Source: Planctomycetales bacterium (GTDB taxonomy: Bacteria; Planctomycetota; JAKEIC01). Taken from it: a stretch of DNA of 64,000 nucleotides. The notes under the pieces are model-generated. The model made no database searches, was not told the origin of the DNA, and saw only the letters and a list, made by a program, of their open reading frames with translations. The stretch is from NCBI GenBank assembly GCA_022614695.1, contig JAKEIC010000342.1, positions 4,012 to 68,011 on the forward strand. The letters are read 5' to 3'. Shown in pieces: positions 1 through 64,000 of the stretch. The translations under genes and the position numbers were made by a program. Within the stretch, counting starts at the first letter, position 1, and each line of letters opens with the position of its first letter.

Positions 1-1836
1 GCCCGCGGCCGGGGCCTGGACCTCGGCCACCCGCGGGAGCTCACCGCGGGCAAGGACTTCGTCCCGCTCTCGTTCTCGCCCAAGCGCGAGGTGACGGGCC
101 GGCTGGTCTTCGCGGGGTACGGCGCGCGTGACGAGGAGTCGGGGTGGGACGACTACGCGGGGCTCGACGTGAAGGGGGCGATCGTGGTGCTGCTCCGCGC
201 GGGGCCGAAGGCGCGGCCTCCCGGGGTGAAGCGGCCGCCCGGCGTCATGGCGATGGTCGGCCGGAACCCCGAGGTGCGCGGCCAGGTCCGGAACGCCTTC
301 CGCGAGGGCGCCGCGGGGGTCCTCCTCGTCGAGAGCCCGCGCGTCGAGGGGGACCGGCTCCCGCCGCTGGCCGGGCGGGCCGAGCCGGGCGAAATCCCGT
401 GCGCCGTGGTCCGGCGCGCGGTGCTCGCCCCGGTCCTCGAGGCGGCCGGGCTCGACCTCGCCGCGTGGCAGGACGCCTCCGACGGGAAGAAGTCGCCCGC
501 GTCCCACCCCGACCTCCACGCCGAGGCGACCCTCGCGACCGAGGTGCGGCGCGTCGAGGTGATCGGCCGGAACGTGGTCGGGATCCTCGAGGGGTCGGAC
601 CCCGCGAAGCGCCGGGAGTTCGTCGTGATCGGCGCCCACGCCGACCACGTGGGCCGGAACGAGGCGGGAGGCGCCGCCGACGGGAACGACGAGATCCACA
701 ACGGGGCCGACGACAACGGCTCGGGGACGGCGGGGCTCCTCGAGATCGCGGAGGCCTTCGCGACCTGCGCGGTCCGCCCCGCGCGCTCCGTCGCGTTCCT
801 CTCGTTCACGGGCGAGGAGCTGGGGCTCCTCGGGAGCTACCACTGGGTCCGGAACCCACTGATCCCGCTCGCCGACACGGTCGCGATGGTCAACCTCGAC
901 ATGATCGGCCGCTCGCGGGAGGGGAAGTGCTCGGTGGAAGGGAACGTGACCGCCGAGGCGTTCCCGGACCTCGTCCGGGGCCGGAACGCCGGGATCGGGC
1001 TCACGCTCTCGTTCCCGAAGTCGGTCCGCCCCGACTCGGACCACTGGCCCTTCATCGAGAAGGGGATCCCGACCATCATGTTCTTCACGGGCCTCCACCC
1101 CGACTACCACAAGGCGACGGACGACTGGGACAAGATCAACGGCGAGGACGCGGCGCGGGTCGCCCGGCTCGCGTTCCTCTGCGCGGCGGACCTCGCCTCG
1201 CGGCCCGAGCGCCTCGCCTACGTGAAGCCGAAGGGGGGGATGTTCGCCCCGCAGGCTCCGCGCGGGGGGGTGCGGCTCGGGATCTTCAGCGACCAGGACT
1301 TCGAGGGGCCGGGGATCCGGGTGACCCAGCTCGTGCCCGGCGGCCCGGCCGAGAAGGCGGGCCTCAAGCCGGGCGACGTCGTCGTGAAGCTGGCGGGCCG
1401 GGAACTCAAGGAGATCGCCGACCTCCACGAGGCGCTCGGAAAGCTCAAGTCCGGCGACACGAGCGAGGTCGAGGTCCGGCGGGGGGCCGAGACACTCGCT
1501 CTCAAGATCGAGTTCGCGGCCGCCGCGGGGGCCGCGCCGGCGCCCGCCGACGAGCAGCCGAGGCCGCGCCTCGGGTTCATGCCCGACTACGGGTTCGACG
1601 GGCCGGGCGTGAAGGCGACCGAGGTGACGCCCGACATGCCCGGGTCGCGGGCCGGCCTCCAGGCAGGCGACATAGTCCTCAAGCTCGGGAACCTGGAGGT
1701 GAAGGGCCTCGAGGACTTGATGATGGCGCTCGGGGCCCAGAAGCCGGGCTCCACCGTCGAGGTCGTCGTCCGGCGCGGGGAGAAGACGGAGACCCTGAAG
1801 GTCACCTTCGACGGGACGCCCCCGAAGGACAAGTAG
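1..1836 (+). CDS. M28-family metallo-aminopeptidase with PA domain and two C-terminal PDZ domains (5'-partial, continues upstream of window)
   Basis: Frame of ORF 91..1836 is open to the window edge. HADHVGRNE...NGADDNGSGTAGLLEIAEAF are M28 zinc-ligand motifs. Two PDZ units (GIRVTQLVPGGPAEKAGLKPGDVV and GSRAGLQAGDIVLKLG). Confidence 0.8.
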   Translation, partial: ARGRGLDLGHPRELTAGKDFVPLSFSPKREVTGRLVFAGYGARDEESGWDDYAGLDVKGAIVVLLRAGPKARPPGVKRPPGVMAMVGRNPEVRGQVRNAFREGAAGVLLVESPRVEGDRLPPLAGRAEPGEIPCAVVRRAVLAPVLEAAGLDLAAWQDASDGKKSPASHPDLHAEATLATEVRRVEVIGRNVVGILEGSDPAKRREFVVIGAHADHVGRNEAGGAADGNDEIHNGADDNGSGTAGLLEIAEAFATCAVRPARSVAFLSFTGEELGLLGSYHWVRNPLIPLADTVAMVNLDMIGRSREGKCSVEGNVTAEAFPDLVRGRNAGIGLTLSFPKSVRPDSDHWPFIEKGIPTIMFFTGLHPDYHKATDDWDKINGEDAARVARLAFLCAADLASRPERLAYVKPKGGMFAPQAPRGGVRLGIFSDQDFEGPGIRVTQLVPGGPAEKAGLKPGDVVVKLAGRELKEIADLHEALGKLKSGDTSEVEVRRGAETLALKIEFAAAAGAAPAPADEQPRPRLGFMPDYGFDGPGVKATEVTPDMPGSRAGLQAGDIVLKLGNLEVKGLEDLMMALGAQKPGSTVEVVVRRGEKTETLKVTFDGTPPKDK

Positions 1837-1841
1837 TCCGG

Positions 1842-2933
1842 GTGGAGAAGGTCCGGATAGACCCGGACATCCGGCGGGCGGCGACGCTCCCGGCGCGGGT
1901 CTACCGGGACCCCGAGGCGTTCGCCCTCCAGCGCGAGAGGCTCTTCCCGCGGGCGTGGCACCTGGTGGGGGACGCGGCGCTCCTGCGCGAGCCGGGGGAC
2001 CGGATGCCGGTGACGCTCCTCCCCGGGGCGCTCGACGAGCCGCTCCTCCTCGCACGCGGGAAGGACGGACGGGTGCGGCTCCTCTCGAACGTCTGCACGC
2101 ACCGCGGGAACGTACTCGTGACGGAGCCCGGCCGGGGCCAGGACATCCGGTGCCGCTACCACGGGCGGCGATTCGGCCTGGACGGGAAGTTCCTCTCGAT
2201 GCCCGAGTTCGCGGAGGCGGTCGGGTTCCCGAGCCGCTCCGACGACCTCCCCGAGGTCCCGCTCGGCGAGTGGGGCCGGTTCCTCCTCGGATCGCTCGCG
2301 CCGGAGGTGGCGGCCGAGAAGCTCCTCGAGCCGATCCGGGCGCGGGCGGGCTTCGTTCCGCTCGAGAAGCTCGCCTTCGACCCGAAGGGCGCGCGCGATT
2401 ACGAGGTGGCGGCGAACTGGGCGCTCTACCTCGACAACTACCTCGAGGGGTTCCACATCCCCTACGTCCACGCCTCGCTGAACGAGGCCCTCGACTACGC
2501 GGCCTACGCGACCGAGCTCTCCGAGTGGGGCGTCGTCCAGGTGGGCGTCGCGGCCGCGGGCGAGCCGGCCTTCGACCTTCCGGCGGGGCACCCCGACGTG
2601 GGGAAGCGGATCGGCGCCTACTATTTCTGGCTGTTCCCGACGACGATGTTCAACGTCTACCCGTGGGGCATCTCGGTGAACGTGGTCCAGCCGCTCGCCC
2701 ACGACAGGACCCGGGTCTCGTTCCTCCCCTACGTGCTCGACCCCCTGAAGCGCGGCGTCGGCGCGGGCTCGGGCCTCGACCGCGTCGAGCGCGAGGACGA
2801 GCAGGTGGTCGAGTCCGTCCAGCGCGGGGTGCGCTCGAGGCTCTACGACCGCGGCCGCTACTCGCCGACCCGGGAGACGGGCGTGCACCACTTCCACCGG
2901 CTGCTCGTGCGGGGGATGGGGATGGAAGGGTAG
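1842..2933 (+). CDS. Rieske [2Fe-2S] non-haem-iron oxygenase alpha-subunit-like protein (choline/carnitine-monooxygenase type)
   Basis: CTHRG...CRYHG Rieske cluster motif and EGFHIPYVH mononuclear-Fe His ligands. Lies in the C-terminal part of the Arg-rich artefact ORF 144..2933. GTG at 1842 is 6 nt after the upstream stop. Start is uncertain by a few codons. Confidence 0.7.
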   Translation: MEKVRIDPDIRRAATLPARVYRDPEAFALQRERLFPRAWHLVGDAALLREPGDRMPVTLLPGALDEPLLLARGKDGRVRLLSNVCTHRGNVLVTEPGRGQDIRCRYHGRRFGLDGKFLSMPEFAEAVGFPSRSDDLPEVPLGEWGRFLLGSLAPEVAAEKLLEPIRARAGFVPLEKLAFDPKGARDYEVAANWALYLDNYLEGFHIPYVHASLNEALDYAAYATELSEWGVVQVGVAAAGEPAFDLPAGHPDVGKRIGAYYFWLFPTTMFNVYPWGISVNVVQPLAHDRTRVSFLPYVLDPLKRGVGAGSGLDRVEREDEQVVESVQRGVRSRLYDRGRYSPTRETGVHHFHRLLVRGMGMEG

Positions 2934-2935
2934 CC

Positions 2936-3904
2936 TCAGCGGACGCGGTTTTTCGGCTCCTCCCCCCTCAGAACCCGCACGAGGTCCTCGGCGGCCATCA
3001 CCGCCATCATCGAGCGCGTCTCCTCCGTGGCGCTTGCCACGTGGGGGAGGAGGACCACGTTCTCGAGCTTCGCGAGGCCCGGGGCGAGCTTCGGTTCCCG
3101 CTCGTAGACGTCGAGGGCGGCCGCGCGGAGCTGCCCGGCGCGAAGGGCCGCGACGAGCGCCTTCTCGTCCACCACCGGGCCGCGCGAGGTGTTCACGAGG
3201 ATCGCCGTGCGCTTCATGAGCGCGAGGCGGCGGGCGTCGAGGAGGTGGCGGGTCTCGTCCGAGAGGGGGACGTGCACGGTGACGAAGTCGGAAGCGCGGA
3301 GGAGGTCGTCCAAGTCGGCGCGCTGCGCGCCGACCTCCCGCTCGAACTCGGGCTTCGCGTTCCGCGACCAGTAGAGGACCTCCATCCCGAGCCCGTCCGC
3401 GCGCCGTCCCACGGCCTGGCCGATGCGGCCGGCGCCCACGATCCCCAGGGTCTTCCCCGCGACGGCGACTCCGAGCAGGAGCGTCGGCCCCCAGGCGCGG
3501 AACTTCCCCGCCCGCACCATCCGGTCCCCCTCGGGGATCCGGCGGGCGGCAGCCAGCAGGAGCGCGATCGCGCACTCGGCCGTCGCCTCGGTCAGCACCC
3601 CGGGCGTGTTCGTGACGGCGATCCCACGCCGCGCGCAGGCCTCGAGCGCGACGTGGTCGGTCCCGACCGACATCGTGGCAACGACGCGCAGCCGGTCCGC
3701 AGCGGCGATCACGCGCGCGTCCATCGGGTCGGTGAGCTGGCAGAGGACCCCCTCCCGCCCGGGGACGAGCCGGAGGAGTTCCGGGCGTCCGGGAGGGTCC
3801 TGCGACTTCCGGACCTCGAACGGGATCCCGGAGTCCCGCAGAACCCGCAGCCCCGCCTCCGGGATCGCCCGGGTGGAGAGGATCGGCGAGGCCGGCCGGC
3901 TCAT
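2936..3904 (-). CDS. D-isomer-specific 2-hydroxyacid dehydrogenase (glyoxylate/hydroxypyruvate reductase-like)
   Basis: NAD-binding GIVGAGRIGQAVG, catalytic region LVNTSRG...LDVYEREP, HVASATEE. 322 aa, typical length. Confidence 0.85.
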   Translation of the reverse strand: MSRPASPILSTRAIPEAGLRVLRDSGIPFEVRKSQDPPGRPELLRLVPGREGVLCQLTDPMDARVIAAADRLRVVATMSVGTDHVALEACARRGIAVTNTPGVLTEATAECAIALLLAAARRIPEGDRMVRAGKFRAWGPTLLLGVAVAGKTLGIVGAGRIGQAVGRRADGLGMEVLYWSRNAKPEFEREVGAQRADLDDLLRASDFVTVHVPLSDETRHLLDARRLALMKRTAILVNTSRGPVVDEKALVAALRAGQLRAAALDVYEREPKLAPGLAKLENVVLLPHVASATEETRSMMAVMAAEDLVRVLRGEEPKNRVR

Positions 3905-5082
3905 GGCCGGAGCTTTTTCATCGCCCGCCCGATCGCCGCCATCCCGCCCGCGATCGTCTCGTCGGAGACGGCGAACGAGAGGCGGAAGTGGCCCGGGCAG
4001 CCGAAGCCCCTCCCCGGGACGACGAGGACCATCTCGTCAACCAGCCGCTCGATGAACTTCGTCTCGTCGGGGAGGGGAGACTTCGGGAAGACGTAGAAGC
4101 CGGCCTCCGGCGTGACGAACTCGATCCCCGCCTCGCGGAGCCCGCGCCCGACCGCCTCGGCCTTCGCCCGGTACTCGGCCCGGCCGACCGACTTCCCGAG
4201 GAGAGGGAGGAGCGCCCGCTGCATCGTGGCGGGGGCGTTCACGAACCCGAGCGTCCGCGTCGTGAACGTGATCGCGTCGGCGAGCCTCGGCTCGTCCACG
4301 CCCGGGTGGATCGCCACGACGCCGATCCGGTCCCCGGGGATCGAGAGGGCCTTGGACCAGGAGTAGACGAAGAAGGAGTTCTCGTAGTACGAGGCCGGCG
4401 ACGGCACGGGACGGTCCCCGAACGCGAGGTCGCGGTACGGCTCGTCGGAGAGGAGGTAGACGGCGCGTCCGAGCCCCTGCGAGGCCGCTCGCAGCAGCTC
4501 CCCGAGCGCCCGGCACTCCCTCTCGGTGTAGACCCGCCCGCAGGGGTTGTTCGGCGTGTTCACGAGGACGGCCGCGGTCCGGGGGCCGACCGCCTTCTCG
4601 ATCCCCTCGAGAGGGATCCCGAACCCCGGGACCGCCGGGACCGTCACCGAGACGCCGCCGTGGTTCGCGATGTAGAACGGGTACTCGACGAAGAACGGGG
4701 CGAGCATGAGGACCTCGTCCCCGGGGGCCAGGATCGCCTTGAGCGTCGCGTTGAGAGCCCCGCCCGCGCCGACGCTCATGACCACGTCGCGGGCCCGCGC
4801 CGCGAAGACCCCCGCCTTCTTCACCCAGGCCGCGACCGCCTCGCGGACGTCGGGGAACCCCGCGTTCGGCATGTAGCGGTGGTGGCCGGTGCCCCGCTCG
4901 CGCGCGAGGTCGCCGAGGGCCTGGAAGAACTCCTCGGGCGGGTCGAGGACCGGGTTCCCGAGCGAGAAGTCGTAGACCTTGTCGGCCCCGTGTTTTTGGC
5001 GCAGCTCCTGCCCCCGCTCGAACATCCGGCGGATCCAGGAGGCCCCCTCCATGGCCGCGGAGATCTGCGGGGAGAGGGGCAC
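3901..5082 (-). CDS. PLP-dependent aminotransferase, class I/II (AspC/AlaT-like)
   Basis: NPCGRVYT and SWSKALSIPGDRIG (PLP-Lys region). 393 aa. 4-nt ATGA overlap with the downstream dehydrogenase indicates an operon. Confidence 0.85.
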   Translation of the reverse strand: MPLSPQISAAMEGASWIRRMFERGQELRQKHGADKVYDFSLGNPVLDPPEEFFQALGDLARERGTGHHRYMPNAGFPDVREAVAAWVKKAGVFAARARDVVMSVGAGGALNATLKAILAPGDEVLMLAPFFVEYPFYIANHGGVSVTVPAVPGFGIPLEGIEKAVGPRTAAVLVNTPNNPCGRVYTERECRALGELLRAASQGLGRAVYLLSDEPYRDLAFGDRPVPSPASYYENSFFVYSWSKALSIPGDRIGVVAIHPGVDEPRLADAITFTTRTLGFVNAPATMQRALLPLLGKSVGRAEYRAKAEAVGRGLREAGIEFVTPEAGFYVFPKSPLPDETKFIERLVDEMVLVVPGRGFGCPGHFRLSFAVSDETIAGGMAAIGRAMKKLRP

Positions 5083-5148
5083 GGGGCGGAGAAGTCTACC
5101 CGGCGGAGGCTCGACGCGGCGACGCGGCGGAAGGGCCGCCGTTGGTTG

Positions 5149-5499
5149 CTACTTCTTGTCTCCCTTACCCTTGGCCGGCGCCGCCGCGGCGCCCTTCCCG
5201 GCCGGAGCCGCGCCCTTCCCCGGAGCGGCGCCCTTGCCCGCCGGCGCCGCCGCGGCCGGGGCGGCCGCGCCCGGGGCCGCCACCGCGCCCTCGGCGCCCG
5301 GAACGGCCTCGACCTCCTTCGCCGCCTTCTTCTTCGCCTTCACCTTGAGCCGGGCCTTGACCTTGGGGAGCCCGAAGATGGATCGCCCGTCCTTCCAGAG
5401 CCCGTCCGTCATCAACTTGGCGATGCGCTCGGACCGGCTGAGGACGTTCCGCGACCGCTTGAGGGCGGTGGTGACCTGGAGGCTCTTGTGGATGGACAT
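5149..5499 (-). CDS. small basic protein with Lys/Ala/Pro-rich histone-H1-like tail (possible nucleoid- or ribosome-associated protein)
   Basis: 116-aa ORF, N-terminal MSIHKSLQVTTALKRSRNVLSRSERIAKL, C-terminal AKKKAAKE...GKGAAPGKGAAPAGKG low-complexity tail. Family not recognised. Confidence 0.45.
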   Translation of the reverse strand: MSIHKSLQVTTALKRSRNVLSRSERIAKLMTDGLWKDGRSIFGLPKVKARLKVKAKKKAAKEVEAVPGAEGAVAAPGAAAPAAAAPAGKGAAPGKGAAPAGKGAAAAPAKGKGDKK

Positions 5500-5610
5500 G
5501 GAGGGGGCGGAACTATAGGAGCCCCGTCCGCCGCCGTCAACGCCCCGCCAGGCGAGGGCGCGTCATTCGCGCGCGCCTCTCTGTTGCGCGCGAGCGATGC
5601 GGCCTTGCGA

Positions 5611-6441
5611 CTACTGCGTCCGCTTGAGGACGAACGAGTCGGAGAAGGTGTCGTAGTCGCAGCGGGCCTTCTTGATGTCCCCGAGGACGCCCTTGATGTC
5701 CTGGCCGTTGGCGGAGTCGTAGGCTCCGACCTCCACCACGTAGCTCTTGCCGGACGCGCGGGCGACCGCCGGCTTAAACCCGAGCCCCTCCACATGGGCG
5801 CGGATCTGCTGGGCGCGGGCCTTCCCGGCGGCGTCGCCGGGGAGCGAGATGATCCGGATGACGAACTTGCCGATCGGCGACCTCTCGGCCGCCTCCTCGA
5901 CCTTGGGCGCGGGGGGAGGGGTGGGCGGGAGCGGGCCCGGGCCCACGAGCGAGAGCGGGATCGGCTCGGTCGTGACCGGCGCGGCCGGTCCGGCGGGGGC
6001 GGCGGCCGCGGGCGGAACGGCCGCCTTCGCGATCTCCGCGGGCTTCCCCATCTGCTCGAGGTACACGGTGTCCGGCGCCGCGGCGCCGGGGGACGCGGCC
6101 ACGGCGGGCGTGGCCGGGGCGCCGGCGTTGCGGCCGGCCCGGGCTCCGAGCGTGAACGACACGAGATTGGTCACGAGCAGGCCCAGGAGTCCGGCCACGG
6201 CGAGGTCCATCCGGAACCGCCCCCTCGCCGCGTCGGCCTCTTCCCCCGCGAACAGCCGCGCGCGCTCGGGCTTGGCGACGGTCGTGGGGATCGGCTTCGT
6301 CGAGCCGAGCCCGACGAGCCCGGGGAAGTCGGGGACCGCCCCGGAGAGCCGGATCGGGGCCTGCGGGCTCCCGAGGAGGCCCTTGCCCCTCTTCGGATCG
6401 AGCAGGATGTCGAGGAACTCGCCGGCCTTCTTTCGGGACAT
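5611..6441 (-). CDS. SPOR-domain (peptidoglycan-binding) membrane protein
   Basis: ATG at 6441 within longer artefact ORF 5611..7347. Cytoplasmic MSRKKAGEF..., one TM helix (LAVAGLLGLLVTNLVSF), Pro/Ala linker, C-terminal SPOR fold (KFVIRIISLPGDAAGKARAQ...SYVVEVGAYDSANG). G-rich RBS-like stretch upstream. Confidence 0.75.
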   Translation of the reverse strand: MSRKKAGEFLDILLDPKRGKGLLGSPQAPIRLSGAVPDFPGLVGLGSTKPIPTTVAKPERARLFAGEEADAARGRFRMDLAVAGLLGLLVTNLVSFTLGARAGRNAGAPATPAVAASPGAAAPDTVYLEQMGKPAEIAKAAVPPAAAAPAGPAAPVTTEPIPLSLVGPGPLPPTPPPAPKVEEAAERSPIGKFVIRIISLPGDAAGKARAQQIRAHVEGLGFKPAVARASGKSYVVEVGAYDSANGQDIKGVLGDIKKARCDYDTFSDSFVLKRTQ

Positions 6442-6523
6442 CGGCACCCCCCCTTCGGGTACGGACACAACGGGGCCATTCCGGTACGGACCCCGGGGGG
6501 TATCGGCTGCGGGGGACGTCTCC

Positions 6524-6877
6524 TTGAGTACACTCCTGCCCGTGCCCCTCCCCCGGTCCGACATCGTGGTCCAGTTCCTCCGCGGCTCCGGCCCCGGGGG
6601 GTCGAACCGGAACAAGGTCGTGACCGGGGTCCGGGTCCGCCACGTCCCGACGGGGCTCGTCGCGATGGCGACCGAGCGGCGCTCACAGGCGCGGAACCTC
6701 GCGATCGCGCTCGACCGGCTCGAGGAGCGGGTGGGGGAGCACGCGCGGCCCAAGGTCCCCCGGGTCGCGACGGCCCCCACGGCCGGCGCGCGCCGGCGAC
6801 GGATCGAGGCGAAGCGTCGGCGGGGGGCCCGGAAGGCGGCCCGGAGGCCGGCGGGCCCCTTGGATGCCGGGGAGTAG
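6524..6877 (+). CDS. RF-1-domain / ArfB-like peptidyl-tRNA hydrolase homolog with GGS in place of GGQ
   Basis: SGPGGSNRNKVVTGVRVRHVPTGLVAMATERRSQARN aligns with the release-factor GGQ loop, followed by a basic tail. Start TTG 6524 (GTG 6542/6566 are alternatives). Divergent from the SPOR gene. Confidence 0.55.
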   Translation: MSTLLPVPLPRSDIVVQFLRGSGPGGSNRNKVVTGVRVRHVPTGLVAMATERRSQARNLAIALDRLEERVGEHARPKVPRVATAPTAGARRRRIEAKRRRGARKAARRPAGPLDAGE

Positions 6878-6895
6878 AATCCTCCCGGGTCCTTC

Positions 6896-7651
6896 ATGTC
6901 CCCTCCCCTCATCCTCGGCCATCGCGGCGCGAGCCGGGACGCTCCCGAGAACACCCTCTCGGCGTTCCGGCTGGCGCTTTCGCAGGGGGCCCACGGGGTC
7001 GAGCTGGACGTCCGGCGCTCGGGGGACGGGGAGCTCCTCTGCCTCCACGACGCCGACCTCGGACGGACGGTGCCGGGGGAAGGCGAGGTCGAGTACACCC
7101 CGGCCGCGACGATCCGGGCCGCCGACGCGGGCGGGTGGTTCTCGCCGACCTTCCGGGGCGAGAGGGTGCCGACCCTCGTGGAGGCGTGCGATGCGCTCCG
7201 GACCGCCCGCCTCGTCATGGTCGAGGTGAAGGCCCCGAAGGACGACCGGGACCTCCTCCTGCCCGGCATCTCCGAGGCGATGGCGGCGTTCCTCCGGGCG
7301 CCGCGCCCCGGGCCCGCGCTCCTCGTCGCGTCGTTCACGGTCCCCATCCTCCGCGAGATCCACGAGGCGGTGCCCGAGGCTCCCCTCGCGGCGATCGTGG
7401 GGCGCGCGATGGGCCCGTCCGAGTGGCGCTGGCTCCTCGGGCTCCCCCTGCGCGCCGTCTCCCTCGGCGACGAGTGGGCGACTCCTGACCGGATCCGGCA
7501 GATCCGGGAGACGGGCCGGGACGTCTACGTCTGGACCGTGGACGACGTCGGGAAGGCCGGGGACCTTCTGGAACTCGGCGTCTCCGGGATCGTCACGAAC
7601 ACGCCGACCCGACTCGTCCGGGGGCTCGCGGGGCGAGATGGGACCGACTAG
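6896..7651 (+). CDS. glycerophosphodiester phosphodiesterase (GDPD/UgpQ-like)
   Basis: LILGHRGASRDAPENTLSAF...GVELDVRRS is the GDPD N-terminal catalytic signature. 251 aa. Confidence 0.85.
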   Translation: MSPPLILGHRGASRDAPENTLSAFRLALSQGAHGVELDVRRSGDGELLCLHDADLGRTVPGEGEVEYTPAATIRAADAGGWFSPTFRGERVPTLVEACDALRTARLVMVEVKAPKDDRDLLLPGISEAMAAFLRAPRPGPALLVASFTVPILREIHEAVPEAPLAAIVGRAMGPSEWRWLLGLPLRAVSLGDEWATPDRIRQIRETGRDVYVWTVDDVGKAGDLLELGVSGIVTNTPTRLVRGLAGRDGTD

Positions 7652-9206
7652 CAGGCTCGGACTCGTCCTCCTCGCGGCTGGCTGCGGGCGGGCAGCCCCC
7701 CCTCCCCTTCCCCCGCCGTCGCCGCCGGCAACCGCGGCCGTCCCCGCCGACGACGGGCTCGTGCAGCCTCCGCCTCCCGGCCCCGTCCTCCCGATGGGGA
7801 TGGCCGGGGACTGGTACCCGGGCTCGGCCGCCGCGTGCGCCGCCGAGGTGGACCGGCTGCTCTCCGAGGCCCCCGACCCGCCGCCGCTCCCCGGACCGCT
7901 CATCGCGCTCGTCCTCCCGCACGCGGGCTGGCGCTTCAGCGGCCGGATCTGCGCGACGGGCGTCAAGGCCGCGCGCGGGCAGGGGATCGAGACCGTGGTG
8001 CTCCTCGGGGTCTGCCATGCCGGGGCGAAGATCGGCCTCCGGGGCGCCGCGATCCACGCCGAGGGCTCGATCGAGACCCCCCTCGGCTACGCCGAGGTGG
8101 ACCGGGAGCTCGCGGGCGAGATCGTCCGCTGGCTCCCGGGAGCCGGCCCCCGGCCCGAGGCCTTCGCGGGGGAGCACTCGGTGGAGGTGATCGTCCCGTT
8201 CCTGCAACGGGCGCTCGGCCCGTCGGTCCGGGTCGTCCCGATGCTCGTCCGGACGGAGTCCCAGGAGGAGACCCACGCCGTCGCCGCGGCGCTCGAGATG
8301 GCCGTGAACGGGTTCCCGCGCCGGGTCCTCCTCGTGGCGAGCACCGACCTCGCGCACGGGGCCCCGAAGGGGCCGAGCGAGGTCTCCGACGCCGAGACGG
8401 TGGCCTCGTGGGGGACGCTCGACCCGCGGGTGATCCACTGGAAGCAGTCCGAGATCCGCGCCCGGACCCCGGACCTCCTCTGCACGATGTGCGGGAACGA
8501 CCCGGTGCTCGCCACCCTCTGGGCCGCGCGGCTCCTCGGCGGGACCCGGGTGACCGTCCTCGAGCGCGGGACCTCGGCCGACGCCCCCGCGGGGAGCCCG
8601 GACCGTGTCGTGGGCTACGCTGCCGCGGCCGTCACCGGGGGCGGCCTCGACCCCGAGGCGCAGAGGGAGCTCCTGCACCTGGCCCGGGAGACGGTCCTGG
8701 CGTCCGTCCTCGGCGAGCCCCGTCCGGAGGCGGACCTCGCCTCGCTCCCGGCCGTCCTCTCCGGGAAGGGTCCCGGCGTCTTCGTGACGCTCCGGCAGGG
8801 GGACCGGGTCCGCGCCTGCGTCGGGGTGCTCGCCTCGGAGCGGCCCCTCGCGAGGCTGGTGGCCGCCCAGGCGGCCTCGGCCGCCACGAAGGACCACCGC
8901 ATCGTCGAGGAGCCCCTCGCGAAGGCCGACCTCAGGCCGGTCGGGGGCGTGAAGATCGAGATCTCGGTGCTCGGCCCGATCGAGCCCGTCCGCTCCCCCG
9001 ACGAGATCATCGCCGGGGTCCACGGGGTCTCGCTCGACCGGGGCGACTCCCACGCCGTGCTCCTCCCGCAGGTCGCGATGGAGTCGCGCTACTCGCGGGA
9101 GAAGTTCCTCGCCTCGCTCTGCCGGAAGGCGAAGATCCCGGACGAGGCGTGGAAGGACCCCGGCACGAGGCTCCGGAAGTTCACCGCGTTCGTGTTCTCG
9201 GAGTGA
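7638..9206 (+). CDS. MEMO1-like (AmmeMemoRadiSam protein B) fused to AMMECR1 domain (protein A), with lipoprotein-type signal peptide
   Basis: N-terminus LLAAGC lipobox plus Pro-rich linker. LVLPHAGWRFSG (Memo HAGxxYSG). C-terminal RACVGVLASERPLA (AMMECR1 RGCIG-type motif). Overlaps the GDPD gene by 14 nt. Confidence 0.8.
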   Translation: MGPTSRLGLVLLAAGCGRAAPPPLPPPSPPATAAVPADDGLVQPPPPGPVLPMGMAGDWYPGSAAACAAEVDRLLSEAPDPPPLPGPLIALVLPHAGWRFSGRICATGVKAARGQGIETVVLLGVCHAGAKIGLRGAAIHAEGSIETPLGYAEVDRELAGEIVRWLPGAGPRPEAFAGEHSVEVIVPFLQRALGPSVRVVPMLVRTESQEETHAVAAALEMAVNGFPRRVLLVASTDLAHGAPKGPSEVSDAETVASWGTLDPRVIHWKQSEIRARTPDLLCTMCGNDPVLATLWAARLLGGTRVTVLERGTSADAPAGSPDRVVGYAAAAVTGGGLDPEAQRELLHLARETVLASVLGEPRPEADLASLPAVLSGKGPGVFVTLRQGDRVRACVGVLASERPLARLVAAQAASAATKDHRIVEEPLAKADLRPVGGVKIEISVLGPIEPVRSPDEIIAGVHGVSLDRGDSHAVLLPQVAMESRYSREKFLASLCRKAKIPDEAWKDPGTRLRKFTAFVFSE

Positions 9207-9260
9207 CCGTCCGGCAAGGTGCCGTCGGAGCCGGACGATCACTCCGAGATAGTGGGGGCG

Positions 9261-10112
9261 TCAGCGGCCGCCGGGAAGCGAGACTCGGTCCTTCATCCGG
9301 GCCCACCAATCCTGCCAGACCCGGCGATGAGGCGGGAGGTTCATGCGGCCCAGCGGAGTCTCCTGCAACCAGGCTTCGATCAGTCCGGTAATCGCTACGG
9401 ACAGGTAGTCGTCGTCGGCCTCCGGGGGGTCAAGGAGCATCTCGATCAACTCAGGGAGGGCAGCCTTGCGCGGATGCCCGCGCAGGCCTTGGCAGATCGC
9501 GTCGACGAGCCGAACCCGAGCTTCCGCGGAACGGCGGGATGCGCTATTCACACCGGCAAGGGGTCGTCGCCCTTCCTTCCGGAGGCGTTCGAGCAGGGCG
9601 GGATAGATCGTCTCTTCGTTCCACACGGGGGGGGCACAGAGGACCCTCACGATCGTCCACCTCTCGTCGAGACCCTCCTGAGCGAGCAGGACCAGGCACG
9701 CATCGAGGTACTTGAGGTCCACACGCTCGCGAGACGGCAAGGCCGCGTTGGCTGGCGGTGGGACCCCGAGCTCTCGGAGTTTCTCGACGATCTCGCTCGG
9801 AAGCGTCGGGGGCGGCGACGCGGTGAGCGGGGTGTCCGTCCCGGCGACGACCTCGGACGAGCTCGCTCGTTGCATCGACGGCGCGCGCTCGATCCTCTCG
9901 ATCCTCCGCTCCAGCTCCGTGAGCTTCTCGGAGATCGTCTGAAGCGCGAGGAGCGCGCCCGAGTCGCGCGGGACGGCGGCTTCGAGGGCGGAGGAGCGCC
10001 GCGCCGGCGCCCAGGGAGCGAAGGCGAGCATCGCCGCGAGGACAACGCCCGCGCCGAGGAAGGCCGCGAGGGCGGGGAGCCAGAGGCGCCACGCCGGTCC
10101 CGGGGAGTCCAT
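9261..10112 (-). CDS. hypothetical single-pass membrane protein with coiled-coil
   Basis: ATG at 10112 inside longer ORF 9261..10619 (upstream part is Gly/Arg-rich artefact). N-terminal TM WLPALAAFLGAGVVLAAMLAF, then ELERRIERIER coiled coil. Start overlaps the stop of the upstream CYTH gene (TGATG). Confidence 0.5.
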   Translation of the reverse strand: MDSPGPAWRLWLPALAAFLGAGVVLAAMLAFAPWAPARRSSALEAAVPRDSGALLALQTISEKLTELERRIERIERAPSMQRASSSEVVAGTDTPLTASPPPTLPSEIVEKLRELGVPPPANAALPSRERVDLKYLDACLVLLAQEGLDERWTIVRVLCAPPVWNEETIYPALLERLRKEGRRPLAGVNSASRRSAEARVRLVDAICQGLRGHPRKAALPELIEMLLDPPEADDDYLSVAITGLIEAWLQETPLGRMNLPPHRRVWQDWWARMKDRVSLPGGR

Positions 10113-10639
10113 CAGCCGGGGATCGTAGCAGACCTCGCGAGCAGGAGGTCCGAGTACGACACCGGCACCAGGTCCGCTTCGGCCACTCCGAGCAATCCCC
10201 GCCAGCGCTCGGCCTCGGCCGCGAGCGGGGCAAGGTCGGCGCCCTCCGGCCCCTCGACTTCCACCTCGACGAAGCTCCCGAGCCCTTCCACCTCGTCCAC
10301 GTGGACCTTCACCGCGCCCGCCCGGAAGAGCTCGCGCCGCTTCCCGACGACGACGCGCACCCCGCAGGCGGCCCCGAGGAGGGGTCCCAGCTCCGCCGGC
10401 GGGTCGTGGACGAGGAGCACCCGGCTCTCCCGGGTCCGCGCCCCGTCCGCGCGCTCGTAGAAGACGATCTCCCGGCCGAGGTCCCCCTCGCGGAGCTTGA
10501 GCCGCCCCCGCGGGACGTCGTAGTAGGTGTCCACCTGCCGGCCGGCGTTCGCGAGGCGGGCCCCGGCGGCGACTGCCGCCCGCCGCGCCGCCTCCGGGTG
10601 CCGGCAGCGCGCCTTCCACTCGGCGTTCACGAGGCGCAC
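10112..10639 (-). CDS. CYTH-domain protein (class IV adenylyl cyclase CyaB / triphosphatase-like)
   Basis: C-terminal 175 aa of artefact ORF 10112..13009. VNAEWKAR (ExExK-like), VHVDEVEGLGSFVEVEVE, LVPVSYSDLL collinear with CyaB. GTG at 10639 (alt 10630). Confidence 0.7.
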   Translation of the reverse strand: MRLVNAEWKARCRHPEAARRAAVAAGARLANAGRQVDTYYDVPRGRLKLREGDLGREIVFYERADGARTRESRVLLVHDPPAELGPLLGAACGVRVVVGKRRELFRAGAVKVHVDEVEGLGSFVEVEVEGPEGADLAPLAAEAERWRGLLGVAEADLVPVSYSDLLLARSATIPG

Positions 10640-10672
10640 GGAAGCTGCGATGGGTCCATAATAGCCGCCGCC

Positions 10673-13045
10673 GTGAACATCGGGCCCTACGAGGTGATCG
10701 GAGAGCTCGGCCGCGGCGGGATGGGCACCGTCTACCGCGCCCGGGACCCGGAGCTCCGGCGCGAGATCGCGCTCAAGGTGCTCGAGCGCGGCGCCGCCTC
10801 GGACGAGCGCGCCCGGTTCCTCCGCGAGGGACGGACCGGCGCGCGTCTGCGCCACCCGAACATCGTGACGGTCCACGCGGCGGGGGAGGCCGACGGCGCC
10901 GCCTTCATCGCGCAGGAGCTGATCGAGGGCGAGAGCCTCGCCCACGCCCTCGCCCGCGAGCCCTTCCCGCCGGAGCGGGCGGCGCGGCTCGTCGCGACGG
11001 TGGCGCGCGCCCTCGGCCACGCCCACCGCGAGGGCGTGGTCCACCGCGACGTGAAGCCGGGGAACATCCTCCTCGACCGGGCGGGCGAGCCCCACCTCGC
11101 CGACTTCGGTCTCGCGCGGACCGTCGAGGCCTCGGCCGCGCTCTCGCGCTCGGGCCAGGCGATCGGGACCCCGCACTACATGTCGCCCGAGCAGGCGAGC
11201 GGCCGGGTGGGCGTCGTGGACGCCCGCACGGACGTCTGGGGCTGCGGGATGGTCCTCTACGAGTGCCTCGCGGCCGCCCGGCCCTTCGAGGCCGAGGGGC
11301 CCATGGCCGTGATGACGGCGATCGTGCACGAGGAGCCCGTGCCGCTCCGGCGCCGGGTCCCCTCCGTGCCCGCAGCGCTCGACGTGGTCGTCGCACGCTG
11401 CCTCGAGAAGGAGCCGGACCGGCGCTACAGCTCGGCCGACGCCCTGGCCGAGGACCTGGAGAGGTACCTCGGGGGGCGTCCGGTCCTGGCTCGGGCCCCG
11501 GGGCTCGCGGAGAGGTGTCGCCGGCGCGTCCGCCGGAACCCGGCTGCCTACGGTGTCGGCGCGGCGCTCGGCGCCGTGGCGCTCCTCCTCGCCGGGGCGC
11601 TGGCCGTGCGCACGCTCCGCGAACGGGCCGGCCGCGCCGAGGAGGCGCGGCGCGCGGAGGAGCGCGTGCGGGCCCAGGCGGAGGGGTTCCTCGCCGAGGC
11701 GCGGGCGGCGCGGGAGGAGATCCGGCGCCTCGACGAGGCGCTCGCGAAGGTCCCCCGCGTGGAGGATCCCGCCGCCGAGGGGGGGGAGGGCGAGTCCGAA
11801 CGCGCCCGGCTCTGGCAGGAGCGCGAGGAGCAGACCGTGCTCGTCCGGAGCCACTACCTCGCCGTGCGTAGGATCCTCCGGGAGGAGCCCGGGCGGCCCG
11901 AGGCCCGGGAGGCGTCCGAGTCGCTCGGGGCCATCGCCTGGGCGCGACTCGTCGAGGCCGAGGCGGAAGGGAACCGCGAGGCGGCCGCGCGGTTCGAGGC
12001 GCTGCTGCGAGAGGCTGCCCCCGAGCGCTACGCGCAGGAGCTTCGCGGGGACGGCACGCTCACGCTCCGGACCGATCCTCCGGGGGCGGAGGTCGAGGCG
12101 CTCCAGTACGGGGAGGAGGACGGGAAGCTCGTCGCGAGGCCCTGGCGCCCCCTCGGGACGACTCCCATCGAGAAGGCGCCCTTGCCCATGGGCTCGTACC
12201 TCCTCGTCCTCCGGAAGGAGGGCTGCCGCGACGTCCGCTACCCGGTCCTCGTCGAGCGCGGGGAGGACGACGTCTCCCGCGACCCGGTCCCCCTCCTCAC
12301 GGACCGTCAGATCGGCAAGGGCTACGTCTGGGTCCCGCCGGGCGAGGCGATCCTCGGCGGCGACCCGAAGGCGCCCTACGCCTGGTCGCGGCGTAAGCGC
12401 TGGGTCGCGGGGTTCTGCCTCGCGGAGCGTGAGGTCACGTTCCGGGAGTACCGGGAGTTCCTCGGGGCGCTCCTCGCGAGGGGCGCCCCGGCGGCCGAGG
12501 TCGAGGCGCGCTGCCCGCGCCGGAGCGGGGTGGGTGGGGGCTACTGGGGCGTGCGCGATGGCCAGGTCGTCGAGCGCGGGCGCATCCCGGAGGAGTTCCC
12601 CGTCTTCGGCATCTCCTGGGGCGACGCCGACGCCTACGCCCGATGGCGGGGCGAGGTCGAGGGGCGCGGGGCGCGGCTCCCGACCGAGGAGGAGTGGGAG
12701 CGGGCCGCCCGCGGGGCCGACGGCCGGCTCTTCCCGTGGGGGAACGTCTTCCGCTGGGAGCGCGTCGTGGGCGGCCGGAGCCCGGTCCACGGCGAGCGGC
12801 CGCGCCCGAGACCCCCGGGGACCGCGGCCGACGACGTCTCGCCGTTCGGGGTGCGCGACCTCGCCGGGAGCGTCTACGAGTGGTGCGACGACCTGATCTC
12901 CGGCCGCAACCGCGCCGCGCGCGGCGGCGCCTGGGGCCACCTGAACACGAGCTACTTCCGCGCCGCATACCGGAACGGATACGACGAGACGCTCCTCGGG
13001 GACATGCACGGATTCCGGGTGCGGGCGGAGCCGAAGGCCCGATGA
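10673..13045 (+). CDS. Ser/Thr protein kinase - TM - coiled coil - FGE/sulfatase-modifying-factor domain protein
   Basis: GELGRGGMGTVY, ALKVL, HRDVKPGNILL, DFGLAR, YMSPEQ. TM AAYGVGAALGAVALLLAGALAV. C-terminal FGE-type domain (GYVWVPPGE...RLPTEEEWERAARG...YEWCDD...RGGAWG...GFRVRAE). GTG start 10673 fits the canonical position before the G-loop. Confidence 0.85.
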   Translation: MNIGPYEVIGELGRGGMGTVYRARDPELRREIALKVLERGAASDERARFLREGRTGARLRHPNIVTVHAAGEADGAAFIAQELIEGESLAHALAREPFPPERAARLVATVARALGHAHREGVVHRDVKPGNILLDRAGEPHLADFGLARTVEASAALSRSGQAIGTPHYMSPEQASGRVGVVDARTDVWGCGMVLYECLAAARPFEAEGPMAVMTAIVHEEPVPLRRRVPSVPAALDVVVARCLEKEPDRRYSSADALAEDLERYLGGRPVLARAPGLAERCRRRVRRNPAAYGVGAALGAVALLLAGALAVRTLRERAGRAEEARRAEERVRAQAEGFLAEARAAREEIRRLDEALAKVPRVEDPAAEGGEGESERARLWQEREEQTVLVRSHYLAVRRILREEPGRPEAREASESLGAIAWARLVEAEAEGNREAAARFEALLREAAPERYAQELRGDGTLTLRTDPPGAEVEALQYGEEDGKLVARPWRPLGTTPIEKAPLPMGSYLLVLRKEGCRDVRYPVLVERGEDDVSRDPVPLLTDRQIGKGYVWVPPGEAILGGDPKAPYAWSRRKRWVAGFCLAEREVTFREYREFLGALLARGAPAAEVEARCPRRSGVGGGYWGVRDGQVVERGRIPEEFPVFGISWGDADAYARWRGEVEGRGARLPTEEEWERAARGADGRLFPWGNVFRWERVVGGRSPVHGERPRPRPPGTAADDVSPFGVRDLAGSVYEWCDDLISGRNRAARGGAWGHLNTSYFRAAYRNGYDETLLGDMHGFRVRAEPKAR

Positions 13046-15000
13046 ATTCCGCTCCCGCTCCCGGCCCCCCCCGCGCGTACCTCACCGACTTCGGCCTCGC
13101 GAAGTCCGTCGCGACCGGCTCGAAGCTCACGCGCACCGGCCAGGCGCTCGGGACGCCGGCCTACATGAGCCCGGAGCAGGCCCGGGGCGAGGTCTCCTCC
13201 CTCACGCCGGCGACGGACGTCTGGGGCCTGGGCTGCGTGCTCTACGAGATGCTGGCGGGAAGGCAGCCCTTCGAGGCCGAGACAAGCGAGGGGGTGGTGG
13301 TGGGGCGGATCCTCCTGACCGAGCCGCCGCGGCTCCGGACCCGGCGTGGGGACGTCCCGGCAGGGCTCGAACGAGTGGTCCGGGTGACCCTCGCGAAACG
13401 GGGTCAGGACCGCTACCGGGGCTCGGACGCCCTGAGAGACGACCTGGGCCGCGTGCTCGTCGGGAGCCGGCCGCGCGCGCGGCTGCCCGGGTGGCGGCTC
13501 CGCACCGGGGCCGGGCTTGCCGTGGCTGTCGCGGCGGGGCTCGGTATCGCGGCCGCGTGGCCTCGGGAGTTGCCGCCCGCTCCCGCAGTCCGCGCGGGCC
13601 CTGCCTCATCGGAGGCCGATCTCCTCGCGGCTCGGGCCCGAGGGCTCCGGCAGGCGGATCCCCGGGAGGCGGCCAGGCTCCTGGGGCAGGCGCTGTCTGC
13701 AGCGCCCGAGCGGCACGACTGGAGGCTCGAGAGAGGGCTCCTCCTCTGGGCCGTGGGCCAGTGGAAAGCCGCGCGCGAGGAGTGGGGCTCGATCCCCGAG
13801 AGCGCGACCGTCGGGAGCCGCGCGAGGCTCTATCGGGGGCTCGAGGCGCTCTTCCGGCTGGAGGGCGGCGTCTTCCACGCGGAAGAGGGGCGACCCGACC
13901 TCGAAGCGGCGGCGGCGGGGAGGGGTGAGGTGGCCCAGATCGCTAGGGGAGCGCTGGCAACCCTGTCGCACGACTGGTCCGAGGCCCGCAGGAGGCTCCG
14001 GGACGCTCCGGGCTGGGAGGCGGCGCTCCTTCGTGGATACGTGGAAGCGGGAGCCGAGAAGGGGGACGAGGCCGCCGCCGTCCGCGAGTACGGTCGCGCC
14101 CTCGAGGAGGGGATCCCGTTCGCGTGGGTCCTGGCCAGTCGTGGGGCCGTGCGTCACGGCCTCGGAGACCTCCGCGGCGCGCTGGAGGATTACGACGCGT
14201 CGCTCAGGCTCCAGCCCGGCACCCAGGCGGCGCTCTGCAATCGGGGGCTCGCGAAGCGAGACCTCCGAGACCCCCGCGGGGCGCTCGCCGACTACGACGC
14301 CGCGCTCCGGATCTGGCCGGACGACCCGGTCGCCCTCAACGGCCGGGGCGCCGCCCGGGCGCTCCTCGGAGACCTCGTCGGGGCGATCGAGGACCACGGC
14401 GCCGCACTGAGGCTCCGGCCGGACTTCCACGACGCCCGTTCCTACCGCGGCGCCGCGCGGCAGACCCTCGGGGACTACCGCGGGGCCATCGAGGACTACG
14501 ACGCCGCCCTCGCCCTGCTCCCGGACTTCCCCGAGGTGCACCTGAATCGGGGGGGCGTCCGGTGGGTCCTCGGGGACGTCCCTGGGGCGCTCGCTGACTA
14601 CGACGCCGCGCTCAGGCTCCGGCCCGGCTACGACCAGGCCCTCGTGGCTCGGGCGAACGCCCGCCTCGATCTCGGGGAGGATGGCCCGGCACTCGAGGAC
14701 TTCACGGCCGCCGTCGCCGCCGCCCCCACGCCGCGTCTCCACGGGTCGAGGGCCCTGGCGCTCGCGCGGCTCGGCCGGCTCGACGAGGCGCTCGCCGCCG
14801 CGGCGACGGCGCTCTCGATGGACCCGAAGGGACCCCACTACGCGTACGCGGCGCGAGGGCTCGTGAGGCTGCGGCAGGGCCGGCGAGCCGAGGCGCTCGC
14901 CGAGTTCGAGACATTCGACTCGCTCGCGCCTCGGACGGACCCGCTCCGGACGCAGGTCGCCGGTTGGAGGGCGGAGGCGGCAGGCGACGTCCCGAAGTAG
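13042..15000 (+). CDS. kinase C-lobe-only (DFG-to-end, no N-lobe) - TM - TPR-repeat protein, paralog 1
   Basis: Starts MNSAPAPGPPRAYLTDFGLAKSVATGSKLTRTGQALGTPAYMSPEQ..., i.e. at kinase subdomain VII. No G-loop, VAIK Lys or HRD. TM GLAVAVAAGLGIAAAW, then about 10 TPR units. ATGA overlap with the kinase stop. Confidence 0.7.
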   Translation: MNSAPAPGPPRAYLTDFGLAKSVATGSKLTRTGQALGTPAYMSPEQARGEVSSLTPATDVWGLGCVLYEMLAGRQPFEAETSEGVVVGRILLTEPPRLRTRRGDVPAGLERVVRVTLAKRGQDRYRGSDALRDDLGRVLVGSRPRARLPGWRLRTGAGLAVAVAAGLGIAAAWPRELPPAPAVRAGPASSEADLLAARARGLRQADPREAARLLGQALSAAPERHDWRLERGLLLWAVGQWKAAREEWGSIPESATVGSRARLYRGLEALFRLEGGVFHAEEGRPDLEAAAAGRGEVAQIARGALATLSHDWSEARRRLRDAPGWEAALLRGYVEAGAEKGDEAAAVREYGRALEEGIPFAWVLASRGAVRHGLGDLRGALEDYDASLRLQPGTQAALCNRGLAKRDLRDPRGALADYDAALRIWPDDPVALNGRGAARALLGDLVGAIEDHGAALRLRPDFHDARSYRGAARQTLGDYRGAIEDYDAALALLPDFPEVHLNRGGVRWVLGDVPGALADYDAALRLRPGYDQALVARANARLDLGEDGPALEDFTAAVAAAPTPRLHGSRALALARLGRLDEALAAAATALSMDPKGPHYAYAARGLVRLRQGRRAEALAEFETFDSLAPRTDPLRTQVAGWRAEAAGDVPK

Positions 15001-15016
15001 GATCGCGCCCCGGGAG

Positions 15017-17215
15017 TTGACGCCCGGGAGAATCCTCGTGGGAACCAAGCCCGACACGGCGATGTCGGCACCCCGCCTCGAGCCCCGCGCCTTCCTCACC
15101 GACTTCGGCCTCGCGAAGTCCGTCGCGACTGGCTCGAAGCTCACGCGCACCGGCCAGGCCCTCGGGACGCCGGCCTACATGAGCCCGGAACAGGCCCGGG
15201 GCGAGGTCTCGTCGCTCACCACGGCGACGGACGTCTGGAGCCTCGGCAGCGTCCTCTTCGAGCTGCTCGCGGGGCGGCCGGCCTTCGAGGGGGAGACCTC
15301 CGCCGCGATCGTCGGGAGGATCCTCCTGGCGGAGCCGACGCGCCTCCGGAGGGTCCGGCCCGACGCCCCGCGTGGGCTCGATCGGGTGGTGCGGGTCGCC
15401 CTCGCCAAGCGGGCGCGGGATCGCTACCGCGACGCCGGCGCCCTGCGGGACGACCTCGCCCGGGTGCTCCGCGGCGAGTCGCCGCGGGCGCGCCCCGCGG
15501 GGACCTGGCGCCGGGTCGCGGTCCCCGTCGCGATCGCCTCGGGGGTGGTCCTCGCCCTCGCGGCCTTCCGCGGGCCGCGCGTCGCCGCACCGGCCGAGCT
15601 GCCCTCCTCCGGGGACTCCGAGGCCGAGAAGCTCGTGGTGGCGAGCCGCGCCCTCCGGCACTCCGACCCGCGGGGGGCCGCCGGGCTCCTCGGGCAGGCC
15701 CTCGCGCTCGATCCGTCGCGACCGGGGCTGCGTCTCGAGCGGGGACTCCTCCTCTGGGCGGTGGGAGAGGGCCCGGCGGCGCGGGAGGAGTGGGGACGCA
15801 TCGCGGCCGGGGTCCCCGAGGCCGCGGCCGCGAGGCTCTACCTCGGCCTCGAGGCCCTCTTCCACGCCGGGGGCGCCGACCCGCGGTTGGCGGAGGCCGA
15901 GGACCACCTGCGGAGGACCGCGGCCGGGGACGGCCCGGAGGCGCTCCTCGCCCGCGCCGCGCTCGCGGCCCTCGATTCCGAGTGGGGCTCGGCCCGCGCG
16001 CTGCTCCGCGACGCGAGGGGATGGGTCGCGGACGCCCTCCGCGGGTACGTGGAGGGGGTGGACCCGGCCGGGGATCCGCAGGCCGCGGCGCGCGCCGACA
16101 CGGCGGCGCTCGAGCAAGGCATCCCGTTCGCGTGGATCTACTGCAACCGGTCCGCCGCGCGGACACTGCTGGGCGACCCGCGCGGGGGACTCGAGGACGC
16201 CGAGCGGAGCCTCGCGCTCAGCGCCGGCATCGTCGAGGCGTACGCGAATCGCGGGGAGGCCCGGTCGCGCCTGGGGGACCGCGCCGGGGCGGTCGAGGAC
16301 TTCGGGAAGGTCCTCGACCATCGGCCGCGATCCTGGGAGGCCTGGACGAGGCGAGGCACCCTCCGGTACGAACTGCGGGACCTCCGCGGCGCCCTCGAGG
16401 ACTTCTCGGCGGCCCTCCGCCTGCGGCCGGACGACCCGGAGCGCCTCAACGACCGCGCCGGCGTCCTGCACGATCTCGGGGAGTACGACCGGGCCCTGGC
16501 CGACTGCGAGGCCGCGCTTCGGCTCCGACCCGAGTACCCCGACGCCCTGGCCAACCGGGGCGCGGTCCGCCTGGGGCTCAGCGACCCCCGGGGCGCGGTC
16601 GCGGACTTCGCGGCCGCCCTGCGGCTGCGTCCGGACATCCCCGAGATCCTGGTCAACCGGGGCATTGCCCGGCATGCGATGAGCGACCTCCGCGGGGCGG
16701 CCGAGGACTTCGACTCGGCCCTCCGGCTCCGGCCGGAGTATGACCAGGCCCACGCGGCGCGTGGGATCGTCCGGCGAGACCTCGGCGACCCGTCGGGGTC
16801 CGTCGAGGACCTCACCGCCGCCCTCGCCGTCCGCGCCGACGACCCGGAGTTCCTCGGCGCCCGGGGCCTCGCGCGGCGGGACCTCGGGGATCTCCCCGGG
16901 GCCCTCTCGGACCTGGATCGCGCGGTCGCCCGGGACGAGCGGAACCCGACGTACCGGAGCAACCGCGCCCTCACGCTCGCGCAGCTCGGCCGGCACGACG
17001 AGGCGCTCGCCGAGGCCGCGCGGGCCCTCGCGGCGGATCCGCAGGGCCCCTACTATGCCCATGCCGCCCGGGGGCTGGTGTTCCTTCGCCAAGCCGAACT
17101 CGCGAAAGCCCTCGCCGAATTCGAGCGCTTCGAGGCGCTCGCGGCGCCAGGGGACATGCTGCGGAAGGAGGTCGCCGCCTGGAGAAGAGAAGCGGCCGGA
17201 GGCCCCCAGAAGTAG
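15017..17215 (+). CDS. kinase C-lobe-only - TM - TPR-repeat protein, paralog 2
   Basis: ...RAFLTDFGLAKSVATGSKLTRTGQALGTPAYMSPEQARGE, TM VAVPVAIASGVVLALAAF, TPR array. TTG 15017 per ORF track. GTG 15038 preceded by GGGAG is a good alternative start. Confidence 0.7.
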   Translation: MTPGRILVGTKPDTAMSAPRLEPRAFLTDFGLAKSVATGSKLTRTGQALGTPAYMSPEQARGEVSSLTTATDVWSLGSVLFELLAGRPAFEGETSAAIVGRILLAEPTRLRRVRPDAPRGLDRVVRVALAKRARDRYRDAGALRDDLARVLRGESPRARPAGTWRRVAVPVAIASGVVLALAAFRGPRVAAPAELPSSGDSEAEKLVVASRALRHSDPRGAAGLLGQALALDPSRPGLRLERGLLLWAVGEGPAAREEWGRIAAGVPEAAAARLYLGLEALFHAGGADPRLAEAEDHLRRTAAGDGPEALLARAALAALDSEWGSARALLRDARGWVADALRGYVEGVDPAGDPQAAARADTAALEQGIPFAWIYCNRSAARTLLGDPRGGLEDAERSLALSAGIVEAYANRGEARSRLGDRAGAVEDFGKVLDHRPRSWEAWTRRGTLRYELRDLRGALEDFSAALRLRPDDPERLNDRAGVLHDLGEYDRALADCEAALRLRPEYPDALANRGAVRLGLSDPRGAVADFAAALRLRPDIPEILVNRGIARHAMSDLRGAAEDFDSALRLRPEYDQAHAARGIVRRDLGDPSGSVEDLTAALAVRADDPEFLGARGLARRDLGDLPGALSDLDRAVARDERNPTYRSNRALTLAQLGRHDEALAEAARALAADPQGPYYAHAARGLVFLRQAELAKALAEFERFEALAAPGDMLRKEVAAWRREAAGGPQK

Positions 17216-17227
17216 GATCGCGCCGTG
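17210..17227 (+). promoter_or_regulatory. conserved intergenic junction AAGTAGGATCGCGCCGTG (stop TAG + AGGA SD + 7 nt + GTG start)
   Basis: Identical 18-mer (20-mer with following CG) at 19199..19216, 21407..21424 and 23891..23908. Confidence 0.6.
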
Positions 17228-19204
17228 CGGGGCGCCGCGGCACCGATGACGTCCGGCCGCCCCGTCGAGCCCCGCGCCTTCCTCACCGACTTCGGCCTCG
17301 CGAAGGCCGTCGCGACGGGCTCGAGATTCACGAGGTCCGGCGACGCCCTGGGGACCCCGGCCTACATGTCCCCCGAGCAGGCGCGCGGAGAGGCGTCGTC
17401 GCTCACGCCCGCGACGGACGTCTGGTCGCTCGGAGGGACGCTCTACGAGATGCTGGCCGCTCGGCCGCCGTTCCCGGGGGAATCGGCGGCCGCGATCGTG
17501 GGCGCGCTCCTCACGCGGGAACCCCGGCGGATCCAACGGGACCGGCCGGACGTCCCGCGCGCCCTGGATCGGGTCCTCCGGTGCTCGCTCGCGAAGGCGG
17601 CGCGCGCGCGGTACGCCGACGCCGGGGCTGTCCGCGACGACCTCGACCGGGTCCTCCGGGGCGAGCCGCCCCGGGCGAGGCTCCCGGGCTCGGGGCGCCT
17701 CCAGGCCGCCGCGGCCGTCCTCGCCGCCGGGCTCGCCGCCTGGGTCGCGCTCCTCGTCCTCCCACGCGGGGAGGGCGACTCCCCTTCGCCCGTCTCTCGG
17801 CCCGCCTCCTCGGCGGCCGAGGCTCTCGCGGCGCGGGCCTCCGGCCTCCGGGAGGGCGACCCGGCCGCCGCGGCGCGGCGCCTCGCGGAGGCCCTTGCCC
17901 TGGAGCCGGCGCGTCCGGCGTGGCGCCTCGAACTCGGGCTGCTCCTCTGGGCGCTCGGCGATGGCGAGGCGGCCCGGGCGGAGTGGGGCGGGGTCCCGCG
18001 AGAGGCGCCCGAGGGCCGGCGCGCGAGGCTCTACCGGGCTCTGGAGCCGCTCTTCCAGCTGCGGGAGCCCGGTTCCGCCTCGGGCGCGGACGCGGCCGCG
18101 CTCGGGGAGCTCGCCACCGGGGGCGACGCGGAGGCGCGCCTGGCCCGCGCGGCGCTCGCGTGCTCCTCGAGCCGCTGGCCCGAGACCCGGGCGGCTCTCG
18201 GGGCGCTGGAGGGCTGGGAGCCCGCCCTCCTGCGAGGCTACGTCGAGGCGATGGACCCTCGCGGCGACCCGACGGCGGCCGTCCGTGAGCTGTCCGCCGC
18301 GCTCACCGCCGGGATCCCGTTCGCTTGGGTCTACAGCCTCCGCGGGATGGCCCGCGAGGCCGCGGGCGATCTCCGTGGCGCGGAGGAGGACCAGACGGCG
18401 GCGCTCCGGCTGCTGCCGGCGTTCCCGGATGCGCTCACGAATCGGGGAACCGCCCGCTTGGGGCAGGGCCGGATCGCCGACGCGATCGCGGATCACACCG
18501 AGGCGCTGCGATACCGTCCCCGGGACGCCGCCGCGCTCAACAACCGCGCGAACGCCCGGCGGGCCGCGGGGGACTTGCGAGGGGCGGTCGCGGACTACTC
18601 CGCCGCGCTGGCGATCGAGCCCCACAACCCCGAGATGCTGAACAACCGGGGCCTCGCCCGGGCGATGCTGGGCGAATCGCGGGAGGCCTTCGCCGACGCC
18701 GACGCGGCCGTCCGTCTCCGGCCGGGGATGGCGGGAGCGTGGAACACGCGGGGCCTCGCGCGCTGGGGGCTCGGCGACTCCGCCGGGGCGATCGAGGACT
18801 ATTCGGCGGCCCTGCGCCTGGAGCCGCGGCGGCCGACGACCCTCCTGAGCCGCGCGCTGGCGAGGCGCGACCGCGGCGACCGCGAGAGCGCCCTCCGCGA
18901 CGTGGAGGAGGCGCTCGCCCTCGACCCCTCGCGGGCGACCGCCCACAGCAATCGGGCGCTCCTCCTGGCGGAGGTCGGCCGCGTGGGGGAAGCCCTCGCC
19001 AGCGCCGATCGGGCCCTCGCGATGGACCCGACGGGTGCGTACTACGCCCACGCCGCGCGCGGGCTGGTGCTGCTCCGCGAGGGAAGGAACGCCCAAGCCC
19101 TCGACGAGTTCGGGAAGTTCGATTCGCTCGCGGCGCCGGGGGACCCGCTCCGGAGGGACGTCGCCGTCTGGAAGGCGGAGGCGGCCGGGGGCGTCCCGAA
19201 GTAG
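17225..19204 (+). CDS. kinase C-lobe-only - TM - TPR-repeat protein, paralog 3
   Basis: VRGAAAPMTSGRPVEPRAFLTDFGLAKAVATGSRFTRSGDALGTPAYMSPEQ. GTG start 9 nt after upstream stop with AGGA SD. Confidence 0.7.
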   Translation: MRGAAAPMTSGRPVEPRAFLTDFGLAKAVATGSRFTRSGDALGTPAYMSPEQARGEASSLTPATDVWSLGGTLYEMLAARPPFPGESAAAIVGALLTREPRRIQRDRPDVPRALDRVLRCSLAKAARARYADAGAVRDDLDRVLRGEPPRARLPGSGRLQAAAAVLAAGLAAWVALLVLPRGEGDSPSPVSRPASSAAEALAARASGLREGDPAAAARRLAEALALEPARPAWRLELGLLLWALGDGEAARAEWGGVPREAPEGRRARLYRALEPLFQLREPGSASGADAAALGELATGGDAEARLARAALACSSSRWPETRAALGALEGWEPALLRGYVEAMDPRGDPTAAVRELSAALTAGIPFAWVYSLRGMAREAAGDLRGAEEDQTAALRLLPAFPDALTNRGTARLGQGRIADAIADHTEALRYRPRDAAALNNRANARRAAGDLRGAVADYSAALAIEPHNPEMLNNRGLARAMLGESREAFADADAAVRLRPGMAGAWNTRGLARWGLGDSAGAIEDYSAALRLEPRRPTTLLSRALARRDRGDRESALRDVEEALALDPSRATAHSNRALLLAEVGRVGEALASADRALAMDPTGAYYAHAARGLVLLREGRNAQALDEFGKFDSLAAPGDPLRRDVAVWKAEAAGGVPK

Positions 19205-19216
19205 GATCGCGCCGTG
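19199..19216 (+). promoter_or_regulatory. conserved junction motif copy
   Basis: AAGTAGGATCGCGCCGTG. Confidence 0.6.
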
Positions 19217-21412
19217 CGGGGCGACGCGGCGCCAATGACGTCTGGTCCCCCCCTCGAGCCTCGCGCCTTCCTCACCGACTTCGGCCTGGCGAAAGCCGTC
19301 GCGACCGGCTCGAAGCTGACTCGGACTGGCGAGGCGCTCGGCACGCCGGCCTACATGTCCCCCGAGCAGGCGCGTGGGGAGATCTCCTCGCTCAGCCCTG
19401 CGACGGACGTCTGGAGCCTCGGCTGCGTCCTGTACGAGCTGCTCGCCTCCCGGCCCCCGTGGCAGGGGGGAACGACGGCAGCCGTCATCGCGGGGGTGCT
19501 CGCTCGCGAGCCCGTCCCGATCCGCAGGGTCCGATCTGACGTTCCGCCGGGCGCGGAGTCGGTCCTGATTCAGACCTTGGCGAAGGCGCAGAGAGACCGC
19601 TATCGCGATGCGGGCCCGCTGCGCGACGACCTCGAGCGGTTGCTCCGCGACGAGCGGCCCCTGGCGCGTCGGCCCGGTCGTCGCCGGCGCCTCGTGCTGG
19701 GACTCGGCGCCGCGACCGGCGCGGCGGCGTGCGTCGTGGCCGCCGCCCTGCCCGGGCCGCCGGCGCTCCCGGCATCGTTGGCCCCTCCGCCGACGGCGGG
19801 GCGCGCGGAGAGCATCGTCCAGGCGGCCCTGCGGGTCCGTCCCGCGGACCCGGCGAAGGCCGCCGGACTCCTCGCGGAGGCGCTGGCACTCGAGCCCGCC
19901 TCAGCGGTCTGGCGGCGGGATCGAGCCGACTGTCTCCGCGAGTGCGGGGAGTGGAGGGAGGCGGTGGCCGAATACGACCGGGTCCTGGCGACCCTCCCCG
20001 GCGACCTCGCGGCCCGGTTCGGCCGAGGGCTCGCGAGGTGGCTCGGAGTCTCGACGGGGGACCGCACGCTCGGGAACCCCAAGCCCGACCTCGGGGACGT
20101 CGGCGCCCGCGACCCGGGCTGGCAAGGAGCCCTCTCCCGGGCCATCCTGGCGCACGACGCGGGACGCTGGGAGGACGCTGAGCGCGAGATCGCCTCCGCG
20201 CGCGATCGCACGGCGGCGCTGGGGATCAGCGCGCTGCTCCGCCACCACGGGGGGACCGGAGACCTGGAGGCACAGCGGCGCGCCATCCAGGAGTTCACCC
20301 AGGCGATCGAGCAGGGACCGCCCCAGCGGTGGCTCTACTACGAGCGAGGACACGCCAAGGAGATCGCGGCCGACCTGCGCGGGGCCCTCGAGGACTATAC
20401 GGCCTCGATCGAGCTGTCCGCGGAGTACAGCTCTGCCCGCATCCGACGCGCCCTCCTGCGGGCAAAGCTCGGGGACGCGCCCGGATCGGAGGAGGACTTC
20501 CAGGTCGCCTTCCGGAACACGACTCCCGATGCCGGACTCCACATCGAGAGGGCCTTCGCTCGCGTGACCTTGGGGCGCCTCGCCGAGGCGCTGGGGGACT
20601 ATGACGCCGCCCTCCGCCTGGATCCGGACAACGCCGAGGCCTATCACGGCCGCTCGAGCGTCCGCAAGGACCTGGGGGATCTCCGGGGCGCCGTCGAAGA
20701 TTGCTCCGCGGCGATCCGTCTCCGTCCCGCCTTTCCTGCAGCCTTGAGCAACCGCGGGGCGTGGAGGATGGCTCTCGACGAACCCCGCTCCGCGCTCGAG
20801 GACTTCGAGGCCTCGCTCCGCCTCCGGCCGAACGATCCGATCGCTCGGTTCAACCGGGGAAACGCGCGGTACGCCCTCGGGGAGCTGGCGGGTGCGGTCG
20901 ACGACTACACGGCCGTGATCCCCATGCGTCCGGACTCCCCGGAGCCGCTGAACAATCGTGGCAATGCCCGCCGCTGGCTCGGTGACCTGGCGGGCGCGAT
21001 CGAGGACTACGGCGCCGCGCTCCGCGTCCAGCCCGGGTTCATGCCGGCGCTCCGCAATCGGGCGGAGGCGCGGGAGAGGCTCGGAGACCTCTCCGGGGCA
21101 CTCGCCGACGCGGAGGCCGTGCTGGCGTCGCGTCCGGGATTCCCTCCGTGCCTCGCGACGCGGGCGCTCGTCCTCGCCCGCTCGGGGCGGCTGGACGAGG
21201 CGCTCACGGAGGCGGCCCGGGCCGTGGCGGCGGGCCCGGCGGCTGCGCCCCATGCCCACGCCGCCCGCGGCTTGGCCCTGCTCCGTCAGGGGAGGCTCGC
21301 GGACGCCGTGGCCGAGTTCGAGGAGTTCGAGTCGCACGCAGGCCGCTACGACCCTGTCCGCCCGGACGCCGCGACTTGGAAGGCGGAGGCCCTCCAGGGC
21401 GCCTCGAAGTAG
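19214..21412 (+). CDS. kinase C-lobe-only - TM - TPR-repeat protein, paralog 4
   Basis: Same architecture and junction as paralog 3. FLTDFGLAKAVATGSKLTRTGEALGTPAYMSPEQ. Confidence 0.7.
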   Translation: MRGDAAPMTSGPPLEPRAFLTDFGLAKAVATGSKLTRTGEALGTPAYMSPEQARGEISSLSPATDVWSLGCVLYELLASRPPWQGGTTAAVIAGVLAREPVPIRRVRSDVPPGAESVLIQTLAKAQRDRYRDAGPLRDDLERLLRDERPLARRPGRRRRLVLGLGAATGAAACVVAAALPGPPALPASLAPPPTAGRAESIVQAALRVRPADPAKAAGLLAEALALEPASAVWRRDRADCLRECGEWREAVAEYDRVLATLPGDLAARFGRGLARWLGVSTGDRTLGNPKPDLGDVGARDPGWQGALSRAILAHDAGRWEDAEREIASARDRTAALGISALLRHHGGTGDLEAQRRAIQEFTQAIEQGPPQRWLYYERGHAKEIAADLRGALEDYTASIELSAEYSSARIRRALLRAKLGDAPGSEEDFQVAFRNTTPDAGLHIERAFARVTLGRLAEALGDYDAALRLDPDNAEAYHGRSSVRKDLGDLRGAVEDCSAAIRLRPAFPAALSNRGAWRMALDEPRSALEDFEASLRLRPNDPIARFNRGNARYALGELAGAVDDYTAVIPMRPDSPEPLNNRGNARRWLGDLAGAIEDYGAALRVQPGFMPALRNRAEARERLGDLSGALADAEAVLASRPGFPPCLATRALVLARSGRLDEALTEAARAVAAGPAAAPHAHAARGLALLRQGRLADAVAEFEEFESHAGRYDPVRPDAATWKAEALQGASK

Positions 21413-21424
21413 GATCGCGTCGTG
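21407..21424 (+). promoter_or_regulatory. conserved junction motif copy
   Basis: AAGTAGGATCGCGTCGTG (one mismatch). Confidence 0.55.
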
Positions 21425-23896
21425 CGCGGCGACGCGGCACCGATGACATCCGGCCCCACAGTCGAGCCTCGCGCCTTCCTCGCCGACTTCGGCCTCGCGA
21501 AAGCCGTCGCGACCGGCTCGAAGCTGACCCGCACTGGCCAGGCCCTCGGCACCCCGGCGTACATGTCACCCGAGCAGGCGCGGGGGGAGGTCTCCGCGCT
21601 CACCCCCGCGACGGACCTGTGGAGTCTCGGGTGCGTCCTCTACGAGATGCTCGCCAGCCGCCCACCGTTCGAGGGCGACACGGACGCCGCTGTGGTGGGC
21701 AACGTCATATTCGCGGAATCGCCGAGGCTGCGGACCCTCCGGGCAGACGTCTCGCAGGGCCTCGAGTGCGTCGTGCGGGTATGCCTTGGGAAACGCGTCC
21801 AGGACCGGCACACGGAGGCGGGGGCGCTGAGGGACGACCTCGACCGCGTGCTCCGAGGCGAGAGGCCGACGGCGCGTCCCGACGGGTCATGGGTGCGGAA
21901 GGCCGCGGTGGCCGCCCTCTGCGTGGCCTCGGTCTCGTGGGCCGCTGCCTACACCTTGCGGGGGCGGGGGCCGGAGGGACTCCCCGCGACAGCCTCCTCC
22001 TCGCCTTCGGCCGCGGAGGCGCTCGCGACCAGGGCCCGGGCCCTGCGGCAGTCGGACCCCCGCCGGGCGGCCGAGGTCCTCCGGGCGGCGCTCGAACGGG
22101 AGCCCTCGCGGGACGACCTGCGGCTAGAGAGGGGCCTCCTCCTCTGGGCGGTCGGAGAGAACGCGGAGGCCCGCGAGGAGTGGGGCCGGATCGGGTACGG
22201 GTCCTCCGAAGGGACGCAGGCGAAGCTCTTCCTCGCCCTCGAAGTGTTCTTCCGGATGGCGGGAGCCGAATCGCGGCCGCACCTCGTGGCCCTGAGGGAG
22301 GCCCCGGGCCGGGTGGGAAGTCTCGCTCGCGGGGCCGTCCGGGTGCTCGACAGTGAGTGGTCGCGGGCCCGGGAGGACCTCAGGGGAGTCGAGGGCTGGG
22401 AGGCGCACCTGCTCCGGGGCTACATCGAGAGTTGGGACCCCGCGGGCGACCGCGCGGCGGCGGTGCGGGCGTACGGGTCCGCACTCGACTCCTGGATACC
22501 CTTCGCCTGGGCCTGGAACAACCGCGGCGTCGCGAGGCGGGCGATCGGGGAGGACGCGGGGGCGGTGGCGGACTACAGCCGTGCCCTCCAGCTGGACCCC
22601 CGCTACGCGGAGGCCTGGAACAACCGCGGCAACGCGAAGGGGCGCCTCGGGGACCACGCCGCGGCTGTGGCGGACCTGGACCGCGCCCTCGAGCTCAACC
22701 CGCGGTACGCGGATGCCTGGAACAACCGCGGCGCTGCGAAGCGGGCCCTCGGGGACTACGCGGGGGCTGTGGCCGATCTCGACCGCGCCCTCGAGCTCGA
22801 CCCGCGGTACGCGACGACTTGGCACAACCGCGCTGTCGCGAAGCAGGCCCTCGGCGACCTCGCGGGAGCGATCGCGGACTACGGACGAGGCATCGAGCTG
22901 GACCCGCGGCTCCCGGCGGCCTGGAGCAACCGCGCTGCCGCCAAGGCCGCCCTCGGCGACCTGGCGGGGGCGATGGCAGACTGGGACCAAACCCTCGGGA
23001 TCGACCCGCAGTTCGCGGAGGCGTGGAACAACCGCGGCGGAGCGAAGCGGCTCCTCGGCGACCCCGCCGGGGCCCTGGCGGACCTGGACCATGCCCTCGG
23101 GCTCGACCCGCGGTCCGCGTGGACTTGGCACCACCGTGGACTCGCGAAGCGCGACCTCGGGGACCTCGCGGGGGCGGTGGCGGACCTGGACCGCGCCCTC
23201 GAGCTCGACCCGCGGAACGCGGGGGTCTGGAACAACCGCGGCCTCGCGAAGCGGGACCTCGGGGACCTCGCAGGGGCGGTCGCGGACCTGGACCGCGCCC
23301 TCGAGCTCGACCCGCGGCTCGCGGTATCCTGGTCGAACCGCGGCGCGGCGAAGCGGCGACTCGCGGACCACGCGGGAGCCGTCGCGGATCTCGATCGCGC
23401 CCTCGAGCTCGATCCGCGGAACGCGGCAGGCTGGGCGGACCGCAGCCTCGCGAAGCGGGACCTCGGGGACCCCGCAGGGGCGGTCACGGATGGCAACCGC
23501 TCCCTCGAGCTCGACCCGCGGAACGCGGCGGCCTGGAACATTCGCGGAGTCGCGAAGAGGGACCTCGGAGACCTCGCGGGCGCCCTCGAGGACCTCTCGA
23601 CCGCGATCCGCCTGGCGCCGGAGGGCCCATTCGGCTACAGCAACCGCGGTCTCGTGTTCGCGGGTCTCGGCCGCCTCGACGAGGCCCTCGCCGACGCCGA
23701 GAAGGCCCTCTCGATGGACCCGAAGGGGCCCTACTACGCCTACGCGGCCCGGGGGCTCGTGTTCATCCGGCAGGGGAAGCACGCGGCGGCCCTTGCCGAT
23801 CTCGAGCGCTTCGAGTCGCTCGCGATACCGGCCGACCCGCTCCGGAAGGACGTCGCCGCCTGGAAGGCGGAGGCGGCGCGGGGAGCGCCGAAGTAG
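21422..23896 (+). CDS. kinase C-lobe-only - TM - TPR-repeat protein, paralog 5 (longest TPR array)
   Basis: FLADFGLAKAVATGSKLTRTGQALGTPAYMSPEQ, about 17 very regular 34-aa TPR units (AWNNRG...DLDRALELDPR). Confidence 0.7.
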   Translation: MRGDAAPMTSGPTVEPRAFLADFGLAKAVATGSKLTRTGQALGTPAYMSPEQARGEVSALTPATDLWSLGCVLYEMLASRPPFEGDTDAAVVGNVIFAESPRLRTLRADVSQGLECVVRVCLGKRVQDRHTEAGALRDDLDRVLRGERPTARPDGSWVRKAAVAALCVASVSWAAAYTLRGRGPEGLPATASSSPSAAEALATRARALRQSDPRRAAEVLRAALEREPSRDDLRLERGLLLWAVGENAEAREEWGRIGYGSSEGTQAKLFLALEVFFRMAGAESRPHLVALREAPGRVGSLARGAVRVLDSEWSRAREDLRGVEGWEAHLLRGYIESWDPAGDRAAAVRAYGSALDSWIPFAWAWNNRGVARRAIGEDAGAVADYSRALQLDPRYAEAWNNRGNAKGRLGDHAAAVADLDRALELNPRYADAWNNRGAAKRALGDYAGAVADLDRALELDPRYATTWHNRAVAKQALGDLAGAIADYGRGIELDPRLPAAWSNRAAAKAALGDLAGAMADWDQTLGIDPQFAEAWNNRGGAKRLLGDPAGALADLDHALGLDPRSAWTWHHRGLAKRDLGDLAGAVADLDRALELDPRNAGVWNNRGLAKRDLGDLAGAVADLDRALELDPRLAVSWSNRGAAKRRLADHAGAVADLDRALELDPRNAAGWADRSLAKRDLGDPAGAVTDGNRSLELDPRNAAAWNIRGVAKRDLGDLAGALEDLSTAIRLAPEGPFGYSNRGLVFAGLGRLDEALADAEKALSMDPKGPYYAYAARGLVFIRQGKHAAALADLERFESLAIPADPLRKDVAAWKAEAARGAPK

Positions 23897-23908
23897 GATC
23901 GCGCCGTG
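23891..23908 (+). promoter_or_regulatory. conserved junction motif copy (before ggt)
   Basis: AAGTAGGATCGCGCCGTG. Confidence 0.6.
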
Positions 23909-25648
23909 CGCGGCCACGCCACGCTCGCGCTCCTCGCGGCCCTCGCCTGCTCGCGACCCGAGCCGGCAGCCGTCCCCGCGGCCGCGGCTGTCTCCGCGCC
24001 CGCCCCCCTCCGCACCGACGCCGCCGTCGCGACGGCCGAGCCGTTCGCCACGCACGCCGCCGCCGACGTGCTCGCCGACGGCGGGAACGCCGTGGATGCG
24101 GCCGTCTGCGCGGCGCTCACGCTCGCCGTCACCTACCCCTCTGCCGGGAACCTCGGGGGCGGGGGGTTCCTCGTCACGTGGGACCCCGGCACCCGCGAGG
24201 CGCACGCGCTCGACTTCCGCGAGACGGCGCCGGCGGCCGCGACTCGGGACATGTACCTCGGGCCGGACGGCAATCCCGACCCGGAGAAGAGCCTCGAAGG
24301 TCACCTCGCGGTCGGGGTCCCGGGCTCGGTCCGCGGGCTCTCCGCGGCGCACCGGAAGTTCGGTCGGCTCCCGTGGAAGAGCCTCGTCCTCCCCGCGATC
24401 CACCTCGCGGAGGAGGGGATCCCCGTCTCGGCCGGGCTCGCGGGCGAGTTCAAGCGCCACGCCGAGAAGCTCGCGAGGTATCCGGCGAGTGCGGCGGCGT
24501 TCCTCAAGGCCGACGGCTCGCCCCACGGGAAGGGCGACTCGTGGAAGCAGCCCGACCTCGCGAGGACCCTCCGCCGGATCGCCGAGGGCCCCTCGGACTT
24601 CTACACGGGCGAGACCGCCCGCCTCATCGTCGAGGAGATGAAGCGCGGGGGGGGGATCCTCGACGTCCACGACCTCTCGTGCTACTCGGCTGCCTGGCGC
24701 GACCCGATCCGGGTGCCGTACCGCGGGCGCGAGGTGGTCTCGATGCCGCCGCCGAGCAGCGGAGGCGTCTGCGTCGGGATGATCCTGCGGGTCCTCGAGG
24801 GCTGGACGCCCGCCGAGATCCGGCTCGACGACCCGGCCGGCGCGCACCGGTACGTCGAGGCGGCGCGGCGCGTCTACGCGGACCGGTCGCAGCACCTCGG
24901 GGACCCGGACCAGTGGCGGGTGCCGCTGGCGTGGCTCCTCTCGCCCGCGTACGCCGCCGAGCGGCGGGCGACGATCCGGATGGACGGGGCGACGGGGTCG
25001 CGTAACGTCGCGCCGGGCGCCGAGCCGAGGCGCGAGGGGGTCCACACCACCCACCTCTCTGTCCTCGACTTCGACGGCCGGGCCGCCTCGCTCACGACCA
25101 CGATCAACTCGGGCTACGGATCGCACGTGACCGTCGGCGGGGCCGGGTTCCTCCTCAACAACGAAATGGACGACTTCTCGGCGAAGCCCGGCGCCCCGAA
25201 CCTCTACGGGCTCGTGGGCGGCGAGGCGAACGCGGTCGCCCCGGGGAAGCGCATGCTCTCGTCCATGGCGCCGACCGTGGTCCTCGAGGACGGCCGCGCG
25301 CGGCTCGTCGTCGGGACCCCCGGCGGCTCGACGATCATCACGAGCGTCTTCCAGGTAGTGACTCGCGTCGTGGATCAGGGCGAGTCCCTGGAGGCGGCCG
25401 TCGCAGCCCCCCGGCTCCACCACCAGTGGCTCCCGGACAAGCTCTTCCACGAGAAGGGCCGGGCGCCCCCCCCGGCCCTCCTCGAGGCGCTCGCGAAGCT
25501 CGGCCACACGCTCGAGCCCCGCCCCGAGATCGGGGACGTCTGCGCGATCGCGGTGGACGGGGCCGGCCGCGCCACCGCCGTCGCCGACCCGCGGGGACGG
25601 GGGCTCGCGAGGACGCTCCCGGCCTGGTCTCGCCCCGAGACCAAGTGA
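23906..25648 (+). CDS. ggt: gamma-glutamyltranspeptidase (lipoprotein-type signal peptide)
   Basis: LAALACS lipobox. TTHLSVLD nucleophile-Thr region, GGSTIITSV, MLSSMAPT. 580 aa. Same junction motif as the preceding array. Confidence 0.9.
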   Translation: MRGHATLALLAALACSRPEPAAVPAAAAVSAPAPLRTDAAVATAEPFATHAAADVLADGGNAVDAAVCAALTLAVTYPSAGNLGGGGFLVTWDPGTREAHALDFRETAPAAATRDMYLGPDGNPDPEKSLEGHLAVGVPGSVRGLSAAHRKFGRLPWKSLVLPAIHLAEEGIPVSAGLAGEFKRHAEKLARYPASAAAFLKADGSPHGKGDSWKQPDLARTLRRIAEGPSDFYTGETARLIVEEMKRGGGILDVHDLSCYSAAWRDPIRVPYRGREVVSMPPPSSGGVCVGMILRVLEGWTPAEIRLDDPAGAHRYVEAARRVYADRSQHLGDPDQWRVPLAWLLSPAYAAERRATIRMDGATGSRNVAPGAEPRREGVHTTHLSVLDFDGRAASLTTTINSGYGSHVTVGGAGFLLNNEMDDFSAKPGAPNLYGLVGGEANAVAPGKRMLSSMAPTVVLEDGRARLVVGTPGGSTIITSVFQVVTRVVDQGESLEAAVAAPRLHHQWLPDKLFHEKGRAPPPALLEALAKLGHTLEPRPEIGDVCAIAVDGAGRATAVADPRGRGLARTLPAWSRPETK

Positions 25649-26883
25649 GCCCGTCCGAGCCCCCGCGCTCGCCGCTCGCGCGCCTCGCCGCCTCCCTCGC
25701 CCTCACGCGCGAGACGGTCGCCGTGCTCGTGGCCGTCTTCTGCCTCGAGCTCGGGGAGGAGCTCTGGAAGGAGTTCTTCCCCGACTACCTCCGGAATTCG
25801 CTCGGCGCGTCGGTCCTCGGAGTCGCGGTCTACTCCGCCGCGCGGAACCTGATGGAGGGGCTGCTCTTCCTGGGCGGCGCCTCGTTCACGCAGAGGCTCG
25901 GCGTCCGTGGGAGCATGGCCGTCGCGACTCTCGTCCCGCTCGCGGGCTACTTCCTGCTGCTCGGGTACGGGGTCCCGGGCCTCGCCGTCGCCGGGGCGCT
26001 CGCCGTCTCCTCGTTCGAGGCGCTCTCGGTCCCCTCGACGTTCGTGGTCGTGGGAGCGAGCGTCCCGAAGGGGAAGCGGACCCTCGCGTTCGCGATCCAG
26101 AGCATCCAGAAGCGGCTGCCGAAGATCGTCGGCCCCGCGCTCGCCGGCCTCGTCGTCGCCGCCTCGGTCCGCCTCGGGGGCGAGAGGGCGGGGCTCCGGC
26201 GCGGGATGCTCGGGCTGGTCGGGGCCGGGATGGCGCTCGCGTGCGTCTCGCTCGCTGTCCAGTGGTGGCTCCTCGCCCGGGCGACCCCGCCCCGCCCGCC
26301 CGCCCCGTGGCGGGCGGCCTGGCGCGCGATGGACCCCTTCCTCCGGAGGCTCCTCCTCTCCGAGTGCCTCGTCCGCTGGTGCGACTGGATGGTGCGGGAC
26401 TTCGCCGTCCTCTACGTCGTCTCGGAGCTCGCCCGGGACCGGGCGGAGTACGGGGGCCTCGTCGCGCTCCAGATGACGGTCGCGCTCGCGACCTACATCC
26501 CGGTCGCGTTCCTCGCGGACCGCGGGCGGGAGCGGCCGCTCATCGGCACGACGTTCGTCTTCTTCGCGCTCTTCCCGCTCGTCCTCTGGGGAGGCTGGAT
26601 CGTCGCCGGTCCGGCCGGTCTCGTCCTCGCCTACGTCGTGAACGGCCTCCGCGAGATCGGGGAGCCGGCCCGGAAGGCGATCATCACGACGCGCTTCCCC
26701 GAGGAGGTGCGGGCGGCGGGCGTGGGACTCTACTGGGGGATCCGCGCGTTCGTCCTCTGCCCCGCCCCGCTCGTCGCCGCCGCGATCTGGACGGCGGCCT
26801 CGCCCGGGGCGGTCCTCGTCGCGGCGTTCGGGTTCGGGGTGGCGGGGACGGCGATCTACGCGGTGACGGCGAGGAGATCCTAA
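25645..26883 (+). CDS. MFS-family transporter
   Basis: GTG 25645 overlaps the ggt stop (GTGA). About 12 predicted TM segments. Upstream part of ORF 25426..26883 is out-of-context read-through. Confidence 0.7.
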   Translation: MSPSEPPRSPLARLAASLALTRETVAVLVAVFCLELGEELWKEFFPDYLRNSLGASVLGVAVYSAARNLMEGLLFLGGASFTQRLGVRGSMAVATLVPLAGYFLLLGYGVPGLAVAGALAVSSFEALSVPSTFVVVGASVPKGKRTLAFAIQSIQKRLPKIVGPALAGLVVAASVRLGGERAGLRRGMLGLVGAGMALACVSLAVQWWLLARATPPRPPAPWRAAWRAMDPFLRRLLLSECLVRWCDWMVRDFAVLYVVSELARDRAEYGGLVALQMTVALATYIPVAFLADRGRERPLIGTTFVFFALFPLVLWGGWIVAGPAGLVLAYVVNGLREIGEPARKAIITTRFPEEVRAAGVGLYWGIRAFVLCPAPLVAAAIWTAASPGAVLVAAFGFGVAGTAIYAVTARRS

Positions 26884-27206
26884 CCGGCGACCGGCTGCTC
26901 CGACACGAGCACGTCCTCCCCCTCGACACGCACCTCGTGGCGCGAGACCTTGCCGCCGGGCCGCGTGAGGCAGTCGCCGGTCGTCGCGTCGTAGGTCCAG
27001 CCGTGCCAGGGGCAGGTGACGACCTTGCCCTCGAGCATCCCCTCCCCGAGGGGCCCCCCGCGGTGGAGGCAGGTGTTGTCGAGCGCGTGGAACGTCCCGT
27101 CCACGTTGAAGAGGGCGAGCGGGCGCCCGGCGACCGTGACGGTCCGGGCGTCTCCCGGTAGGAGGTCCTTCGTCGTGGCGACCTTCACGAAGCCGGGGAT
27201 CTCCAC
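26880..27206 (-). CDS. Rieske-type [2Fe-2S] ferredoxin (NirD-like small subunit)
   Basis: CLHRGGPL...CPWHGW. 108 aa. GTG 27206 preceded by AAGGAGGTGA. Forms the tail of artefact ORF 26880..29204. Confidence 0.75.
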   Translation of the reverse strand: MEIPGFVKVATTKDLLPGDARTVTVAGRPLALFNVDGTFHALDNTCLHRGGPLGEGMLEGKVVTCPWHGWTYDATTGDCLTRPGGKVSRHEVRVEGEDVLVSEQPVAG

Positions 27207-27208
27207 AG

Positions 27209-29059
27209 TCACCTCCTTGCGCGGACCGACTCCAGGAGCTGCGCCACGAGCGCGTAGTTCCCGAACGGCGTGGGGACGTAGATCCCGGGGAACCTCCGCA
27301 GAACCTCCGCCGCGACGTCGGAGGCGATCGCGAGGCCTTCGTCGGCCGCGTGGTCGGGGTCCGCGGCCGCCATCCGCTTCCGGACCGCCTCCGGGACGTG
27401 GATGCCGGGGACCTCGTTGTGGAGGAACTCGGCGTGGCGGGCGGAGACGAGCGGGAGGACCCCCGGGAGGACCGGGACCCCGAGCGAGGCCGTCGCCGCC
27501 GCGAAGGGCGCGACCCGCTCGGGCTCGAAGATCGGCTGGGTGAGGACGAACTTCGCGCCCGCGGCGATCTTCCGCCCGAGACGCCGGAGCGTCCCGTCGA
27601 GGGGCTCGGCGAGCGGGTCGAGCCCCACCCCGACGACGAACCGGCCCCTCGCCCCGAGCGGCACGCTCGCCGGGGAGAGGCCGCGGTTCATCGCGCCGGC
27701 CATCTCGACGATCCCGGCCGCCGTCAGGTCGTAGACGAGCGTCGCCGGCGCCATCGCCCCCGCGCCGGGAGGGTCGCCGGTCGTCACGAAGAGGTATCGG
27801 ACCGCGAGCGCATGGAGGCCGAGCAGCTCCGACTCGATCGCGAGGTGGTTCCGGTCGCGGCCCGTCACGTGGACGAGGGGCTCGGGACCGCTCTCGCGCC
27901 GGAGGATCGCGGCGATCGCCAGCGGGGAGACGCGCGGCGCGCCGAGCGGGTTGTCGGGGATCCTCGCGAGCTGGACGCCGGCCGACGAGAGGAGCCTCGC
28001 CCCCTCGAGGACCCGCGCGGTGTCGAGCCCCCGAGGCGGCACGAGGTCGGCGACCACCACGGGGCCGCGCCCGTCGAACACCGTCGGCTCGGGCCTCTCG
28101 CGGACGGGAGCGACGTTCGTCACGTCCTCCGTCCGGGCGACCGCCGCCGCGCGGCGCGTCCCGGGCGCGAGCCCCCGCACGGCCTCCGCGATGGCCCGGA
28201 CGTCGCGGGGCGTCGTCCCGCAGCAGCCGCCGACGAGGCTCGCCCCCGCCCGGACGAGTTCCACGGCCGACGCGGCGAGGTACTCCGGCGTCGTGTCGTA
28301 GACGTAGCGCCCTCCGACGAGCCGCGGGAGGCCCGCGTTCGGATAGGCGCTGAGCGGACCGGGGAGCGCGGCCCCCAGCTCGCGGAGGACGAGCAGAGTC
28401 TCGCGGGGTCCCTTCCCGCAGTTGGCCCCGACCACCGAGGCGCCCGCGCGGGAGAGGGTCTCGAGCGCATGGACAGCCTCCGCGCCCCGGAGGGTGCGCC
28501 CGCCCTCGAAGAACGCCATCTGCGCGACGACCGGGAGCCCCGTCCCGCGGGCCGTCCGGAGCGCCAGCAGGGCCTCGTCCAGGTCGGAGAATGTCTCGAG
28601 GATGAGGAGGTCCGCGCCCCCTTCGGCGAGGGCCTGCGCCTGCTCGCGGAAGATCTCCTCGCGCTGCGCATCGGGGAGGGGCGACTCTCCGGGCCGCGGG
28701 GGGGTGAGGGGTCCCATCGCGCCGGCCACGAAGACGCCCGTGCCGGCCGCCTCCCGGGCGAGCCGGGCCGCCGCGAGGTTCACGTCCCGCGGGGCCGCCG
28801 AGGAGCCCCGCCGGGCGAGGCGGTCCCGGTTCGCGCCGAAGGAGTTCGTCTCGATCACGTGGGCGCCGGCCGCCACGTAGTCCAGGTGCACGGCCCGCAC
28901 CGCCTCCGGGTGGGCGAGGCTGAGCTCCTCGAAGCAGACCGTGAACGGGAATCCCCGCTCGTGAAGGAGGGTCCCCATGGCGCCGTCCCCGACGAGGATC
29001 CCCCGCCTCAACCGCTCGAGGAATTCCGCGCCGCGCGCCATCGGGCCGGAGTGTATCAC
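27209..29059 (-). CDS. bifunctional homocysteine S-methyltransferase / 5,10-methylenetetrahydrofolate reductase (YitJ-like)
   Basis: N-terminal Hcy-binding domain (GDGAMGTLL...ETNSFGAN...GANCG...GGCCGTTP), C-terminal MTHFR domain (LVHVTGRDRN...FVLTQPIFE). 616 aa. Confidence 0.85.
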   Translation of the reverse strand: MIHSGPMARGAEFLERLRRGILVGDGAMGTLLHERGFPFTVCFEELSLAHPEAVRAVHLDYVAAGAHVIETNSFGANRDRLARRGSSAAPRDVNLAAARLAREAAGTGVFVAGAMGPLTPPRPGESPLPDAQREEIFREQAQALAEGGADLLILETFSDLDEALLALRTARGTGLPVVAQMAFFEGGRTLRGAEAVHALETLSRAGASVVGANCGKGPRETLLVLRELGAALPGPLSAYPNAGLPRLVGGRYVYDTTPEYLAASAVELVRAGASLVGGCCGTTPRDVRAIAEAVRGLAPGTRRAAAVARTEDVTNVAPVRERPEPTVFDGRGPVVVADLVPPRGLDTARVLEGARLLSSAGVQLARIPDNPLGAPRVSPLAIAAILRRESGPEPLVHVTGRDRNHLAIESELLGLHALAVRYLFVTTGDPPGAGAMAPATLVYDLTAAGIVEMAGAMNRGLSPASVPLGARGRFVVGVGLDPLAEPLDGTLRRLGRKIAAGAKFVLTQPIFEPERVAPFAAATASLGVPVLPGVLPLVSARHAEFLHNEVPGIHVPEAVRKRMAAADPDHAADEGLAIASDVAAEVLRRFPGIYVPTPFGNYALVAQLLESVRARR

Positions 29060-29166
29060 GCCTCCCCTCCCACCCCGGGGCGGGTTCCCGGCCCTGGCGC
29101 GACGGCGCGAGCGCGGTTAGGATTCCGAAACCGGACCGGGTCGGTCCGGGATCCGGAGGAGGCCCC

Positions 29167-29709
29167 ATGACCACGCGAACACGGGAGATCACGCCGAAGT
29201 CCACGATGGGCGAGGTGCTGGAGACCTATCCGAGCGCCAAGCGCGCGCTCTTCCAGGCCTACCACATCGGAGGCTGCCATAGCTGCGGCTACGAGCTCGG
29301 CGAGGCGCTCGAGAACGTCTGCGCGAGCCACGGGCTCGAGGACGTCTCCGAGGTGATCGAGTTCATCAAGAAGAGCCAGGAGCAGGACGACAAGGTCCAG
29401 GTCTCGGCGCGCGAGGTGGCCGAGATGGTGCGGAGCCGGGTGCCGTTCAAGTTCCTGGACGTGCGGAGCGAGGAGGAATGGCAGGTCGCCAAGATCTCGG
29501 GCGCGCAACTCGTCACCGAGCAGCTCGTGCAGGAGATCATGACGAGCTGGCCCAAGGACACGACGATCGTCGTCCACTGCCACCACGGGATGAGGAGCCT
29601 CGACGCAGCGAGCTACCTGATCGGGCACGGCTTCCAGAACGTCCGGAGCCTCGCGGGGGGGATTGATGCCTGGTCCCGCGAGGTGGATCCCACCGTCCCC
29701 ACTTATTAG
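29167..29709 (+). CDS. DUF1858-domain + rhodanese-domain protein
   Basis: HIGGCHSCGYELGEALE (DUF1858-like) and rhodanese active-site loop VVHCHHGMRS. Strong GGAGGAGG SD upstream. Confidence 0.7.
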   Translation: MTTRTREITPKSTMGEVLETYPSAKRALFQAYHIGGCHSCGYELGEALENVCASHGLEDVSEVIEFIKKSQEQDDKVQVSAREVAEMVRSRVPFKFLDVRSEEEWQVAKISGAQLVTEQLVQEIMTSWPKDTTIVVHCHHGMRSLDAASYLIGHGFQNVRSLAGGIDAWSREVDPTVPTY

Positions 29710-29891
29710 GTCCTGTAACGTTTCGTGACGCCGGTAGGCCGGGCCCGAGCCGCGGGTGCATATTCCCGTTGCGCGCCCCTTGCCACTTGCCTGGGGAGCT
29801 CTCCGGCCCGGGGCGTGCTACTTGGCAGGAAGAACACGTGGTCCTAGAATGGCCACTCCCCCGGATGCGCCGGGGGCCCAGGAGGAATGCC

Positions 29892-31403
29892 ATGAGGAAT
29901 TCTCGAAGCGAGCGCGGGGCGATCCTGATCATCGTCATGATCATGATCATGGTCGTCGCGGGCATGTCCGCCGCTCTCCTGCACGTGGCGATGGCGCAGG
30001 CGAAGACCGCCGAGAGCGCCTGGTACCAGGCCAAGTCGCTCGAGCTGGCGGAGACGGGGATTGACCGCGCCCGCTCCCTCCTCCAGGGCACCCCGCCCTC
30101 CGGGGTCACCTCGGCGAACGGGACGGCGTGGTCGTCGCTCCTCTCGACGACGGGCGGGACCGGCGCCTGGAACCCGACGAACGACGACGTGGGGCTCGAC
30201 GGGCAGTCCGCCACCAACGACTACGGCGAGAATGACGGCTACCCGACCCCGCCCTACCCGGCGCGCGGGACCGCGGCCCCGGGCGAGCCGAACATCACGC
30301 CGGTCCCGCTCGGCACCGTGAACTCGGTCGGCGCCGCGGACGACCACAACTGGACCCTCCACGCCCGGTGGTGGGGCGGCGACGGCGTGGACAACAACAA
30401 CGATGGCCAGGTGGACACCGACATCAACGAGACTCGTACCTACACGATCCGGGCGGCGGGGCTCTTCCAGGGCCAGTACGCCGAGCTCGAGTCGGTCGTG
30501 ACGCGCGACCCGCCCCAGCCCCCGATCAACCCCAGCAGCCCGCCGGCCGGGATGCTCTCGGCGATCTCGATCCAGGTCGCGGCGGGCGGCTACACGGGGG
30601 GGGCCAACAACGTGAACATCTTCAACCCCTCGGCCGCCAACAGCGTCTCGGGGTTCGACAACCCGACGAGCATCACGGGCGCGCAGGCTCCGAGCGCCAC
30701 GAACAACACGACCGGGGTCCAGCTCGCCGCGAACGGCGCCTCCCTCTCCCTCACGTCCAACAACACCTCGGGCGTGACCGGGACCGGCGGGACCCCCTCG
30801 TTCAACAACAGCGGCACGTACATCGGGAACATCGTGGACACGATCGCCGACGGCGTGAAGCTCGCGGCCCGCGACACGAGCGGGAACCCGAGCAGCGACG
30901 CCAACAACCAGAGCCTCGGCTCCCCGAGCAACCTGCGCCTCGTCTACCACGACGCGGACGCGAACGGCTCGCTGACGATCGGCGGCGCCTCCGGCCCGGG
31001 CTACGGGATCCTGGTCGTGGACGTGACCAACGCGAGCAGCCCTCCTCTCCAGTTCTCCGGCAGCAACAGCACCTGGGAGGGGGTCGTGATCGTGCGGATC
31101 AAGGGGACCGCCACCACGAACACGAACGGCTTCGTGAAGGCGGTCGGGGCGGGCTCGACTCCGGGGCAGATCGGGTCGGTCATCGTCTACGCGAAGGGGG
31201 CCGTGAACTACGGTGGCGGGTCGGACGACTTCTACAAGAACAACGGCAACCGGACGACGCAGTTCTCGATGGGCGCCGTGAGGGCGGCCCTGACGGCCTT
31301 CAACAACCAGGTGCCGCCCCCGCCCGCCCAGGCTCTCGTCACCCCGCTCACGTGGCGGCCGATCCGGGTGCCCGGCGCGCGGTGGGTGCAGGCGGGAGAG
31401 TAG
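29892..31403 (+). CDS. PilX_N / GspK-like minor (pseudo)pilin with large Asn/Thr/Gly/Ser-rich low-complexity domain
   Basis: MRNSRSERGAILIIVMIMIMVVAGMSAALLHVAMAQAKTAESAWYQAKSLELAETG resembles the PilX N-terminus. Remainder is low-complexity N/T/S/G. Locally lower GC. GGAGGAA SD before ATG 29892. Confidence 0.55.
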   Translation: MRNSRSERGAILIIVMIMIMVVAGMSAALLHVAMAQAKTAESAWYQAKSLELAETGIDRARSLLQGTPPSGVTSANGTAWSSLLSTTGGTGAWNPTNDDVGLDGQSATNDYGENDGYPTPPYPARGTAAPGEPNITPVPLGTVNSVGAADDHNWTLHARWWGGDGVDNNNDGQVDTDINETRTYTIRAAGLFQGQYAELESVVTRDPPQPPINPSSPPAGMLSAISIQVAAGGYTGGANNVNIFNPSAANSVSGFDNPTSITGAQAPSATNNTTGVQLAANGASLSLTSNNTSGVTGTGGTPSFNNSGTYIGNIVDTIADGVKLAARDTSGNPSSDANNQSLGSPSNLRLVYHDADANGSLTIGGASGPGYGILVVDVTNASSPPLQFSGSNSTWEGVVIVRIKGTATTNTNGFVKAVGAGSTPGQIGSVIVYAKGAVNYGGGSDDFYKNNGNRTTQFSMGAVRAALTAFNNQVPPPPAQALVTPLTWRPIRVPGARWVQAGE

Positions 31404-31744
31404 GGACGACGCTCGCGGACCAGGACTGCGTCCCCTGCAAGGGCGGGGTGCCGCCGCTCACGCCCGAGCAGATCGCGCCGCTCCTCGCGGAGCTCCCGGG
31501 CTGGAAGGTGGTCGAGAGCCGACACCTCCTCCGCGCCTTCCCCCTCAAGAACTTCGCGCAAGCCCTCGACCTCACGGTGAAGATCGGCGCCGTGGCCGAG
31601 CAGCAGAAGCACCACCCGGAACTCCGTCTCGGCTGGGGGATGGTCGAGGTGAAGATCTGGACTCACAAGATAAACGGCCTCACCGAGAGCGACTTCGTCC
31701 TCGCCGCCAAGTGCGACCGGGCCAGGGCGGCCCTCCCCTTCTAG
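31382..31744 (+). CDS. pterin-4a-carbinolamine dehydratase (PCD/DCoH)
   Basis: LTPEQIAPLLAELPGWKVVE...FPLKNFAQALDLTVKIGAVAEQQKHHPEL...WTHKINGLTESDFVLAAKCD. Only in-frame start is GTG 31382 (overlaps the upstream gene end), so the start is uncertain. Confidence 0.75.
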   Translation: MGAGGRVGTTLADQDCVPCKGGVPPLTPEQIAPLLAELPGWKVVESRHLLRAFPLKNFAQALDLTVKIGAVAEQQKHHPELRLGWGMVEVKIWTHKINGLTESDFVLAAKCDRARAALPF

Positions 31745-31793
31745 GGGGACAGCGCCGGGCGCTCTCCCGGGGGACACAGCCGGGCACTGTCCC
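31745..31793 (+). terminator. GC-rich hairpin / imperfect tandem repeat after the PCD gene (terminator-like, no U-tract)
   Basis: GGGGACAG...CTGTCCCC 8-bp inverted repeat enclosing GGGGGACA(G/C)...GCCGGGC(G/A)CT tandem copies. Confidence 0.25.
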
Positions 31794-32014
31794 CAAAGCG
31801 GACGGACGCCCACGCGGTATCCGGTGCTGGCTACTTGATATGCCCCAAGGCCCCTCCCCCGGCGCACGGCTCACCTCGATACGTCCCAAGACGCTATCCG
31901 CCTTGAGGTTGGAGGGGTCACGGCCCGGGCTCTGAACGCCGGTCCTGGTACGGGGGTTGCGGAGCCACTCCATCAGAGATAGTGTCCCCTGACCCGGGGC
32001 AACGGGAGGTATCC

Positions 32015-33166
32015 GTGAATCGCGCCAAGTCCCGATGTGCCACTCTCCTGGCGAGCGCCCTCGTGCTCGGTCCGCTCGCCACGGGCGCGGCTGCCGACGA
32101 GACCCTCGTCCTGCGCAGCGGGAAGACCTTCACCGGCGAGGTCGCCGAAGTCGGCGGGGCGGTGGTGAAGTTCCGGACCGAGGGGGCGCTCCTCACGGTC
32201 GAGTTCGCCCAGGTCGAGCCGGGGAGCCTCTACAAGCTCCTCGCGCCGCGGACCGACGCGAAGAACGCCGAGGCTCGGTTCCAGCTCGGCGAGACCTGCG
32301 CCCGCTACGGCGCCTACGAGGAGGCCCGCGGCGAGTTCGAGGCCGCGCGCTCCCTCGACGCCTCGTTCCGGGACCGGGTCGAGGCGCGGCTCCGCGAGGT
32401 CTACCACCTGCAGGCCCAGGGGGTCTACAACCAGGGCCTCGAGGCGATGCTCGCGGCGGACTGGACCAAGGCGGTGGACGCCTTCCGCTTCGTCGCCGAC
32501 AAGTTCGCCGAGAGCGAGTGGGCCGAGAAGGCGAAGGAGCTGCAGGCCCGGGCGCTCGCCGAGCTGGAGAAGGCCGAGGCCCAGAAGAAGGCGGCGCCGG
32601 CGGCCCCCGCGCCCGCGGCGGGGAGCGGGCCGACGGCCCCCGCGACGGCGTCCGGGGCGCCGGAAGTGAAGAGGCGCCTCACGCGGGAGGAGGCCCAGAA
32701 GCTCCGGATCGAGACCCTCGTCAAGACGCTGCGCAAGAAGGCCGAGGACTGGTCGGCCGACGCCGACAAGAAGAACCGCGAGGGGCTCGAGTGGGACGCC
32801 AAGGGGAACGTCACCCGCGCCTCCCGCGGCTACGAGGAGGCCGTGGACCTCTCGCTCCGCGCCAAGAACGCGCTCGGCAAGACCGCCGGCGTCCAGTACT
32901 ACGCGACCGACCTCGCCGTCCTCGAGGAGGCCCAGAAGAAGACCGAGGCCATCAACGCCTACCTCGTCCTCGTCTACCTGAACCTCGCGAACCTGCACAC
33001 GGTCCAGCGCAACTTCGAGCGCGGCTGGGAGTACGTGAACCTCGCTCTCCAGCTCGACCCCACCAACAAGCGGGCGCTCGACCTGAAGCAGAAGATCACC
33101 GAGCAGAGGATCGTGCGGAAGGCTTCGGACATGACGAACGCCAGGCCGAAGGTGTCCGGCGGGTAG
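32015..33166 (+). CDS. hypothetical secreted protein (signal peptide, Ala/Lys-rich coiled-coil, TPR-like C-terminus)
   Basis: GTG 32015 preceded by GGGAGG. Signal peptide ATLLASALVLGPLATGAAAD. Confidence 0.5.
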   Translation: MNRAKSRCATLLASALVLGPLATGAAADETLVLRSGKTFTGEVAEVGGAVVKFRTEGALLTVEFAQVEPGSLYKLLAPRTDAKNAEARFQLGETCARYGAYEEARGEFEAARSLDASFRDRVEARLREVYHLQAQGVYNQGLEAMLAADWTKAVDAFRFVADKFAESEWAEKAKELQARALAELEKAEAQKKAAPAAPAPAAGSGPTAPATASGAPEVKRRLTREEAQKLRIETLVKTLRKKAEDWSADADKKNREGLEWDAKGNVTRASRGYEEAVDLSLRAKNALGKTAGVQYYATDLAVLEEAQKKTEAINAYLVLVYLNLANLHTVQRNFERGWEYVNLALQLDPTNKRALDLKQKITEQRIVRKASDMTNARPKVSGG

Positions 33167-33299
33167 CCCTTCCGTCGCGGCGGGCGTCTGCCTCGTTGCG
33201 GCCGGTTGCGCCGCGGCCGCTCCGGCCGGCGAGGACCGCCCCCGCGCCCTCCTCGAGCGGGGACTCGCGGCGCAAGGGGGACGCGAGGCGCTCGGCGCC

Positions 33300-33866
33300 G
33301 TGAGGACCCTCGTCGAGGAAGCCCGCGTCACGTGGCGGGGCCGGGACCTCTCCGTGACCACCTACCTCCGGTTCCCGGACTCCCTCCGCCAGGAGGTCCG
33401 CGGCGAGGGCTACGAGGGGACCTCGGTCCTGGTGGGCGACCGGGCGGTCTTCCGCCAAGGCCCTCTCGCGGGACCGCTCGCGCCCGAGGACGCCGCGCTC
33501 CTGCGCGAGCTGCGAAAGAACTGGGTCCCGCTCCTCGGGGCGGAGGGGGACGCCCTGGAAGCCCTCCCGCGCGAGACCCGGGGGGGACGCTCTTGCGACG
33601 CGATCCTTGCGCGCGATGCCCGCGGCCGCGCGCGGCGCTTCCTCCTCGACGCGGAGACCGGCCTCCTCGCCGCGGTCGTCGCACGGCCCGAGGCGCCCGG
33701 GACGCCCGAGGTCGAGTACTCCTACGGCGACTGGAGGCGGGTCGGGAGCCTCCTCTGGCCCCACGAGGTCCGGATCTCGACCGGAGGCGTCGTCACGAAG
33801 GAGATCCGGACCGTGAAGGTCGTTGCGAACGAGGACCTCCCCGGGGCGCTCTTCGAGATGCCGTAG
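33300..33866 (+). CDS. hypothetical protein (possibly LolA-like periplasmic fold). Start doubtful.
   Basis: GTG 33300 per ORF track. An in-frame upstream stretch encodes a lipoprotein-like VCLVAAGC signal but has no start codon (see findings). Confidence 0.4.
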   Translation: MRTLVEEARVTWRGRDLSVTTYLRFPDSLRQEVRGEGYEGTSVLVGDRAVFRQGPLAGPLAPEDAALLRELRKNWVPLLGAEGDALEALPRETRGGRSCDAILARDARGRARRFLLDAETGLLAAVVARPEAPGTPEVEYSYGDWRRVGSLLWPHEVRISTGGVVTKEIRTVKVVANEDLPGALFEMP

Positions 33867-33915
33867 CGGCCGGTCAACTTGTCGAGCCCTCCCCAGTCCG
33901 CTACCCTCGACTCCG

Positions 33916-36612
33916 GTGCCCTCCGCCGAAGACCTCGTCCTCGGACGGCTCGCGGTCGAGAAGGGGCTCGTCCCTGCGGAGACCGTCGAGAGGTGCCTCG
34001 CGGCGCGCGAGGAGGGGGCCGCTGAACCGCCCTTCTCCGAGGCGCTCGCCGCCGAGGCGAGACTCGACGGGGAGCAGCGAGCCGAGCTCGACGCCCTCGC
34101 CGTCCAGGCGAAGAAGGTCGCCACCCGGCGGATCCTGCGCGAGGACCAGAAGTTCGGGGAGCTGGCCGTGGCGCGCGGCCTGCTCAAGCGCGAGGCGCTC
34201 GAGGAGGCGCTCGCCTCCCAGCGGTCGCTCCTCGAGCGGGGCCTGAAGAAGCGCCTCGGGGCGCTCCTCGTCGGCCGCGGCGACTTGACGCCGGCGCAGG
34301 TGCGCGACGTGCTCGCGGCCAAGGAGGAGGCGATCCTCGCCTGTCCCGAGTGCCACGCCCGGTGGAACGTCTTCGGATTCGCCCCGGGCCGCAAGGTGGA
34401 CTGCCCCCGCTGCCACCGTACGCTCGCGACGACCGACGCCGGGGCCCCGGTGGACGTCGAGGACACCCTCATGCTCCCCTCGATCGAGGCGCTGGAGGAG
34501 GCCCGGCCGAAGGGTCGGCCGCCGCCCGGGCGGACGAGGCTCGAGGAGAAACGGGCGTTCGGCGACTACGAGATCGTGCGGGAGCTGGCCCGGGGGGGGA
34601 TGGGGATCATCTACGTGGCGCGCCAGAGGCGGCTCGGGCGGACGGTGGCGCTGAAGGTGCTCCTCGCGGGCGAGGGGGCGACCGAGGAGATGGTCGCGCG
34701 CCTGCACCACGAGGCGCAGGCGGCCGCCAAGCTCCGCCACCCCCGCATCGTCGCCGTCCACGACGTCGGGGTCCACGAGGGGTCGCACTACATCTCGATG
34801 GACCTGATCGAGGGGGAGACCCTCGAGAAGGTCCTGAAGGAGCAGGGCCACGTGTCGCCGAGGCGCGCCGCCGAGCTCGCCCGCGACCTCGCCGAGGCCC
34901 TCTCCTACGCGCACGGCGAGGGGATCGTGCACCGGGACTTGAAGCCGGCGAACGTCCTCCTCGACAAGGACGGCAACCCGTTCCTCACCGACTTCGGTCT
35001 CGCGAAGGACCTCACCTCCGAGAAGGGCCTCACGGGAGCCGGCGCGATCCTCGGGACGCCGGACTACATGTCCCCGGAGCAGGCCCGCGGGCAGGCCCGC
35101 AAGGTGGACGCGCGCAGCGACGTCTTCTCGCTCGGCGCGGTCCTCTACCACGCGCTCGCCGGGCGGCCGCCGTTCTTGGCGAAGACCTCCATGAAGACCA
35201 TGGCGAACGTCGTCTCGCGGGACCCGGAGCCCCCGAGCCGCGTGAACCCGGCGGTCCCCCGGGATCTGGACGCGATCGCGCGCCGGGCGCTCGAGAAGCG
35301 TCCGGGGGACCGCTACGCGACCGCGGGCGAGATGGCGGAGGACCTGGAGCGGTACCTCGCCGGCGAGCCGGTGGAGGCCGCGGCGCCGAGCCCGCTCCGG
35401 GACCTCCTGCGGAGGCTCCGGCGGGACCGGACGCTCCAGGTGACGCTCGGCGTCGGCGTGGCGGCGTGCGCGGCGGGCTCGATCGCCACCGGGCTCCTCC
35501 TCGGCGGCGGCGGGGGCGGGGCCGGCCCCGGCGGGAAGGCGGGGAGGCCGGCCTCGGCGGGGGGCTCCTCCGCGGCGGAGAGGGTCCCCGAGGCCCCGGC
35601 CCTGGACCTGGCCGGCGTCTTCCGGACCCGCCACGCCGCGGCGGAGGCCGCCACGGCCCGGGCCCTCGCGGCGCCCGCGGCCGACTTCGAGGCGCGCGAG
35701 AGCGCGCTCAAGGCCGCGTACCTCCAGTACGCCGACCTGCTCGAGCTCGCGAGGCGCGACCCCGACACGCGCAAGAGGATCGCGTCCGACGAGGGGCTCC
35801 GGAAGCTCGCCGACGTCGAGGGGAAGCTCTCCGACGTGCGCCGGCGCCTCTCCGACGTGCACGTGGACCGAGCCGCGTCGCGCGGGGCCGAGGCCGAATG
35901 GGCGGAGGCCGAGTACAGCGCCGCGCTCGCCGACCTCGCCCGCGCCGTCGAGGTGGACTCTCGGAACGGGAGGGCCTTCGCGCTTCGCGGCAAGCTCCGC
36001 GCGCTCCGGGGCTGGTCGGTGAAGTCGCGCCCGTGGCCGGGGGCCGACGAGACCCTCTGGGACCTCCGCAAGGCGATCGAGCACGAGCCGCGCGACGGGG
36101 CCTCCCACGCCTGGTACGCCGTCGCCCTCGCCGACGTCGGGAAGATCGCCGAGGCCCTCGCCGCCTGCGACGAGGCGGCACGCCTCGCCCCCCCGGGGGA
36201 GCCGGCGGTGCCGTACGCGCGGGGATGGGCGCAATTCCTCGTGGGCTCCGAAGGAGGCGAGGGCGCCGGGAAGTGCCTCGAGAGGGCGGAGGCCGAATTC
36301 CGGGCCGCCTGGGAACTCGCGCGGAAGTCGGTGGACCGCCTGCAGGCTGCCCGCGCGGCGGTGAACCTCGCGATGGTGCTCGACCAGAGGAAGCGCGCCG
36401 TCGAGGGGATCGCGGTCCTCGACGAGTTCCTCCGGGGGGTCGCCGACGACGACCGGGGGCGGTGGGCCGTCGAGGGGAGGGTCGTCCGGGGCTGGCTCCA
36501 CGAGAGCTCCGGGGCGCCGGCGAAGGCGCTCGCCGACTACGAGCGCGTGGTCGCCCTCGTCCCGAACCACCGGTTCGCGACGGAGAGGCTCCAGGCGCTC
36601 CGGGGGAAGTAG
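33916..36612 (+). CDS. Ser/Thr protein kinase with three N-terminal MshEN (GspE-N-type c-di-GMP-binding) motifs, zinc ribbon, TM and TPR-like C-terminus
   Basis: LGRLAVEKGLVPAETVERCLAA, FGELAVARGLLKREALEEALASQ and RLGALLVGRGDLTPAQVRDVLAAK match the MshEN 24-residue motif. CPECHARW...CPRCH, then GDYEIVRELARGGMGIIYVA, HRDLKPANVLL, DFGLAKDL, YMSPEQ. GTG 33916. Confidence 0.8.
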   Translation: MPSAEDLVLGRLAVEKGLVPAETVERCLAAREEGAAEPPFSEALAAEARLDGEQRAELDALAVQAKKVATRRILREDQKFGELAVARGLLKREALEEALASQRSLLERGLKKRLGALLVGRGDLTPAQVRDVLAAKEEAILACPECHARWNVFGFAPGRKVDCPRCHRTLATTDAGAPVDVEDTLMLPSIEALEEARPKGRPPPGRTRLEEKRAFGDYEIVRELARGGMGIIYVARQRRLGRTVALKVLLAGEGATEEMVARLHHEAQAAAKLRHPRIVAVHDVGVHEGSHYISMDLIEGETLEKVLKEQGHVSPRRAAELARDLAEALSYAHGEGIVHRDLKPANVLLDKDGNPFLTDFGLAKDLTSEKGLTGAGAILGTPDYMSPEQARGQARKVDARSDVFSLGAVLYHALAGRPPFLAKTSMKTMANVVSRDPEPPSRVNPAVPRDLDAIARRALEKRPGDRYATAGEMAEDLERYLAGEPVEAAAPSPLRDLLRRLRRDRTLQVTLGVGVAACAAGSIATGLLLGGGGGGAGPGGKAGRPASAGGSSAAERVPEAPALDLAGVFRTRHAAAEAATARALAAPAADFEARESALKAAYLQYADLLELARRDPDTRKRIASDEGLRKLADVEGKLSDVRRRLSDVHVDRAASRGAEAEWAEAEYSAALADLARAVEVDSRNGRAFALRGKLRALRGWSVKSRPWPGADETLWDLRKAIEHEPRDGASHAWYAVALADVGKIAEALAACDEAARLAPPGEPAVPYARGWAQFLVGSEGGEGAGKCLERAEAEFRAAWELARKSVDRLQAARAAVNLAMVLDQRKRAVEGIAVLDEFLRGVADDDRGRWAVEGRVVRGWLHESSGAPAKALADYERVVALVPNHRFATERLQALRGK

Positions 36613-36617
36613 GCCCC

Positions 36618-38141
36618 TTGGGCCGACGCGGCGACCGCGTGGCCGGGCCGGCGCTCGCCCTCCTGCTCGTGGGCTCGGCCTCGCGCGCGGAGGATCCGGG
36701 CGGCGTCCCCGCCCGCATCGTCCTCGCGGGCGGCGAGACCCTCGCCGTCCGGTTCCACGGGGCCACGGGGGACGGGGGGCTCCGGTACTCAAGGCCGGAC
36801 GATCGGGGCGGCGGGGGGGAGACCTTCTGGGAGGAGGTGGCCTGGCTGCGGCTGGGGGACTCGCCGCCGGTCGCCGACCCTCTCGTCGCCGTGGCCGCCC
36901 TCCGCGTCCTCCTGCGGGACGGGACGGTCCTCGCGGCGCTCCGGGTCGAGGGCGAGGGGGAGGGCGGGGCGCTGCGCCTCGATGAGCCGGACCTCGGGCC
37001 GATCCGGCTCCCCGCCGAGTCCGTCGTGTGGATCCGGCTCGGGGAGGGGCCTCTGCCCCCTCGGCCGAAGGGCTTGGGACGGGTCGCCGCGCCGATCCTG
37101 CCCGCGAGCGGAGTGAAGCTCGCCGTGGGCGCCGCGATCTTCTACCCCCCCTCCCCCCCCGTCCCTCGGGCCCGCGCGACCGCCTTCTGGGCGAAGCTTC
37201 GGGGAGGCTCGGCGCTCCGGACCGCCGCGCCGCGGGACGCGAGGCCGGGCGTCGCGGAGATGCGTACGCCGCTCCTCGGTCTGCGTCAGGTCCCCTGGTC
37301 CCGGGTGAGCGAGGTCCGGGCCGTCCCGCCGCGGGCGACCGACCGGGTGCTCGCGGTGGAGTTCGGCCGCGGGCTCGCGAGGGAATTCGGCCCGACGCGT
37401 GAGCCCGAGTGGAGCGCGGGCGTGCAGGGCCTCCTCCTCGACGCCGAGGTCCTGCCCGAGGGAGGGCTTCTTCTCACCGACCGCGCGGGGGGCCGGGTGA
37501 TCGAGGTCTCGGCGTTGGGCGACGAGGTCTGGGCGATCGAGGCGGAGGACCCCGTCTCCGCGACGAGGTTCCCCGGGGGAAACACTGCGGTCACCCGGTT
37601 CCGCCTCGGGGGGGAGCAGAACCCGGTCCCGCTCAGCGGGGCCGTGACCGAGGTCACGCCGGCCGGGGAGTCGGTCTGGTCGCTCGAACGGCTGGATTGC
37701 CCCACCGAGGCCGACCTCCTTCCCGGCGGGGAGATGCTGGTCTGCGAGACGGCCTGGGACTCGGGAGATCCGGCGCGGAAGCGGGTCACGATCCGGGCCC
37801 GGGACGGCTCGATCCTCTCCCGGTGGGGAGGGTTCCGGTATCCCGCCGACGCCGAGGCGCTGCCCGATGGCGGGGTGGTCGTCGCGGACAGGGACGACCC
37901 GCGGGTCGTGTTCCTCGACCGCGACGGGACCGTCCGCCGCACGATCGGGGGGCCCGGTGCGAGGGTCCCGCTCTCGCTTCCCTTCGACGTGGACCTCCTC
38001 GCCGACGGCTCCGTCCTGATCGCGGACTCGGCCCGCGGGCCCGGAGGCGGGACCGGGCGGGTGCTGCGGGTGAGTCCGGACGACCGGGTGCTCTGGTCCC
38101 TATCCGGCCTTGCCGACCCTATCGAGGTGGAGGCGCGATAG
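36618..38141 (+). CDS. secreted NHL/SMP30-like beta-propeller protein
   Basis: TTG 36618 gives signal peptide MGRRGDRVAGPALALLLVGSASRA-ED. C-terminal repeated DGxVxVAD / SVLIADS blades. Tail of artefact ORF 34350..38141. Confidence 0.55.
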   Translation: MGRRGDRVAGPALALLLVGSASRAEDPGGVPARIVLAGGETLAVRFHGATGDGGLRYSRPDDRGGGGETFWEEVAWLRLGDSPPVADPLVAVAALRVLLRDGTVLAALRVEGEGEGGALRLDEPDLGPIRLPAESVVWIRLGEGPLPPRPKGLGRVAAPILPASGVKLAVGAAIFYPPSPPVPRARATAFWAKLRGGSALRTAAPRDARPGVAEMRTPLLGLRQVPWSRVSEVRAVPPRATDRVLAVEFGRGLAREFGPTREPEWSAGVQGLLLDAEVLPEGGLLLTDRAGGRVIEVSALGDEVWAIEAEDPVSATRFPGGNTAVTRFRLGGEQNPVPLSGAVTEVTPAGESVWSLERLDCPTEADLLPGGEMLVCETAWDSGDPARKRVTIRARDGSILSRWGGFRYPADAEALPDGGVVVADRDDPRVVFLDRDGTVRRTIGGPGARVPLSLPFDVDLLADGSVLIADSARGPGGGTGRVLRVSPDDRVLWSLSGLADPIEVEAR

Positions 38142-38159
38142 GAAATCACATGTGCGCAA

Positions 38160-38187
38160 TTGACCCTCCCGGCGCCGCTACGATAAT
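38160..38187 (+). promoter_or_regulatory. putative sigma70-type promoter for the giant DUF4388/MshEN gene
   Basis: TTGACC-N16-GATAAT in a locally AT-richer spacer. GGGAGG SD 15 nt before ATG 38214. Confidence 0.3.
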
Positions 38188-38213
38188 AGCCTCGGGAGGT
38201 TAGCGCCCGAACC

Positions 38214-41200
38214 ATGCCGCTCCGCGGCGATCTCGCCAGCTTCAGCCTCGCCGAGATATTCCAGTCCCTATCCATGAACCAGTCCTCCGGCACCCTCATG
38301 GTGAGCGACGGGGAGAACCGGCGGCTGCTGGTCTTCCGCAACGGCGTCCTCTCCCTCGTCGGCCACGGGCGCGCCTACGTCCCGAAGCTCGGGGAGTTCC
38401 TCCTGCGCAAGAACGTGATCGGGGAGGAGGCCCTCGCGAAGGCCCTCGCCCTCCAGAAGGAGAGCGGGGGGCTCCTCGGCGAGGTGCTGGTCCGCGAGAA
38501 GATCGTCACCGAGAAGCAGATCCGCGAGGCGGTCCGCGAGAAGCTCGAGGAGGAGATCTACGACCTCTTCCTCTGGAAGAACGCCTTCTTCGAGTTCAAG
38601 AAGGACCAGTTCCCGGAGGGCACGGAGGCGGCGGGGGCGGCCCCGGCGGCCGGGGCGGCCGCGCCCGAACGGTCGGAGACCGGCACCGCGCTCACGTTCA
38701 ACACGAGCACGATCCTCATGGAGGCGGTCCGCCGCGTGGACGAGTGGGGGCGGATCACCGAGAGCGTGCCGACCCTCCGGATGATCTTCGTCCCGCGGGC
38801 CGAGGCCGCGCCGGAGCGCCCCGTCGGGGAGTGCCCGATCCCGCCCGCCCGCCTCTGGCCTCTGCTCAAGCGCGAGAACGCCGTCCGGGACCTGATCGAG
38901 GCCTGCGCGGTCTCGAAGTTCGACGTCTGCAAGAGCCTCGACGCCCTGGTCCGCGTGGAGGAGGTCTCGCCGCTCCCCGCGGGGGACCTGGACCTCGCGT
39001 TCCAGGACGCGCTCCGCGGCTCCCGCTACGACCTCGGGGCGCGCTACATCGAGTACGCGATGGACCTGGGGGGCCAGGCGAGGGACGTCCGCGAACGGAT
39101 GGTGAAGGCATACCTCGGCGAGCGGGGCGTCGGGGCCGCGCCCGACCCGTGCCGGCTGACCGGGACGGTCGAGCGCTTCGACCTCCCGGGCTTCCTCCAC
39201 GCCGTGCTCCTGAGACGCCTCACGGGGACGCTCCGGGTGCGCGACATCGAGAGCGAGAGGATCCTCTACGTCTCCCCGGAGGAGGTCATGCTCCTCTCCC
39301 GAGGCCCGCGCGAGACCCCCAAGCTCGGGCAGGTGCTCCTGCGCGCGGAGAAGCTCACGCCCACCGACCTGGACCGGGCGCTGACGGTGCAGCGCGAGGA
39401 CCCCCGTCGGCTCGGCGAGATCCTCGTGGACCGCGGGGTCCTCCGGACCGAGGAGGTCGAGGAGGCCGTCCTCACGAAGGCGGTCCAGGAGCTCTTCGAC
39501 CTGTTCCTCTGGCGGAACGCCTACTTCGAGTTCACCACCCGGACCCGGGCCGAGGAGCTCACGGCGCCCGGGGCGAGGCCCGTCCGGCTCGCCCTCTCGG
39601 GGGGGACGCTCAAGGAGCTGGTCGCCCGGATCGTGAGGGCGGGGGACATCCTCGCCAAGGTCTCCTCCTCGCGGGCGATCCTGACGCCCGTCCGCAAGGA
39701 GGGCCGCCACTCCCGGGGCCGCACGACCGAGGAGGACGTGCTCGCGCTCGTGAACGGCGTCCGGACCGTCGGCGACATCTTCCGGCTCACGCCCCGCTCC
39801 TCGGCCGAGGTCTGCGAGGTGCTCTACGCCCTCATGAACCAAGGGGCGGTCCGGCCGCTCACGCTCGCGGAGGCCCGTGAGGCGGCCGAGGCGGCGCTCG
39901 CCGAGGGCCAGGTGGAGATCGGCCTCAAGATGTGCGCCCACGGGCAGGAGCTCGCGCCCGACGACCCGGGGCTCAAGACGATCTTCGAGGAGGCGCAGGC
40001 CCGCCGCCCCGACGCGGGGGAGGCCACGCGCGAGTACCGGCTCGAGGGGGACCTTGAGAGCTTCAGCCTGGCCGAGCTCGTGCAGTCCCTCTACCTGAAC
40101 AAGCACTCGGGCACGTTGCGCGTGAAGGACGGCCGGCGCGAGAAGATCGTCTACTTCGCGCAGGGCACGATCTCGCTCCTCACGCGCGGCCACCAGGAAG
40201 TCTCGCGCCTCGGCGAGATCCTGGTGGACGCCGGGAAGGTCTCCGAGTACGACGTCGAGCGCGCCCTCGAGGAGCAGCAGGGGACGGGCAAGCGCCTCGG
40301 CGAGCTGCTGGTGGAGCGCGGGCTCGCGACCGAGGAGGACATCCAGGAGGCGGTCGAGGAGAAGGTCCGGGACGAGCTGTTCGACGTGTTCCTCTGGCGA
40401 AACGCCACGTTCGAGTTCCTGAAGAACTACTTCCCGGACGAGTTCACGAACCCAGACGCCCCGGTGACGCGCCTCGCGCTCGACACGACGCGCACCCTCA
40501 TGGCGGCCATCTCGCGCATTGAGAAGTGGGAGGAGCTCACGCGGGAGCTCTCGAGCGTGAAGGCGGTCTACCGCCGCACGGGCGTCGCGCCGGGACCCGA
40601 GCTCTCCCGCCGGGCGCGGGTCCTCCTCGAGCCTGTGGACGGGCGGCGGACCGTCGAGGAGCTGCTCGAGGAGTCGCCGGCGGGCCGCTTCGCCGCCGCC
40701 CAGGCTCTCGCGGAGCTCAAGCGCGCGAACCTCGTCCGGCCGCTCGTCCTCGACGAGGTGAACGCCGAGGCCGAGCGGGCGTTCGAGGAGCGCGACTTCG
40801 AACGGTGCGTGAAGTACTACGAGTACGCGCTGCAGCTCGACGAGGGGAACGAGTTCCTCAAGCGCTACATCGCCGAGGCCAAGGGCAACCTCTCGCAGTT
40901 CGACGCGATGCGGGTGCGGATGAAGCCCTTCGACCTCGTGAACCTCTTCCGGACGATCGTCCGGGGGAGCGCCACGGGGACACTCTCGGTGCGGGACGGG
41001 GCGAGCAGCCGGCTCGTCTACCTCGGGCAGGGCGAGGTGGCGTGGCTCGACGAGGGACCGCGGGAGGGGCCGTCGCTCGCCGACGTGCTCCGGCAGGGCG
41101 GGCGCGTGCCGGAGAAGGCGCTGACCCGGGCGGTCGAGTTCCAGAAGCGGACCGGCCGCGACCTCCTCGAGGTGCTCGAGAAGCAGGGGGCGCTCACCCC

Positions 41201-42704
41201 GGAGGCGGGCCAGGAGGCGCGGTCCGAGGCCGCCCGCGCCATGCTCTGGGACCTCTTCTCCTGGCGCGAGGCCTCGATCGAGTTCGAGCGCTCGAGCTAC
41301 CCGCTCCGGCTCGACGAGGCCTCGCTCCCGGTCTCGCGGGCGGCCCTCCCCGTGGCCGACCTCCTCTCCGGGCTCGCCGAGCGGCGCGAGGAGTGGGACC
41401 GCTACCGGAATGCCCTCCCCTCCGAGAGGCTCATCCTCGTCGCCGCCGAGCGCGAGAGGGGGGCGCCGCTGCTCCGCCGCCACAAGGAGAACCCGACGCT
41501 GCCCCTCGTGGACGGCCGGCGGACGGTCGCGCAAGTGGTCCGCGAGTCGGGCCTCTCCGAGTTCGACGCCTTCCGCTCCCTCCACGACCTGGTGACGGGC
41601 CGGGTCGTCCGGGCCCTCACGGCGGAAGAGTCGGTGAAGGCCGCCGAGAACGCCTGGGTCTTCAAGGACCTCCCCGCCTGCGAGGCCTTCTACGAGCACG
41701 CCCTCGAGGTGGACCGCGGCAACGCCGAGGTGCTGCGGAGGCTCGAGCTGCTGCGGCGCGGCCAGGAGACGCAGGTGCGGCGGCGCCTCACCGAGGAGTT
41801 CGGCCGCAACAAGGACCTCTCGGCGATCCTCGAGGCGGTCCGGCGCGACGCGCGATGGGGGACGCTCGAGGCGACCGTGCAGGACTCGGTGCGCTGGGTC
41901 CACTTCGCGGAGGACCGGGTGACTCTACTCTCGCGCGGGAGCCGGCCCGGTCGCCGCCTCGGCGAGATTCTCGTCGAGGCCCTGCGGGCCACCCCCGCCC
42001 AGATCGAGAAGGCGCTGGCCGCGCAGCCCCGGCTCAAGAAGCGCCTCGGGGAGATCCTCGTGCTCCAGGGGGTCCTCGGCGAGCGCGACCTGGTGGCGAT
42101 GGTCCGCGAGAAGATCCTGGAGGACCTCCACGAGCTCTATTCCTGGGAGGACGCCGTCGTGCGCTTCGCCGCGGGGGACCCGCCCGCGGAGATGACGGCG
42201 GCCGGGGCGCCGGTCGCGGCCTGGGAGGGGGACGCGGCGGCCCTGATCGCCGAGGCCCTCGAGCGGGAGAGGACCTGGCCCGACATCGCGACGACCATCC
42301 CCTCGGGGAACGCGATCTTCGGGCGCAAGGACCGGCCGGCGGGCGGCGGGGAGGCGCGCCGAGGGGAGGCCGGAGGGACGGGCGGGGCGAAGAACCCCGT
42401 CCTCGCGCACATCACCGGGCGCCGGTCGGTCGCCGAGGTCTGCGCCCGGGCGGGGGTCCCCCGCTACGAGGCCCTCGCGGCGTTCCTCCGGCTGATCCGG
42501 AACGACGTGATCCGCCCGCTCGAGCCGGAGGAGTGCCGCCGGCGGGGCGAGGAGGCCTACCTCGCGAACGACCTCCCGGCCGCGGCGACGTTCCTCAGGT
42601 TCGCGGTGGAGCTGGACGGTGCCGACGAGCGGGCCCGCAAGCGCCTCGAGCGGATCGAGGCCACCCTCGGCCGGGCGAGGGTCGGTGGGGGAGGGCGGGA
42701 ATGA
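38214..42704 (+). CDS. giant multi-module protein: 5 x (DUF4388 + 2 MshEN-type motifs), putative multivalent c-di-GMP receptor/scaffold
   Basis: GDLASFSLAEIFQSL...GTLMV (DUF4388) recurs five times (LEGDLESFSLAELVQSLYLNKHSGTLRV etc.). Each is followed by two xLGExLVxxGxLxxxxLxxALxxQ motifs (KLGEFLLRKNVIGEEALAKALALQ, RLGEILVDAGKVSEYDVERALEEQ ...). Ten MshEN-like motifs in total. Confidence 0.8.
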   Translation: MPLRGDLASFSLAEIFQSLSMNQSSGTLMVSDGENRRLLVFRNGVLSLVGHGRAYVPKLGEFLLRKNVIGEEALAKALALQKESGGLLGEVLVREKIVTEKQIREAVREKLEEEIYDLFLWKNAFFEFKKDQFPEGTEAAGAAPAAGAAAPERSETGTALTFNTSTILMEAVRRVDEWGRITESVPTLRMIFVPRAEAAPERPVGECPIPPARLWPLLKRENAVRDLIEACAVSKFDVCKSLDALVRVEEVSPLPAGDLDLAFQDALRGSRYDLGARYIEYAMDLGGQARDVRERMVKAYLGERGVGAAPDPCRLTGTVERFDLPGFLHAVLLRRLTGTLRVRDIESERILYVSPEEVMLLSRGPRETPKLGQVLLRAEKLTPTDLDRALTVQREDPRRLGEILVDRGVLRTEEVEEAVLTKAVQELFDLFLWRNAYFEFTTRTRAEELTAPGARPVRLALSGGTLKELVARIVRAGDILAKVSSSRAILTPVRKEGRHSRGRTTEEDVLALVNGVRTVGDIFRLTPRSSAEVCEVLYALMNQGAVRPLTLAEAREAAEAALAEGQVEIGLKMCAHGQELAPDDPGLKTIFEEAQARRPDAGEATREYRLEGDLESFSLAELVQSLYLNKHSGTLRVKDGRREKIVYFAQGTISLLTRGHQEVSRLGEILVDAGKVSEYDVERALEEQQGTGKRLGELLVERGLATEEDIQEAVEEKVRDELFDVFLWRNATFEFLKNYFPDEFTNPDAPVTRLALDTTRTLMAAISRIEKWEELTRELSSVKAVYRRTGVAPGPELSRRARVLLEPVDGRRTVEELLEESPAGRFAAAQALAELKRANLVRPLVLDEVNAEAERAFEERDFERCVKYYEYALQLDEGNEFLKRYIAEAKGNLSQFDAMRVRMKPFDLVNLFRTIVRGSATGTLSVRDGASSRLVYLGQGEVAWLDEGPREGPSLADVLRQGGRVPEKALTRAVEFQKRTGRDLLEVLEKQGALTPEAGQEARSEAARAMLWDLFSWREASIEFERSSYPLRLDEASLPVSRAALPVADLLSGLAERREEWDRYRNALPSERLILVAAERERGAPLLRRHKENPTLPLVDGRRTVAQVVRESGLSEFDAFRSLHDLVTGRVVRALTAEESVKAAENAWVFKDLPACEAFYEHALEVDRGNAEVLRRLELLRRGQETQVRRRLTEEFGRNKDLSAILEAVRRDARWGTLEATVQDSVRWVHFAEDRVTLLSRGSRPGRRLGEILVEALRATPAQIEKALAAQPRLKKRLGEILVLQGVLGERDLVAMVREKILEDLHELYSWEDAVVRFAAGDPPAEMTAAGAPVAAWEGDAAALIAEALERERTWPDIATTIPSGNAIFGRKDRPAGGGEARRGEAGGTGGAKNPVLAHITGRRSVAEVCARAGVPRYEALAAFLRLIRNDVIRPLEPEECRRRGEEAYLANDLPAAATFLRFAVELDGADERARKRLERIEATLGRARVGGGGRE

Positions 42705-42913
42705 GGGTGCGCGTGCCGAGCGTGTGGAGAGCCCCCGGGTCCGGTGGTAGACTCCCGCCCCCCCGCGGGGCGAGTGCGGGGAGGTGACGCATCGCCGATC
42801 GCGAGACATTCTCCCGGCGCGCGACGGACCGGCTGCGGGCGCTCGCCCGCTCCATCCAGCAGAAGGAGGAGGTCGAGCACTCCTTCGCGGCCACCCGGCG
42901 CAAGCAGTTCAAG

Positions 42914-43609
42914 ATGCTCCCGGACCCGCCGCAGGTCCCGGGCTACGACTTCGCCTGCTACTATAACCCGGCCGCGACGCTCTCCGGCGACTTCTTCGAT
43001 TTCATCCCGGTCTCCGAGCACGAGCTCGGGATCGTCGTGGGGGACGTGACGGGTCACGGGCTCGAAGCGGCGTTCATCATGGCGGCCGCGAAGAAGGCCA
43101 TCAGCATCCTCGGCCAGGGGAAGTCCTCCCCGCGCGAGGTGCTGGCCGCGGCGAACGAGAACCTCCACGCGGACTTGGATGAGATGACGTTCGTCTCGGT
43201 CTTCTACGGGATCCTCGACCGGAGGACGAAGGTCCTCTCGCACGTCCGCGCGGGCCACAACCCGACGATCCTCCTCAACCCGGACCGGCCGAAGCCGGTG
43301 GAGGAGCTGCGGCCCCGCGGGATCGTGGTCGGGATGCAAAGGGGGGAGTCGTTCCTGAAGTGCACCGAGGAGGTGAAGACGCCTCTACAGGTGGGCGACA
43401 CCGTCGTCCTGTACACCGACGGGATCATCGAGGCCAAGAACGCCGCCGGCGTCGAGTACGGCAAGGAGCGGATGATCCGCCTCCTGCAGGAGCACGGCCG
43501 CAAGAGGATGGCCGAGACCTTCGGCGCCTCGATCGAGGACTTCGCCTCCTTCCTCGACGGGGCCGAGCAGGAGGACGACATCACGCTGGTCGGGTTCCGG
43601 GTCCTGTGA
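42914..43609 (+). CDS. PP2C-family (SpoIIE/PPM) Ser/Thr phosphatase
   Basis: SGDFFDF...GDVTGHGLEAAFIMAAA...YTDGIIEA...DDITLVGFRV. 231 aa. Confidence 0.8.
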   Translation: MLPDPPQVPGYDFACYYNPAATLSGDFFDFIPVSEHELGIVVGDVTGHGLEAAFIMAAAKKAISILGQGKSSPREVLAAANENLHADLDEMTFVSVFYGILDRRTKVLSHVRAGHNPTILLNPDRPKPVEELRPRGIVVGMQRGESFLKCTEEVKTPLQVGDTVVLYTDGIIEAKNAAGVEYGKERMIRLLQEHGRKRMAETFGASIEDFASFLDGAEQEDDITLVGFRVL

Positions 43610-43635
43610 TCCCGCCTGCCGCGGCCTCTCCTCCG

Positions 43636-44313
43636 ATGGACCGGGGCCCCGAGCCTGCGCCGCGCCCCCGCTCGCCGACCGGCGCCGCCCGCGAGGGAGT
43701 GATCGGGGAGCTGGGACACCACCTCCCCTACTCGGTCTTCGGCGTCCTCCTCGCGCTCGTACTCGTCGGGGCGCTCGACGGGCTGGGGCTGCTCACGGCG
43801 GCCCGCAACGAGGCGCTCTTCCACCTCCTGCACCCCGCCCACCTCCTGCTCTCGGCCACGGCCACCACGGCCATGGTCGGACTCTACGGGGGCCGGCCCG
43901 CGTGGGCGGTGCTCTGGGGACTCCTCGGGAGCGCCCCGGTCTGCACCATGAGCGACATCCTGATCCCCTACGTCGGGGGGCTCGCCATCGGCCAGGACAT
44001 GCACATCCACGTCTGCCTCCTCGAGGAGCCGGTGCTCATCACTCCCTTCGTCGCCCTCGGCGTCGCGACGGGCCTCGTGGCCCCGAGGTTCGTGGACCGG
44101 ACGACCCGCTACTCGCACGGGGCCCACGTCTTCGTCTCGGCGCTCGCGAGCCTCCTCTACCTCGTCTCGTTCGGCTTCACGCTCTCGGCCCTGACCGTGG
44201 GACCGGTGCTCCTGCTCCTCGTGGTCGCGGTGATGGGCCCGTGTTGCGTCTCCGACATCGTGATCCCCGTGGCCGTGGTCCACGCCCCGGCCGAAGAACG
44301 CCACCGGCACTGA
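43636..44313 (+). CDS. hypothetical polytopic membrane protein (His/Cys-rich loops)
   Basis: ATG 43636 within ORF 43360..44313. About 6 TM helices. HLLHPAHLL, HIHVCLLEEP, GPCCVSD motifs. Confidence 0.5.
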   Translation: MDRGPEPAPRPRSPTGAAREGVIGELGHHLPYSVFGVLLALVLVGALDGLGLLTAARNEALFHLLHPAHLLLSATATTAMVGLYGGRPAWAVLWGLLGSAPVCTMSDILIPYVGGLAIGQDMHIHVCLLEEPVLITPFVALGVATGLVAPRFVDRTTRYSHGAHVFVSALASLLYLVSFGFTLSALTVGPVLLLLVVAVMGPCCVSDIVIPVAVVHAPAEERHRH

Positions 44314-44339
44314 GTCGGCGAGGTAGAATCGCGCCGTCC

Positions 44340-45551
44340 ATGACCCGATCCCGTTGGGCGGCGGCGCTCTCTCTCGTCCTCGCGGCGACGTGGGCTCCCG
44401 CGCAGGACCCGAACCCCTCCGCGGACTCCGGGGGCGGCGAGACGCCGGAGGCCTACGTCGCCCGGCGGGAGAAGGAGCTCAAGGCCGACGATCTCTGGGG
44501 CCACCTCGAGCTCGCCGACCTGGCGCGCTCGACGGGGCAGGCCGAGGCGGGCGCCCGGCACGCGAAGGTCGTCCTCGAGCTCTCCGGGGGCAAGAACGCG
44601 CTCGCGCACGAGATCCTCGGCGAGGTGTTCCACCAGGGGAAGTGGATCACCCCGGAGGGGGCCAAGGCCGCCGGGCTCGTCGAGTACCACGGCGAGTGGC
44701 TCACGAAGGAGGACTACGCCGAGCACGTCCGTCGCAGCGACTGGGGCAAGGCCTGGAGGATCGAGCGGGCGGGGGTGGACCTCGACACCAACACCTCGCG
44801 CTCGAAGTCCGAGAAGTACTTCAAGGTCTTCATGGACTTCAAGCGCGAGATGGAGGCGACGTTTCACGTGGAGCTCACCTCCAAGTACCACGTGAACGTC
44901 TACGCGACGAAGTCCGAGTACCACACGATCTCGGGCGGCCCCCCGGGGACGGGCGGCTTCTACAGCCCCGGGGGACGAGACTTCCACTTCTTCGACGACC
45001 CCGACTTCTTCCAGGCCCGCCGGATCTTCTTCCACGAGGGGACGCATATGTTCGTGAACCTCACGAACAACAACAAGGCGTTCCACTACCCGAACTGGCT
45101 GAACGAGGGGATGGCCGAGTACTTCGGAGGGAGCAAGCTCGACTACAAGACCGGCCGCTACAGCTTCGGCCACGTGCTGAACGACCGGCTCGAGAAGATC
45201 CAGAAGATGGTGACCGCGGGCTCGCACTCGCCGCTCCCGAAGTTCCTGGCGCAGGAGGGGCTCGCGGGCGCCTACGACCAGGGCTGGTCCATCGTCCTCT
45301 TCCTCCAGAAGCGCGACGGGGGGAAGTGGGGCCTCCAGTTCGGGGCGTTCCTCAAGGCGCTCCGCGACTCGCGCCAGGCCATGAACCCGCTCAAGCGGGG
45401 CCCGGAGACGGTCGCCACGTTCAAGAAATTCTTCCTGCGCCCCGGGCAAGACCTCGCCGACTTCGAGAAGGAGTGGATCGAGTTCGTGAAGGGGCTCAAG
45501 CCGGAGCCGGGGGCGCCGGACTTCCGCAAGATGAAGTCCATGCACGGGTGA
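44340..45551 (+). CDS. secreted HExxH-motif protein (putative zinc metallopeptidase, DUF1570-like)
   Basis: Signal peptide MTRSRWAAALSLVLAATWAPAQD. FFHEGTHMFVN (HExxH), NEGMAEYF. 403 aa. Confidence 0.55.
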   Translation: MTRSRWAAALSLVLAATWAPAQDPNPSADSGGGETPEAYVARREKELKADDLWGHLELADLARSTGQAEAGARHAKVVLELSGGKNALAHEILGEVFHQGKWITPEGAKAAGLVEYHGEWLTKEDYAEHVRRSDWGKAWRIERAGVDLDTNTSRSKSEKYFKVFMDFKREMEATFHVELTSKYHVNVYATKSEYHTISGGPPGTGGFYSPGGRDFHFFDDPDFFQARRIFFHEGTHMFVNLTNNNKAFHYPNWLNEGMAEYFGGSKLDYKTGRYSFGHVLNDRLEKIQKMVTAGSHSPLPKFLAQEGLAGAYDQGWSIVLFLQKRDGGKWGLQFGAFLKALRDSRQAMNPLKRGPETVATFKKFFLRPGQDLADFEKEWIEFVKGLKPEPGAPDFRKMKSMHG

Positions 45552-45808
45552 GGATCCACCTCTCCTCGCACCTCCGGGACTACACCGGCGGCAAGGCGAC
45601 GGTCGAGGCCGGCGGGAAGACCCTCTCGGACGTCGTGGACGCGCTCGAGGCGCGGTTCCCCGGGCTCCGGTTCCGGATCGTGGACGAGCAGGGCGGGATC
45701 CGGCCGCACATCCGCTTCTTCGTCGGGGAGGAGGCCGCGCCCGACCTCTCGGTCCCCGTCCCGCCTGGGGCGGAGGTCCACATCCTGGGGGCGTTGTCGG
45801 GGGGGTGA
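45548..45808 (+). CDS. MoaD/ThiS-family ubiquitin-like sulfur-carrier protein (C-terminal Gly-Gly)
   Basis: 86 aa, ...EVHILGALSGG*. GTG 45548 overlaps the upstream stop (GTGA). Confidence 0.65.
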   Translation: MRIHLSSHLRDYTGGKATVEAGGKTLSDVVDALEARFPGLRFRIVDEQGGIRPHIRFFVGEEAAPDLSVPVPPGAEVHILGALSGG

Positions 45809-45880
45809 CCCCGGAAGGCCCTCGGCGGGGAGGGGGTCCGGGGGAGGCGAAGCCTCCCCTGGCGTTCGGGAACGCCTTGT

Positions 45881-46180
45881 CTACCCCTGCGGCGGCGGGC
45901 CCCCCACGACGTCGTAGTGCTCCCGGAACCAGGACTCGGCGGTCCGGAACGCCTCGTCCTCGGAGGGGCCGATCCAGAACATCTCGGTCCGGGCGGGGGA
46001 GCCGAGCCCCGGCCAGCGCGCCGCGTCCTTCACGTCCGGGGGGAACCGGACCGAGACGACCCAGCGGGTCGTCCGCTCGTGCGCGGAGAGGATGACCGTC
46101 GTCTCGAGCGCGGGCTTCACCCCGCGGACCCGGATCGTGACGCGCCTTTCGCCCACGACGGCAGTGTACCTCGAGGTCAC
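45881..46180 (-). CDS. hypothetical 99-aa protein
   Basis: GTG 46180 overlaps the stop of the upstream TPR gene (GTGA). C-terminal tail of artefact ORF 45881..48010. No recognised domain. Confidence 0.35.
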   Translation of the reverse strand: MTSRYTAVVGERRVTIRVRGVKPALETTVILSAHERTTRWVVSVRFPPDVKDAARWPGLGSPARTEMFWIGPSEDEAFRTAESWFREHYDVVGGPPPQG

Positions 46181-47916
46181 CGCCGCGGGGCGGCCGATTC
46201 TCCCTCGCACTCCGCGAGGAGGGCGCGGATCTCGTCGGACCGTGGGTGCTCCGGGGCGAGGCGCAGGAAGGACCGGAGGAGCCCGCTCGCGCGTTCCCGG
46301 TCGCCCGGGCCGCCCCGCTCGGCCAGGGCGCGCCCCAGGTTCGCGAGCACCGGCGGCGCCTCGGGAAGCGCGCGCAGCGCCCCCTCCCAGTCGGCGATCG
46401 CGCCCTCGGGATCCCCGGCGTTCGCTCGGGCGATGCCCCGGTGAGTCAGGGCGACCCCGTGGCCCGGGGCCATCCGGAGGGAAGCCTCGATGTCGGCGAG
46501 GCCCGCCTCCGGGTCGCCCAGTTCCCCTCGCGTGATCCCCCGGTTCACCAGGGCCTCGACGAGCCGGGGGTCGCGCCGCACCGCCGCGTCGAAGTCCTCG
46601 AGCGCGCCCGGAAGGTCGCCCCGGGCCTTCCGCACGTTCCCCCGGACGTAGCGGGCGAACGGGAAGCCTGAGATCCGCGCGAGGGCGGCCTCCGCGTCCG
46701 CCAGGGCGCCCTCCATGTCGCCCGCCCGGAACCGGAGCGCGCCGCGGTTCGCGAGGGCGTCGGCCCAGTCGGGCGACCGCCGGATGGCGGCGTCCATGTC
46801 GGCGAGAGCTCCGGCCCGGTCGCCGAGGGCCTCGAGAGCGATCGCGCGCGCGAGCAGCGCCTCGGGAGCCCCGGGGGCGAGCCGAAGGGCGGCGTCCGCC
46901 TCGCGCAGGCCCCCCGCCGGGTCCCCGAGGCTGTTCCGCGCCTCCGCACAAGCGACGTAGGCCCAGGAGAAGGGAATCCCGATCGCCAGGGCCCGCTCGA
47001 ACTCCCGCAACTCGCCCGTGCGGTCCTCCCGGTCCTGCAGCCGCAGGAGCCACCCCCGGAGCGCCGCCGCTTCCCAGCCCTCCTCCGCCGCGAGGAGGCG
47101 AAGGCCCTCGTCCGATCGTCCGGAGTCGCCCAGGACGAGGGCGCGAGCGAGCCGTCCCCAACGTCCCTCGCCCTTCGCCGCCGCCGCGAGGTCGGGGTCC
47201 TCGATCCCGCCCGCCCACCGCGTGAAGCGCTCGAACGCGCGCCAGAAGCGCGCCTCGGTAGCCTCCGGGGCGTCGTCCGAGACCCGGCCCCACGCGTCCT
47301 GGGCCTCCGCCGACCGTCCCGCGGCCCAGAGGAGGCGGCCCCGCTCGACGAGCCAAGCGTTCCGCCCGGCGTGGGCGGGCTCGAGGGTGAGGGCGCGGCC
47401 CAGGCACTCGGCGCCGGCCGACGGGTCGCTCGCCCGGAGGGCCCCGGCGCGCTCGACAAGGGCCTCGGCCTCGGTAGGACGCCGATCGGGGCCCCGGTCC
47501 GCCGGAGGAGCGACCGGCGTCGGTCGAAGGGCGGCCGCGGCCGACACCGCGACCGTGAGAAGCACCGCCGCCCCGAGGATCCGGCGGCCCGCCCCCGGCG
47601 GCCGCGCGCGCGGGCGCTCTCCGCGGAGCAAGCGTTCGAGGTCGTCGCGGAGGGCTCCCGCGTCTGGGAACCGCGAACGAACGCCCCTCGCAAGGGCCAC
47701 GCGCAGCAGCCGGTCGAGGGCGGCGGGGACGTCCGGGCGGGTCCTCCGGATCGGGGCCGGCTCCCTCGTCAGGATCCCGCCGATCACGGCCGCCGTCGTC
47801 TCCCCGCCCCACGGCGGCCGACCGGCGAGCGACTCGTAGAGGACGACCCCGAGACTCCAGACGTCCGTCCCGGGGCCGAGGCTCGAGACATCGCCGCGAG
47901 CCTGCTCGGGAGACAT
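46177..47916 (-). CDS. kinase C-lobe-fragment - TM - TPR-repeat protein, paralog 6 (possibly 5'-degraded)
   Basis: First ATG gives MSPEQARGDVSSLGPGTDVWSLG... Homologous FLTDFGLAKSVATGSRF coding continues in frame upstream to about 48060 with no ATG/GTG/TTG. Confidence 0.55.
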   Translation of the reverse strand: MSPEQARGDVSSLGPGTDVWSLGVVLYESLAGRPPWGGETTAAVIGGILTREPAPIRRTRPDVPAALDRLLRVALARGVRSRFPDAGALRDDLERLLRGERPRARPPGAGRRILGAAVLLTVAVSAAAALRPTPVAPPADRGPDRRPTEAEALVERAGALRASDPSAGAECLGRALTLEPAHAGRNAWLVERGRLLWAAGRSAEAQDAWGRVSDDAPEATEARFWRAFERFTRWAGGIEDPDLAAAAKGEGRWGRLARALVLGDSGRSDEGLRLLAAEEGWEAAALRGWLLRLQDREDRTGELREFERALAIGIPFSWAYVACAEARNSLGDPAGGLREADAALRLAPGAPEALLARAIALEALGDRAGALADMDAAIRRSPDWADALANRGALRFRAGDMEGALADAEAALARISGFPFARYVRGNVRKARGDLPGALEDFDAAVRRDPRLVEALVNRGITRGELGDPEAGLADIEASLRMAPGHGVALTHRGIARANAGDPEGAIADWEGALRALPEAPPVLANLGRALAERGGPGDRERASGLLRSFLRLAPEHPRSDEIRALLAECEGESAAPRR

Positions 47917-48100
47917 GTAGCTCGGGGTCCCGAGCGCCTGGCCGCTCCGGGTGAATCTCGAGCCGGTCGCGACGGACTTCGCGAGGCCGAAGTCGGTGAG
48001 GAAGGCGCAAGGCTCGATGCGAGGAGCCCCTTCGAGGGGCTCAGGGCAAGCCGGCGACGCGGCCAGGGCGTTGGCGACGTCGCGCGCGCGCTCGATGGCG

Positions 48101-48391
48101 CTACTCCGCGAGCTGCTCTCCGGCCTTCTCGACGTCCCCGCGGCGGCCGATGAGTGTCACGCGATCGCCCTCCGCCAGGACGGTCGCCCCGTCCGGGATG
48201 AGCAGGTCCCGCCCGCGTCGGATCGAGATGATCAGGGCGTCCTTCGGAAGCCGCATCTCCCGGAGGTGCTTCCCGACGAGGCCCGACTCGGCCGACACGT
48301 CCACGTGGCGCAGCTCCGAGTCGTGTTCCACGAGGTCGCGGAGAAGCTCCTCGAGATCCGTGCGGATGGTGGCGAGATCACGCTTGGGCAC
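48101..48391 (-). CDS. stand-alone TrkA-C (RCK_C) domain protein
   Basis: 96 aa. LVGKHLREMRLPKDALIISIRRGRDLLIPDGATVLAEGDRVTLIG. GTG start with AAGGAGG SD. Confidence 0.7.
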   Translation of the reverse strand: MPKRDLATIRTDLEELLRDLVEHDSELRHVDVSAESGLVGKHLREMRLPKDALIISIRRGRDLLIPDGATVLAEGDRVTLIGRRGDVEKAGEQLAE

Positions 48392-48408
48392 GGGCGCCTC
48401 CTTCGGGT

Positions 48409-48501
48409 TGGCGGAGAGGCGGGGATTCGAACCCCGGAGGCAGGTATAACCCGCCTAACGGCTTAGCAAGCCGCCGCATTCGACCACTCTGCCACCTCTC
48501 C
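48409..48501 (-). tRNA. tRNA-Ser (anticodon GCU)
   Basis: 93 nt. Acceptor GGAGAGG/CCUCUCC, discriminator G plus encoded CCA. Anticodon loop UUGCUAA. Long variable arm GGCGGG-UUAUA-CCUGCC. T-loop GGGGUUCGAAUCCCC. Confidence 0.85.
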
Positions 48502-48533
48502 GGGCAGTGAGGACGGGGGAGTATACCAGGGGA

Positions 48534-49103
48534 TCAGAGGGCCGGTTGGCCCAGGACGTAGCCCACCTTCCGCGCCCACTGGGACTCGGGCCAGCGGTCC
48601 ATGATCCGACGCCACGGCTCTTTCGCCGCGTCCAGCTCCTTCTTCTGCCGCACGCGGCTGATCCCCCACCAGTAGCAGGCCTCGGGGGCCCGCTCGGCGC
48701 CGGGGGCGTCGGCCACCTGCCGGAACAGCTCGTGCGCCTCGTCGTAGCGCTTCTCGCCCATCGCGAGGATCGCGCGGCCGAACGTGAGCTCCGGCAGGAG
48801 GTCGCGCGGGGGGAGGTACCCGACCACGAGGTGCGCCGGCCTCTCGTCGGCATCCGTCACGACGAGCCCGGGGAGCCAGCGCACGTTCAGCTTCTTGGAC
48901 AGCTCGATGTGCTTCCCGCTCTCGAGCCTCGCGGGGACGAACCTCTCCGAGATCTCCTTCTCGACGGCCGGGTCTGGATACGTCACGGCATCCATCGTCT
49001 TGCAGCCGAGTCACGTCGGGCTGTGCAGGAAGAGGAAGATCGGCTTCCCGGTCTCCTTCGCCCTCTTGCGGGCCTGGTCCCAGCTCTCGGTCCAGGGGAT
49101 CAT
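48534..49103 (-). CDS. thioredoxin-fold (Thioredoxin_7/DsbD-gamma-like) selenoprotein with U-L-G-C redox motif. In-frame TGA at 49011..49013.
   Basis: ATG 49103 with AAGGAGG SD. MIPWTESWDQARKRAKETGKPIFLFLHSPT-TGA-LGCKTMDAV... continues in the same frame into ORF 48534..48995. TGA sits exactly at the first-Cys position of the family WCxxC motif. Confidence 0.7.
48976..48993 (-). other. SECIS-candidate hairpin 17 nt downstream of UGA 49011..49013
   Basis: GGAUGC-CGUGAC-GUAUCC (6-bp stem including one G-U, 6-nt loop). Confidence 0.3.
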
Positions 49104-49157
49104 CTCGGCCTCCTTCGCTGCCGGCGCACCGGGGTCCAGTATAGTGCGCCGGTTTCC

Positions 49158-51851
49158 ATGCGCACGGCCCGCCCGCTCGCGTTCCTCGCGGCCGCCTTCG
49201 GGGCCGCCCCGGGCTCCGCCGCGCCCCCGCAAGCGGCCGGAAGGCTCCTCCGCGAGGTCCTCCCGAACGGGGCGACCGTCCTCGTCCAGGAGGTCCGCGG
49301 GGGCGGCGCCGTCGCCGTGATCGCGCTCCTCCGGGGCGGGGTCGCCGCCGAGGACCCGACGAGGCCGGGGGCGGCGCGCCTGATGGTCCACTCGATGATC
49401 CGGGGGTCCGAGAGGTATCCCGGGGGCGGGGCGGCCGCGGCCCTCGTCCGCGTCGGTGGCGAGCTCCAGGCCGGGGCCGAGGCGGACGCCTGCTGGATCT
49501 CCGCGACCGCGCGGGCCGCGCACGCACGGATCGCCCTCGACGTCGTGGGGGACGCCCTCCGCCGGCCCGCCTTCGCCGAGGCCGAGGTGGCCGCCGCGCG
49601 CGGGCTCCTCTCGGCGGAGGCGGCGCGCCGGGCCGCCGATCCCTCGGAGCGGGCCGCCGGCGACCTCCGTGCCCTCGCGTTCGCGGACCACCCCTACGCC
49701 CGCCCGCTCGCCGGGTCTCCCGAGGGGCTCCGTGCGACCGACCGCGCGTCGCTCGTCTCGGCGGCCGCCCGCGCGACGGCGGGCGGGGCCGTCGTGCTGG
49801 TGGTCTCGGGGGACATCCCCGCCGCCGAGGCGCTCGCGGCGGCGAAGGCGGCCGTCGGCCCGCTCGCGGCCGCGCCGGCGCCCGCGCCCCCCCCGCTCCC
49901 CCGCGGGTTCCCCGGCGCCCGCGCGAAGGCTCTCGTGGGGCCCGCGCCCGCGCTCCGGTTCGGCCTCCTCGTCCCGGGCCGTCGTCACCCCGACGCGCCG
50001 GCGTGCGAGATCCTGGCGCGCCTCTGGAACGCCCGGGTCTACAGCTACGGCGTCGCTCGCGACCGGCTCGCGTCGAGCGCCTGGGCCGGGTACGAGCCCC
50101 ACGCGGACCTCGGGCTCCTCTCCGCGGCGGCCGTGCCGCCCTTGCCGCCCGTGCCCGGGGGCCTCACCCGACTCGAGATCCTCCTGACCGAGGCTCTCGG
50201 CGAGGTCCGACGGTGCGAGATCAAGCCGGAGGAGTTCGAGCGCGTGCGGCTCCGCCTCGAGCGGGAGGATCTTCACGGATCGGAGTCCGCGCTCGGTCGC
50301 GCCTACCGCCTCGCCCGCGCCGAACTCTGCGGGGGGCTCCGCCATGCCGTCACCTGGCGGCAGAGGGTCCGCCAGACGACTCTCGCCGAGGTCCGCAAGG
50401 CGGCGGAGCGCTACCTCCAGCTCCCGAACCTCGCCGTCGTGCGCGTGGTCCCTCCGGGCGAAGGCGAGCCGGATCCGGACCTGCGCATCCGGCTCGTGAA
50501 CGCCCGGGGGCGCCTCGGGGAGGAGGCGACCCCGGCCGGGCTCGATCTCGGGCGGGCGACGTTCTCCCCCACCGCCGCCGGCGAGGCGCCGCCGGTCCCT
50601 GCGGGCGAAGGACCGACCGAGTCGGCGACGCCTGCCCCAGCGACCCTCGCGAACGGCCTCCGGGTGGTCGTCCGGACGGACCGCTCCCTCCCGGTCGTGG
50701 CGTGCGGGCTCTTCTTCCCGGGAGGGACCGAGGCGGAGCCCCCGCAGGCTTCCGGGACGGCCGCCCTCGTCCTCCGGACCCTCTTCCGGGGCTCACGGGA
50801 GCTCTCCCGGGCGGCGATCGAGGCGGCGGTGGAGAGGTTCGGGGCGCCGCTCGAGGTCCGCGTCCTCCCCGACTACGCCTCGGCGATCGCCGCCGCGCCC
50901 GCGGAGGAGCTGGAGGGCCTCCTCGGGCTCCTCGCCTCGTGCGTCACCGATCCGGTCCTCTACGACGCCGAGTGGGAGACGGCGCGGGCGGGTCTCCTCG
51001 CGGAGGCGCGGGAGGCGCCGCCGCGGGAGGCGGCGTGCCACCTCGCCCGGGCCCGCGTGTACGGCGGCCACGCCTGCGGCCTCCCGGCGAACGGGACTCC
51101 CGGGGGACTGGCCACCTCGACGCGCTTCGGGGACGGCGTCCCCTTCCTCTGGCGCGCGCTGCGGCCCGACCGGTCGGTGCTGGCGGTCGTCGGGGACGTG
51201 TCGCCTGCCGAGGCGCTCGCGGCGGCCGCGCGGGCCTTCGGCTCGTGGCGGGCTCCCCCCGGGCTCCCCGAGGCGCGCCCGCCCGCGCCGGGAGCCGCCC
51301 TCCCCGGCGAGGTCGCGGGGGTGAGCGACCGGCCGGAGGGCGCCGTGGCGCTCGCCCTCCCGTGGCCGCGCTTCGGGTCCCCGGAGTACGCGGCGGGCTC
51401 GCTCCTCGCCTCCGCGCTCGCGTGGAGGCTCCGCCGCGACCTCGTCGAGGGAGCGGGGACGGCGGCGGAGGCCTCGGTCGAGCGCGAGGGGCTCCCCGAC
51501 GGCGGCGCGATGTTCGTGCTGCTCCGCGCCGGGCCGGGGCGGCTGGCGGAGGTCCGGGCCGCGGCCGAGCGCCACCTCGCGCGGCTCCGGGAGGCCGGGC
51601 TGCCCCTCCCGGAGATCGAGGAGACCCGGTCTTGGATGGCCGGCGCGAGCGTGCTGGGGCTCGAACTGCGCGCCGCGCGCGTCGCCGCCCTCGGCCGCTC
51701 GGTGATGCGGGCGGGGCGGCCCGACGCGGACGAGGCCTACTTCTATCGCCTCGAGAGGGTGACGCCCGAGTCGGCCGCCGCACTCGCGAAGACGCTCCTC
51801 GACCCGTCGCGCCTGGTCGTGGCGACGGTGGCCCCTCGGGGCACGAAGTGA
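49158..51851 (+). CDS. M16-family (pitrilysin-like) two-unit protein lacking HxxEH (probably non-catalytic)
   Basis: Signal peptide MRTARPLAFLAAAFGAAPGSAA. Two M16-like halves. No HxxEH found in either half. Confidence 0.75.
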   Translation: MRTARPLAFLAAAFGAAPGSAAPPQAAGRLLREVLPNGATVLVQEVRGGGAVAVIALLRGGVAAEDPTRPGAARLMVHSMIRGSERYPGGGAAAALVRVGGELQAGAEADACWISATARAAHARIALDVVGDALRRPAFAEAEVAAARGLLSAEAARRAADPSERAAGDLRALAFADHPYARPLAGSPEGLRATDRASLVSAAARATAGGAVVLVVSGDIPAAEALAAAKAAVGPLAAAPAPAPPPLPRGFPGARAKALVGPAPALRFGLLVPGRRHPDAPACEILARLWNARVYSYGVARDRLASSAWAGYEPHADLGLLSAAAVPPLPPVPGGLTRLEILLTEALGEVRRCEIKPEEFERVRLRLEREDLHGSESALGRAYRLARAELCGGLRHAVTWRQRVRQTTLAEVRKAAERYLQLPNLAVVRVVPPGEGEPDPDLRIRLVNARGRLGEEATPAGLDLGRATFSPTAAGEAPPVPAGEGPTESATPAPATLANGLRVVVRTDRSLPVVACGLFFPGGTEAEPPQASGTAALVLRTLFRGSRELSRAAIEAAVERFGAPLEVRVLPDYASAIAAAPAEELEGLLGLLASCVTDPVLYDAEWETARAGLLAEAREAPPREAACHLARARVYGGHACGLPANGTPGGLATSTRFGDGVPFLWRALRPDRSVLAVVGDVSPAEALAAAARAFGSWRAPPGLPEARPPAPGAALPGEVAGVSDRPEGAVALALPWPRFGSPEYAAGSLLASALAWRLRRDLVEGAGTAAEASVEREGLPDGGAMFVLLRAGPGRLAEVRAAAERHLARLREAGLPLPEIEETRSWMAGASVLGLELRAARVAALGRSVMRAGRPDADEAYFYRLERVTPESAAALAKTLLDPSRLVVATVAPRGTK

Positions 51852-54232
51852 GCCACGGGCGTCGGGCCCTCCTCGGGGTGGCGGCCGCGGGGGTCCTTCC
51901 CGTCGTGGTCCTCTTCTGGGGGACCCTCGGGGAGGACACGATGGTGCACGGCCACGACGTGGCCCTGCAGCTCCACCCGCTCGGCCGGCTCGGGCGCGAG
52001 TGCTGGTCGCGCGGCGAGCCGCCCTTCTGGAATCCCTCGGTCTGGTGCGGGACCCCCTACCTCGCCCCGGCGAACCTCGGGGCGCTGGCTCCGCTCTCGC
52101 TCCTCACGGTGCCGCTCCCGCTCGAGACCGCCATCACGCTCCAGGTCGTCCTGGCCCTCTGGCTCGCCTTCTCGGGCGCGGCGCTCCTCGCCTGGTGGCG
52201 GACACGGGACCCCGTGGCCGCGGCGGTGGCCGGCTCGGTCTTCGCCTTCGGGGGCTCCGTCGTCACGCGGGTCCTTGCCGGCCACGTGACGGTCCTCGGG
52301 ACCCTCGCGGCCCTCCCGTTCCTGCTCCTCGGGGCGGAGATGCTCCTTTCAGGGGGCGGGGCCGGCGCGGCGGCGCTCGTCGCCCTCTCGACCGCCCTCC
52401 TGGTCGTAGGTGGCACTCCCCAGCTCGCGTACCTCGGGGCGCTCGTCCTCGGGGCGCGGCTCCTCGCCGGCGCCCTCGCCGCCCGCCGGCAGGGCGCCCC
52501 GTGGCCCGCGAGCGCGCGGCCGGTCGCCTGGGCCGTGCTCGGCGGCGTGCTCGGGGTCCTCCTCTCCTCCCCGCAGCTCCTCCCCGGGTTCGAGTACGCC
52601 CGCGAGTCGGTGCGCCATGAGGGTCTCGACGTCGCGAACGCCCTCTACGGCTCGGTGGGTCCGGCGCACCTCGCCTACTACCTGTTCCCGTTCGCGTCCG
52701 GGGATCCGAGCGGACTCCACGGGAATCCCATGGTCCGCGGGGCGCCGGGAGACGCGGTGAACGAGGGCCTCGTGCCCTACTGGGAGCTCTCCGGATTCGT
52801 CGGGGTGACCGCGCTCGCCCTCGCGGGGGTCGCGGTCGCGTCGCGTCGCGGGAGGTTCTGGGCGGCCCTCGCCGCGGCCGCGGTCGTGGGGAGCCTCGCC
52901 TACACGCTCCCGTTCTACCGCTGGGCCTACGAGCTCCTCCCGGGGTTCCGGCTCTTCCGGGTCCCGGGCCGGCTCCTGATCCTCGCGGGGTTCGCGCTCG
53001 CGATGGCCGCGGCGGAGGGGCTGGCGGCGCTCCGGGCCGAAGGGACGGCCGGGGACCTGGCGCGGCGACGGGCGTGGCCCGTCGCGATCGGTCTCGGAAT
53101 CGTGCTCCTCGTCGTCACCGCCCTGCTCCCCGGCGTGACCCGGGCGACGATTGGCTCGCCGCCCATCGAGGGCGAGGGGCAAGAAGACTCGCTCGCCATG
53201 GCGTGGGTCCCCGCGCTCCTCTTCGCCGCGCTGGCGCTCGGGCTCCGCAAGGCCCCCGCCGGTGCGCGCGCGGCGGTGCCGGCCCTCGCGGGGCTCCTCG
53301 TCCTCGAGCTCTTCTTCTTCGCACGACCGTTCGTCGGCCCCATCGCCCCCTCCGACACTCTCTGGGCGCCCGGCGCGCGGCAGTTCCTCGAGCGCGAGAC
53401 GGGCGGCTGGCGCGTGGACGTGGCGATGGGCCCGGCCGACTACCGCGTGCGCCCGAACGAGCCGGTCCGGAACGGCTTCCGCTCCTGCGGGGGCTACGAC
53501 CCGGCCGTGCTCCGCCGAACGATGGAGGTCTACAACCTGGCGAACGGCGAGCCGGCCGAGCGGCCGCGGTTCGTCTCCGTGATCGAGAGGATCACGCACC
53601 TGACGCCGCTCCTCTCGTGCCGGTACGTCTTCGCCCGGGCGCCGCTCTCGTCGGCGTGGCGGGAAGTCTGCTCGGCCGAGGGGCTCCGGGTGTACGAGAT
53701 GCCGGTGGCGCCGCTCCCGCGGGCGTATCTCGTCCGGCGGGCCCGGGTCGCCGAGGGGCGCGACGCGGTGCTCGCGCGGCTCTCCGACTCGTCGTTCCGG
53801 CCGGGTCTCGAGGCGGTCGTCGAGGAGGCCGGGGCCGCGCTCGACGGGCTGCCGGCCGCCGCCCCGGGGCCCGCCCGGATCGTGGAGGACCTGCCGCACC
53901 GGGTCGTGGTGGAGGCGGAGGCGGCCGTCCCGTCGCTCCTCGTCCTGCTCGATTCCTGGTACCCGGGCTGGGAGGCGACCGTGGACGGCGAGCCGGCGCC
54001 GATCCACCGCGCCGACCACGCCTTCCGGGGAGTCCGGCTCTCACCGGGGACTCACCGCGTCGAGTTCGTCTACCGATGCGCTCCGTTCCGGAGGGGGCTC
54101 GGGCTGGCGGGGCTTGGCGGCGCGGGAGTCCTCGCCCTTCTGGCGATCGCCTGGCGCGGCCGGCGGCGCTCCGGGCCACCGGGGGTCGCGGGCGCGCCCG
54201 CCCTCACGCCCGCCGCGCCACCACCTCGATGA
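51848..54232 (+). CDS. YfhO-family polytopic membrane protein (GT-C-type glycosyltransferase-like)
   Basis: GTG 51848 overlaps the M16 stop (GTGA). 794 aa, more than 12 TM. C-terminal LLVLLDSWYPGWEATVDGEPAPIHRADHAFRGVRLSPGTHRVEFVY typical of YfhO. Confidence 0.75.
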   Translation: MSHGRRALLGVAAAGVLPVVVLFWGTLGEDTMVHGHDVALQLHPLGRLGRECWSRGEPPFWNPSVWCGTPYLAPANLGALAPLSLLTVPLPLETAITLQVVLALWLAFSGAALLAWWRTRDPVAAAVAGSVFAFGGSVVTRVLAGHVTVLGTLAALPFLLLGAEMLLSGGGAGAAALVALSTALLVVGGTPQLAYLGALVLGARLLAGALAARRQGAPWPASARPVAWAVLGGVLGVLLSSPQLLPGFEYARESVRHEGLDVANALYGSVGPAHLAYYLFPFASGDPSGLHGNPMVRGAPGDAVNEGLVPYWELSGFVGVTALALAGVAVASRRGRFWAALAAAAVVGSLAYTLPFYRWAYELLPGFRLFRVPGRLLILAGFALAMAAAEGLAALRAEGTAGDLARRRAWPVAIGLGIVLLVVTALLPGVTRATIGSPPIEGEGQEDSLAMAWVPALLFAALALGLRKAPAGARAAVPALAGLLVLELFFFARPFVGPIAPSDTLWAPGARQFLERETGGWRVDVAMGPADYRVRPNEPVRNGFRSCGGYDPAVLRRTMEVYNLANGEPAERPRFVSVIERITHLTPLLSCRYVFARAPLSSAWREVCSAEGLRVYEMPVAPLPRAYLVRRARVAEGRDAVLARLSDSSFRPGLEAVVEEAGAALDGLPAAAPGPARIVEDLPHRVVVEAEAAVPSLLVLLDSWYPGWEATVDGEPAPIHRADHAFRGVRLSPGTHRVEFVYRCAPFRRGLGLAGLGGAGVLALLAIAWRGRRRSGPPGVAGAPALTPAAPPPR

Positions 54233-55085
54233 TGTCGTAGGGGTTCACGTAGACCCGCCCGGGGAGCCCGAGGAGCCGGCCCGCCGACGCGAACGCCCGG
54301 GCGAGGCCGGGCAGGTAGAGCCGGATCCGGCGCACGAAGAGGTCGCCCGTCACGAACTTCCCGACGTAGCGCTCGCGGATCGGCCGGAGCCCGGAGCGGC
54401 GCAGCAGCCCGCGGAGGGTCCGGCGCGAGAAGTAGCTCAAGTGTTCGCCGGGGCTCTTCCACCCCATCCAGGAGGCGCCGGTCGCCCGGGCCGTGGGGGC
54501 CTCGACGTCCGGGGTCGTGAGGACGCACAGCCCCCCAGGCCGGAGCGCCGAGGCGACGCGCACGAGGGCGGCCGCCGGGTCGGCGAAGTGCTCCACCACG
54601 TCGTAGAGGACCGCCCAGTCGAACGAGGCCGGCGGGAGGGAGGCGTCCTCCAGCGGCCCCGTCCGGACGTCGAGCCCGAGCCCCTCCCGCGCGTGGCGGG
54701 CGGCGGTGTCGGAGAGCTCGATCCCCGTCCCGACGAACCCGAGTCGCCGCGCCTCGTCGAGGAAGAAGCCGTGGGCCTCGCCGACGGAGAGCACCCGGCC
54801 GGGCGGGGCGAGCCGCACGAGGTCCCGGAGACGCCTCCGGAACGTCGCGCGGATGTTCCCCTCGTCGGCGAGGTAGTCGGTGTAGCCCACCTCGCGGGAG
54901 TCGGCGCTTCGGAAGTACGCCTCGCCGTAGAAGGCGAGGAGCCCGTCGCGCGTCGGCGCCTCGGGGACGTAGAGCAGCCCGCACGCGGCGCAGCGGACGA
55001 GGGCGAGGGTCGGAAGCCGGGGGCCGGGGAGGCTCGCGGCTCCCCCGCAGGCGGGGCAGGGGCGGGCGGGGGGGGCGGCGGCCAC
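54204..55085 (-). CDS. class I SAM-dependent methyltransferase with N-terminal Cys4 zinc ribbon
   Basis: CPACGG...CAACG. VLSVGEAHGFF (motif I), LYDVVEHF. Confidence 0.8.
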   Translation of the reverse strand: MAAAPPARPCPACGGAASLPGPRLPTLALVRCAACGLLYVPEAPTRDGLLAFYGEAYFRSADSREVGYTDYLADEGNIRATFRRRLRDLVRLAPPGRVLSVGEAHGFFLDEARRLGFVGTGIELSDTAARHAREGLGLDVRTGPLEDASLPPASFDWAVLYDVVEHFADPAAALVRVASALRPGGLCVLTTPDVEAPTARATGASWMGWKSPGEHLSYFSRRTLRGLLRRSGLRPIRERYVGKFVTGDLFVRRIRLYLPGLARAFASAGRLLGLPGRVYVNPYDIIEVVARRA

Positions 55086-55148
55086 GCGGAGATTCTAGGA
55101 TCGTCCGGTGTTGAACCGACCGCGAGGACGTGCGACAAGGCCCGGCCG

Positions 55149-55622
55149 GTGAGCGGGTTCCGCCTCACGACGCTCGGCTACGTCCTGCGCGGGGACTCCG
55201 TCCTGCTCATGCGCCGGACGAAGCAACCGAACCTCGGCCTCTGGACCGCGCCCGGGGGGAAGATCGCCCCGGGCGAGTCGCCCGAGGAGTGCGTGGCGCG
55301 AGAGATCGCCGAGGAGGCGGGGCTGACCGTGCGGGCGCCCCGGCTCCGGGCGGTGATCACGCAGACCGCCGACGACCCCGAGGAGCGCTGGATGCTCTTC
55401 GGCTTCCTCGCCCGCGAGTTCTCGGGGGAGCCGCCCGCGCGCTGCCGGGAGGGCGAGTTCCGCTGGGTGCCGGTCGCGGAGCTGCTCTCGGGAGCCCTCC
55501 CGATCCCGGACGCCGATCGGGTCTTCACCCCCTGGCTCTTCGAGCCGGGCGACGGCGTCGTCTCGGCGAAGTTCTGGCACCGGGCCGACCTCTCGGTCGA
55601 GAGGTGGGAGAGGTACGCGTAG
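55149..55622 (+). CDS. NUDIX hydrolase
   Basis: GGKIAPGESPEECVAREIAEEAGL is the Nudix box GX5EX7REUXEEXGU. 157 aa. GTG 55149. Confidence 0.8.
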   Translation: MSGFRLTTLGYVLRGDSVLLMRRTKQPNLGLWTAPGGKIAPGESPEECVAREIAEEAGLTVRAPRLRAVITQTADDPEERWMLFGFLAREFSGEPPARCREGEFRWVPVAELLSGALPIPDADRVFTPWLFEPGDGVVSAKFWHRADLSVERWERYA

Positions 55623-55693
55623 CCCTGGCGGCGGCCGGAGATCGCCGTGAACCATCGGGTCCCTCCACCCGTTGATCCGAATAGGGAGGAGGG

Positions 55694-57454
55694 ATGCACC
55701 GGCGGGGATTGATCGTGGTTGTGGTCGCCACCCTCGGCGCGCCGCCGATCGCCGCGGCGCCGCAAGAGACGAGTCCGAATGCGCGCGCGACACTGCGGCT
55801 CGGCGAACGGCGTTTCCTGATCGGGCAGAGCATCCCGGTCCAATACGTCCTCGAGAACACGGGCCGCCAACCATTCCAGGTCACCTTCAGCAGCGATCGG
55901 GCGTTCCGCGGGCTCCAGTTCAGCGTGAGGGCGCGCGACAGAGACGAGGTCGCGGTCCCGGACCCCGTCCGGAGTCCCGAGAGGGGCTGCACTGGTGGAC
56001 TGGAGATCACAGAGACGCTCGAACCCGGTGACCTCAGGAGCCAGTGGTTCGAGTTGAACGAATACTGCCGATTCGTGCGGGCCGGGAGGTACTCGATCAC
56101 CGTGTCGCACAACCTCGGATGGCCGCCGGGTGGCTCCTCGATCCCTCCGGCCGCCACGACGAGCGTGGAGATCGCGGTGCCGACGCCGGAGGAGGCACAG
56201 GGCATCGTCGCCGCCTGCGCGGAGTGGGACCGGGCCAATCCGGGCAGGGCAGCCGATGACTGGGAATTGTCCAGCCCGTTCTGGCGCTTGCGACACCCGG
56301 TCTACGTACCGGCTCTCGTAGGACTGTTGCGAGACCAGTTCAAGTCCGCCACCCTGGGCCTCTCAGAGATCGCGACGCCGCAAGTGACGGAGAGGCTCAC
56401 CGCCCTGCTCGAGGGCCGCGCGGGCATACCCGAGGGCACTCTCGCGGGCCGAGCGCTCGTCTTGCGACTGCCGCCCCCCCCCGAAGATCGGCGGCGGTGG
56501 CGCGCCATCCTGTCGACCTACGGACGAAACGAAGACTACCTCCGGGAGCAGGCGTGGGAGCCGCGCCTGGCGCCTGCGGTGCGCCGGCAAGCTCGCGCCT
56601 ACGTGGCGTCTGATCATCCGCTCTCTGTGGAGCTTGGCGCGTACATGTTGAGCTGTGTCGGCACGGCCGACGACCTTTGCGTAGTCCTCCGCGCGCTCGA
56701 CGCGGCCATGGCCAGACCCATGAAGCGGCGCTGCGTACCCGGATTCCTGCCCGAAACGCCGGAGGAGATTCTCGAGTTGGAGGCCGCGGCTCACGCCTTG
56801 CTTTACCGCGGAGCCCCCGTGCCCGCGGGGACGGAGACTGGCGCCGGGCTCGTCGTCCTGCTGGATCGCTGGGGACGCGACTCGGCCCGCTCAGCGGACT
56901 CGGTCACCCGGTGGTGCGCCGCCCTCCGCCACCCCCAGGCACATGTCCGGGAGCGGGCGCTGGACGCGATCCACTTCCCCGCGCCTGAGCCGCTGCTCTC
57001 GCGGGTCGCGGAGAGCGTCGGTGATCCCGACTTGCGCGTGCAGGTCGCCGCCTGCGGGGCCGTCGCCCGCCTTCGTTGGCCGGGGGCCCGCAAGGAGCTT
57101 CTCACGGCCATGCGTGCAACTTCGAACGATGCCGTCGTCAACGCGGCCGCTGGGGCGCTGGCGAACATCGACGCAGACTACGAGCCGGTGGTCGTGTGGG
57201 CGGAGCGCATCGGGGCGGCCGAGTCCAGTCACCAGGGACTCTCGCAGGTCATCAGCTTCGTCCACGGGGGTTGGCCGCGGGGCCAAGCGGTCTGGTTCGT
57301 TGTTCCCCCCGAGTTGCGCTCCACGCTCAGCCAGGGCTGGCTGCAATTCCTCACCGCCAAGGAACTCGTGCTCCGTGGTGGACGGAAGCTCCCGCTCTCA
57401 CAGATCCCCGCCGATCTGCTCCCGGGCCCCTTCGCCGCACCGTCGGCGAAGTAA
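55694..57454 (+). CDS. hypothetical secreted protein with C-terminal HEAT/PBS-lyase-like repeats
   Basis: Signal peptide, strong GGGAGGAGGG SD. Repeats ...RERALDAIHF / VQVAACGAVARL / VVNAAAGALANI. Locally lower GC. Confidence 0.5.
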   Translation: MHRRGLIVVVVATLGAPPIAAAPQETSPNARATLRLGERRFLIGQSIPVQYVLENTGRQPFQVTFSSDRAFRGLQFSVRARDRDEVAVPDPVRSPERGCTGGLEITETLEPGDLRSQWFELNEYCRFVRAGRYSITVSHNLGWPPGGSSIPPAATTSVEIAVPTPEEAQGIVAACAEWDRANPGRAADDWELSSPFWRLRHPVYVPALVGLLRDQFKSATLGLSEIATPQVTERLTALLEGRAGIPEGTLAGRALVLRLPPPPEDRRRWRAILSTYGRNEDYLREQAWEPRLAPAVRRQARAYVASDHPLSVELGAYMLSCVGTADDLCVVLRALDAAMARPMKRRCVPGFLPETPEEILELEAAAHALLYRGAPVPAGTETGAGLVVLLDRWGRDSARSADSVTRWCAALRHPQAHVRERALDAIHFPAPEPLLSRVAESVGDPDLRVQVAACGAVARLRWPGARKELLTAMRATSNDAVVNAAAGALANIDADYEPVVVWAERIGAAESSHQGLSQVISFVHGGWPRGQAVWFVVPPELRSTLSQGWLQFLTAKELVLRGGRKLPLSQIPADLLPGPFAAPSAK

Positions 57455-57484
57455 CCCCTCCTCGCGGCGGCTATCATCGAGCCC

Positions 57485-58084
57485 GTGAGAGTCCTTGCGG
57501 CCGCGCTCGCAACGATCGTCTCCTCCCCCGGCTGCATCGCGTGGCGGTCGCACGTGGACCCTGGGGTCGCCGAGTGGCCCGAGTCGGCGCGGGCGGCCGG
57601 GAGGTCCCCCGCCCGGGCGCGGGTCTCGCTCGTGCTCCGGCGCCAGGCCCGCGGCGAGGAGGTCCCCGCGCTCGACCCCGAGCGCACGACGGCCGCAACG
57701 GAGACTCTCTCGCGGCTCCTCCTCGAGGCGAACCTCGTCTCCGAGGCGGGTCCAGGGGTCGGGTTCGCTGACCTGGTGCTGCGCGTGGTCGTGACGGAGC
57801 GCGAGAAGGGGTCCCGGACGATGGCCACCATCACCTTCGCGAGCCTCGGGCTCGTGCCCTTCTTCGGCGGCGTCGAGGTCGAGGCGGAGTGCGAGGCGAT
57901 CGGCCCGGACGGGAAGACGCTCGCCACCTACCAGGGCCGGGCCGAGGTGACGCAGGTCGCTCACCTCCTCCTGCTCGCGGCCTGGAACGCGGGCGCGCTC
58001 GCCTCCTGCTCGACGGACGCTCTCAAGAGCGTCGTCGTGCAGGTCTCCCGGGACCGGGAGAGGCTCCTCGGTCCCCCCCGCTAG
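57485..58084 (+). CDS. hypothetical lipoprotein
   Basis: MRVLAAALATIVSSPGC lipobox. 199 aa. Confidence 0.45.
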   Translation: MRVLAAALATIVSSPGCIAWRSHVDPGVAEWPESARAAGRSPARARVSLVLRRQARGEEVPALDPERTTAATETLSRLLLEANLVSEAGPGVGFADLVLRVVVTEREKGSRTMATITFASLGLVPFFGGVEVEAECEAIGPDGKTLATYQGRAEVTQVAHLLLLAAWNAGALASCSTDALKSVVVQVSRDRERLLGPPR

Positions 58085-61041
58085 TTCCCGCCCGCCGCCG
58101 GCTCCTCGACGAGCTTCCGGAACTTCTCCTCGCCCCGCAGCGCTTGGAGGTCTTCGTCATTCCGCATGTGGTCGCGGTCCTTGTAGCCGAGCCCCACCGC
58201 CTTCTCGAGGTTCTCCAGAGCCTCGGATCGCAGCGCCGCCGCCCGGTCGGCCGCGCAGTCCTTCTCGCAGCACTGCTTCGAGAGCGCGCAGGCGAGGTTG
58301 TAGCGCGCCCTCTGGAGCGCCTCGGTGCGGAACTCCTTCGCCCAGGGGGCGGAGGCCTTCTTCAGGTTGTCGAGGAGCCGGCCCTTTTCCCCCAGCTTGC
58401 GGAGGACTTCGCGGGCCTGGGCGGGGCCCTTCCCGCGGTCCGGCGCGGCGGCTCCCGGCTCCGCCACGACCTGCTCGATCACGATCCCGCCAGCCGGCTC
58501 GCCGGACTCGAGGTCCGCGAGGGCCTGCCGGTAGAGGGCCTCGCAATGGCCCAGGTCCCCGTCCTGGTCCAGCATCCGGTCGGCTTCTGTCAGTTGGCTC
58601 CACCCGCGCCAGAAGCGCAGCGTCCCCGGGGCCAGCGCCTCGGCCTTCGCGGCCGCGGCGCCGACCTCCATCCCCGAGAGCCACGCCTGCGCCTTCCGGC
58701 GGAAGCCCGAGTCCTCGGGGATCTCCTTCAGGAACGCGCGCAGGTCGTCGGCCACCCCCGTGAAGTTCGCCTCGTGCTGGTTCACGAGGGCCCGGTAGAA
58801 GTGCGCGACCGGCTGGTCCTTGGCGTTCTGCACCAGCCAGTCGAGCTGCTCGCGCGCGGCGGCGAGGTCCTCCGGCGTCGGCGCGCTCGGTCCCCGCGCG
58901 CCCGGGATCACGTCCGTCATGTGGACCGCGGCCGCGCCGAGCCGGATCTCGGGGGAGTCGCCCCCGAGCCGGCGCGCCTCCTCGAGGTCGCGGCGGGCCG
59001 ACTCGCGGTTCCCCCGGGCCTGGTGGACCCGCGCGCGGTGCAGAAGCCGCGCCGGGTCGCCCGGATCGAGCGCGACGAGCCGCTCCGCGTCCGCGAGCGC
59101 CTCGCGGCCGTGCCCGAGCAGCAGGTTCGCCTCGGACCGCCCCGCGAGGATCGAGTCGGGATCGGCGCCGTACTCCACCGCCCGGCCGTAGTCGGCGAGC
59201 GCCTCTTTGAAGCGCGAGCGTCCTCCGCGGACGTTCCCCTCGCCGGACTCCATGTGCCCGCGGCCGATGCGCGCGGCGGCGCGGAGCGCGTAGGCGTCGG
59301 CGAAGTAGCGGTCGGCGGCGAGGGCGCGGTCCAGCGCCTCGAGCGCGCCGTCGAAGTCCCACGCGAGGAGGAGCAGCATCGCCCGCGCGGCGAGCGCGCG
59401 CTCCTCGCGGGTGCCGAGCGCGGAGAGCCGCTCGAGGTCGGCGTGGATCGCGGCGACCTCCGGCCCCCCCTGGATCCCGCTCCCGGTCTGGCGCGTGAAC
59501 GCCCGGTCGAACCGGAGCCGCGCCCGCTCGTAGTAGGCGTCGGCGAGGTCCCGATCCTCGCGGACCGCCGCGTCGTAGTCCGAGAGCGCCCCGGTCGGGT
59601 CCCCTACCAGCGCGCGGGCCCGGGCGCGCGTCAGGAGGCACTCCGGGTACCCCGGGGCCTTCCCGAGAGCCTCGTCGGCGGCGGCGATCGCCTCGGCGAG
59701 CGCCGCGCGGGCCGCGGCGGCGTCCCCCGAGCGGCGCGCCTTCTCGGCGAAGGAGAGCCGGGCGCAGGCCCGCTCGTAGGCCGGTCGCGCCTCGCGGCGC
59801 GCTTCGGCCGAGCGCCCGGCCGCCGCGGCGTGCGCGACCTCCTCGGCGCTGGCGCTCCGGACGCGCGCCATCTCCTTCTTCGCCTTCCCCGCGGTCGTGA
59901 GCCCGGCGGCGAGCGCCAGGGAGCCGAGGAGGAGCGCGACGCCTCCTGCCACGGCGACCGGGTGACGGCGCGCGCCGCGCCACGCCCGGCCGAGGGTCCC
60001 GAGGGGCCGCGCCGAGATCGGGGCTCCCTCCAGGACCCGGTCGAGGTCGCCCGCGAGATCCTCGGCCGAGGGGTAGCGCTCGCGGAAGTCCTTCCGGAGC
60101 GCCTTCTCCACCACGGTCCCGAGGTCCGCCGGCACGTCGTTCCGGTAGTGGCGGACGGACGGCGGCTCGTCCACCTGCACCGACTTGAGGATCTCGAGCA
60201 CGGTCTCCCCCACGGCGGGGGGGCGCCCCGTGAGGCACTCGTAGAGCACGGCGCCGAGCGCGTAGACGTCGGTTGCCGGGCCGACCGCGCGGTGGTCCCC
60301 GGCCGCCTGCTCGGGGGCCATGTACTGGGGCGTCCCGATCGCGGTCCCCTCGCGGGTGAGCCCGGAGGCGCCCTCGAGGCGCGCGAGCCCGAAGTCCGTG
60401 ACCCGCGGCCGGAGCCCGGCCCCCTCGGGCTGCAGCAGGATGTTCGCCGGCTTCAGGTCCCGGTGGATGATCCCCTGGCCGTGCGCGTAGTGGATCGCCC
60501 GCGCGACGTCGCGGACGATCGCCGTCGCCCGGCGCCAGTCGAGAGTCTCCTCCCGGATCGCCTGGTCGAGCCCCCGTCCGGGGACGAACTCCATGGCGAA
60601 GTACCTGAGCCCCCCCGACTCGCCCACCTCGTGCACGGGCACGATGTTCGGGTGCGAGAGCTTCGCAGCCGCCCGCGCCTCGCGGAGGAACCTCTCCACC
60701 CGGTCGCGCGCCGGCGCGCCCCCCTCGGGTCCCTCGTGGAGCACCTTGAGCGCCACGTCGCGTTCCAGCCCGGCCTGGCGGGCCCGGTAGACGACCGCCA
60801 TCCCGCCCCGGCCGATCTCCCCCACGACCGTGTAGGCGCCTACGCGGGTCCCCACGATCAGCCCGCCGCGCGCGTGGGTCGGCCGCGGCTCGGCGGCGGC
60901 GGGGACGGGCGTCGCGGGCGTCTCCACCGTCGGCGCCTCGGCGAACGAGCAGCGGGGGCAGAGGCCCGTCCCGGAGGCGGGCGCCCCGGCTCCCCCGTCG
61001 GGGAGCGCGGCTCCGCACCGGCTGCACGTGGACGCGGCCAC
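58081..61041 (-). CDS. Ser/Thr protein kinase with N-terminal zinc ribbon, TM and C-terminal TPR repeats
   Basis: CSRCG...CPRCS. GEIGRGGMAVVYRA, ALKVL, HRDLKPANILL, DFGLARL, YMAPEQ. TM VAVAGGVALLLGSLALAAGL. Multiple TPR units. Confidence 0.85.
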   Translation of the reverse strand: MAASTCSRCGAALPDGGAGAPASGTGLCPRCSFAEAPTVETPATPVPAAAEPRPTHARGGLIVGTRVGAYTVVGEIGRGGMAVVYRARQAGLERDVALKVLHEGPEGGAPARDRVERFLREARAAAKLSHPNIVPVHEVGESGGLRYFAMEFVPGRGLDQAIREETLDWRRATAIVRDVARAIHYAHGQGIIHRDLKPANILLQPEGAGLRPRVTDFGLARLEGASGLTREGTAIGTPQYMAPEQAAGDHRAVGPATDVYALGAVLYECLTGRPPAVGETVLEILKSVQVDEPPSVRHYRNDVPADLGTVVEKALRKDFRERYPSAEDLAGDLDRVLEGAPISARPLGTLGRAWRGARRHPVAVAGGVALLLGSLALAAGLTTAGKAKKEMARVRSASAEEVAHAAAAGRSAEARREARPAYERACARLSFAEKARRSGDAAAARAALAEAIAAADEALGKAPGYPECLLTRARARALVGDPTGALSDYDAAVREDRDLADAYYERARLRFDRAFTRQTGSGIQGGPEVAAIHADLERLSALGTREERALAARAMLLLLAWDFDGALEALDRALAADRYFADAYALRAAARIGRGHMESGEGNVRGGRSRFKEALADYGRAVEYGADPDSILAGRSEANLLLGHGREALADAERLVALDPGDPARLLHRARVHQARGNRESARRDLEEARRLGGDSPEIRLGAAAVHMTDVIPGARGPSAPTPEDLAAAREQLDWLVQNAKDQPVAHFYRALVNQHEANFTGVADDLRAFLKEIPEDSGFRRKAQAWLSGMEVGAAAAKAEALAPGTLRFWRGWSQLTEADRMLDQDGDLGHCEALYRQALADLESGEPAGGIVIEQVVAEPGAAAPDRGKGPAQAREVLRKLGEKGRLLDNLKKASAPWAKEFRTEALQRARYNLACALSKQCCEKDCAADRAAALRSEALENLEKAVGLGYKDRDHMRNDEDLQALRGEEKFRKLVEEPAAGGN

Positions 61042-61214
61042 CCCTCACTCCTCCTCTGAATTCGCGGGGAAGTCTACCCGGGCCCAGGGTTACTGACGAC
61101 CGGACCGGGCCCTCACTCCCTGGGACGGGGCTCCTTCCGCTCCGGTTCCCCTGCCTCTTCTCGTTCCGCGGGAATGGTTTGCGTGGGGATCCGGGATTCG
61201 GTAGCGTCCGGCCC

Positions 61215-62240
61215 GTGGCCCGACTCCTTCGCGTCGCCGCGATCCAGGCCGAGCCGGAGGTCCTCCGCCTTGCGGCCTCGGTCGAGAAGGCCGTGGGCCT
61301 CCTCGACGAGGCGGCGGCCCGCGGGGCGCGACTCGCGGTCTTCCCGGAGACGTTCCTCTGCGCCTATCCGGCGTGGGCCCACGCGAGCCCCTTCGACGAC
61401 CCGGCCGCGAAGCGGGCGCATCGGAGGCTCCTCGAGGAGTCGCCCCGCGTCCCGGGACCCGAGACGGAGCGGCTCGGCGCGGCCGCGCGGGAGCGGGGTC
61501 TGGCGGTCGCGATCGGCGTGAACGAGCGGGCGGGTCACGGGACGGTCCTCTACAACAGCCTCGTCTACATCGGGAACGACGGGAGACTCGCCGGGTTGCA
61601 CCGGAAGCTTGTCCCGACCCACCACGAGAGGACCGTCTGGAGCCCCGGCGACGGGAGCACTCTCGCGCCGGTGACGCTCGCGGGCGCCCGCGTCGGCGGG
61701 CTTCTCTGCTTCGAGAACTACATGCCTCTCGCCCGGTTCTCCCTCTACGCCCAGGGAGTGGAGGTCTACCTCGCCCCGACCGCCGACGACCGCGAGGCGT
61801 GGCAGCACTCCCTCAGCCACCTCGCGCAGGAGGCGCGGGCCTACGTGATCTCGCCCTGCATCCTGCAAAGGAAGTCCTCGTTCCCCGCGGACTTCCCCCT
61901 CCGGAACGACCCCGCCTGGGCGCGCGAGCCCGAGGCGCAGGTGCGCGGCGGGACCGCGATCGTGGCGCCGGACGGGACGGTCCTGGCAGGTCCGGTCTAC
62001 GACCGGGAGGAGGTCCTCGTCGCGGACCTGGACCTCGACCGGATCCCCGAGGAGCGCCAGATCCTCGACGTGGCCGGCCACTACGCGCGCCCGGACGTCT
62101 TCTCGCTCCGAGTGGACCGGACGGCCCGCGACGCCGTCCGCTTCGTCGGCGGCGACGGCCGCGAGCCGGGCCCGCGAGCGCGGAGGCGCGCCGGGAGCCC
62201 CGAGCGCCGGACGCCTCGGCGCCGGCGGGGCGAGTCCTAG
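61215..62240 (+). CDS. nitrilase-superfamily carbon-nitrogen hydrolase (nitrilase/cyanide-hydratase branch)
   Basis: RVAAIQAEP, FPETF, catalytic Cys in LLCFENYMPLAR. GTG 61215 (alt 61179). Confidence 0.8.
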   Translation: MARLLRVAAIQAEPEVLRLAASVEKAVGLLDEAAARGARLAVFPETFLCAYPAWAHASPFDDPAAKRAHRRLLEESPRVPGPETERLGAAARERGLAVAIGVNERAGHGTVLYNSLVYIGNDGRLAGLHRKLVPTHHERTVWSPGDGSTLAPVTLAGARVGGLLCFENYMPLARFSLYAQGVEVYLAPTADDREAWQHSLSHLAQEARAYVISPCILQRKSSFPADFPLRNDPAWAREPEAQVRGGTAIVAPDGTVLAGPVYDREEVLVADLDLDRIPEERQILDVAGHYARPDVFSLRVDRTARDAVRFVGGDGREPGPRARRRAGSPERRTPRRRRGES

Positions 62241-62247
62241 GACCCGA

Positions 62248-63528
62248 TCACTCCACCACCGGCAGCCGGATCTTCTCCCTCTTCCCGCCGCGCAGCACCT
62301 CGATCTCGCAGGTCTTGCCCGCCTGCTGCGTCAGCCGGAACCAGGCCTGGAAATGCAGTTCGCTCTCGAAGTCGGCCTTCGCGGCGGCCGAGAGGACCAG
62401 GTCGCCCTTCTTGATGCCGGCTTTCGCGGCGTTCCGGCCCGTGTGGGCCTCGTCCCCCCAGTCCACGATGTACTGGACCCGGAACGCGAACGCGCCGGCG
62501 GGGAGGCCGGCCTTGGCGACGTCCTCGGGGGAGAGTCTCGGTCCCCCGAACCCGGGCTTCGGGGAGAGCCCCCACATCGAGGCCCGCCAGGAGAGGTCGA
62601 GGGGGGACCCGACTCGCCAGCCGGGGCGCAGCGCGACCTTCCCCTCCTTCGCCTCGCCGCCGCGCTCCCAGGCGAGGGGGAGCGTCCCCCCCGCGAACGG
62701 GGTCTCCTCCAGGACCCACTGCACGTCGGCGATCGTCCGCACGCGTCGCCCCCCAACGCGCGCGAGACGGTCCCCGGCGCGGAGCCCGGCGGCCGCAGCC
62801 GGCGACCGGGCGGCAATCTCCTTCACGAGAGTCTGGTCGGCGGGGTCCAGCGCGAGCCCCACGCGGGCGGGATCGGGCCAGAGCCAGATCGAGTCGCGGG
62901 ACCAGCGCTTCGCGTCCTGCGCCGTCCGCCGCTCCGACTCGTTCACCATGTGGCAGTGGAAGCACTTGGGAGCCTTCCCGGCCTTGATCTGCCTCGCCAT
63001 CGCGGGGATCTGTTCGATGGCGCGGACGGGGGCGGGCTTCGGAGGCCGCGGGCTCTTCCCGTACTCCTCGTGGTCGGCGAGCGTCTCCTTCATCGCGCGC
63101 ACGAGCGACGCGATCGAGAGCCGCGCCTCGGCGGGACCCCCGTCGCGGCCGCCGTACTGGCGGTAGATGGTCCCGTCGCCGTTCATGAGGAGCGCGGCGA
63201 ACGTGAGGTCGTAGTCGAAGCGGAAGACGCCGAGGTCCACCCCGGCCATGTCGAGGACGCGGACGCAGACGTAGTCCTTTGCCGCCTCGACGAACTCCGC
63301 GGGGGGACGGACCAACCGCCCGTCCCAGGACTGGCAGTCCTTTCAGGGCTCTCAGCGGAAGACGGCAAGGAGAGGCTTCCCGGACTGGGCGGCCTCGGCG
63401 CGCGCGAGAGTCAGGTCGGCGCGCCAGGAGAATGCCCCTGGCGCGCCCCCGTCCTGGGCGAGGGCTGGGAGAAGAGCCCCGGCCGCGAGGGCGGCGGGGA
63501 GGAACGCGAGGCGAGAGACGAGCGACAT
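62248..63528 (-). CDS. secreted thioredoxin-fold selenoprotein (two in-frame TGA: ...FR-U-EP-U-KDC) with CXXCH motif and PDZ domain
   Basis: ATG 63528 with GGAGGAGG SD, signal peptide MSLVSRLAFLPAALAAGALLPALAQD, SGKPLLAVFR. TGA at 63354..63352 and 63345..63343 in the same frame as ORF 62248..63315. Then KDCQSW...DYVCVRVLD (Trx_7 body), KCFHCHM, PDZ AAAGLRAGDRLARVGG. Confidence 0.6.
63304..63326 (-). other. SECIS-candidate hairpin 16 nt downstream of second UGA (63345..63343)
   Basis: GGGACGG-GCGGUUGGU-CCGUCCC (7-bp stem, GGUU-containing loop). Confidence 0.3.
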
Positions 63529-63547
63529 GGAGACCTCCTCCAGGATC

Positions 63548-64000
63548 CTAACCCGGCGCCTGCGCCCTCGGTTGGACGTCTCCCGGTCTCGTCCGCCACC
63601 GCCGGTGCATCCACATCCACTGCTCGGGCCGCTCCCGGACGTCGGCCTCGAGGACGCGCGTCCAGGCGAGCGTCGCGGCGCGGAGCCCCTCCTCGCCCGC
63701 CTCGCGCGGGGGGACCGGGATCCTCTCGTGGATCAGGGCCCGGTACCGGCTCCCCTCGCGGACGAGGAAGATCGGCCGGAGCGCCGCCCCCGCCGCCCGC
63801 GCGACGGAAAGCGGGGCGACCGGAGTCCAGGCCTCCGTCCCGAAGTAGGGGACGAAGACCCCCGGCAGGTCCCGCACGTCCTGGTCGGGGAGGATCCCGA
63901 CGAACTGGCGTTCCCTGAGGACGCGGAGGAGTTCCCGCGGGGAGTCGTCCTGGTACACGACGCGGAACCCGAGCCGCGCGCGCAGGCTCTCGGCGATGGC
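63548..64000 (-). CDS. lipid A lauroyl/myristoyl acyltransferase (LpxL/HtrB family), 3'-part (N-terminus beyond window)
   Basis: ILPDQD...GVFVPYFG...ATLAWTRVLEADVRERPEQWMWMHRRW is the LpxL C-terminal signature. Frame open to the window edge. Confidence 0.7.
   Translation of the reverse strand, partial: AIAESLRARLGFRVVYQDDSPRELLRVLRERQFVGILPDQDVRDLPGVFVPYFGTEAWTPVAPLSVARAAGAALRPIFLVREGSRYRALIHERIPVPPREAGEEGLRAATLAWTRVLEADVRERPEQWMWMHRRWRTRPGDVQPRAQAPG

Follow-up and report, generated by a model that had tools for sequence, protein, structure and literature searches.

Kinase C-halves joined to TPR ectodomains in a Planctomycetales genome, and a candidate complementary N-half

Layout and growth of the array

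The window, a stretch of 64,000 nucleotides from a Planctomycetales bacterium, carries a complete Hanks-type kinase gene followed on the same strand by five genes (p1 to p5) that each encode the back part of a kinase domain, one transmembrane (TM) helix and a TPR solenoid (Table 1). Analysis with Pfam bore out the original prediction of a complete kinase with an FGE domain at 10673-13045, giving a Pkinase match at residues 6-260 (profile positions 1-260 of 263, E 1.5e-48), an FGE-sulfatase match at residues 550-783 and a PEGA match. Unlike this protein, which has Hanks subdomains I-VIb, all six C-half copies of the window lack that segment, with no Gly-rich loop, VAIK Lys, alphaC Glu or HRD loop found using Pfam (PF00069) and tblastn. 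The Pkinase matches of p1 to p5 all begin at profile position 139 of 263, at the DFG motif (E 7e-15 to 4e-13), so that only the back part of the domain is present, and subdomains VII-XI could be followed in every copy as FLTDFGLAK...GTPAYMSPEQ...DVWSLG...DRY. Behind the kinase part come numerous matches to TPR families (TPR_1, TPR_2 and TPR_11, E down to 2e-85), as found in tandem-repeat superhelices. The copies had been thought to start about five residues ahead of DFG, which holds for the kinase homology (3-5 residues before the motif), whereas the open reading frames begin 12-25 codons before it.

Table 1. Positions of the array genes, the solitary copy and the GGT junction in the window
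Feature	Position	Strand	Description	Evidence
FGE kinase (P0243)	10673..13045	+	Complete Hanks Ser/Thr kinase, 790 aa, with TM, PEGA and FGE-sulfatase domain	Pfam
p1	13042..15000	+	C-half copy, 652 aa: beta8/DFG to alphaI, TM helix, TPR ectodomain	Pkinase from profile 139, E 7e-15
p2	15017..17215	+	C-half copy	Partial Pkinase match; AlphaFold model
p3 (P0009)	17225..19204	+	C-half copy, 659 aa	Partial Pkinase match
p4	19214..21412	+	C-half copy, 732 aa	Partial Pkinase match; junction and start identical in kind to p3
p5	21422..23896	+	C-half copy, 824 aa, highest number of TPR units	Partial Pkinase match
Junction	23894..23914	+	TAGGATCGCGCCGTGCGCGGC: p5 stop, 9-nt spacer, GTG and first GGT codons	
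p6	46177..48156	-	Sixth, solitary C-half copy, directly behind a TrkA_C gene	Pkinase match from profile 139; tblastn

The ATG of p1 (P0001, MCI0343436.1) overlaps the stop codon of the FGE kinase gene (ATGA), and its leader DNA, compared by eye, resembles the ancestral junction between that kinase and a gamma-glutamyltranspeptidase (GGT) gene together with the first GGT codons. The likely start of p2 is a GTG located 18 codons ahead of FLTDFG, with GGGAG 7 nt upstream, and its leader retains a relic of the catalytic loop, PGRILVGTK; p3 starts with GTG, having AGGA 7 nt upstream. While the five predicted copies were all found at 13042-23896, the sixth (p6) had been missed. No ATG, GTG or TTG occurs in p6 from the upstream stop as far as DFG, the first ATG being the Met of YMSPEQ at 47916, and the copy retains in frame a relic of helix alphaE, AIERARDVANALAA. 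The predicted range of the array, up to 26883, was too wide, as it took in the GGT gene (23906-25648) and an MFS transporter gene, neither of which is part of the array.

The described co-directional coupling agreed with the measured junctions, and since each paralog of the array starts 9-16 nt after the preceding stop or overlaps it by 4 nt, there is no space for an N-lobe ahead of it. A tblastn search with the N-lobe of the FGE kinase against all six frames of the window gave just three N-lobes, namely in that gene itself, at 34558 (+) and at 60843 (-), with none upstream of any paralog in any frame; the half-kinase claim thus stands also with regard to N-lobes that frameshifts might have hidden. 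The paralogs are 46-57% identical to one another, with synonymous sites close to saturated (pS about 0.53, lower in the activation segment at 0.35 and 0.48 at the 3' end), which excludes assembly collapse or recent duplication, and the same array, essentially identical to that of the window, is present in another assembly of this genome (L082), with a p5 of 790 aa (824 aa in the window). The earlier view of fragments under selection, rather than of recent duplicates or collapsed reads, was thereby upheld. GC3 is 0.88-0.93 in the correct frame of the copies and the ectodomains have a raw pN/pS of about 0.8. Taken together, the data support the half-kinase genes being real, intact and under selection.

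Junctions near-identical to TAGGATCGCGCCGTGCGCGGC are found ahead of p3, p4 and p5 (at 17213, 19202 and 21410), with a partial one ahead of p2 (at 14998), and in a related species TAGGATCCGCCCGTG lies between the FGE kinase and GGT genes. These copies of the junction, together with the arrangement in the related species, show that the array expanded by duplicating in tandem, with the translation start of the adjacent GGT gene taken over in the process. In that species the orthologous FGE kinase (91% amino acid identity) and the GGT gene are immediate neighbours, the array being absent from between them, and the link to the FGE kinase is therefore not conserved. The FGE kinase of the window is furthermore only 48-51% identical to the half-kinase family in either half. 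The original prediction had tied the half-kinases to this enzyme, a tie that does not hold up: judged by sequence comparison, the FGE kinase is a member of a different kinase family and a neighbour of the array, not the cognate partner of the half-kinases.

A large family without the N-lobe

N-lobe-less homologs recur widely, as the N-lobe is likewise missing from about 115 of the 120 relatives ranked closest in the database (the best 120 listed). About 64 of the listed relatives are probably from the same genome as the window; 16 of 68 accessions were checked, and all 16 fall in the range MCI0339671-MCI0343656. Across 114 C-halves, conservation is at least 98% for DFGLA, for the GTP Thr, for MSPEQ, for D and W in DVW and for R in DRY, which takes in the DFG Asp, P+1 Thr and alphaF Asp; the ectodomains, by contrast, share about 50% identity. 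All 120 listed relatives have the DFG Asp, and the VAIK Lys and HRD are missing from the N-lobe-less ones along with the segment that would carry them. In kinase structures, residues of this kind (D184, T201 and D220 in PKA) contact Mg-ATP or the catalytic loop, and because neither the Mg-ATP site nor the catalytic loop is part of the C-halves, the conserved DFG Asp, P+1 Thr and alphaF Asp would act solely together with a catalytic half.

A canonical start codon is present in 15 of 17 copies, most of which also have an SD-like motif, whereas the remaining two have none. Two loci start behind divergent genes and hence have promoter regions of their own, one array has a strong SD built into conserved C-terminal codons, and in a second species GGGAGG lies 7 nt ahead of an overlapping ATG. 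In one array member of that species, a frameshift in a C-run breaks the gene in two. Most arrays are not preceded by a kinase. Full-length family members also exist (P0113, P0094, P0038, P0042 and P0056), and one of these (P0242/P0113, locus L085) is a stand-alone gene with no cassettes behind or adjacent to it. Different copies still carry relics of the G-loop, of alphaE or of the catalytic loop.

The array belongs to a large, lineage-specific family of membrane proteins, in which beta8, DFG, the activation segment and alphaF to alphaI are joined by a single TM helix to a TPR superhelix outside the cytoplasm, and in which the N-lobe was lost several times independently, with the break always just ahead of beta8. 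Neither a bacterial kinome atlas nor a review of bacterial pseudokinases nor text searches yielded a description of such a half-kinase architecture, in agreement with the earlier impression that it is not a described family.

A candidate N-half and the alternatives

Outside the window, a gene of 167 aa (P0121, MCI0340424.1) encodes a G-loop, VAIK Lys, alphaC, alphaE, HRD and beta7 and then ends, with every catalytic motif of its N-half intact. It terminates at ...HRDVKPGNILIGRK followed by a Pro/Ala-rich tail, and the C-halves begin with (P)RAFLTDFG, such that the two boundaries are complementary with neither gap nor overlap, as in a split enzyme encoded by two genes. Its N-lobe is 74%, 69% and 65% identical to those of the full-length members P0094, P0113 and P0038, and 51% identical to that of the FGE kinase in the window. 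The gene belongs to the same genome as the window, as the loci L082 and L083 are of one assembly and its accession falls within the range given above, and it lies in an operon with the order P0121, TfoX_N, C-half, C-half, the last C-half having a GTGA overlap. In a second species the N-half is conserved directly upstream of a C-half, with the stop apparently at the same place. Between the two species the pN/pS of the N-half is 0.19 overall and 0.12 from alphaD to beta7, compared with 0.17-0.31 for housekeeping neighbours; this measure concerns the N-half, and for the C-halves the evidence of selection consists of the invariant motifs and the kept reading frame. With regard to numbers, there is at least one N-half gene, from a search that listed short proteins, while the C-halves of the genome number at least about 64. 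In the second species (L084) a single TAG is all that separates the N-half from the C-half behind it, the two sharing a reading frame; that C-half lacks a start codon, and this pair could also be a full-length gene with a nonsense mutation.

The reading that we prefer, at a probability of roughly 40%, is that of a naturally split kinase in which one N-half would complement many receptor C-halves. The C-halves would then not be dead, since catalytic competence would come from non-covalent complementation by the separately encoded P0121, with the N-half supplying the ATP site and catalytic loop and the receptor supplying DFG, the activation segment and the substrate-binding half. It is also possible, if more tentative, that this one soluble N-half is common to more than 60 membrane receptors, each joining the DFG/activation/substrate-binding half to a rapidly diversifying TPR sensor, and that assembly of the active site is the signalling step. 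A single N-half would in that case serve dozens of receptors, as CheA does for chemoreceptors, and ligand on a TPR ectodomain would decide whether the given receptor forms an active kinase. The original prediction had suggested decoy or allosteric roles; the N-half gene in the same genome, encoding exactly the missing part, instead favours trans-complementation. Repeated in-frame loss of the N-lobe, as evident from the relics and from P0024 being 74% identical to the full-length P0094, would likewise be expected if an N-half were available in trans. Points that speak against a split kinase are the coexistence of full-length members of the same family, the excess of C-halves over the one N-half found, the two C-halves having no canonical start codon, and the unrelated full kinase, rather than an N-half, at the head of the window array.

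Alternatively, though we consider it doubtful, the C-halves could be non-catalytic receptors or scaffolds, the activation loop (TGSKLTRTG...GTPAYMSPEQ) and alphaG face of which would form a phospho-acceptor and docking surface for complete kinases, such as the FGE kinase or full-length members, with the phosphorylated loop recruiting downstream factors. Both Thr of LTRTG are at least 90-98% conserved and sit at what we take, reading by eye, to be the activation-loop phospho-Thr positions of PknB, the ATGA overlap of p1 suggests co-expression with the FGE kinase, the genome has many complete kinases including two further ones in the window, and the alphaF-alphaI module is predicted by AlphaFold to fold alone. 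Such a role would, however, leave unexplained both the invariant DFG Asp and Phe, P+1 Thr and alphaF Asp over about 114 copies with such divergent ectodomains and the conserved N-half gene with its exactly complementary end, and adjacency to the FGE kinase is missing in the related species as is any kinase ahead of most arrays. The copies had also been proposed to be recombination cassettes, that is, silent or orphan 5'-truncated donors whose sequence takes the place of a full-length kinase's sensor end through homologous exchange in the activation-segment DNA. This accounts for the variable break points with the same conserved 5' segment kept, for the lower pS at both ends, for copies without start codons and for the co-directional arrays, and conservation of DFG and other motifs is compatible with recombination into full-length genes as well as with a split kinase. 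We nonetheless find it improbable, with most copies having translation signals and some having promoter regions of their own, with a full-length member standing alone, and with the head gene of the window array being too divergent for recombination. Among the full-length genes listed, the best identity between a full-length C-part and a C-half is moreover 74%, with 53-57% for others, the median best identity among C-halves is 51%, and we saw neither near-identical copy pairs, nor a copy near-identical to a full-length gene, nor recent conversion tracts.

It is less probable still that the copies are slowly decaying relics, truncated kinase-TPR duplicates without function that persist because stop codons are rare in DNA of 75% G+C. 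Long spurious open reading frames are indeed common in the window (one on the opposite strand reaches 1464 aa), and the raw ectodomain pN/pS, the C-run frameshift in the second species and the two copies without start codons would fit with decay. Against it, more than 100 copies have kept frame, TM helix, TPR register and invariant kinase motifs despite saturated synonymous sites, with GC3 high in the correct frame, start codons and SD motifs retained and an overall AlphaFold confidence of 88.8. We give hardly any credence, finally, to recoding, whereby TAG read-through would join the N-half to the C-half in the second species and p2, p3, p4 and p5 in the window. The pair at L084 has the arrangement that this would need, and p2 to p5 likewise share a frame, with TAG and 9 nt between neighbours. 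TAG is however a normal stop in this genome, closing roughly half of the ordinary genes that the window contains, and we found no suppressor tRNA in the window; a TfoX_N gene separates N-half and C-half in the window's own genome, a 9-nt spacer preserves frame by chance one time in three, and read-through between C-halves would bring the following kinase part to the wrong face of the membrane.

Known systems and predicted structures

To our knowledge, protein kinases are treated as single-chain enzymes and bacterial kinase catalogues count complete domains only, and we know of no precedent for a natural split Hanks kinase. As this family shows, a cut between beta7 and beta8 is possible in a kinase domain, with the back half kept in dozens of copies; about 1.5% of the proteins of this genome (about 64 of about 4,000) would then escape notice or be wrongly labelled as "tetratricopeptide repeat protein". 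Should the halves reassemble, they would be the first natural counterpart to engineered split kinases, a new wiring of many sensors to one catalytic unit, and a ready-made, evolution-tested split site for protein engineering. Should they not, the family would still stand out among kinase-derived receptors for its size and its fast evolution, and the strict conservation of DFG and the activation segment would need another explanation.

PknB-like receptor kinases with TPR or FGE sensors have the same C-terminal two thirds (subdomains VII-XI, juxtamembrane stretch, TM helix and extracytoplasmic repeats), whereas here subdomains I-VIb are missing from nearly all close relatives and one genome holds about 64 copies or more. 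Ligand-gated split kinases have reportedly been engineered, by Camacho-Soto and colleagues in 2014; like these, and like enzymes naturally split over two genes, the present halves are complementary fragments of one catalytic domain, cut in a surface loop, that could reassemble into an active enzyme, but this would be a natural case, in which one N-fragment would serve many membrane-bound C-fragments. The pilS cassettes and orphan CdiA-CT/Rhs modules are likewise arrays of 5'-truncated copies, located behind a complete gene and sharing a conserved 5' stretch of homology, and differ in that most copies here have a start codon and an SD-like motif, sometimes also a promoter region, with neither a near-identical expression locus nor mosaic conversion tracts found. 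The chemoreceptors sharing CheA resemble the proposed arrangement in logic only, many membrane sensors acting on one shared soluble catalytic component; there is no homology, and here the receptor itself would supply half of the catalytic domain. Bacterial and eukaryotic pseudokinases, finally, are also kinase-derived modules that do not phosphorylate alone and would act via partners, but they keep the two-lobed fold and lose catalytic residues, whereas in the present proteins one half of the fold is missing and the catalytic residues still present, DFG Asp, P+1 Thr and alphaF Asp, do not vary.

The AlphaFold model of p2 alone agreed with this distinction, as only alphaEF to alphaI precede the TM helix (residues 149-171) and the two-lobed fold is incomplete, in keeping with the partial Pfam coverage. 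Helices alphaF to alphaI (pLDDT about 90) and the TPR solenoid (above 95) are well predicted, whereas DFG and the activation loop, the most conserved stretch, reach only 38-55 in the C-half alone, compared with 69-85 for the corresponding blocks of a full-length relative. In the latter, a disordered insert of 31 residues (pLDDT 41-53) is located at the beta7-beta8 junction and leaves the predicted fold undisturbed. The ectodomain of the p2 model has 30 helices, with the TPR domain of O-GlcNAc transferase (1w3b, E 9e-14) as its top match in Foldseek.

Half-kinase genes of the array and their relatives

Profile searches (Pfam) of p1 to p5, the five copies behind the FGE kinase gene (gene 1), confirmed that their kinase homology opens at the DFG motif (profile position 139 of 263, E 7e-15 to 4e-13), with many TPR matches downstream of the kinase part in each protein. 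All five genes are co-directional with gene 1, at a spacing of either a 4-nt overlap or 9–16 nt. The original prediction had raised the possibility of an N-lobe hidden upstream by a frameshift, which is ruled out by gaps this short together with a six-frame tblastn using the gene 1 N-lobe as query, where no N-lobe was found upstream of any C-half copy (the kinase from beta8/DFG to alphaI, a TM helix and a TPR ectodomain) in the window. That search located only three N-lobes in the 64 kb, in gene 1, at 34558 (+) and at 60843 (−). The array had been drawn from 10673 to 26883, which held for gene 1 and p1 to p5, whereas the segment 23906–26883 encodes a gamma-glutamyltranspeptidase (GGT) followed by an MFS transporter and lies outside it. 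A scan for promoters and terminators at 9000–27500 returned none and is uninformative at the G+C content of the window, about 75%.

Features of the half-kinase array and of related elements
Feature	Position	Strand	Description and basis
Gene 1	10673-13045	+	Complete Hanks kinase: Pkinase residues 6-260, E 1.5e-48; then PEGA and FGE-sulfatase (Pfam)
p1	13042-15000	+	Partial Pkinase match and TPR
p2	15017-17215	+	Partial Pkinase match and TPR
p3	17225-19204	+	Partial Pkinase match and TPR
p4	19214-21412	+	Partial Pkinase match and TPR
p5	21422-23896	+	Partial Pkinase match and TPR
p6	46177-48156	-	Sixth N-lobe-less copy, directly behind TrkA_C gene; found by the six-frame tblastn
GGT-type junction repeats	14998-15012, 17213-17233, 19202-19222, 21410-21430, 23894-23914	+	Sequence comparison
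Palindromic element, about 97 nt, low G+C	L087:2335-2470, 3977-4110, 5704-5840		Species 2; arms GTTTGTCG x2 and CGACAAAC x2

Two more complete Hanks kinases, in which the C-terminal region is weakly TPR-like, are encoded at 33817–36612 (+) and 58081–61044 (−); their C-lobes are 45–49% identical to the half-kinase family, and they therefore belong to other kinase families. The window also encodes, at 38190–42704 (+), a 1504-residue protein with five DUF4388 domains (Pfam E 1.9e-83).

The suggestion that N-lobe-less homologs might recur was confirmed with residues 1–400 of p2 as the query: there were 649 matches, and of the best 120 about 115 lack an HRD motif and start 3–52 residues ahead of DFG. 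All of the 16 named matches sampled carried accessions between MCI0339671 and MCI0343656, which represent one annotated MAG labelled "Planctomycetales bacterium" and include p1 (MCI0343436.1); if the remaining named matches share this genome, it would hold at least about 64 such proteins, publicly annotated as "tetratricopeptide repeat protein". On its contigs, C-halves were directly observed in the window (six), at L001 (three), at L083 (two) and at L086 (one), and in a related species (species 2, GCA_040961615.1) at least six stand in one array (L087). The 600 matches listed from a scan of GTDB species representatives were only generic kinases, with 29–49% identity over the C-lobe. At L001, a prophage-like block (7524–16041) encoding DUF2924, a large serine recombinase, a LexA/S24-like repressor and HNH is found directly downstream of a C-half gene pair.

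Age, growth and probable translation of the copies

The proteins p1 to p5 are 46–57% identical to each other, and their genes show a synonymous difference of about 0.53 per site over most of their length, lower (0.35) in the activation segment, to be compared with a saturation ceiling of about 0.57 by our own estimate for this codon bias. Orthologous genes of the two related species differ by only 0.33–0.36 at synonymous sites, and the copies thus arose before these species diverged. An independent assembly of essentially the same genome (L082, GCA_973348535.1) carries the identical array layout, the sole differences being one residue in p4 and one 34-residue TPR unit in p5. Copy identities this low and the agreement of the second assembly, except for that unit, rule out an assembly artefact, and the earlier claim of neither recent duplication nor assembly collapse was hence borne out. 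At 824 residues in the window, the p5 protein is longer than its counterpart at L082:7898–10270 (790 residues); either the copy number truly varies, or TPR units that are nearly identical were collapsed in assembly.

In front of p3, p4 and p5 stands the junction TAGGATCGCGCCGTGCGGGGC, which duplicates the one leading into the GGT gene and repeats its 9-nt spacer, GTG and first GGT codons; the array hence grew by tandem duplication carrying the SD motif, the GTG and these codons along. New C-half copies thereby took over a translation start that belongs to a housekeeping gene, and the p1 leader likewise resembles the ancestral kinase–GGT junction and first GGT codons of the related species. Among the 17 copies with DNA available, 15 have a start codon (ATG, GTG or TTG) 3–38 codons before FLTDFG, in most cases with an SD-like motif 5–9 nt upstream. 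Genes of the species 2 array end in conserved codons for REGGR and a stop, which include a GGGAGG located 7 nt ahead of the following gene's overlapping ATG. Two C-half loci open right behind divergently transcribed genes and so require promoters of their own. No canonical start codon is seen in p6 or in the C-half of the species 2 locus L084, the latter having ATC after a G-rich stretch, 5–6 codons before FLADFG, a feature shared by p6. In one member of the species 2 array (L087:2335–3980), a frameshift at a C-run leaves two ORFs (239 and 280 aa), which points to either erroneous sequencing or a genuine pseudogene.

At the corresponding FGE kinase locus of species 2, the flanking order of M28/PDZ peptidase, Memo/AMMECR1, FGE kinase, GGT and the start of one further gene is kept. 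The FGE kinase is 91% identical, and only TAG and a 9-nt spacer lie between it and the GGT start, the array being absent. Since the copies predate the species split, the species 2 lineage probably lost its array, by deletion between junction repeats. Between Memo/AMMECR1 and the FGE kinase, that locus additionally carries an AAA_15/AAA_21 ATPase gene together with a small ORF (L088:7191–9920), both lacking from the matching window region at about 9200–10600.

The remnants of the lost part differ from copy to copy: the native start and G-loop in, for example, P0024, P0063 and P0015, the end of the catalytic loop in p2 (PGRILVGTK) and helix alphaE in p6 (AIERARDVANALAA). Together with the 74% identity of P0024 to the full-length relative P0094, this shows that the N-lobe was deleted several times independently, and in no case do the deletions reach beta8 or DFG. 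Split inteins were rejected, as the leaders are only 3–45 residues long, variable and, read by eye, devoid of C-terminal intein motifs. The palindromic element of species 2, which was not found in the window, folds as RNA at −55 kcal/mol (z −7.7) and is translated in frame as the leader of several C-halves (...VSGLSFAVCRSEE..QRQ.ENDKPQTT...), resembling in this the in-frame palindromic elements of Rickettsia. The encoded peptide is also present in P0042, P0093, P0043, P0013, P0033 and P0017, and in the full-length P0042 it constitutes a 31-residue insert precisely at the beta7/beta8 boundary, exactly at the split point. This insert is predicted to be disordered (pLDDT 41–53) within an otherwise canonical kinase fold, and the cut site is therefore modelled as a permissive surface loop.

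Conserved C-half residues and a separate N-half gene

Over 114 C-halves, the most conserved stretch of the entire protein is FLTDFGLAK..TGS.LTRTG.ALGTPAYMSPEQARGE, with at least 98% conservation of DFGLA, GTP, MSPEQ, the D and W of DVW and the R of DRY, while the remaining C-lobe and the ectodomain vary freely. In PKA, D184 (the DFG Asp) is a ligand of Mg-ATP, T201 (the P+1 Thr) makes contact with both the catalytic Asp and the catalytic Lys, and D220 (the alphaF Asp) holds the HRD loop; the DFG Phe is part of the regulatory spine. The partners of all these residues sit in the half absent from the C-halves. An AlphaFold model of p2 (mean pLDDT 88.8) has helices alphaEF to alphaI at pLDDT about 90, a TM helix at residues 149–171 and a 30-helix TPR superhelix at pLDDT above 95 that resembles the TPR domain of O-GlcNAc transferase (Foldseek), only TPR proteins being among the matches returned for the whole model. 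The conserved DFG/activation stretch reaches only pLDDT 38–55 in the lone C-half model, versus 69–85 for the corresponding blocks of P0042.

The best matches to the N-lobe of P0094 were two complete short proteins, P0121 (167 aa) and P0122 (163 aa), containing a G-loop, a VAIK-type Lys, alphaC, alphaE and HRDVKPGNILIGRK, and ending in a short Pro/Ala-rich tail and TAG. P0121 (MCI0340424.1) is encoded in the window's own genome, at L083, where the gene order is N-half, TfoX_N, the C-half P0015 and another C-half overlapping by GTGA. With an N-lobe identity of 74% to P0094 against 51% to gene 1, it is P0121, and not the FGE kinase, that would be cognate to the C-half family. Neither this family relationship nor the synteny, in which adjacency of FGE kinase and array is not conserved, lends support to a specific partnership, and functional coupling of the array to the FGE kinase, as originally proposed, was hence rejected.

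The species 2 ortholog of the N-half gene has 86% nucleotide identity and a pN/pS of 0.19 (0.12 from alphaD to beta7), similar to the FGE kinase (0.17), Memo/AMMECR1 (0.23) and GGT (0.31). There (L084:2228–2800) the N-half is followed by one TAG and then, in the same frame, by a start-less C-half, REAGGEIVPRPFLADFGLAK..., which could reflect a non-canonical start, reinitiation, read-through or a recent nonsense mutation. By our reading of the two sequences, the stretch just before TAG looks homologous in both species, and the N-half stop is thus probably ancestral. Reassignment of TAG was discarded, as this codon ends about half of the ordinary window genes and no suppressor tRNA was found in the window. 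Among loci with DNA, the best cross-species C-half pair is 58% identical in amino acids, and no orthologous pair was found there.

Possible roles of the two halves

The best-supported mechanism, to which we tentatively assign a probability of roughly 40%, is complementation in trans, whereby one shared, soluble N-half would pair with many membrane-receptor C-halves, the two together rebuilding a kinase. As judged from the sequences, this would explain why the boundaries of the two halves are sharp and complement each other, why catalytic residues are invariant in the C-halves, why the N-half gene is conserved and shares an operon with C-halves, and why loss of the N-lobe was tolerated repeatedly. 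However, just one N-half was found, and the N-half/C-half pair of species 2 could be a nonsense-mutated full-length gene. The main rival to complementation, a non-catalytic receptor having its activation loop phosphorylated by complete kinases, is possible although rather doubtful, since the conserved Thr residues fit such a role but the conserved DFG and alphaF Asp, and the very presence of an N-half gene, do not.

That the copies are silent recombination cassettes for replacing the sensor end of the full kinase, also among the roles originally suggested, is improbable, since most of them carry start codons and SD motifs and some have promoter regions of their own, a full-length gene stands alone at L085, and near-identical segments are absent, even if lower synonymous divergence at the gene ends leaves room for some gene conversion. 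Decay, with the C-halves as mere relics, is also unlikely, and read-through or recoding is the least likely explanation of all. Term searches for truncated, N-lobe-less, fragmented or split kinases had no match in a 2025 bacterial Ser/Thr kinase atlas or in a 2025 review of bacterial pseudokinase families, and literature text searches for naturally split or truncated kinases gave nothing relevant. Novelty lies not in the domains, which are known, but in the way they are combined, in the size of the family and in the complementary half being encoded separately.

Follow-up and report, generated by a model that had tools for sequence, protein, structure and literature searches.

An in-frame TGA at the redox site of a thioredoxin-fold gene: a probable selenoprotein of a catalogued bacterial family, split by public annotation

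Does the in-frame TGA found within a thioredoxin-fold gene on the minus strand of the 64-kb stretch of DNA analysed here (the window) terminate a short peptide, or is it read as selenocysteine (Sec, U) inside a single longer protein? The initial annotation favoured Sec recoding, and the comparative analysis supports this choice through the conservation of the TGA, the existence of homologues with Cys in its place, a coding signal on both sides and a covarying hairpin. The region very probably encodes one cytoplasmic selenoprotein of 189 residues, which has been mis-annotated.

Gene layout and fold

The complete coding sequence, read as 189 codons (Sec being codon 31) plus a terminal TGA, occupies 48534..49103 of the minus strand, on which all the features described here lie. 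It begins with an ATG at 49103-49101 and ends at a genuine stop TGA (48534..48536), seen in the sequence and replaced by TAG in the orthologue L028. The Shine-Dalgarno sequence AAGGAGG that had been noticed before the start codon can be seen directly at 49109..49115, 5 nt upstream of the ATG, and GGAGG-type motifs occupy the same place in several homologous loci. The internal TGA (49011..49013), the single in-frame stop of a gene with no frameshifts, stands at the first Cys of the thioredoxin CXXC, as claimed; the residue opposite it is Cys in the Cys-form homologues and, in DsbD gamma, the first Cys of W-C-V-A-C. The resulting redox motif, U-L-G-C (a UxxC type, 49002..49013), is predicted to sit where helix alpha-1 of the thioredoxin fold begins.

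TGA had also been described as a normal stop elsewhere in the window. This holds for ggt and M16, and for the end of the gene itself; TAG is an ordinary stop too, used by the kinase-like array. TAG recoding, considered for five high-GC3 ORFs contiguous in one frame, was rejected: the five are paralogues in tandem, and every one of them has its own start and ends at a true TAG stop.

The claim of a thioredoxin fold is borne out by Pfam. With Cys placed at the TGA, the 189-aa protein matches Thioredoxin_2 (PF13098) at 1.2e-12 (48.5 bits against a cut-off of 27) over residues 15-104, a match that spans the TGA, and further matches Thioredoxin_7 (2.5e-11) and Thioredox_DsbH (1.7e-6). In a sequence search of the PDB, the C-terminal domain of DsbD was the best match (E = 8e-8), with U aligned to the first Cys of W-C-V-A-C. 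The structure was read from a homologue, the AlphaFold model being that of the Cys form P0204, which is 32% identical to the window protein; in this model, C31-V-G-C34 comes directly before the helix at 32-41 and five helices follow at 98-185, and Foldseek gives DsbD gamma as top match (rmsd 1.9-2.9 Å over about 109 columns). Pfam, PDB sequence matches and Foldseek on the P0204 model thus delimit a DsbD-gamma/Thioredoxin_7-type domain at 48789..49100 (residues about 2-105). It is followed by an all-helical, TPR-like C-terminal domain at 48537..48788 (residues about 106-189), with weak matches to TPR_2, TPR_6 and TPR_16, a TIGR02795 (YbgF) score of 34.5 bits, below cut-off, and a PDB match to YbgF (2xev) at E = 0.014. 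The N-terminus has neither a hydrophobic segment nor a signal peptide, and a cytoplasmic location is proposed on the absence of the latter.

Conservation of the TGA and of the downstream hairpin

The TGA is found in frame at the aligned position in 19 of 19 independent homologous loci from at least six phyla, a count restricted to loci read at the DNA level (the window, L001/L007, L005, L008-L013, L015-L021, L023, L024, L028 and L030), with identities as low as 30-35%. The named sources are MAGs or genomes of Myxococcales, Armatimonadota, Acidobacteriota, Thermoanaerobaculia, Ca. Eisenbacteria, Ca. Caldisaccharidevorator and Geobacter, and the closest relative of the window is labelled Planctomycetales. 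Throughout the family loci the internal codon is TGA, the terminal stops varying between TGA and TAG, and the motif is U-[LMGSTI]-G-C. The window clade has the U-L-G-C variant and comes from high-GC MAGs of Planctomycetales, Myxococcales and Acidobacteriota type.

Alignment to homologues carrying Cys, proposed early on as a way of checking the Sec reading, agrees with it: an exhaustive HMMER search found that 23 of 30 full-length relatives carry CxxC exactly at the TGA site, and in one relative seen at the DNA level the Cys codon is TGC. The proposal that all the database homologues of about 150 aa are Sec forms was rejected, P0230 being a Cys form cut by a contig end, and for this reason the Sec-form counts rest solely on the loci whose DNA was read. 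Recent Sec/Cys switching, looked for in 90%-identity clusters mixing 188-aa and 150-aa members, was unsupported by the one case checked.

A hairpin, GGAUGC-CGUGAC-GUAUCC, had been described 17 nt after the UGA, and it is indeed present at 48993-48976; with an outer U-A pair, it becomes the bSECIS-like element UGGAUGC-CGUGAC-GUAUCCA (48975..48994). The stem starts 16-17 nt after the UGA, and the loop (48987-48982), 23 nt from the UGA, has 6 nt with G at position 2 followed by U. Published constraints for bSECIS elements are a loop of 3-9 nt, a stem of 4-16 bp, G in the first two loop positions, a spacing of 16-37 nt and an MFE <= -7.5 kcal/mol (PMC13188914 section 5). With a stem of 6-7 bp and -7.6 kcal/mol, the window hairpin lies within all of them, the energy limit being barely passed. 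Of 18 loci, 15 satisfy a strict version of these limits; the background is about 20% of random positions in the 74%-GC window, and the filter was therefore given no weight. Taken alone, the hairpin is no more than chance, the single-sequence fold of the region not being significant (z-score -0.8). In Rfam searches (the whole window at the gathering threshold, and 48850-49150 at E <= 10), which returned only tRNA-Ser and noise, it matched no family, and Rfam has no model for this SECIS.

The comparison of related sequences gives a different picture. Among 14 distinct close-clade sequences, the six core pairs form in 84 of 84 cells, three of the six change on both sides and the loop is invariant, while slid registers pair in 19-47% of cells. 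The covariation score was reached by 0 of 500 shuffles, and all 15 Sec forms have the complete hairpin, compared with 2 of the 5 Cys forms (Fisher p = 0.009), although both statistics overstate independence because the sequences are related. Codon usage adds to this evidence. Only 7 of the 188 sense codons of this 95%-GC3 gene end in A or T, and three of the A/U-ending ones, GAU38, UAU42 and CCA43 (used in the window for 6.5%, 3.6% and 1.2% of their amino acid), fall at precisely those stem positions that require A or U. The Geobacter sp. DSM 9736 gene keeps the hairpin in the same register within an AT-richer context, and a distant clade has another hairpin, GCGGC-UGGAN-GCCGC, at 16-17 nt.

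The hairpin is under selection at the RNA level, and the comparative and codon-usage evidence goes far beyond chance. Part of its conservation could be explained by protein constraint or shared ancestry, since the stem codons encode a conserved peptide, M-D/G/E-A/T-V-T-Y/L/H-P, and the same hairpin is kept by two Cys-form genes. As far as sequence can tell, the comparative evidence covers every computational criterion used in the field for calling bacterial selenoprotein genes (PMC13188914 section 5; PMC12013277).

Competing readings, proposed function and significance

Among the alternatives, the one that survives best, with only a slim chance of being right, accepts the family as a real selenoprotein family and takes the gene here as a relic, or its UGA as read otherwise (Sec machinery lost, termination, or near-cognate reading as Cys or Trp). 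It draws on the fact that selA, selB, selD and tRNA-Sec were not found within the 64-kb window (GC3-based gene call, three Pfam batches and the Rfam scan), as well as on the frequency of Sec/Cys exchange and of Sec trait loss in bacteria (PMC1794560). tRNA scans of 16 related loci gave no tRNA-Sec either; the family gene of Geobacter sp. DSM 9736 has selA at a distance of 3.3 kb.

The 93% identical orthologue L028 speaks against a relic. Its differences from the window gene, 29 synonymous and 7 non-synonymous overall and 4 and 0 in the N-terminal 30 codons, point to clear purifying selection in the window's lineage, including the part upstream of the UGA. The terminal stop has gone from TGA to TAG, yet the internal TGA remains, and the costly rare stem codon GAU38 was kept while GAU84 drifted to GAC. 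Moreover, TGC or TGT would be an easy escape if Sec decoding were lost, and the close-clade relatives examined all carry TGA and none TGC or TGT, which counts against such a loss. As to misreading, TGA is the true stop of the gene and its neighbours, and a genome-wide reassignment is therefore excluded. The purifying selection suggests that the organism, apparently Planctomycetales-like, is able to decode Sec.

Even less credible are two separate products formed with no recoding, namely a 30-aa peptide that stops at the TGA and, initiated at ATG 48995, a TPR-type protein of 153 aa. Gene callers yield exactly these two ORFs, as in the public annotation of L026 and L028, RefSeq calls the 150-aa relatives 'tetratricopeptide repeat protein', and most homologues share the ATG at the M37 position. 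This conserved Met codon, however, is part of the hairpin stem and has no Shine-Dalgarno sequence before it (GGCUGCAAGACG-AUG), while the 153-aa form would begin partway through the thioredoxin fold, lacking strand beta-1 and the active-site turn, and scores 25.5 bits for Thioredoxin_2, under the cut-off of 27. Furthermore, the 30 upstream codons are conserved as protein, in frame and across phyla, and in alignments they correspond to the N-terminus of DsbD gamma and of the full-length Cys forms, which goes against the possibility, raised in the initial annotation, of homologues starting at M48995 with a different redox motif. Over the 28 codons before the TGA, third positions vary most (0.46 vs 0.35 and 0.33), and there are 298 synonymous codon differences vs 110 in the shifted frame.

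Finally, the view that the TGA arose through faulty sequencing or assembly, or that the gene is a pseudogene recently inactivated by mutation, deserves practically no credence, and the comparative data refute it. In metagenome-derived sequence, a lone in-frame stop is a priori often an artefact, but the window sequence is identical in two public assemblies (L026 and L027), so that the TGA is not a one-off read error. In addition, 18 further independent loci, taken from different samples and phyla, have the same TGA, and the gene has no frameshifts or further stops and a coding type of conservation.

With Sec insertion as the preferred reading, translation would start at ATG 49103 and reach the UGA at 49013-49011, where the hairpin 16-17 nt downstream would act as a bacterial SECIS element recruiting SelB-GTP-Sec-tRNA(Sec). 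Sec would then be inserted in place of termination, and translation would run on to the stop at 48534. The product is most likely a thiol/selenol-disulfide oxidoreductase with U31-L-G-C34 as active site, in which Sec31 would attack a substrate disulfide (or sulfenic acid) and Cys34 would resolve the mixed selenenylsulfide, the five-helix TPR-like domain probably binding protein partners. No conserved gene neighbourhood was seen across the family loci, and the context therefore gives no functional clue.

The result is a sound annotation fix rather than a discovery, and will be no surprise to specialists. Its main value lies in annotation, since the Sec members of the family are split or truncated in GenBank and RefSeq, relatives elsewhere being entered as 150-aa 'tetratricopeptide repeat protein' or 'hypothetical protein'. 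Although the family has been in selenoprotein catalogues since 2004-2006, NCBIfam release 20 holds no model for it. The data gathered here would suffice to build one: 19 TGA loci from at least six phyla, 600 representative clusters at E <= 1e-10 (Cys forms included), two SECIS variants and a confident two-domain fold. Counted as clusters at 50% identity, the family as a whole runs to hundreds. A selenoprotein of this kind, cytoplasmic, free-standing and DsbD-gamma-like with a putatively partner-binding TPR-like domain, is uncharacterised, and studying it would be reasonable.

Relation to known selenoproteins and thioredoxin-fold systems

Kryukov and Gladyshev are said to have predicted by computer, in 2004, a selenoprotein family named 'Thiol:disulfide interchange protein'. 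Selenoproteins of this name, Geobacter members included, were described by Zhang et al. in 2006, in a survey listing three deltaproteobacterial sequences (PMC1794560); the 19 loci extend the family well past these. It also stands in catalogues of 2022 and 2026: Table 1 of PMC9312934 and of PMC13188914 gives it as PF13098, with a UxxC motif and WP_011366075.1 from Geobacter metallireducens as representative, and a 2026 review places it in the class 'predicted with high confidence' rather than among families verified by experiment. By its alignments, the window protein is a member of this family, predicted by computer since 2004-2006, and is not new. BLASTP against the Geobacter reference sequences (supplement file 4 of PMC1794560) gave E = 4e-33 with the G. 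uraniumreducens selenoprotein and 6e-32 with that of G. metallireducens, U falling on U in both cases; the alignments cover residues 1-179 and 2-176 of 189 and place U31-L-G-C34 on U-I-G-C. A chain of profiles, moreover, leads from the window clade through P0204 to the Geobacter Sec forms. When the N-terminal half of the Geobacter sp. DSM 9736 protein was used in a word-indexed protein search, 10 candidates came back, the catalogued protein not being among them.

The window protein resembles the catalogued family in its length (about 186-190 aa), in the aligned place of Sec within U-x-G-C, in the peptide K-x-M-D-A-V-T-Y-P after Sec and in the two-domain build, although the catalogues do not mention the TPR-like domain. 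It is nevertheless only 31-32% identical to the Geobacter members, and its clade (U-L-G-C, ...KLES[AG]K...RWLPG...) is separate from them, with only Sec forms among the loci examined. The hairpin loop also differs, being CGUGAC and not AGUUAC, and the protein comes from a high-GC genome, the nearest relative of which carries a Planctomycetales label, whereas the sequences of the 2006 survey were deltaproteobacterial.

DsbD gamma of E. coli (PDB 2fwf, 4ip6 and 1vrs) is alike in fold, with 26-27% identity on the P0204 model, and shares the flanking motifs, GKP-[IV]-x-L ahead of the site and the turn T-[FY]-x-D-P beyond it. DsbD gamma, however, forms the periplasmic end of an electron transporter that has three domains and sits in the membrane, while the window protein is free-standing, without signal peptide, transmembrane domain or alpha domain, and has Sec for Cys, Thr or Ser for the Trp before the active site, and the additional TPR-like domain. 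DsbD itself (NF001419) was rejected as an identity, with 30.5 bits against a cut-off of 330 over profile positions 463-568 only and the three-domain build absent.

The cytoplasmic proteins CnoX/YbbN (E. coli, PDB 3qou; Salmonella, 3qdn) are the sole solved proteins matching both domains, with the thioredoxin fold first and TPR-type helices after it. Foldseek with the P0204 model matched them at E = 2e-7 over about 190 columns, with 11-12% identity and an rmsd of 11-12 Å, which means a different domain arrangement, and the PDB sequence search gave no CnoX/YbbN match at E <= 1. The thioredoxin domain of CnoX/YbbN is of the classical type, that of the window protein of the DsbD-gamma/Trx7 type, and E. 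coli CnoX, which has SQHC, is not known to possess a CXXC active site. Membership in CnoX/YbbN was thus rejected, the resemblance being one of architecture and not of sequence or close structural homology. One family member is labelled by JGI as 'thioredoxin-like negative regulator of GroEL'.

It is conceivable, though rather doubtful, that the window clade represents an obligately Sec-using cytoplasmic 'seleno-chaperedoxin', a DsbD-gamma-type selenol oxidoreductase whose TPR-like domain would hold clients as in CnoX/YbbN. Such a protein would be functionally distinct from anything characterised. The family might also be among the most widespread bacterial selenoproteins missed by annotation, with fossil hairpins in its Cys forms as signs of frequent Sec/Cys switching.

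Finally, bacterial selenoproteins with a related Thioredoxin_7-type N-terminal domain are found in NF041199 (Trx7/PDZ), NF041382 and NF041383 (VPGUxxT). These three gave the best matches among the NCBIfam selenoprotein families, but as identities for the window protein they were rejected, together with NF045694, their scores being far below cut-off: 34.6 vs 300 bits for NF041199, 27.2 vs 275 for NF041383, 20.7 vs 350 for NF041382 and 25.8 vs 805 for NF045694. In Trx7/PDZ proteins, Sec comes second (CxxU) and the C-terminal domain is a PDZ, while in the window protein Sec comes first and the C-terminal domain is TPR-like.

Reading frame across the in-frame TGA

The gene is located on the minus strand (48534-49103), and its Shine-Dalgarno sequence (AAGGAGG, 49115-49109, 5 nt ahead of the start), its start codon (ATG 49103) and a TGA at 49013-49011 in a thioredoxin-type frame were all found where the initial annotation, which called the gene a probable selenoprotein, had placed them. 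The frame reads MIPWTESWDQARKRAKETGKPIFLFLHSPT, then the TGA, then LGCKTMDAVTYPD..., and ends with a second TGA at 48536-48534. The ORF listing of this region contains just a 153-aa piece from ATG 48995, while two public assemblies with a sequence identical to that of the window gene (L026, GCA_973348535.1, and L027) are annotated with a 30-aa gene followed by a 153-aa gene. When the 189-aa product is written with Cys at the TGA, Pfam recognizes Thioredoxin_2 (1.2e-12, residues 15-104, spanning the TGA), Thioredoxin_7 (2.5e-11) and Thioredox_DsbH (1.7e-6); the 153-aa piece by itself scores under the Thioredoxin_2 cut-off. Elsewhere in the window TGA, as had been held, and also TAG are ordinary stops, so that no genome-wide reassignment is involved.

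A search of 5.8 billion proteins gave 64 homologues, each of about 150-156 aa and covering only some 80% of the query. In homologue DNA taken from genomes and metagenomes, an in-frame TGA was present at the identical aligned position in all 19 readable loci (window included), preceded by a conserved in-frame stretch of about 30 codons (M-I-x-W-x-x-x-W-[DE]-x-A ... [RK]-P-[ILV]-[FLM]-L) and followed by -x-G-C. The closest relative is labelled Planctomycetales, and the TGA-bearing loci, with identities as low as 30-35%, carry the labels Myxococcales, Armatimonadota, Acidobacteriota, Thermoanaerobaculia, Ca. Eisenbacteria, Ca. Caldisaccharidevorator and Geobacter. The internal codon is invariably TGA in the family loci, the terminal stop being either TGA or TAG. 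Moreover, in the 28 codons upstream of the TGA (11 close relatives), variation is highest at third positions (0.46 vs 0.35 and 0.33) and synonymous codon differences number 298 in frame vs 110 with the frame shifted, a pattern also found downstream of the TGA.

L028, an orthologue from another MAG (93% identical), differs at sense codons by 29 synonymous and 7 non-synonymous changes, with 4 synonymous and none non-synonymous in the 30 N-terminal codons. It retains the internal TGA, and its terminal stop has switched from TGA to TAG. Such a pattern is predicted for a Sec codon and opposes both a pseudogene and the separate 153-aa protein of the ORF listing.

Furthermore, an exhaustive HMMER run against 1.84 billion representative proteins, with a profile built from the C-terminal region, gave 600 representatives at E <= 1e-10, from which 30 full-length matches were retrieved (186-215 aa, plus one of 368 aa). 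The alignment to Cys-bearing homologues, proposed as a check in the initial annotation, places C-x-x-C precisely at the Sec position in 23 of these 30 (FSPT-CGGC-TAMETVTYP, FSPD-CLGC and FSPE-CVGC are examples), the others having CxxS, SxxC or neither. One homologue, P0230, is a Cys form truncated by the contig end, so the 150-aa database entries are not all Sec forms.

The hairpin downstream of the UGA

The hairpin described in the initial annotation is present at 48993-48976 on the minus strand (48994-48975 with an outer U-A pair). In isolation it is weak evidence: its local fold has z = -0.8, a bSECIS-type filter is passed by about 20% of random positions in the window (74% GC), and Rfam gave no match to it. 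Published constraints, comparative data and within-sequence codon evidence together make it convincing. With regard to the bSECIS constraints (PMC13188914, section 5), it agrees in its 6-nt loop, G then U at loop positions 2-3 and a stem of 6-7 bp, with 23 nt from UGA to loop and -7.6 kcal/mol.

In each of 14 distinct sequences from the close clade, all six core pairs form (84/84 cells); three pairs have changed on both sides (A-U/G-C; U-A/A-U/G-U; A-U/G-U/G-C), and the loop CGUGAC is unchanged, synonymous third positions included. When the register is slid, pairing drops to 19-47% of cells. The hairpin recurs in register in Geobacter sp. DSM 9736, where its loop is AGUUAC. In a more distant clade (Armatimonadota, Acidobacteriota and Eisenbacteria loci L009, L010, L011 and L013, with TGA at ~3088-3094 and motifs U-G-G-C or U-S-G-C) another hairpin, GCGGC-UGGAN-GCCGC, lies 16-17 nt past the UGA instead of 23 nt, indicating that the SECIS was remodelled inside one protein family.

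Only 7 of the 188 sense codons of the window gene end in A or T, and three of these (GAU38, UAU42, CCA43) sit in the stem precisely where A/U is required; in the window GAU makes up 6.5% of Asp, UAU 3.6% of Tyr and CCA 1.2% of Pro codons. L028 retains GAU38 and UAU42, has GAC for GAU84, and has CCG for CCA43 with a U-G pair still formed.

As a further control, five Cys-form genes encoding nearly the same peptide were used, in which 6, 6, 5, 4 and 3 of the six in-register pairs are formed. All six are formed in 15/15 Sec forms (Fisher p = 0.009) and the covariation score of the stem was reached by 0/500 shuffles, statistics which overstate independence since the sequences are related. The complete in-register hairpin of two Cys forms (L031, ~50-110, codon TGC; L032, ~690-750, codon TGT) may be a fossil SECIS from a recent Sec-to-Cys conversion, or the conserved peptide itself may favour the structure; the other three have lost 1-3 pairs.

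Protein fold, Sec machinery and genomic surroundings

The closest solved structures by sequence are those of the DsbD C-terminal (gamma) domain (E = 8e-8), the UGA aligning to the first Cys of its W-C-V-A-C, and the C-terminal part weakly resembles the YbgF/CpoB TPR (E = 0.014). The model of a Cys-form homologue, P0204 (32% identical over residues 1-179; pLDDT 94.8, pTM 0.89), standing in for the window protein, adopts a thioredoxin fold in which C31-V-G-C34 sits at the N-terminal end of helix 32-41; five helices then span residues 98-185. DsbD-gamma is its top Foldseek match (rmsd 1.9-2.9 Å, ~109 columns), and E. coli YbbN/CnoX and its Salmonella orthologue are the only two-domain matches (11-12% identity, rmsd 11-12 Å). 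The window protein has no signal peptide and no hydrophobic segment, its thioredoxin domain starting at residue 2. From fold and motif, it is most likely a cytoplasmic selenol/thiol-disulfide oxidoreductase, in which Sec31 would attack, Cys34 would resolve and the TPR-like domain would engage partner proteins.

No selA, selB or selD was found among the ~30 genes scanned within the 64-kb window. The sole tRNA (48409-48501, minus strand, beginning 33 nt past the selenoprotein stop codon) is an ordinary tRNA-Ser(GCT) and was rejected as tRNA-Sec; among the family loci, only the close relatives L026 and L028 also have it beside the gene. In Geobacter sp. DSM 9736 (L030), selA (Se-cys_synth_N + SelA, 13800-15209) is found 3.3 kb downstream of the Sec-form family gene (10001-10453, listed as a hypothetical protein of 150 aa), which shows that this organism decodes Sec; the closeness of both genes may be a coincidence. 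For the window's organism, we infer probable Sec decoding from the purifying selection on the gene.

Gene neighbourhoods are not conserved across the family loci. In the window, a protein of 1,504 aa carrying five DUF4388 (PatA_N) repeats (38190-42704, plus strand) precedes a SpoIIE-type phosphatase (42788-43609), and this pair is conserved in L026 and L028. Separately, four tandem paralogous genes of 652-817 aa (14867-23896, plus strand; pairwise identity 37-49%) share one reading frame, each ending in ...K-TAG, after which come a conserved leader (GATCGCGCCGTGCG...) and the start MTSG..EPRAFLTDFGLAK; this junction sequence also stands ahead of the first copy (~14990) and of the ggt gene at 23897. 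Pfam recognizes in them only the protein kinase C-lobe (profile 139-206, beginning at the DFG motif) and numerous TPRs, with no apparent N-lobe or catalytic loop. A similar half-kinase and TPR gene (46177-48156, minus strand) adjoins the selenoprotein gene.

Relation to known selenoproteins

The selenoprotein reading was thus borne out by the TGA in 19/19 loci, the upstream coding selection, the Cys pairs and the hairpin covariation, and the gene is very probably a genuine, mis-annotated selenoprotein gene. No NCBIfam (release 20) model was reached, either by the window protein (best trx7_PDZ_seleno, 34.6 bits vs a cut-off of 300) or by the Cys forms. The sequences of a known family, 'Thiol:disulfide interchange protein', which comprised three deltaproteobacterial sequences in 2006 and is also in the list of a 2022 review, are printed in supplement file 4 of Zhang et al. 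2006 (PMC1794560), including those of G. metallireducens (...LLDFFNPGUIGCKQMDAVAYPD...) and G. uraniumreducens (MIKWETEMSKALARGQAEKRTILLDFFNPGUIGCKQMDAVTYPN...). The window protein aligns with both end to end, U on U (31-32% identity; E = 6e-32 and 4e-33, respectively), and hence belongs to this predicted selenoprotein family as a further member.

Beyond the catalogues, the analysis adds how widely the family is spread, its TPR-like domain and two variants of its SECIS. It also shows that the Sec members are still truncated in public annotation: RefSeq WP_223905972.1 and WP_214174094.1 are 150-aa entries named 'tetratricopeptide repeat protein', and GenBank MCI0343460.1 is named 'hypothetical protein'. 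The gene does not represent a new type of system; its value lies in a sound annotation fix and in a data set useful for building a family model.

Follow-up and report, generated by a model that had tools for sequence, protein, structure and literature searches.

Two in-frame UGA codons nine nucleotides apart and an accompanying candidate hairpin in a predicted secreted thioredoxin/PDZ selenoprotein gene

Selenocysteine (Sec, U) insertion by a bacterial ribosome at two UGA codons nine nucleotides apart, with the SECIS inside the coding region, was raised as a question in 2026 for the UXXU hydrogenases (PMC13582414), and the same question is posed by a minus-strand gene in the 64-kb stretch of DNA analyzed here (the window). 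Downstream of the motif SGKPLLAVFR, its codons run TGA (63354-63352), GAG, CCC, TGA (63345-63343), AAG, GAC and TGC (63336-63334), placing both in-frame TGAs within F-R-U-E-P-U-K-D-C, and past the second of them 364 stop-free codons follow in the same frame as an annotated 355-aa PDZ ORF (62248..63315). An earlier sequence-only reading had described the ATG with its Shine-Dalgarno sequence, the two in-frame TGAs and the frame joined to the PDZ ORF, and all of these sequence statements are correct. The features of the gene are as follows.

62248..63528, minus strand: complete gene of 426 codons plus a TGA stop at 62248, opening at ATG 63528
63534..63541, minus strand: Shine-Dalgarno-like GGAGGAGG, 5 nt before the ATG (63528-63526), read from the sequence
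63457..63528, minus strand: predicted Sec-type signal peptide, residues 1-24, by inspection
63352..63354, minus strand: UGA1, residue 59, facultative predicted Sec position (TGA in 72/132 loci, Cys in 60/132)
63343..63345, minus strand: UGA2, residue 62, invariant predicted Sec position (TGA in 132/132 loci)
63334..63336, minus strand: Cys65 codon UGC, completes the [U/C]xxUxxC triad as its third residue and lies within the h1 apical loop
63313..63315, minus strand: TTG 'start' of the 355-aa 'PDZ domain-containing protein', inside the loop of hairpin h2; an annotation artefact

The encoded protein would comprise, in order, a signal peptide, a Thioredoxin_7 domain with U59-E-P-U62-K-D-C65, a linker bearing CFHCH, and two PDZ domains. 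The signal peptide claimed earlier is likewise judged Sec-type by inspection (MSLVSRLAFLPAALAAGALLPALA followed by QD, with the predicted cut between ...ALA and QD), and homologs have equivalent hydrophobic N-termini. UGA2 lies 11 residues past the Lys of GKP. Elsewhere in the window, ORF 48534-49103 is another Trx-like ORF with an in-frame TGA, and its Sec candidate has the identical spacing of 11 residues, as had been noted.

Public gene calls show a 58-aa ORF and a 355-aa ORF instead of one gene, the split arising because the two in-frame UGA codons interrupt it. An identical gene is present on contig CCWWUC010000268.1 of GCA_973348535.1. Protein-database homologs carry N-terminal truncation of the same kind in 120/120 among the matches listed; in essentially all public homologs a false TTG or ATG start cuts off both signal peptide and active site.

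The codons at the two positions were compared in 131 homologous loci and the window gene (132 in all), the in-frame two-position arrangement recurring in 78 species-representative genomes and 53 further, non-duplicate metagenome loci, well past anything expected by chance. Position 1 in a set of 77 loci was TGA in 43, TGC in 32 and TGT in 2, position 2 was TGA in 77/77, and position 3 was Cys in 73/77; two additional loci had a codon pattern in agreement with this set. The 53 independent metagenome loci gave TGA at position 2 in 53/53 and, at position 1, TGA in 28 and Cys in 25. Across the 132 loci position 1 was therefore a conserved Sec/Cys alternation, being TGA in 72, Cys (TGC or TGT) in 60, and TAA or TAG in none. 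On a simple NJ tree its state changes at least 9 times. Cys at position 2 was confined to an all-Cys subfamily that is more distantly related (CxxCxxC ... CxHCH) and whose members a protein-database search recovered as fragments no longer than 231 aa. Reassignment of TGA as a sense codon was ruled out because the gene itself terminates in TGA.

It is hardly credible that sequencing error or gene decay accounts for the first TGA, as the sequence-only reading had considered, or that the 58-aa and 355-aa ORFs are two real genes. The public annotation does have two ORFs, the longer called 'PDZ domain-containing protein', but the identical TGA stands at the identical codon in 72 loci of independent assemblies and there is no frameshift. 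The annotated boundary also cuts the Trx domain and puts the TTG start within the SECIS-like loop, Cys-form relatives are continuous across the region, and homologs with the Trx and PDZ parts as separate genes were found nowhere. The comparison instead bears out the earlier proposal of one secreted Trx/PDZ selenoprotein with two Sec codons, position 2 being always TGA and position 1 alternating with Cys.

When U was read as C, residues 34-423 matched NCBIfam NF041199, 'Trx7/PDZ domain-containing (seleno)protein', over positions 2-389 of the 390 in the profile. The score of 410.2 bits (E 7.7e-123) is above the curated cutoff of 300 bits, and the protein has Thioredoxin_7 followed by PDZ in one polypeptide and a predicted Sec at the second CxxU position. 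Zhang & Gladyshev were the first to report the family, in 2008, and named it 'putative secreted serine protease MucD' (PMC2398784), and two reviews list it as 'PDZ domain-containing protein, pfam13899, CxxU' with a single Sec (PMC9312934, PMC13188914). The MucD name is misleading because the protein is without a protease domain. The one-Sec CxxU description does not hold for the window gene, which has two TGAs (UxxU), although the NF041199 HMM itself still matched, and among the sampled loci the curated name and motif fit only a minority. A literature search on tandem bacterial SECIS elements and NF041199 found nothing beyond the two reviews. The family is thus catalogued (NF041199), and its two-Sec UxxUxxC form and the additional hairpin are not. 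Proteins of this type are widespread in Planctomycetota, and some MAGs of Verrucomicrobiota, Armatimonadota and Poribacteria have them too.

The domains and the CXXCH motif are placed as follows.

63190..63426, minus strand: Thioredoxin_7 (Trx-fold), residues 35-113 (Pfam PF13899, E 2.9e-9, U read as C)
62950..62964, minus strand: C189-F-H-C192-H193 (CXXCH), at a predicted helix N-terminus
62629..62856, minus strand: PDZ domain 1, about residues 225-300 (Pfam, AF2 model, PDB matches)
62260..62529, minus strand: PDZ domain 2, about residues 334-423 (Pfam, AF2 model, PDB matches)

The thioredoxin fold and PDZ assignment made from the sequence was thus recovered by Pfam, PDZ_2/PF13180 matching two stretches at E 9.5e-15 (U read as C). 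An AF2 model of residues 63-426 was a single compact chain (pLDDT 94.9, pTM 0.89), and PDB matches to it indicate that its tandem PDZ resembles DegQ/DegP/RseP. A PDB sequence search with the Trx part gave marginal matches (best E 0.16); in the weak alignment to TXNDC12/ERp18 at that value, CGAC falls on U62-K-D-C65. The CXXCH that the earlier reading had picked out (KCFHCHM) lies at residues 189-193, its two C and final H invariant and its middle H at least 90% conserved in 70 homologs, and all-Cys relatives have it as CIHCH or CVHCH. It may be a second redox or metal site, or a haem c site: it is a CXXCH in a protein predicted to be exported (signal peptide by inspection), as in c-type cytochromes, and no cytochrome fold was among the PDB matches to the model. 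Over 77 loci no conserved gene neighborhood was found, the largest cluster being a Ser/Thr kinase at 9 loci. Judged from its domains, the protein might act as a selenol/thiol oxidoreductase on exported polypeptides gripped by the DegP/RseP-like tandem PDZ. A UxxUxxC motif in a secreted Trx fold, together with the invariant CXXCH and tandem PDZ, would represent an unexplored extracytoplasmic type of redox protein.

Two hairpins are predicted downstream of the UGAs.

63327..63341, minus strand: h1, AGGACU-GCC-AGUCCU, in MFE and centroid folds; candidate accessory or second recoding element
63304..63326, minus strand: h2, GGGACGGGC-GGUUG-GUCCGUCCC, SECIS-like, starting 16 nt past UGA2

The coordinates of h2, including its start 16 nt past the second UGA and the TTG in its loop, agree with those given in the sequence-only reading. 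It has a 5-nt GGUUG loop, a 9-bp stem and an MFE of -18.4 kcal/mol in the window gene (family mean -11.3), and the spacing to the start of its apical loop is 25 nt for UGA2 and 34 nt for UGA1. The bSECIS criteria quoted in PMC13188914 are an apical loop of 3-9 nt, an upper stem of 4-16 bp, a G in the first two loop positions, an MFE of -7.5 kcal/mol or lower, and a spacing of 16-37 nt from the UGA; h2 falls within all of them, the spacing for both UGAs. Its cells are paired in 91.7% (two-UGA set) and 83.6% (one-UGA set), and 5/7 and 6/7 of its pairs, respectively, are changed on both sides, with compensatory substitutions that include amino-acid-changing ones. The covariation score was reached by 0/500 shuffles, a control that ignores phylogeny, and slid registers were only 29-47% paired. 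The hairpin is equally stable in the two sets. Its agreement with the bSECIS criteria and its covariation support the SECIS-like role suggested for it. No Rfam family matched the UGA/hairpin region at gathering thresholds, and the single-sequence fold of this region in the window gene does not stand out from sequences of like composition (z -1.08); the evidence for these predicted RNA structures is entirely comparative.

The smaller hairpin, h1, begins 10 nt past UGA1, immediately after UGA2 and before h2. Its stem is 5-6 bp and its loop UGCCA, or GCC with the U-A pair closed (-6.8 kcal/mol in the window gene). Mean h1 MFE was -6.07 in 43 two-UGA loci vs -1.43 in 34 one-UGA loci (p 1.3e-12), and the fixed-register helix was paired in 79.8% vs 46.6%, respectively. 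An independent metagenome set repeated the difference (-5.75 vs -2.38, p 1.8e-6). In 9 phylogenetically independent U/C pairs, drawn from the simple NJ tree, the U member had the more stable h1 in 8 and one was a tie (Wilcoxon p 0.004). Compensatory variants of the stem include GGAG/CUCC (L016), GCGAC/GUCGU (L025), CGUCU/AGACG (L069), CCCG/CGGG (L070) and GGAU/AUCC (L052, L058). The association has exceptions: h1 is weak despite two UGAs in L006, L034, L052, L058, L088 and L091, and some one-UGA loci have a different small hairpin in the spacer.

An improbable account of this association is that h1 is unrelated to recoding and is a by-product of a lineage-specific peptide preference (K-D-C-K-S-F) in two-UGA clades. 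The peptide KDCxSF is indeed common to many two-UGA loci, the sequences are related, and the shuffle controls for pairing counts ignore phylogeny. Synonymous recoding, however, gave an expected h1 of -2.62 against the observed -6.07 in two-UGA genes, and of -1.49 against -1.43 in one-UGA genes, so that codon choice favors h1 only where there are two UGAs. The hairpin is also kept with other peptides or registers, namely TSCKTL (L069), PDCSGF (L070), HACQGF (L072, L075 and L077) and ADAKAF (L018), and the 8 of 9 independent contrasts in the same direction and the repeat in a second data set argue against it as well.

If h1 does serve recoding, it could be a dedicated second SECIS, the two hairpins forming tandem SelB-binding sites with h1 for UGA1 and h2 for UGA2. 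The minimal E. coli fdhF element stands 11 nt from its UGA, and the h1 stem, at 9-10 nt past UGA1, is near this. The presence of h1 tracks that of UGA1; its loop size and stem length lie within the bSECIS bounds; and its loop has a G at position 1 or 2 in every locus inspected, including those where the Cys codon is replaced (L011 GCGAU, L018 GAAA). We nevertheless consider this reading doubtful: the h1 MFE of about -6 to -7 kcal/mol is weaker than the -7.5 criterion, its loop is 15-16 nt past UGA1, no farther than the 16-nt minimum of the 16-37 nt range, and the loop reads G-C-N instead of the usual G-[G/U]. Moreover, h2 is already in range of both UGAs, and a single SECIS for both codons has been proposed in the UXXU hydrogenases (PMC13582414).

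Another reading, which we rate at somewhat less than even odds, takes h1 as an added cis-element by which bacteria decode UGAs three codons apart, gained whenever an ortholog changes its upstream Cys codon to UGA and lost on reversion. Adjacent Sec insertion would then have a cis-requirement not described before, h1 acting perhaps as a second low-affinity SelB site or as a device that collapses the spacer or causes pausing, and the secreted thioredoxin fold would be expected to carry UxxUxxC as a diselenide/selenenylsulfide triad. In the decoding that we propose, UGA2 would be read by SelB with Sec-tRNA(Sec), bound at h2, and UGA1 via the same h2, aided by h1. While the A site holds UGA1, h1 would be at the mRNA entrance of the ribosome, where it could cut the effective distance to h2; alternatively, it may slow the three-codon step and give time for a second SelB complex to load. 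Less likely, h1 would itself be a weak SelB site.

This decoding requires a Sec-decoding host, for which the second Trx-like ORF with an in-frame TGA (48534-49103) offers indirect support. No tRNA-Sec was found in the 64-kb window or in 60 homologous loci, where linkage is not expected, and Rfam identified one tRNA only in the whole window. Sequence alone cannot separate Sec from SECIS-dependent Cys insertion (PMC13582414), and a tRNA(ReC)-type tRNA that depends on the SECIS might insert Cys at one UGA or at both, making the protein CxxU or CxxC in vivo. The same study raises Cys as a possible reading of either UGA and finds tRNA(ReC)-like genes enriched in UXXU-hydrogenase genomes (about 56% vs 2.3%), and position 1 is Cys in 60/132 orthologs here. 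We give this reading little credence, however: no such tRNA is in the 64-kb window, UGA2 is never swapped for a Cys codon in 132 loci, which is hard to explain if it is read as Cys, and position 1 has switched between U and C at least 9 times with h1 co-evolving each time, which suggests that the difference is under selection. Taken together, the comparisons indicate that this is very probably one gene for a predicted secreted (periplasmic) 426-residue NF041199 protein in which both UGAs are recoded, giving the triad U59-x-x-U62-x-x-C65 at the Trx active site.

Among known systems, SelL is a eukaryotic protein with a UxxU diselenide in a Prx/Trx-like fold and a 3'-UTR SECIS. The likeness is the UxxU in a thioredoxin-fold domain, which makes a diselenide plausible as the oxidized state here; SelL is not known to have a PDZ domain, a CXXCH or a third Cys. 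TXNDC12/ERp18 (PDB 2k8v, 1sen) and the DsbD C-terminal domain have the Thioredoxin_7 Pfam family in common with the protein and are without the extra residue three positions upstream, without Sec and without PDZ. The Trx7/PDZ protein differs from the HtrA-family DegP/DegQ and from RseP, which also have tandem PDZ, in being without a protease domain. MamP likewise combines PDZ and CXXCH (magnetochrome), but in the Trx7/PDZ protein the PDZ domains come after the CXXCH, and no magnetochrome similarity is shown. With the bacterial SECIS consensus (bSECISearch) and E. coli fdhF, h2 shares a G-G/G-U loop, a 7-9 bp stem and the spacing; it differs in that a single h2 is in range of two UGAs and in that the UGA2-h2 spacer is structured (h1) in two-UGA genes.

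The protein shares with the published NF041199 family the signal peptide, Thioredoxin_7, CXXCH, two PDZ domains and predicted Sec at the second motif position, and departs from its description in having UxxU followed by xxC (two predicted Sec), as do 72/132 loci, and in the additional hairpin that two-UGA loci have between UGA2 and the SECIS. The earlier reading was fair in calling a distance of 9 nt between Sec codons unusual, except that UxxU is known in a few other bacterial families (PMC13188914, PMC9312934, PMC13582414). [quoted passage not shown] The UXXU group 4 [NiFeSe] hydrogenases share UGAs 9 nt apart in a CxxC-type motif, a SECIS that follows the second UGA, and a mosaic of U and C across orthologs; the study of them saw no SECIS difference between their CXXU and UXXU forms and proposed one SECIS for both codons (PMC13582414). 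The Trx7/PDZ family, in contrast, has a detectable two-UGA-specific hairpin, and its at least 9 natural switches between one-UGA and two-UGA orthologs, with the covarying hairpin tracking them, make the question of adjacent Sec insertion testable.

The interval 62248-63528 had been described in the sequence-only reading as a thioredoxin-fold selenoprotein candidate with two in-frame TGAs, and its statements on the sequence (the ATG, the motif, both TGAs, the continuous frame and the hairpin) were all borne out on re-reading. In-frame translation of the minus strand from ATG 63528 gives MSLVSRLAFLPAALAAGALLPALAQD...SGKPLLAVFR-TGA-E-P-TGA-K-D-C-QSWDGRLVRPP..., and after the second TGA the frame runs without a further stop to the TGA at 62250-62248, for a total of 426 codons. 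The gene, its signals and its flanks are:

63541-63534, minus strand: Shine-Dalgarno-like box GGAGGAGG, 5 nt upstream of ATG 63528
63354-63352, minus strand: UGA1, internal TGA, residue 59
63345-63343, minus strand: UGA2, internal TGA, residue 62
63336-63334, minus strand: Cys65 codon, by in-frame reading
63341-63327, minus strand: small hairpin h1, AGGACU-GCC-AGUCCU, directly 3' of UGA2
63326-63304, minus strand: SECIS-like hairpin h2, GGGACGGGC-GGUUG-GUCCGUCCC, -18.4 kcal/mol, in the MFE and centroid folds
61179-62240, plus strand: carbon-nitrogen hydrolase, convergent flank
63548-63958, minus strand: lipid A biosynthesis acyltransferase-like gene, upstream flank on the same strand

The region is divided into a 58-aa ORF and a 355-aa ORF both in the mechanical ORF list and in the public annotation of the identical contig, the longer ORF being named 'PDZ domain-containing protein' and started at TTG 63315. 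With U written as C, Pfam assigns Thioredoxin_7 to residues 35-113 (E 2.9e-9), followed by two PDZ stretches. Because TGA is also the gene's own terminator, it is not reassigned in this organism. TGA occurs three times in the gene, as two putative Sec codons and as the terminator (62248-62250), with hairpins only after the former two. The flanking hydrolase and acyltransferase-like genes (window and locus L081) are not conserved beside homologs in other genomes, and no conserved neighbouring gene with a functional clue was found around the homologous loci.

The best 120 protein-database matches are 326-374 aa long with 78-85% query coverage, all truncated as in the window. Eighty species-representative loci, mostly from Planctomycetota and in a few cases from Verrucomicrobiota, Armatimonadota and Poribacteria, were translated in frame upstream. 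Codon counts at the three motif positions, for 77 loci including the window and for 53 non-duplicate metagenome loci, respectively, are:

Position 1 (residue 59): TGA 43, TGC 32, TGT 2; TGA 28, Cys 25
Position 2 (residue 62): TGA 77/77; TGA 53/53
Position 3 (residue 65), 77 loci only: Cys 73/77

Two further loci agree (L004 with two TGAs, L008 with one), so that the comparison of Cys with Sec codons totals 72 TGA and 60 Cys at position 1 and 132/132 TGA at position 2; neither TAA nor TAG occurs at positions 1-3 among the loci compared. The suggestion that the first TGA reflects a sequencing error or an evolving pseudogene is rejected by this alternation of TGA and Cys across 132 loci. Separate genes for the Trx and PDZ parts were likewise rejected, since the signal peptide and first half of the Trx domain lie in frame upstream in every homologous locus examined. 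The interval is one gene with two conserved recoding sites.

A profile built on the first 130 residues recovered an all-Cys subfamily that is more distant (...VVFRCIPCEQCAQLD...SCIHCHQVG) and one close relative with CVPCTDA; Cys counterparts therefore exist for both Sec positions. Four all-Cys relatives (P0149, P0171, P0178 and P0185, on contigs of 28-192 kb) carry Arg/Ser-rich, frameshift-like tails just before or after CxHCH, which may stem from misassembly, pseudogene formation or another cause.

Against NCBIfam NF041199, 'Trx7/PDZ domain-containing (seleno)protein' (curated cutoff 300), the complete protein reaches 410 bits, aligning to profile positions 2-389 of 390. This family originated as 'putative secreted serine protease MucD' in a 2008 GOS study (PMC2398784; cf. 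PMC9402790), where its motif was CxxU and it comprised two Sec sequences and twelve Cys homologs; a 2022 review lists 'PDZ domain-containing protein, pfam13899, CxxU' (PMC9312934), and a 2026 review enters the Trx7/PDZ family as CxxU with one Sec (PMC13188914), the only paper found to name NF041199 in a full-text literature search. The gene thus belongs to a selenoprotein family already catalogued, not to a new one. The earlier observation is confirmed and its interpretation supported. Of the 132 loci sampled, about 55% have the two-Sec UxxUxxC form, a variant absent from the reviews found.

A second TGA-containing ORF lies elsewhere in the window:

48534-49103, minus strand: Trx7-like ORF with one in-frame TGA, MIPWTESWDQARKRAKETGKPIFLFLHSPT-TGA-LGCKTMD...
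48409-48501, minus strand: tRNA-Ser(GCU), 93 nt, directly downstream of this ORF

Its TGA-to-GKP spacing equals that of UGA2 and its C-terminal part is YbgF/TPR-like. With U as C, its score comes nowhere near the cutoff of any curated NCBIfam selenoprotein model (NF041199 highest, 34.6 bits; VPGUxxT type 2, 27.2 bits), and the ORF may encode a UxxC selenoprotein not yet catalogued. The tRNA-Ser(GCU), which is not tRNA-Sec, is the sole tRNA in the window; no tRNA-Sec was found within the 64 kb or in 60 homologous loci.

Residue 65 is Ser or Ala in five two-UGA loci (TGA at position 1; L003, L011, L018, L023 and L100), and is also replaced in P0121, an all-Cys relative (CVPCTDA); all one-UGA loci (Cys at position 1) retain it, case numbers being too small for significance. 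Unlike residue 65, neither residue 59 nor residue 62 was lost in any homolog compared, so the essential redox couple may be this 59-62 pair, which the literature writes as CxxU. The canonical CxxC is placed on U62-K-D-C65 by its spacing from the beta-1 strand and by a weak alignment to TXNDC12. In the predicted structure of residues 63-426 (pLDDT 94.9, pTM 0.89), C189-F-H-C192-H193 stands at a helix start; its CXXCH residues are invariant in 70 homologs, appear as CIHCH or CVHCH in the all-Cys subfamily, and could bind haem c or a metal, or act as a second redox pair. The C-terminal half is a PDZ tandem resembling those of DegP, DegQ and RseP and lacks a protease domain. The likeliest role would be that of an extracytoplasmic selenol/thiol oxidoreductase acting on PDZ-held polypeptides.

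All of the bSECIS properties quoted in PMC13188914 (loop of 3-9 nt, stem of 4-16 bp, G in the first two loop positions, a spacing of 16-37 nt to the UGA, MFE <= -7.5) are found in h2. Its loop starts 25 nt past UGA2 and 34 nt past UGA1, and both UGAs are thus within range. The family core is GACGGGC-AGGUU-GUCCGUC, and many substitutions alter amino acids and keep pairing (GAG/GCU, GGCC/GGCC, GCCC/GGGC, UCAC/GUGA; GGCGGAC/GUYCGCC in FWRTVVRP variants). In the two-UGA and one-UGA sets, respectively, 91.7% and 83.6% of h2 cells are paired, 5/7 and 6/7 pairs have double-sided changes, and 0/500 shuffles in each attain the observed covariation score; slid registers are only 25-47% paired. By these properties, with covariation in both sets, the hairpin after the second UGA is predicted to be a canonical SECIS within range of both UGAs.

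The Cys65 codon lies within the loop of h1, which adjoins h2 without a spacer in the window fold. At fixed register, 4.79/6 pairs form in two-UGA loci (perfect in 21/43) and 2.79/6 in one-UGA loci (0/34), and pair counting gives 79.8% vs 46.6% of cells paired. Mean RNAfold energy of the 19-nt spacer is -6.07 vs -1.43 kcal/mol (p 1.3e-12), with h2 energy the same in both sets (-11.34). This association, from the genome set, was replicated in the metagenome set (-5.75 vs -2.38, p 1.8e-6). When synonymous codons were resampled by each gene's own usage, -2.62 was predicted vs -6.07 observed in two-UGA genes, and -1.49 vs -1.43 in one-UGA genes. Position 1 changed state at least nine times on an NJ tree, and among 9 phylogenetically independent U/C pairs h1 is stabler in the U member in 8, with one tie (Wilcoxon p 0.004). 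The hairpin is kept despite differing registers and peptides (GGAG/CUCC in L016, GCGAC/GUCGU in L025, CGUCU/AGACG in L069, CCCG/CGGG in L070), as GCCU/AGGC with a GNRA-type loop in L072, L075 and L077, as ACGC-GAAA-GCGU in L018 with Ala in place of Cys65, and through a doubly synonymous GAU/AAA change in L052. In a few two-UGA loci h1 is weak, and the single-sequence folding z-score of the window's UGA region is unremarkable. Taken across homologs, the comparisons identify h1 as a predicted extra hairpin co-evolving with the upstream UGA.

A Verrucomicrobia-like one-UGA clade (L136, L139, L144, L148, L155, L159; motif C-V-P-U-V-D-C-R) has a spacer hairpin in another register than h1, GUGG-ACUG-CCGC (-4.3 kcal/mol), at +12 to +24 after the UGA1 equivalent, between UGA2 and the SECIS.

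We infer that UGA2 would be decoded in all members by SelB with Sec-tRNA(Sec) on h2, and that UGA1, in two-UGA members, would be decoded via the same h2, aided by h1. With UGA1 in the A site, h1 would stand at the mRNA channel entrance and, when folded, leave h2 no more than about 10 nt from the ribosome; its unwinding over the next three translocations could slow the ribosome enough to let a second SelB complex load. Alternatively, h1 would itself be a weak SelB site, and the arrangement a tandem SECIS; h1 falls short of the bSECIS energy threshold, its loop is G-C-N, and only 15-16 nt separate that loop from UGA1. The two-UGA-specific hairpin offers a new, testable lead on bacterial decoding of adjacent UGA codons. 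For the UXXU hydrogenases, which pose the same two-UGA problem, PMC13582414 favours a single SECIS for both codons and cautions that Cys could be inserted instead by tRNA(ReC).
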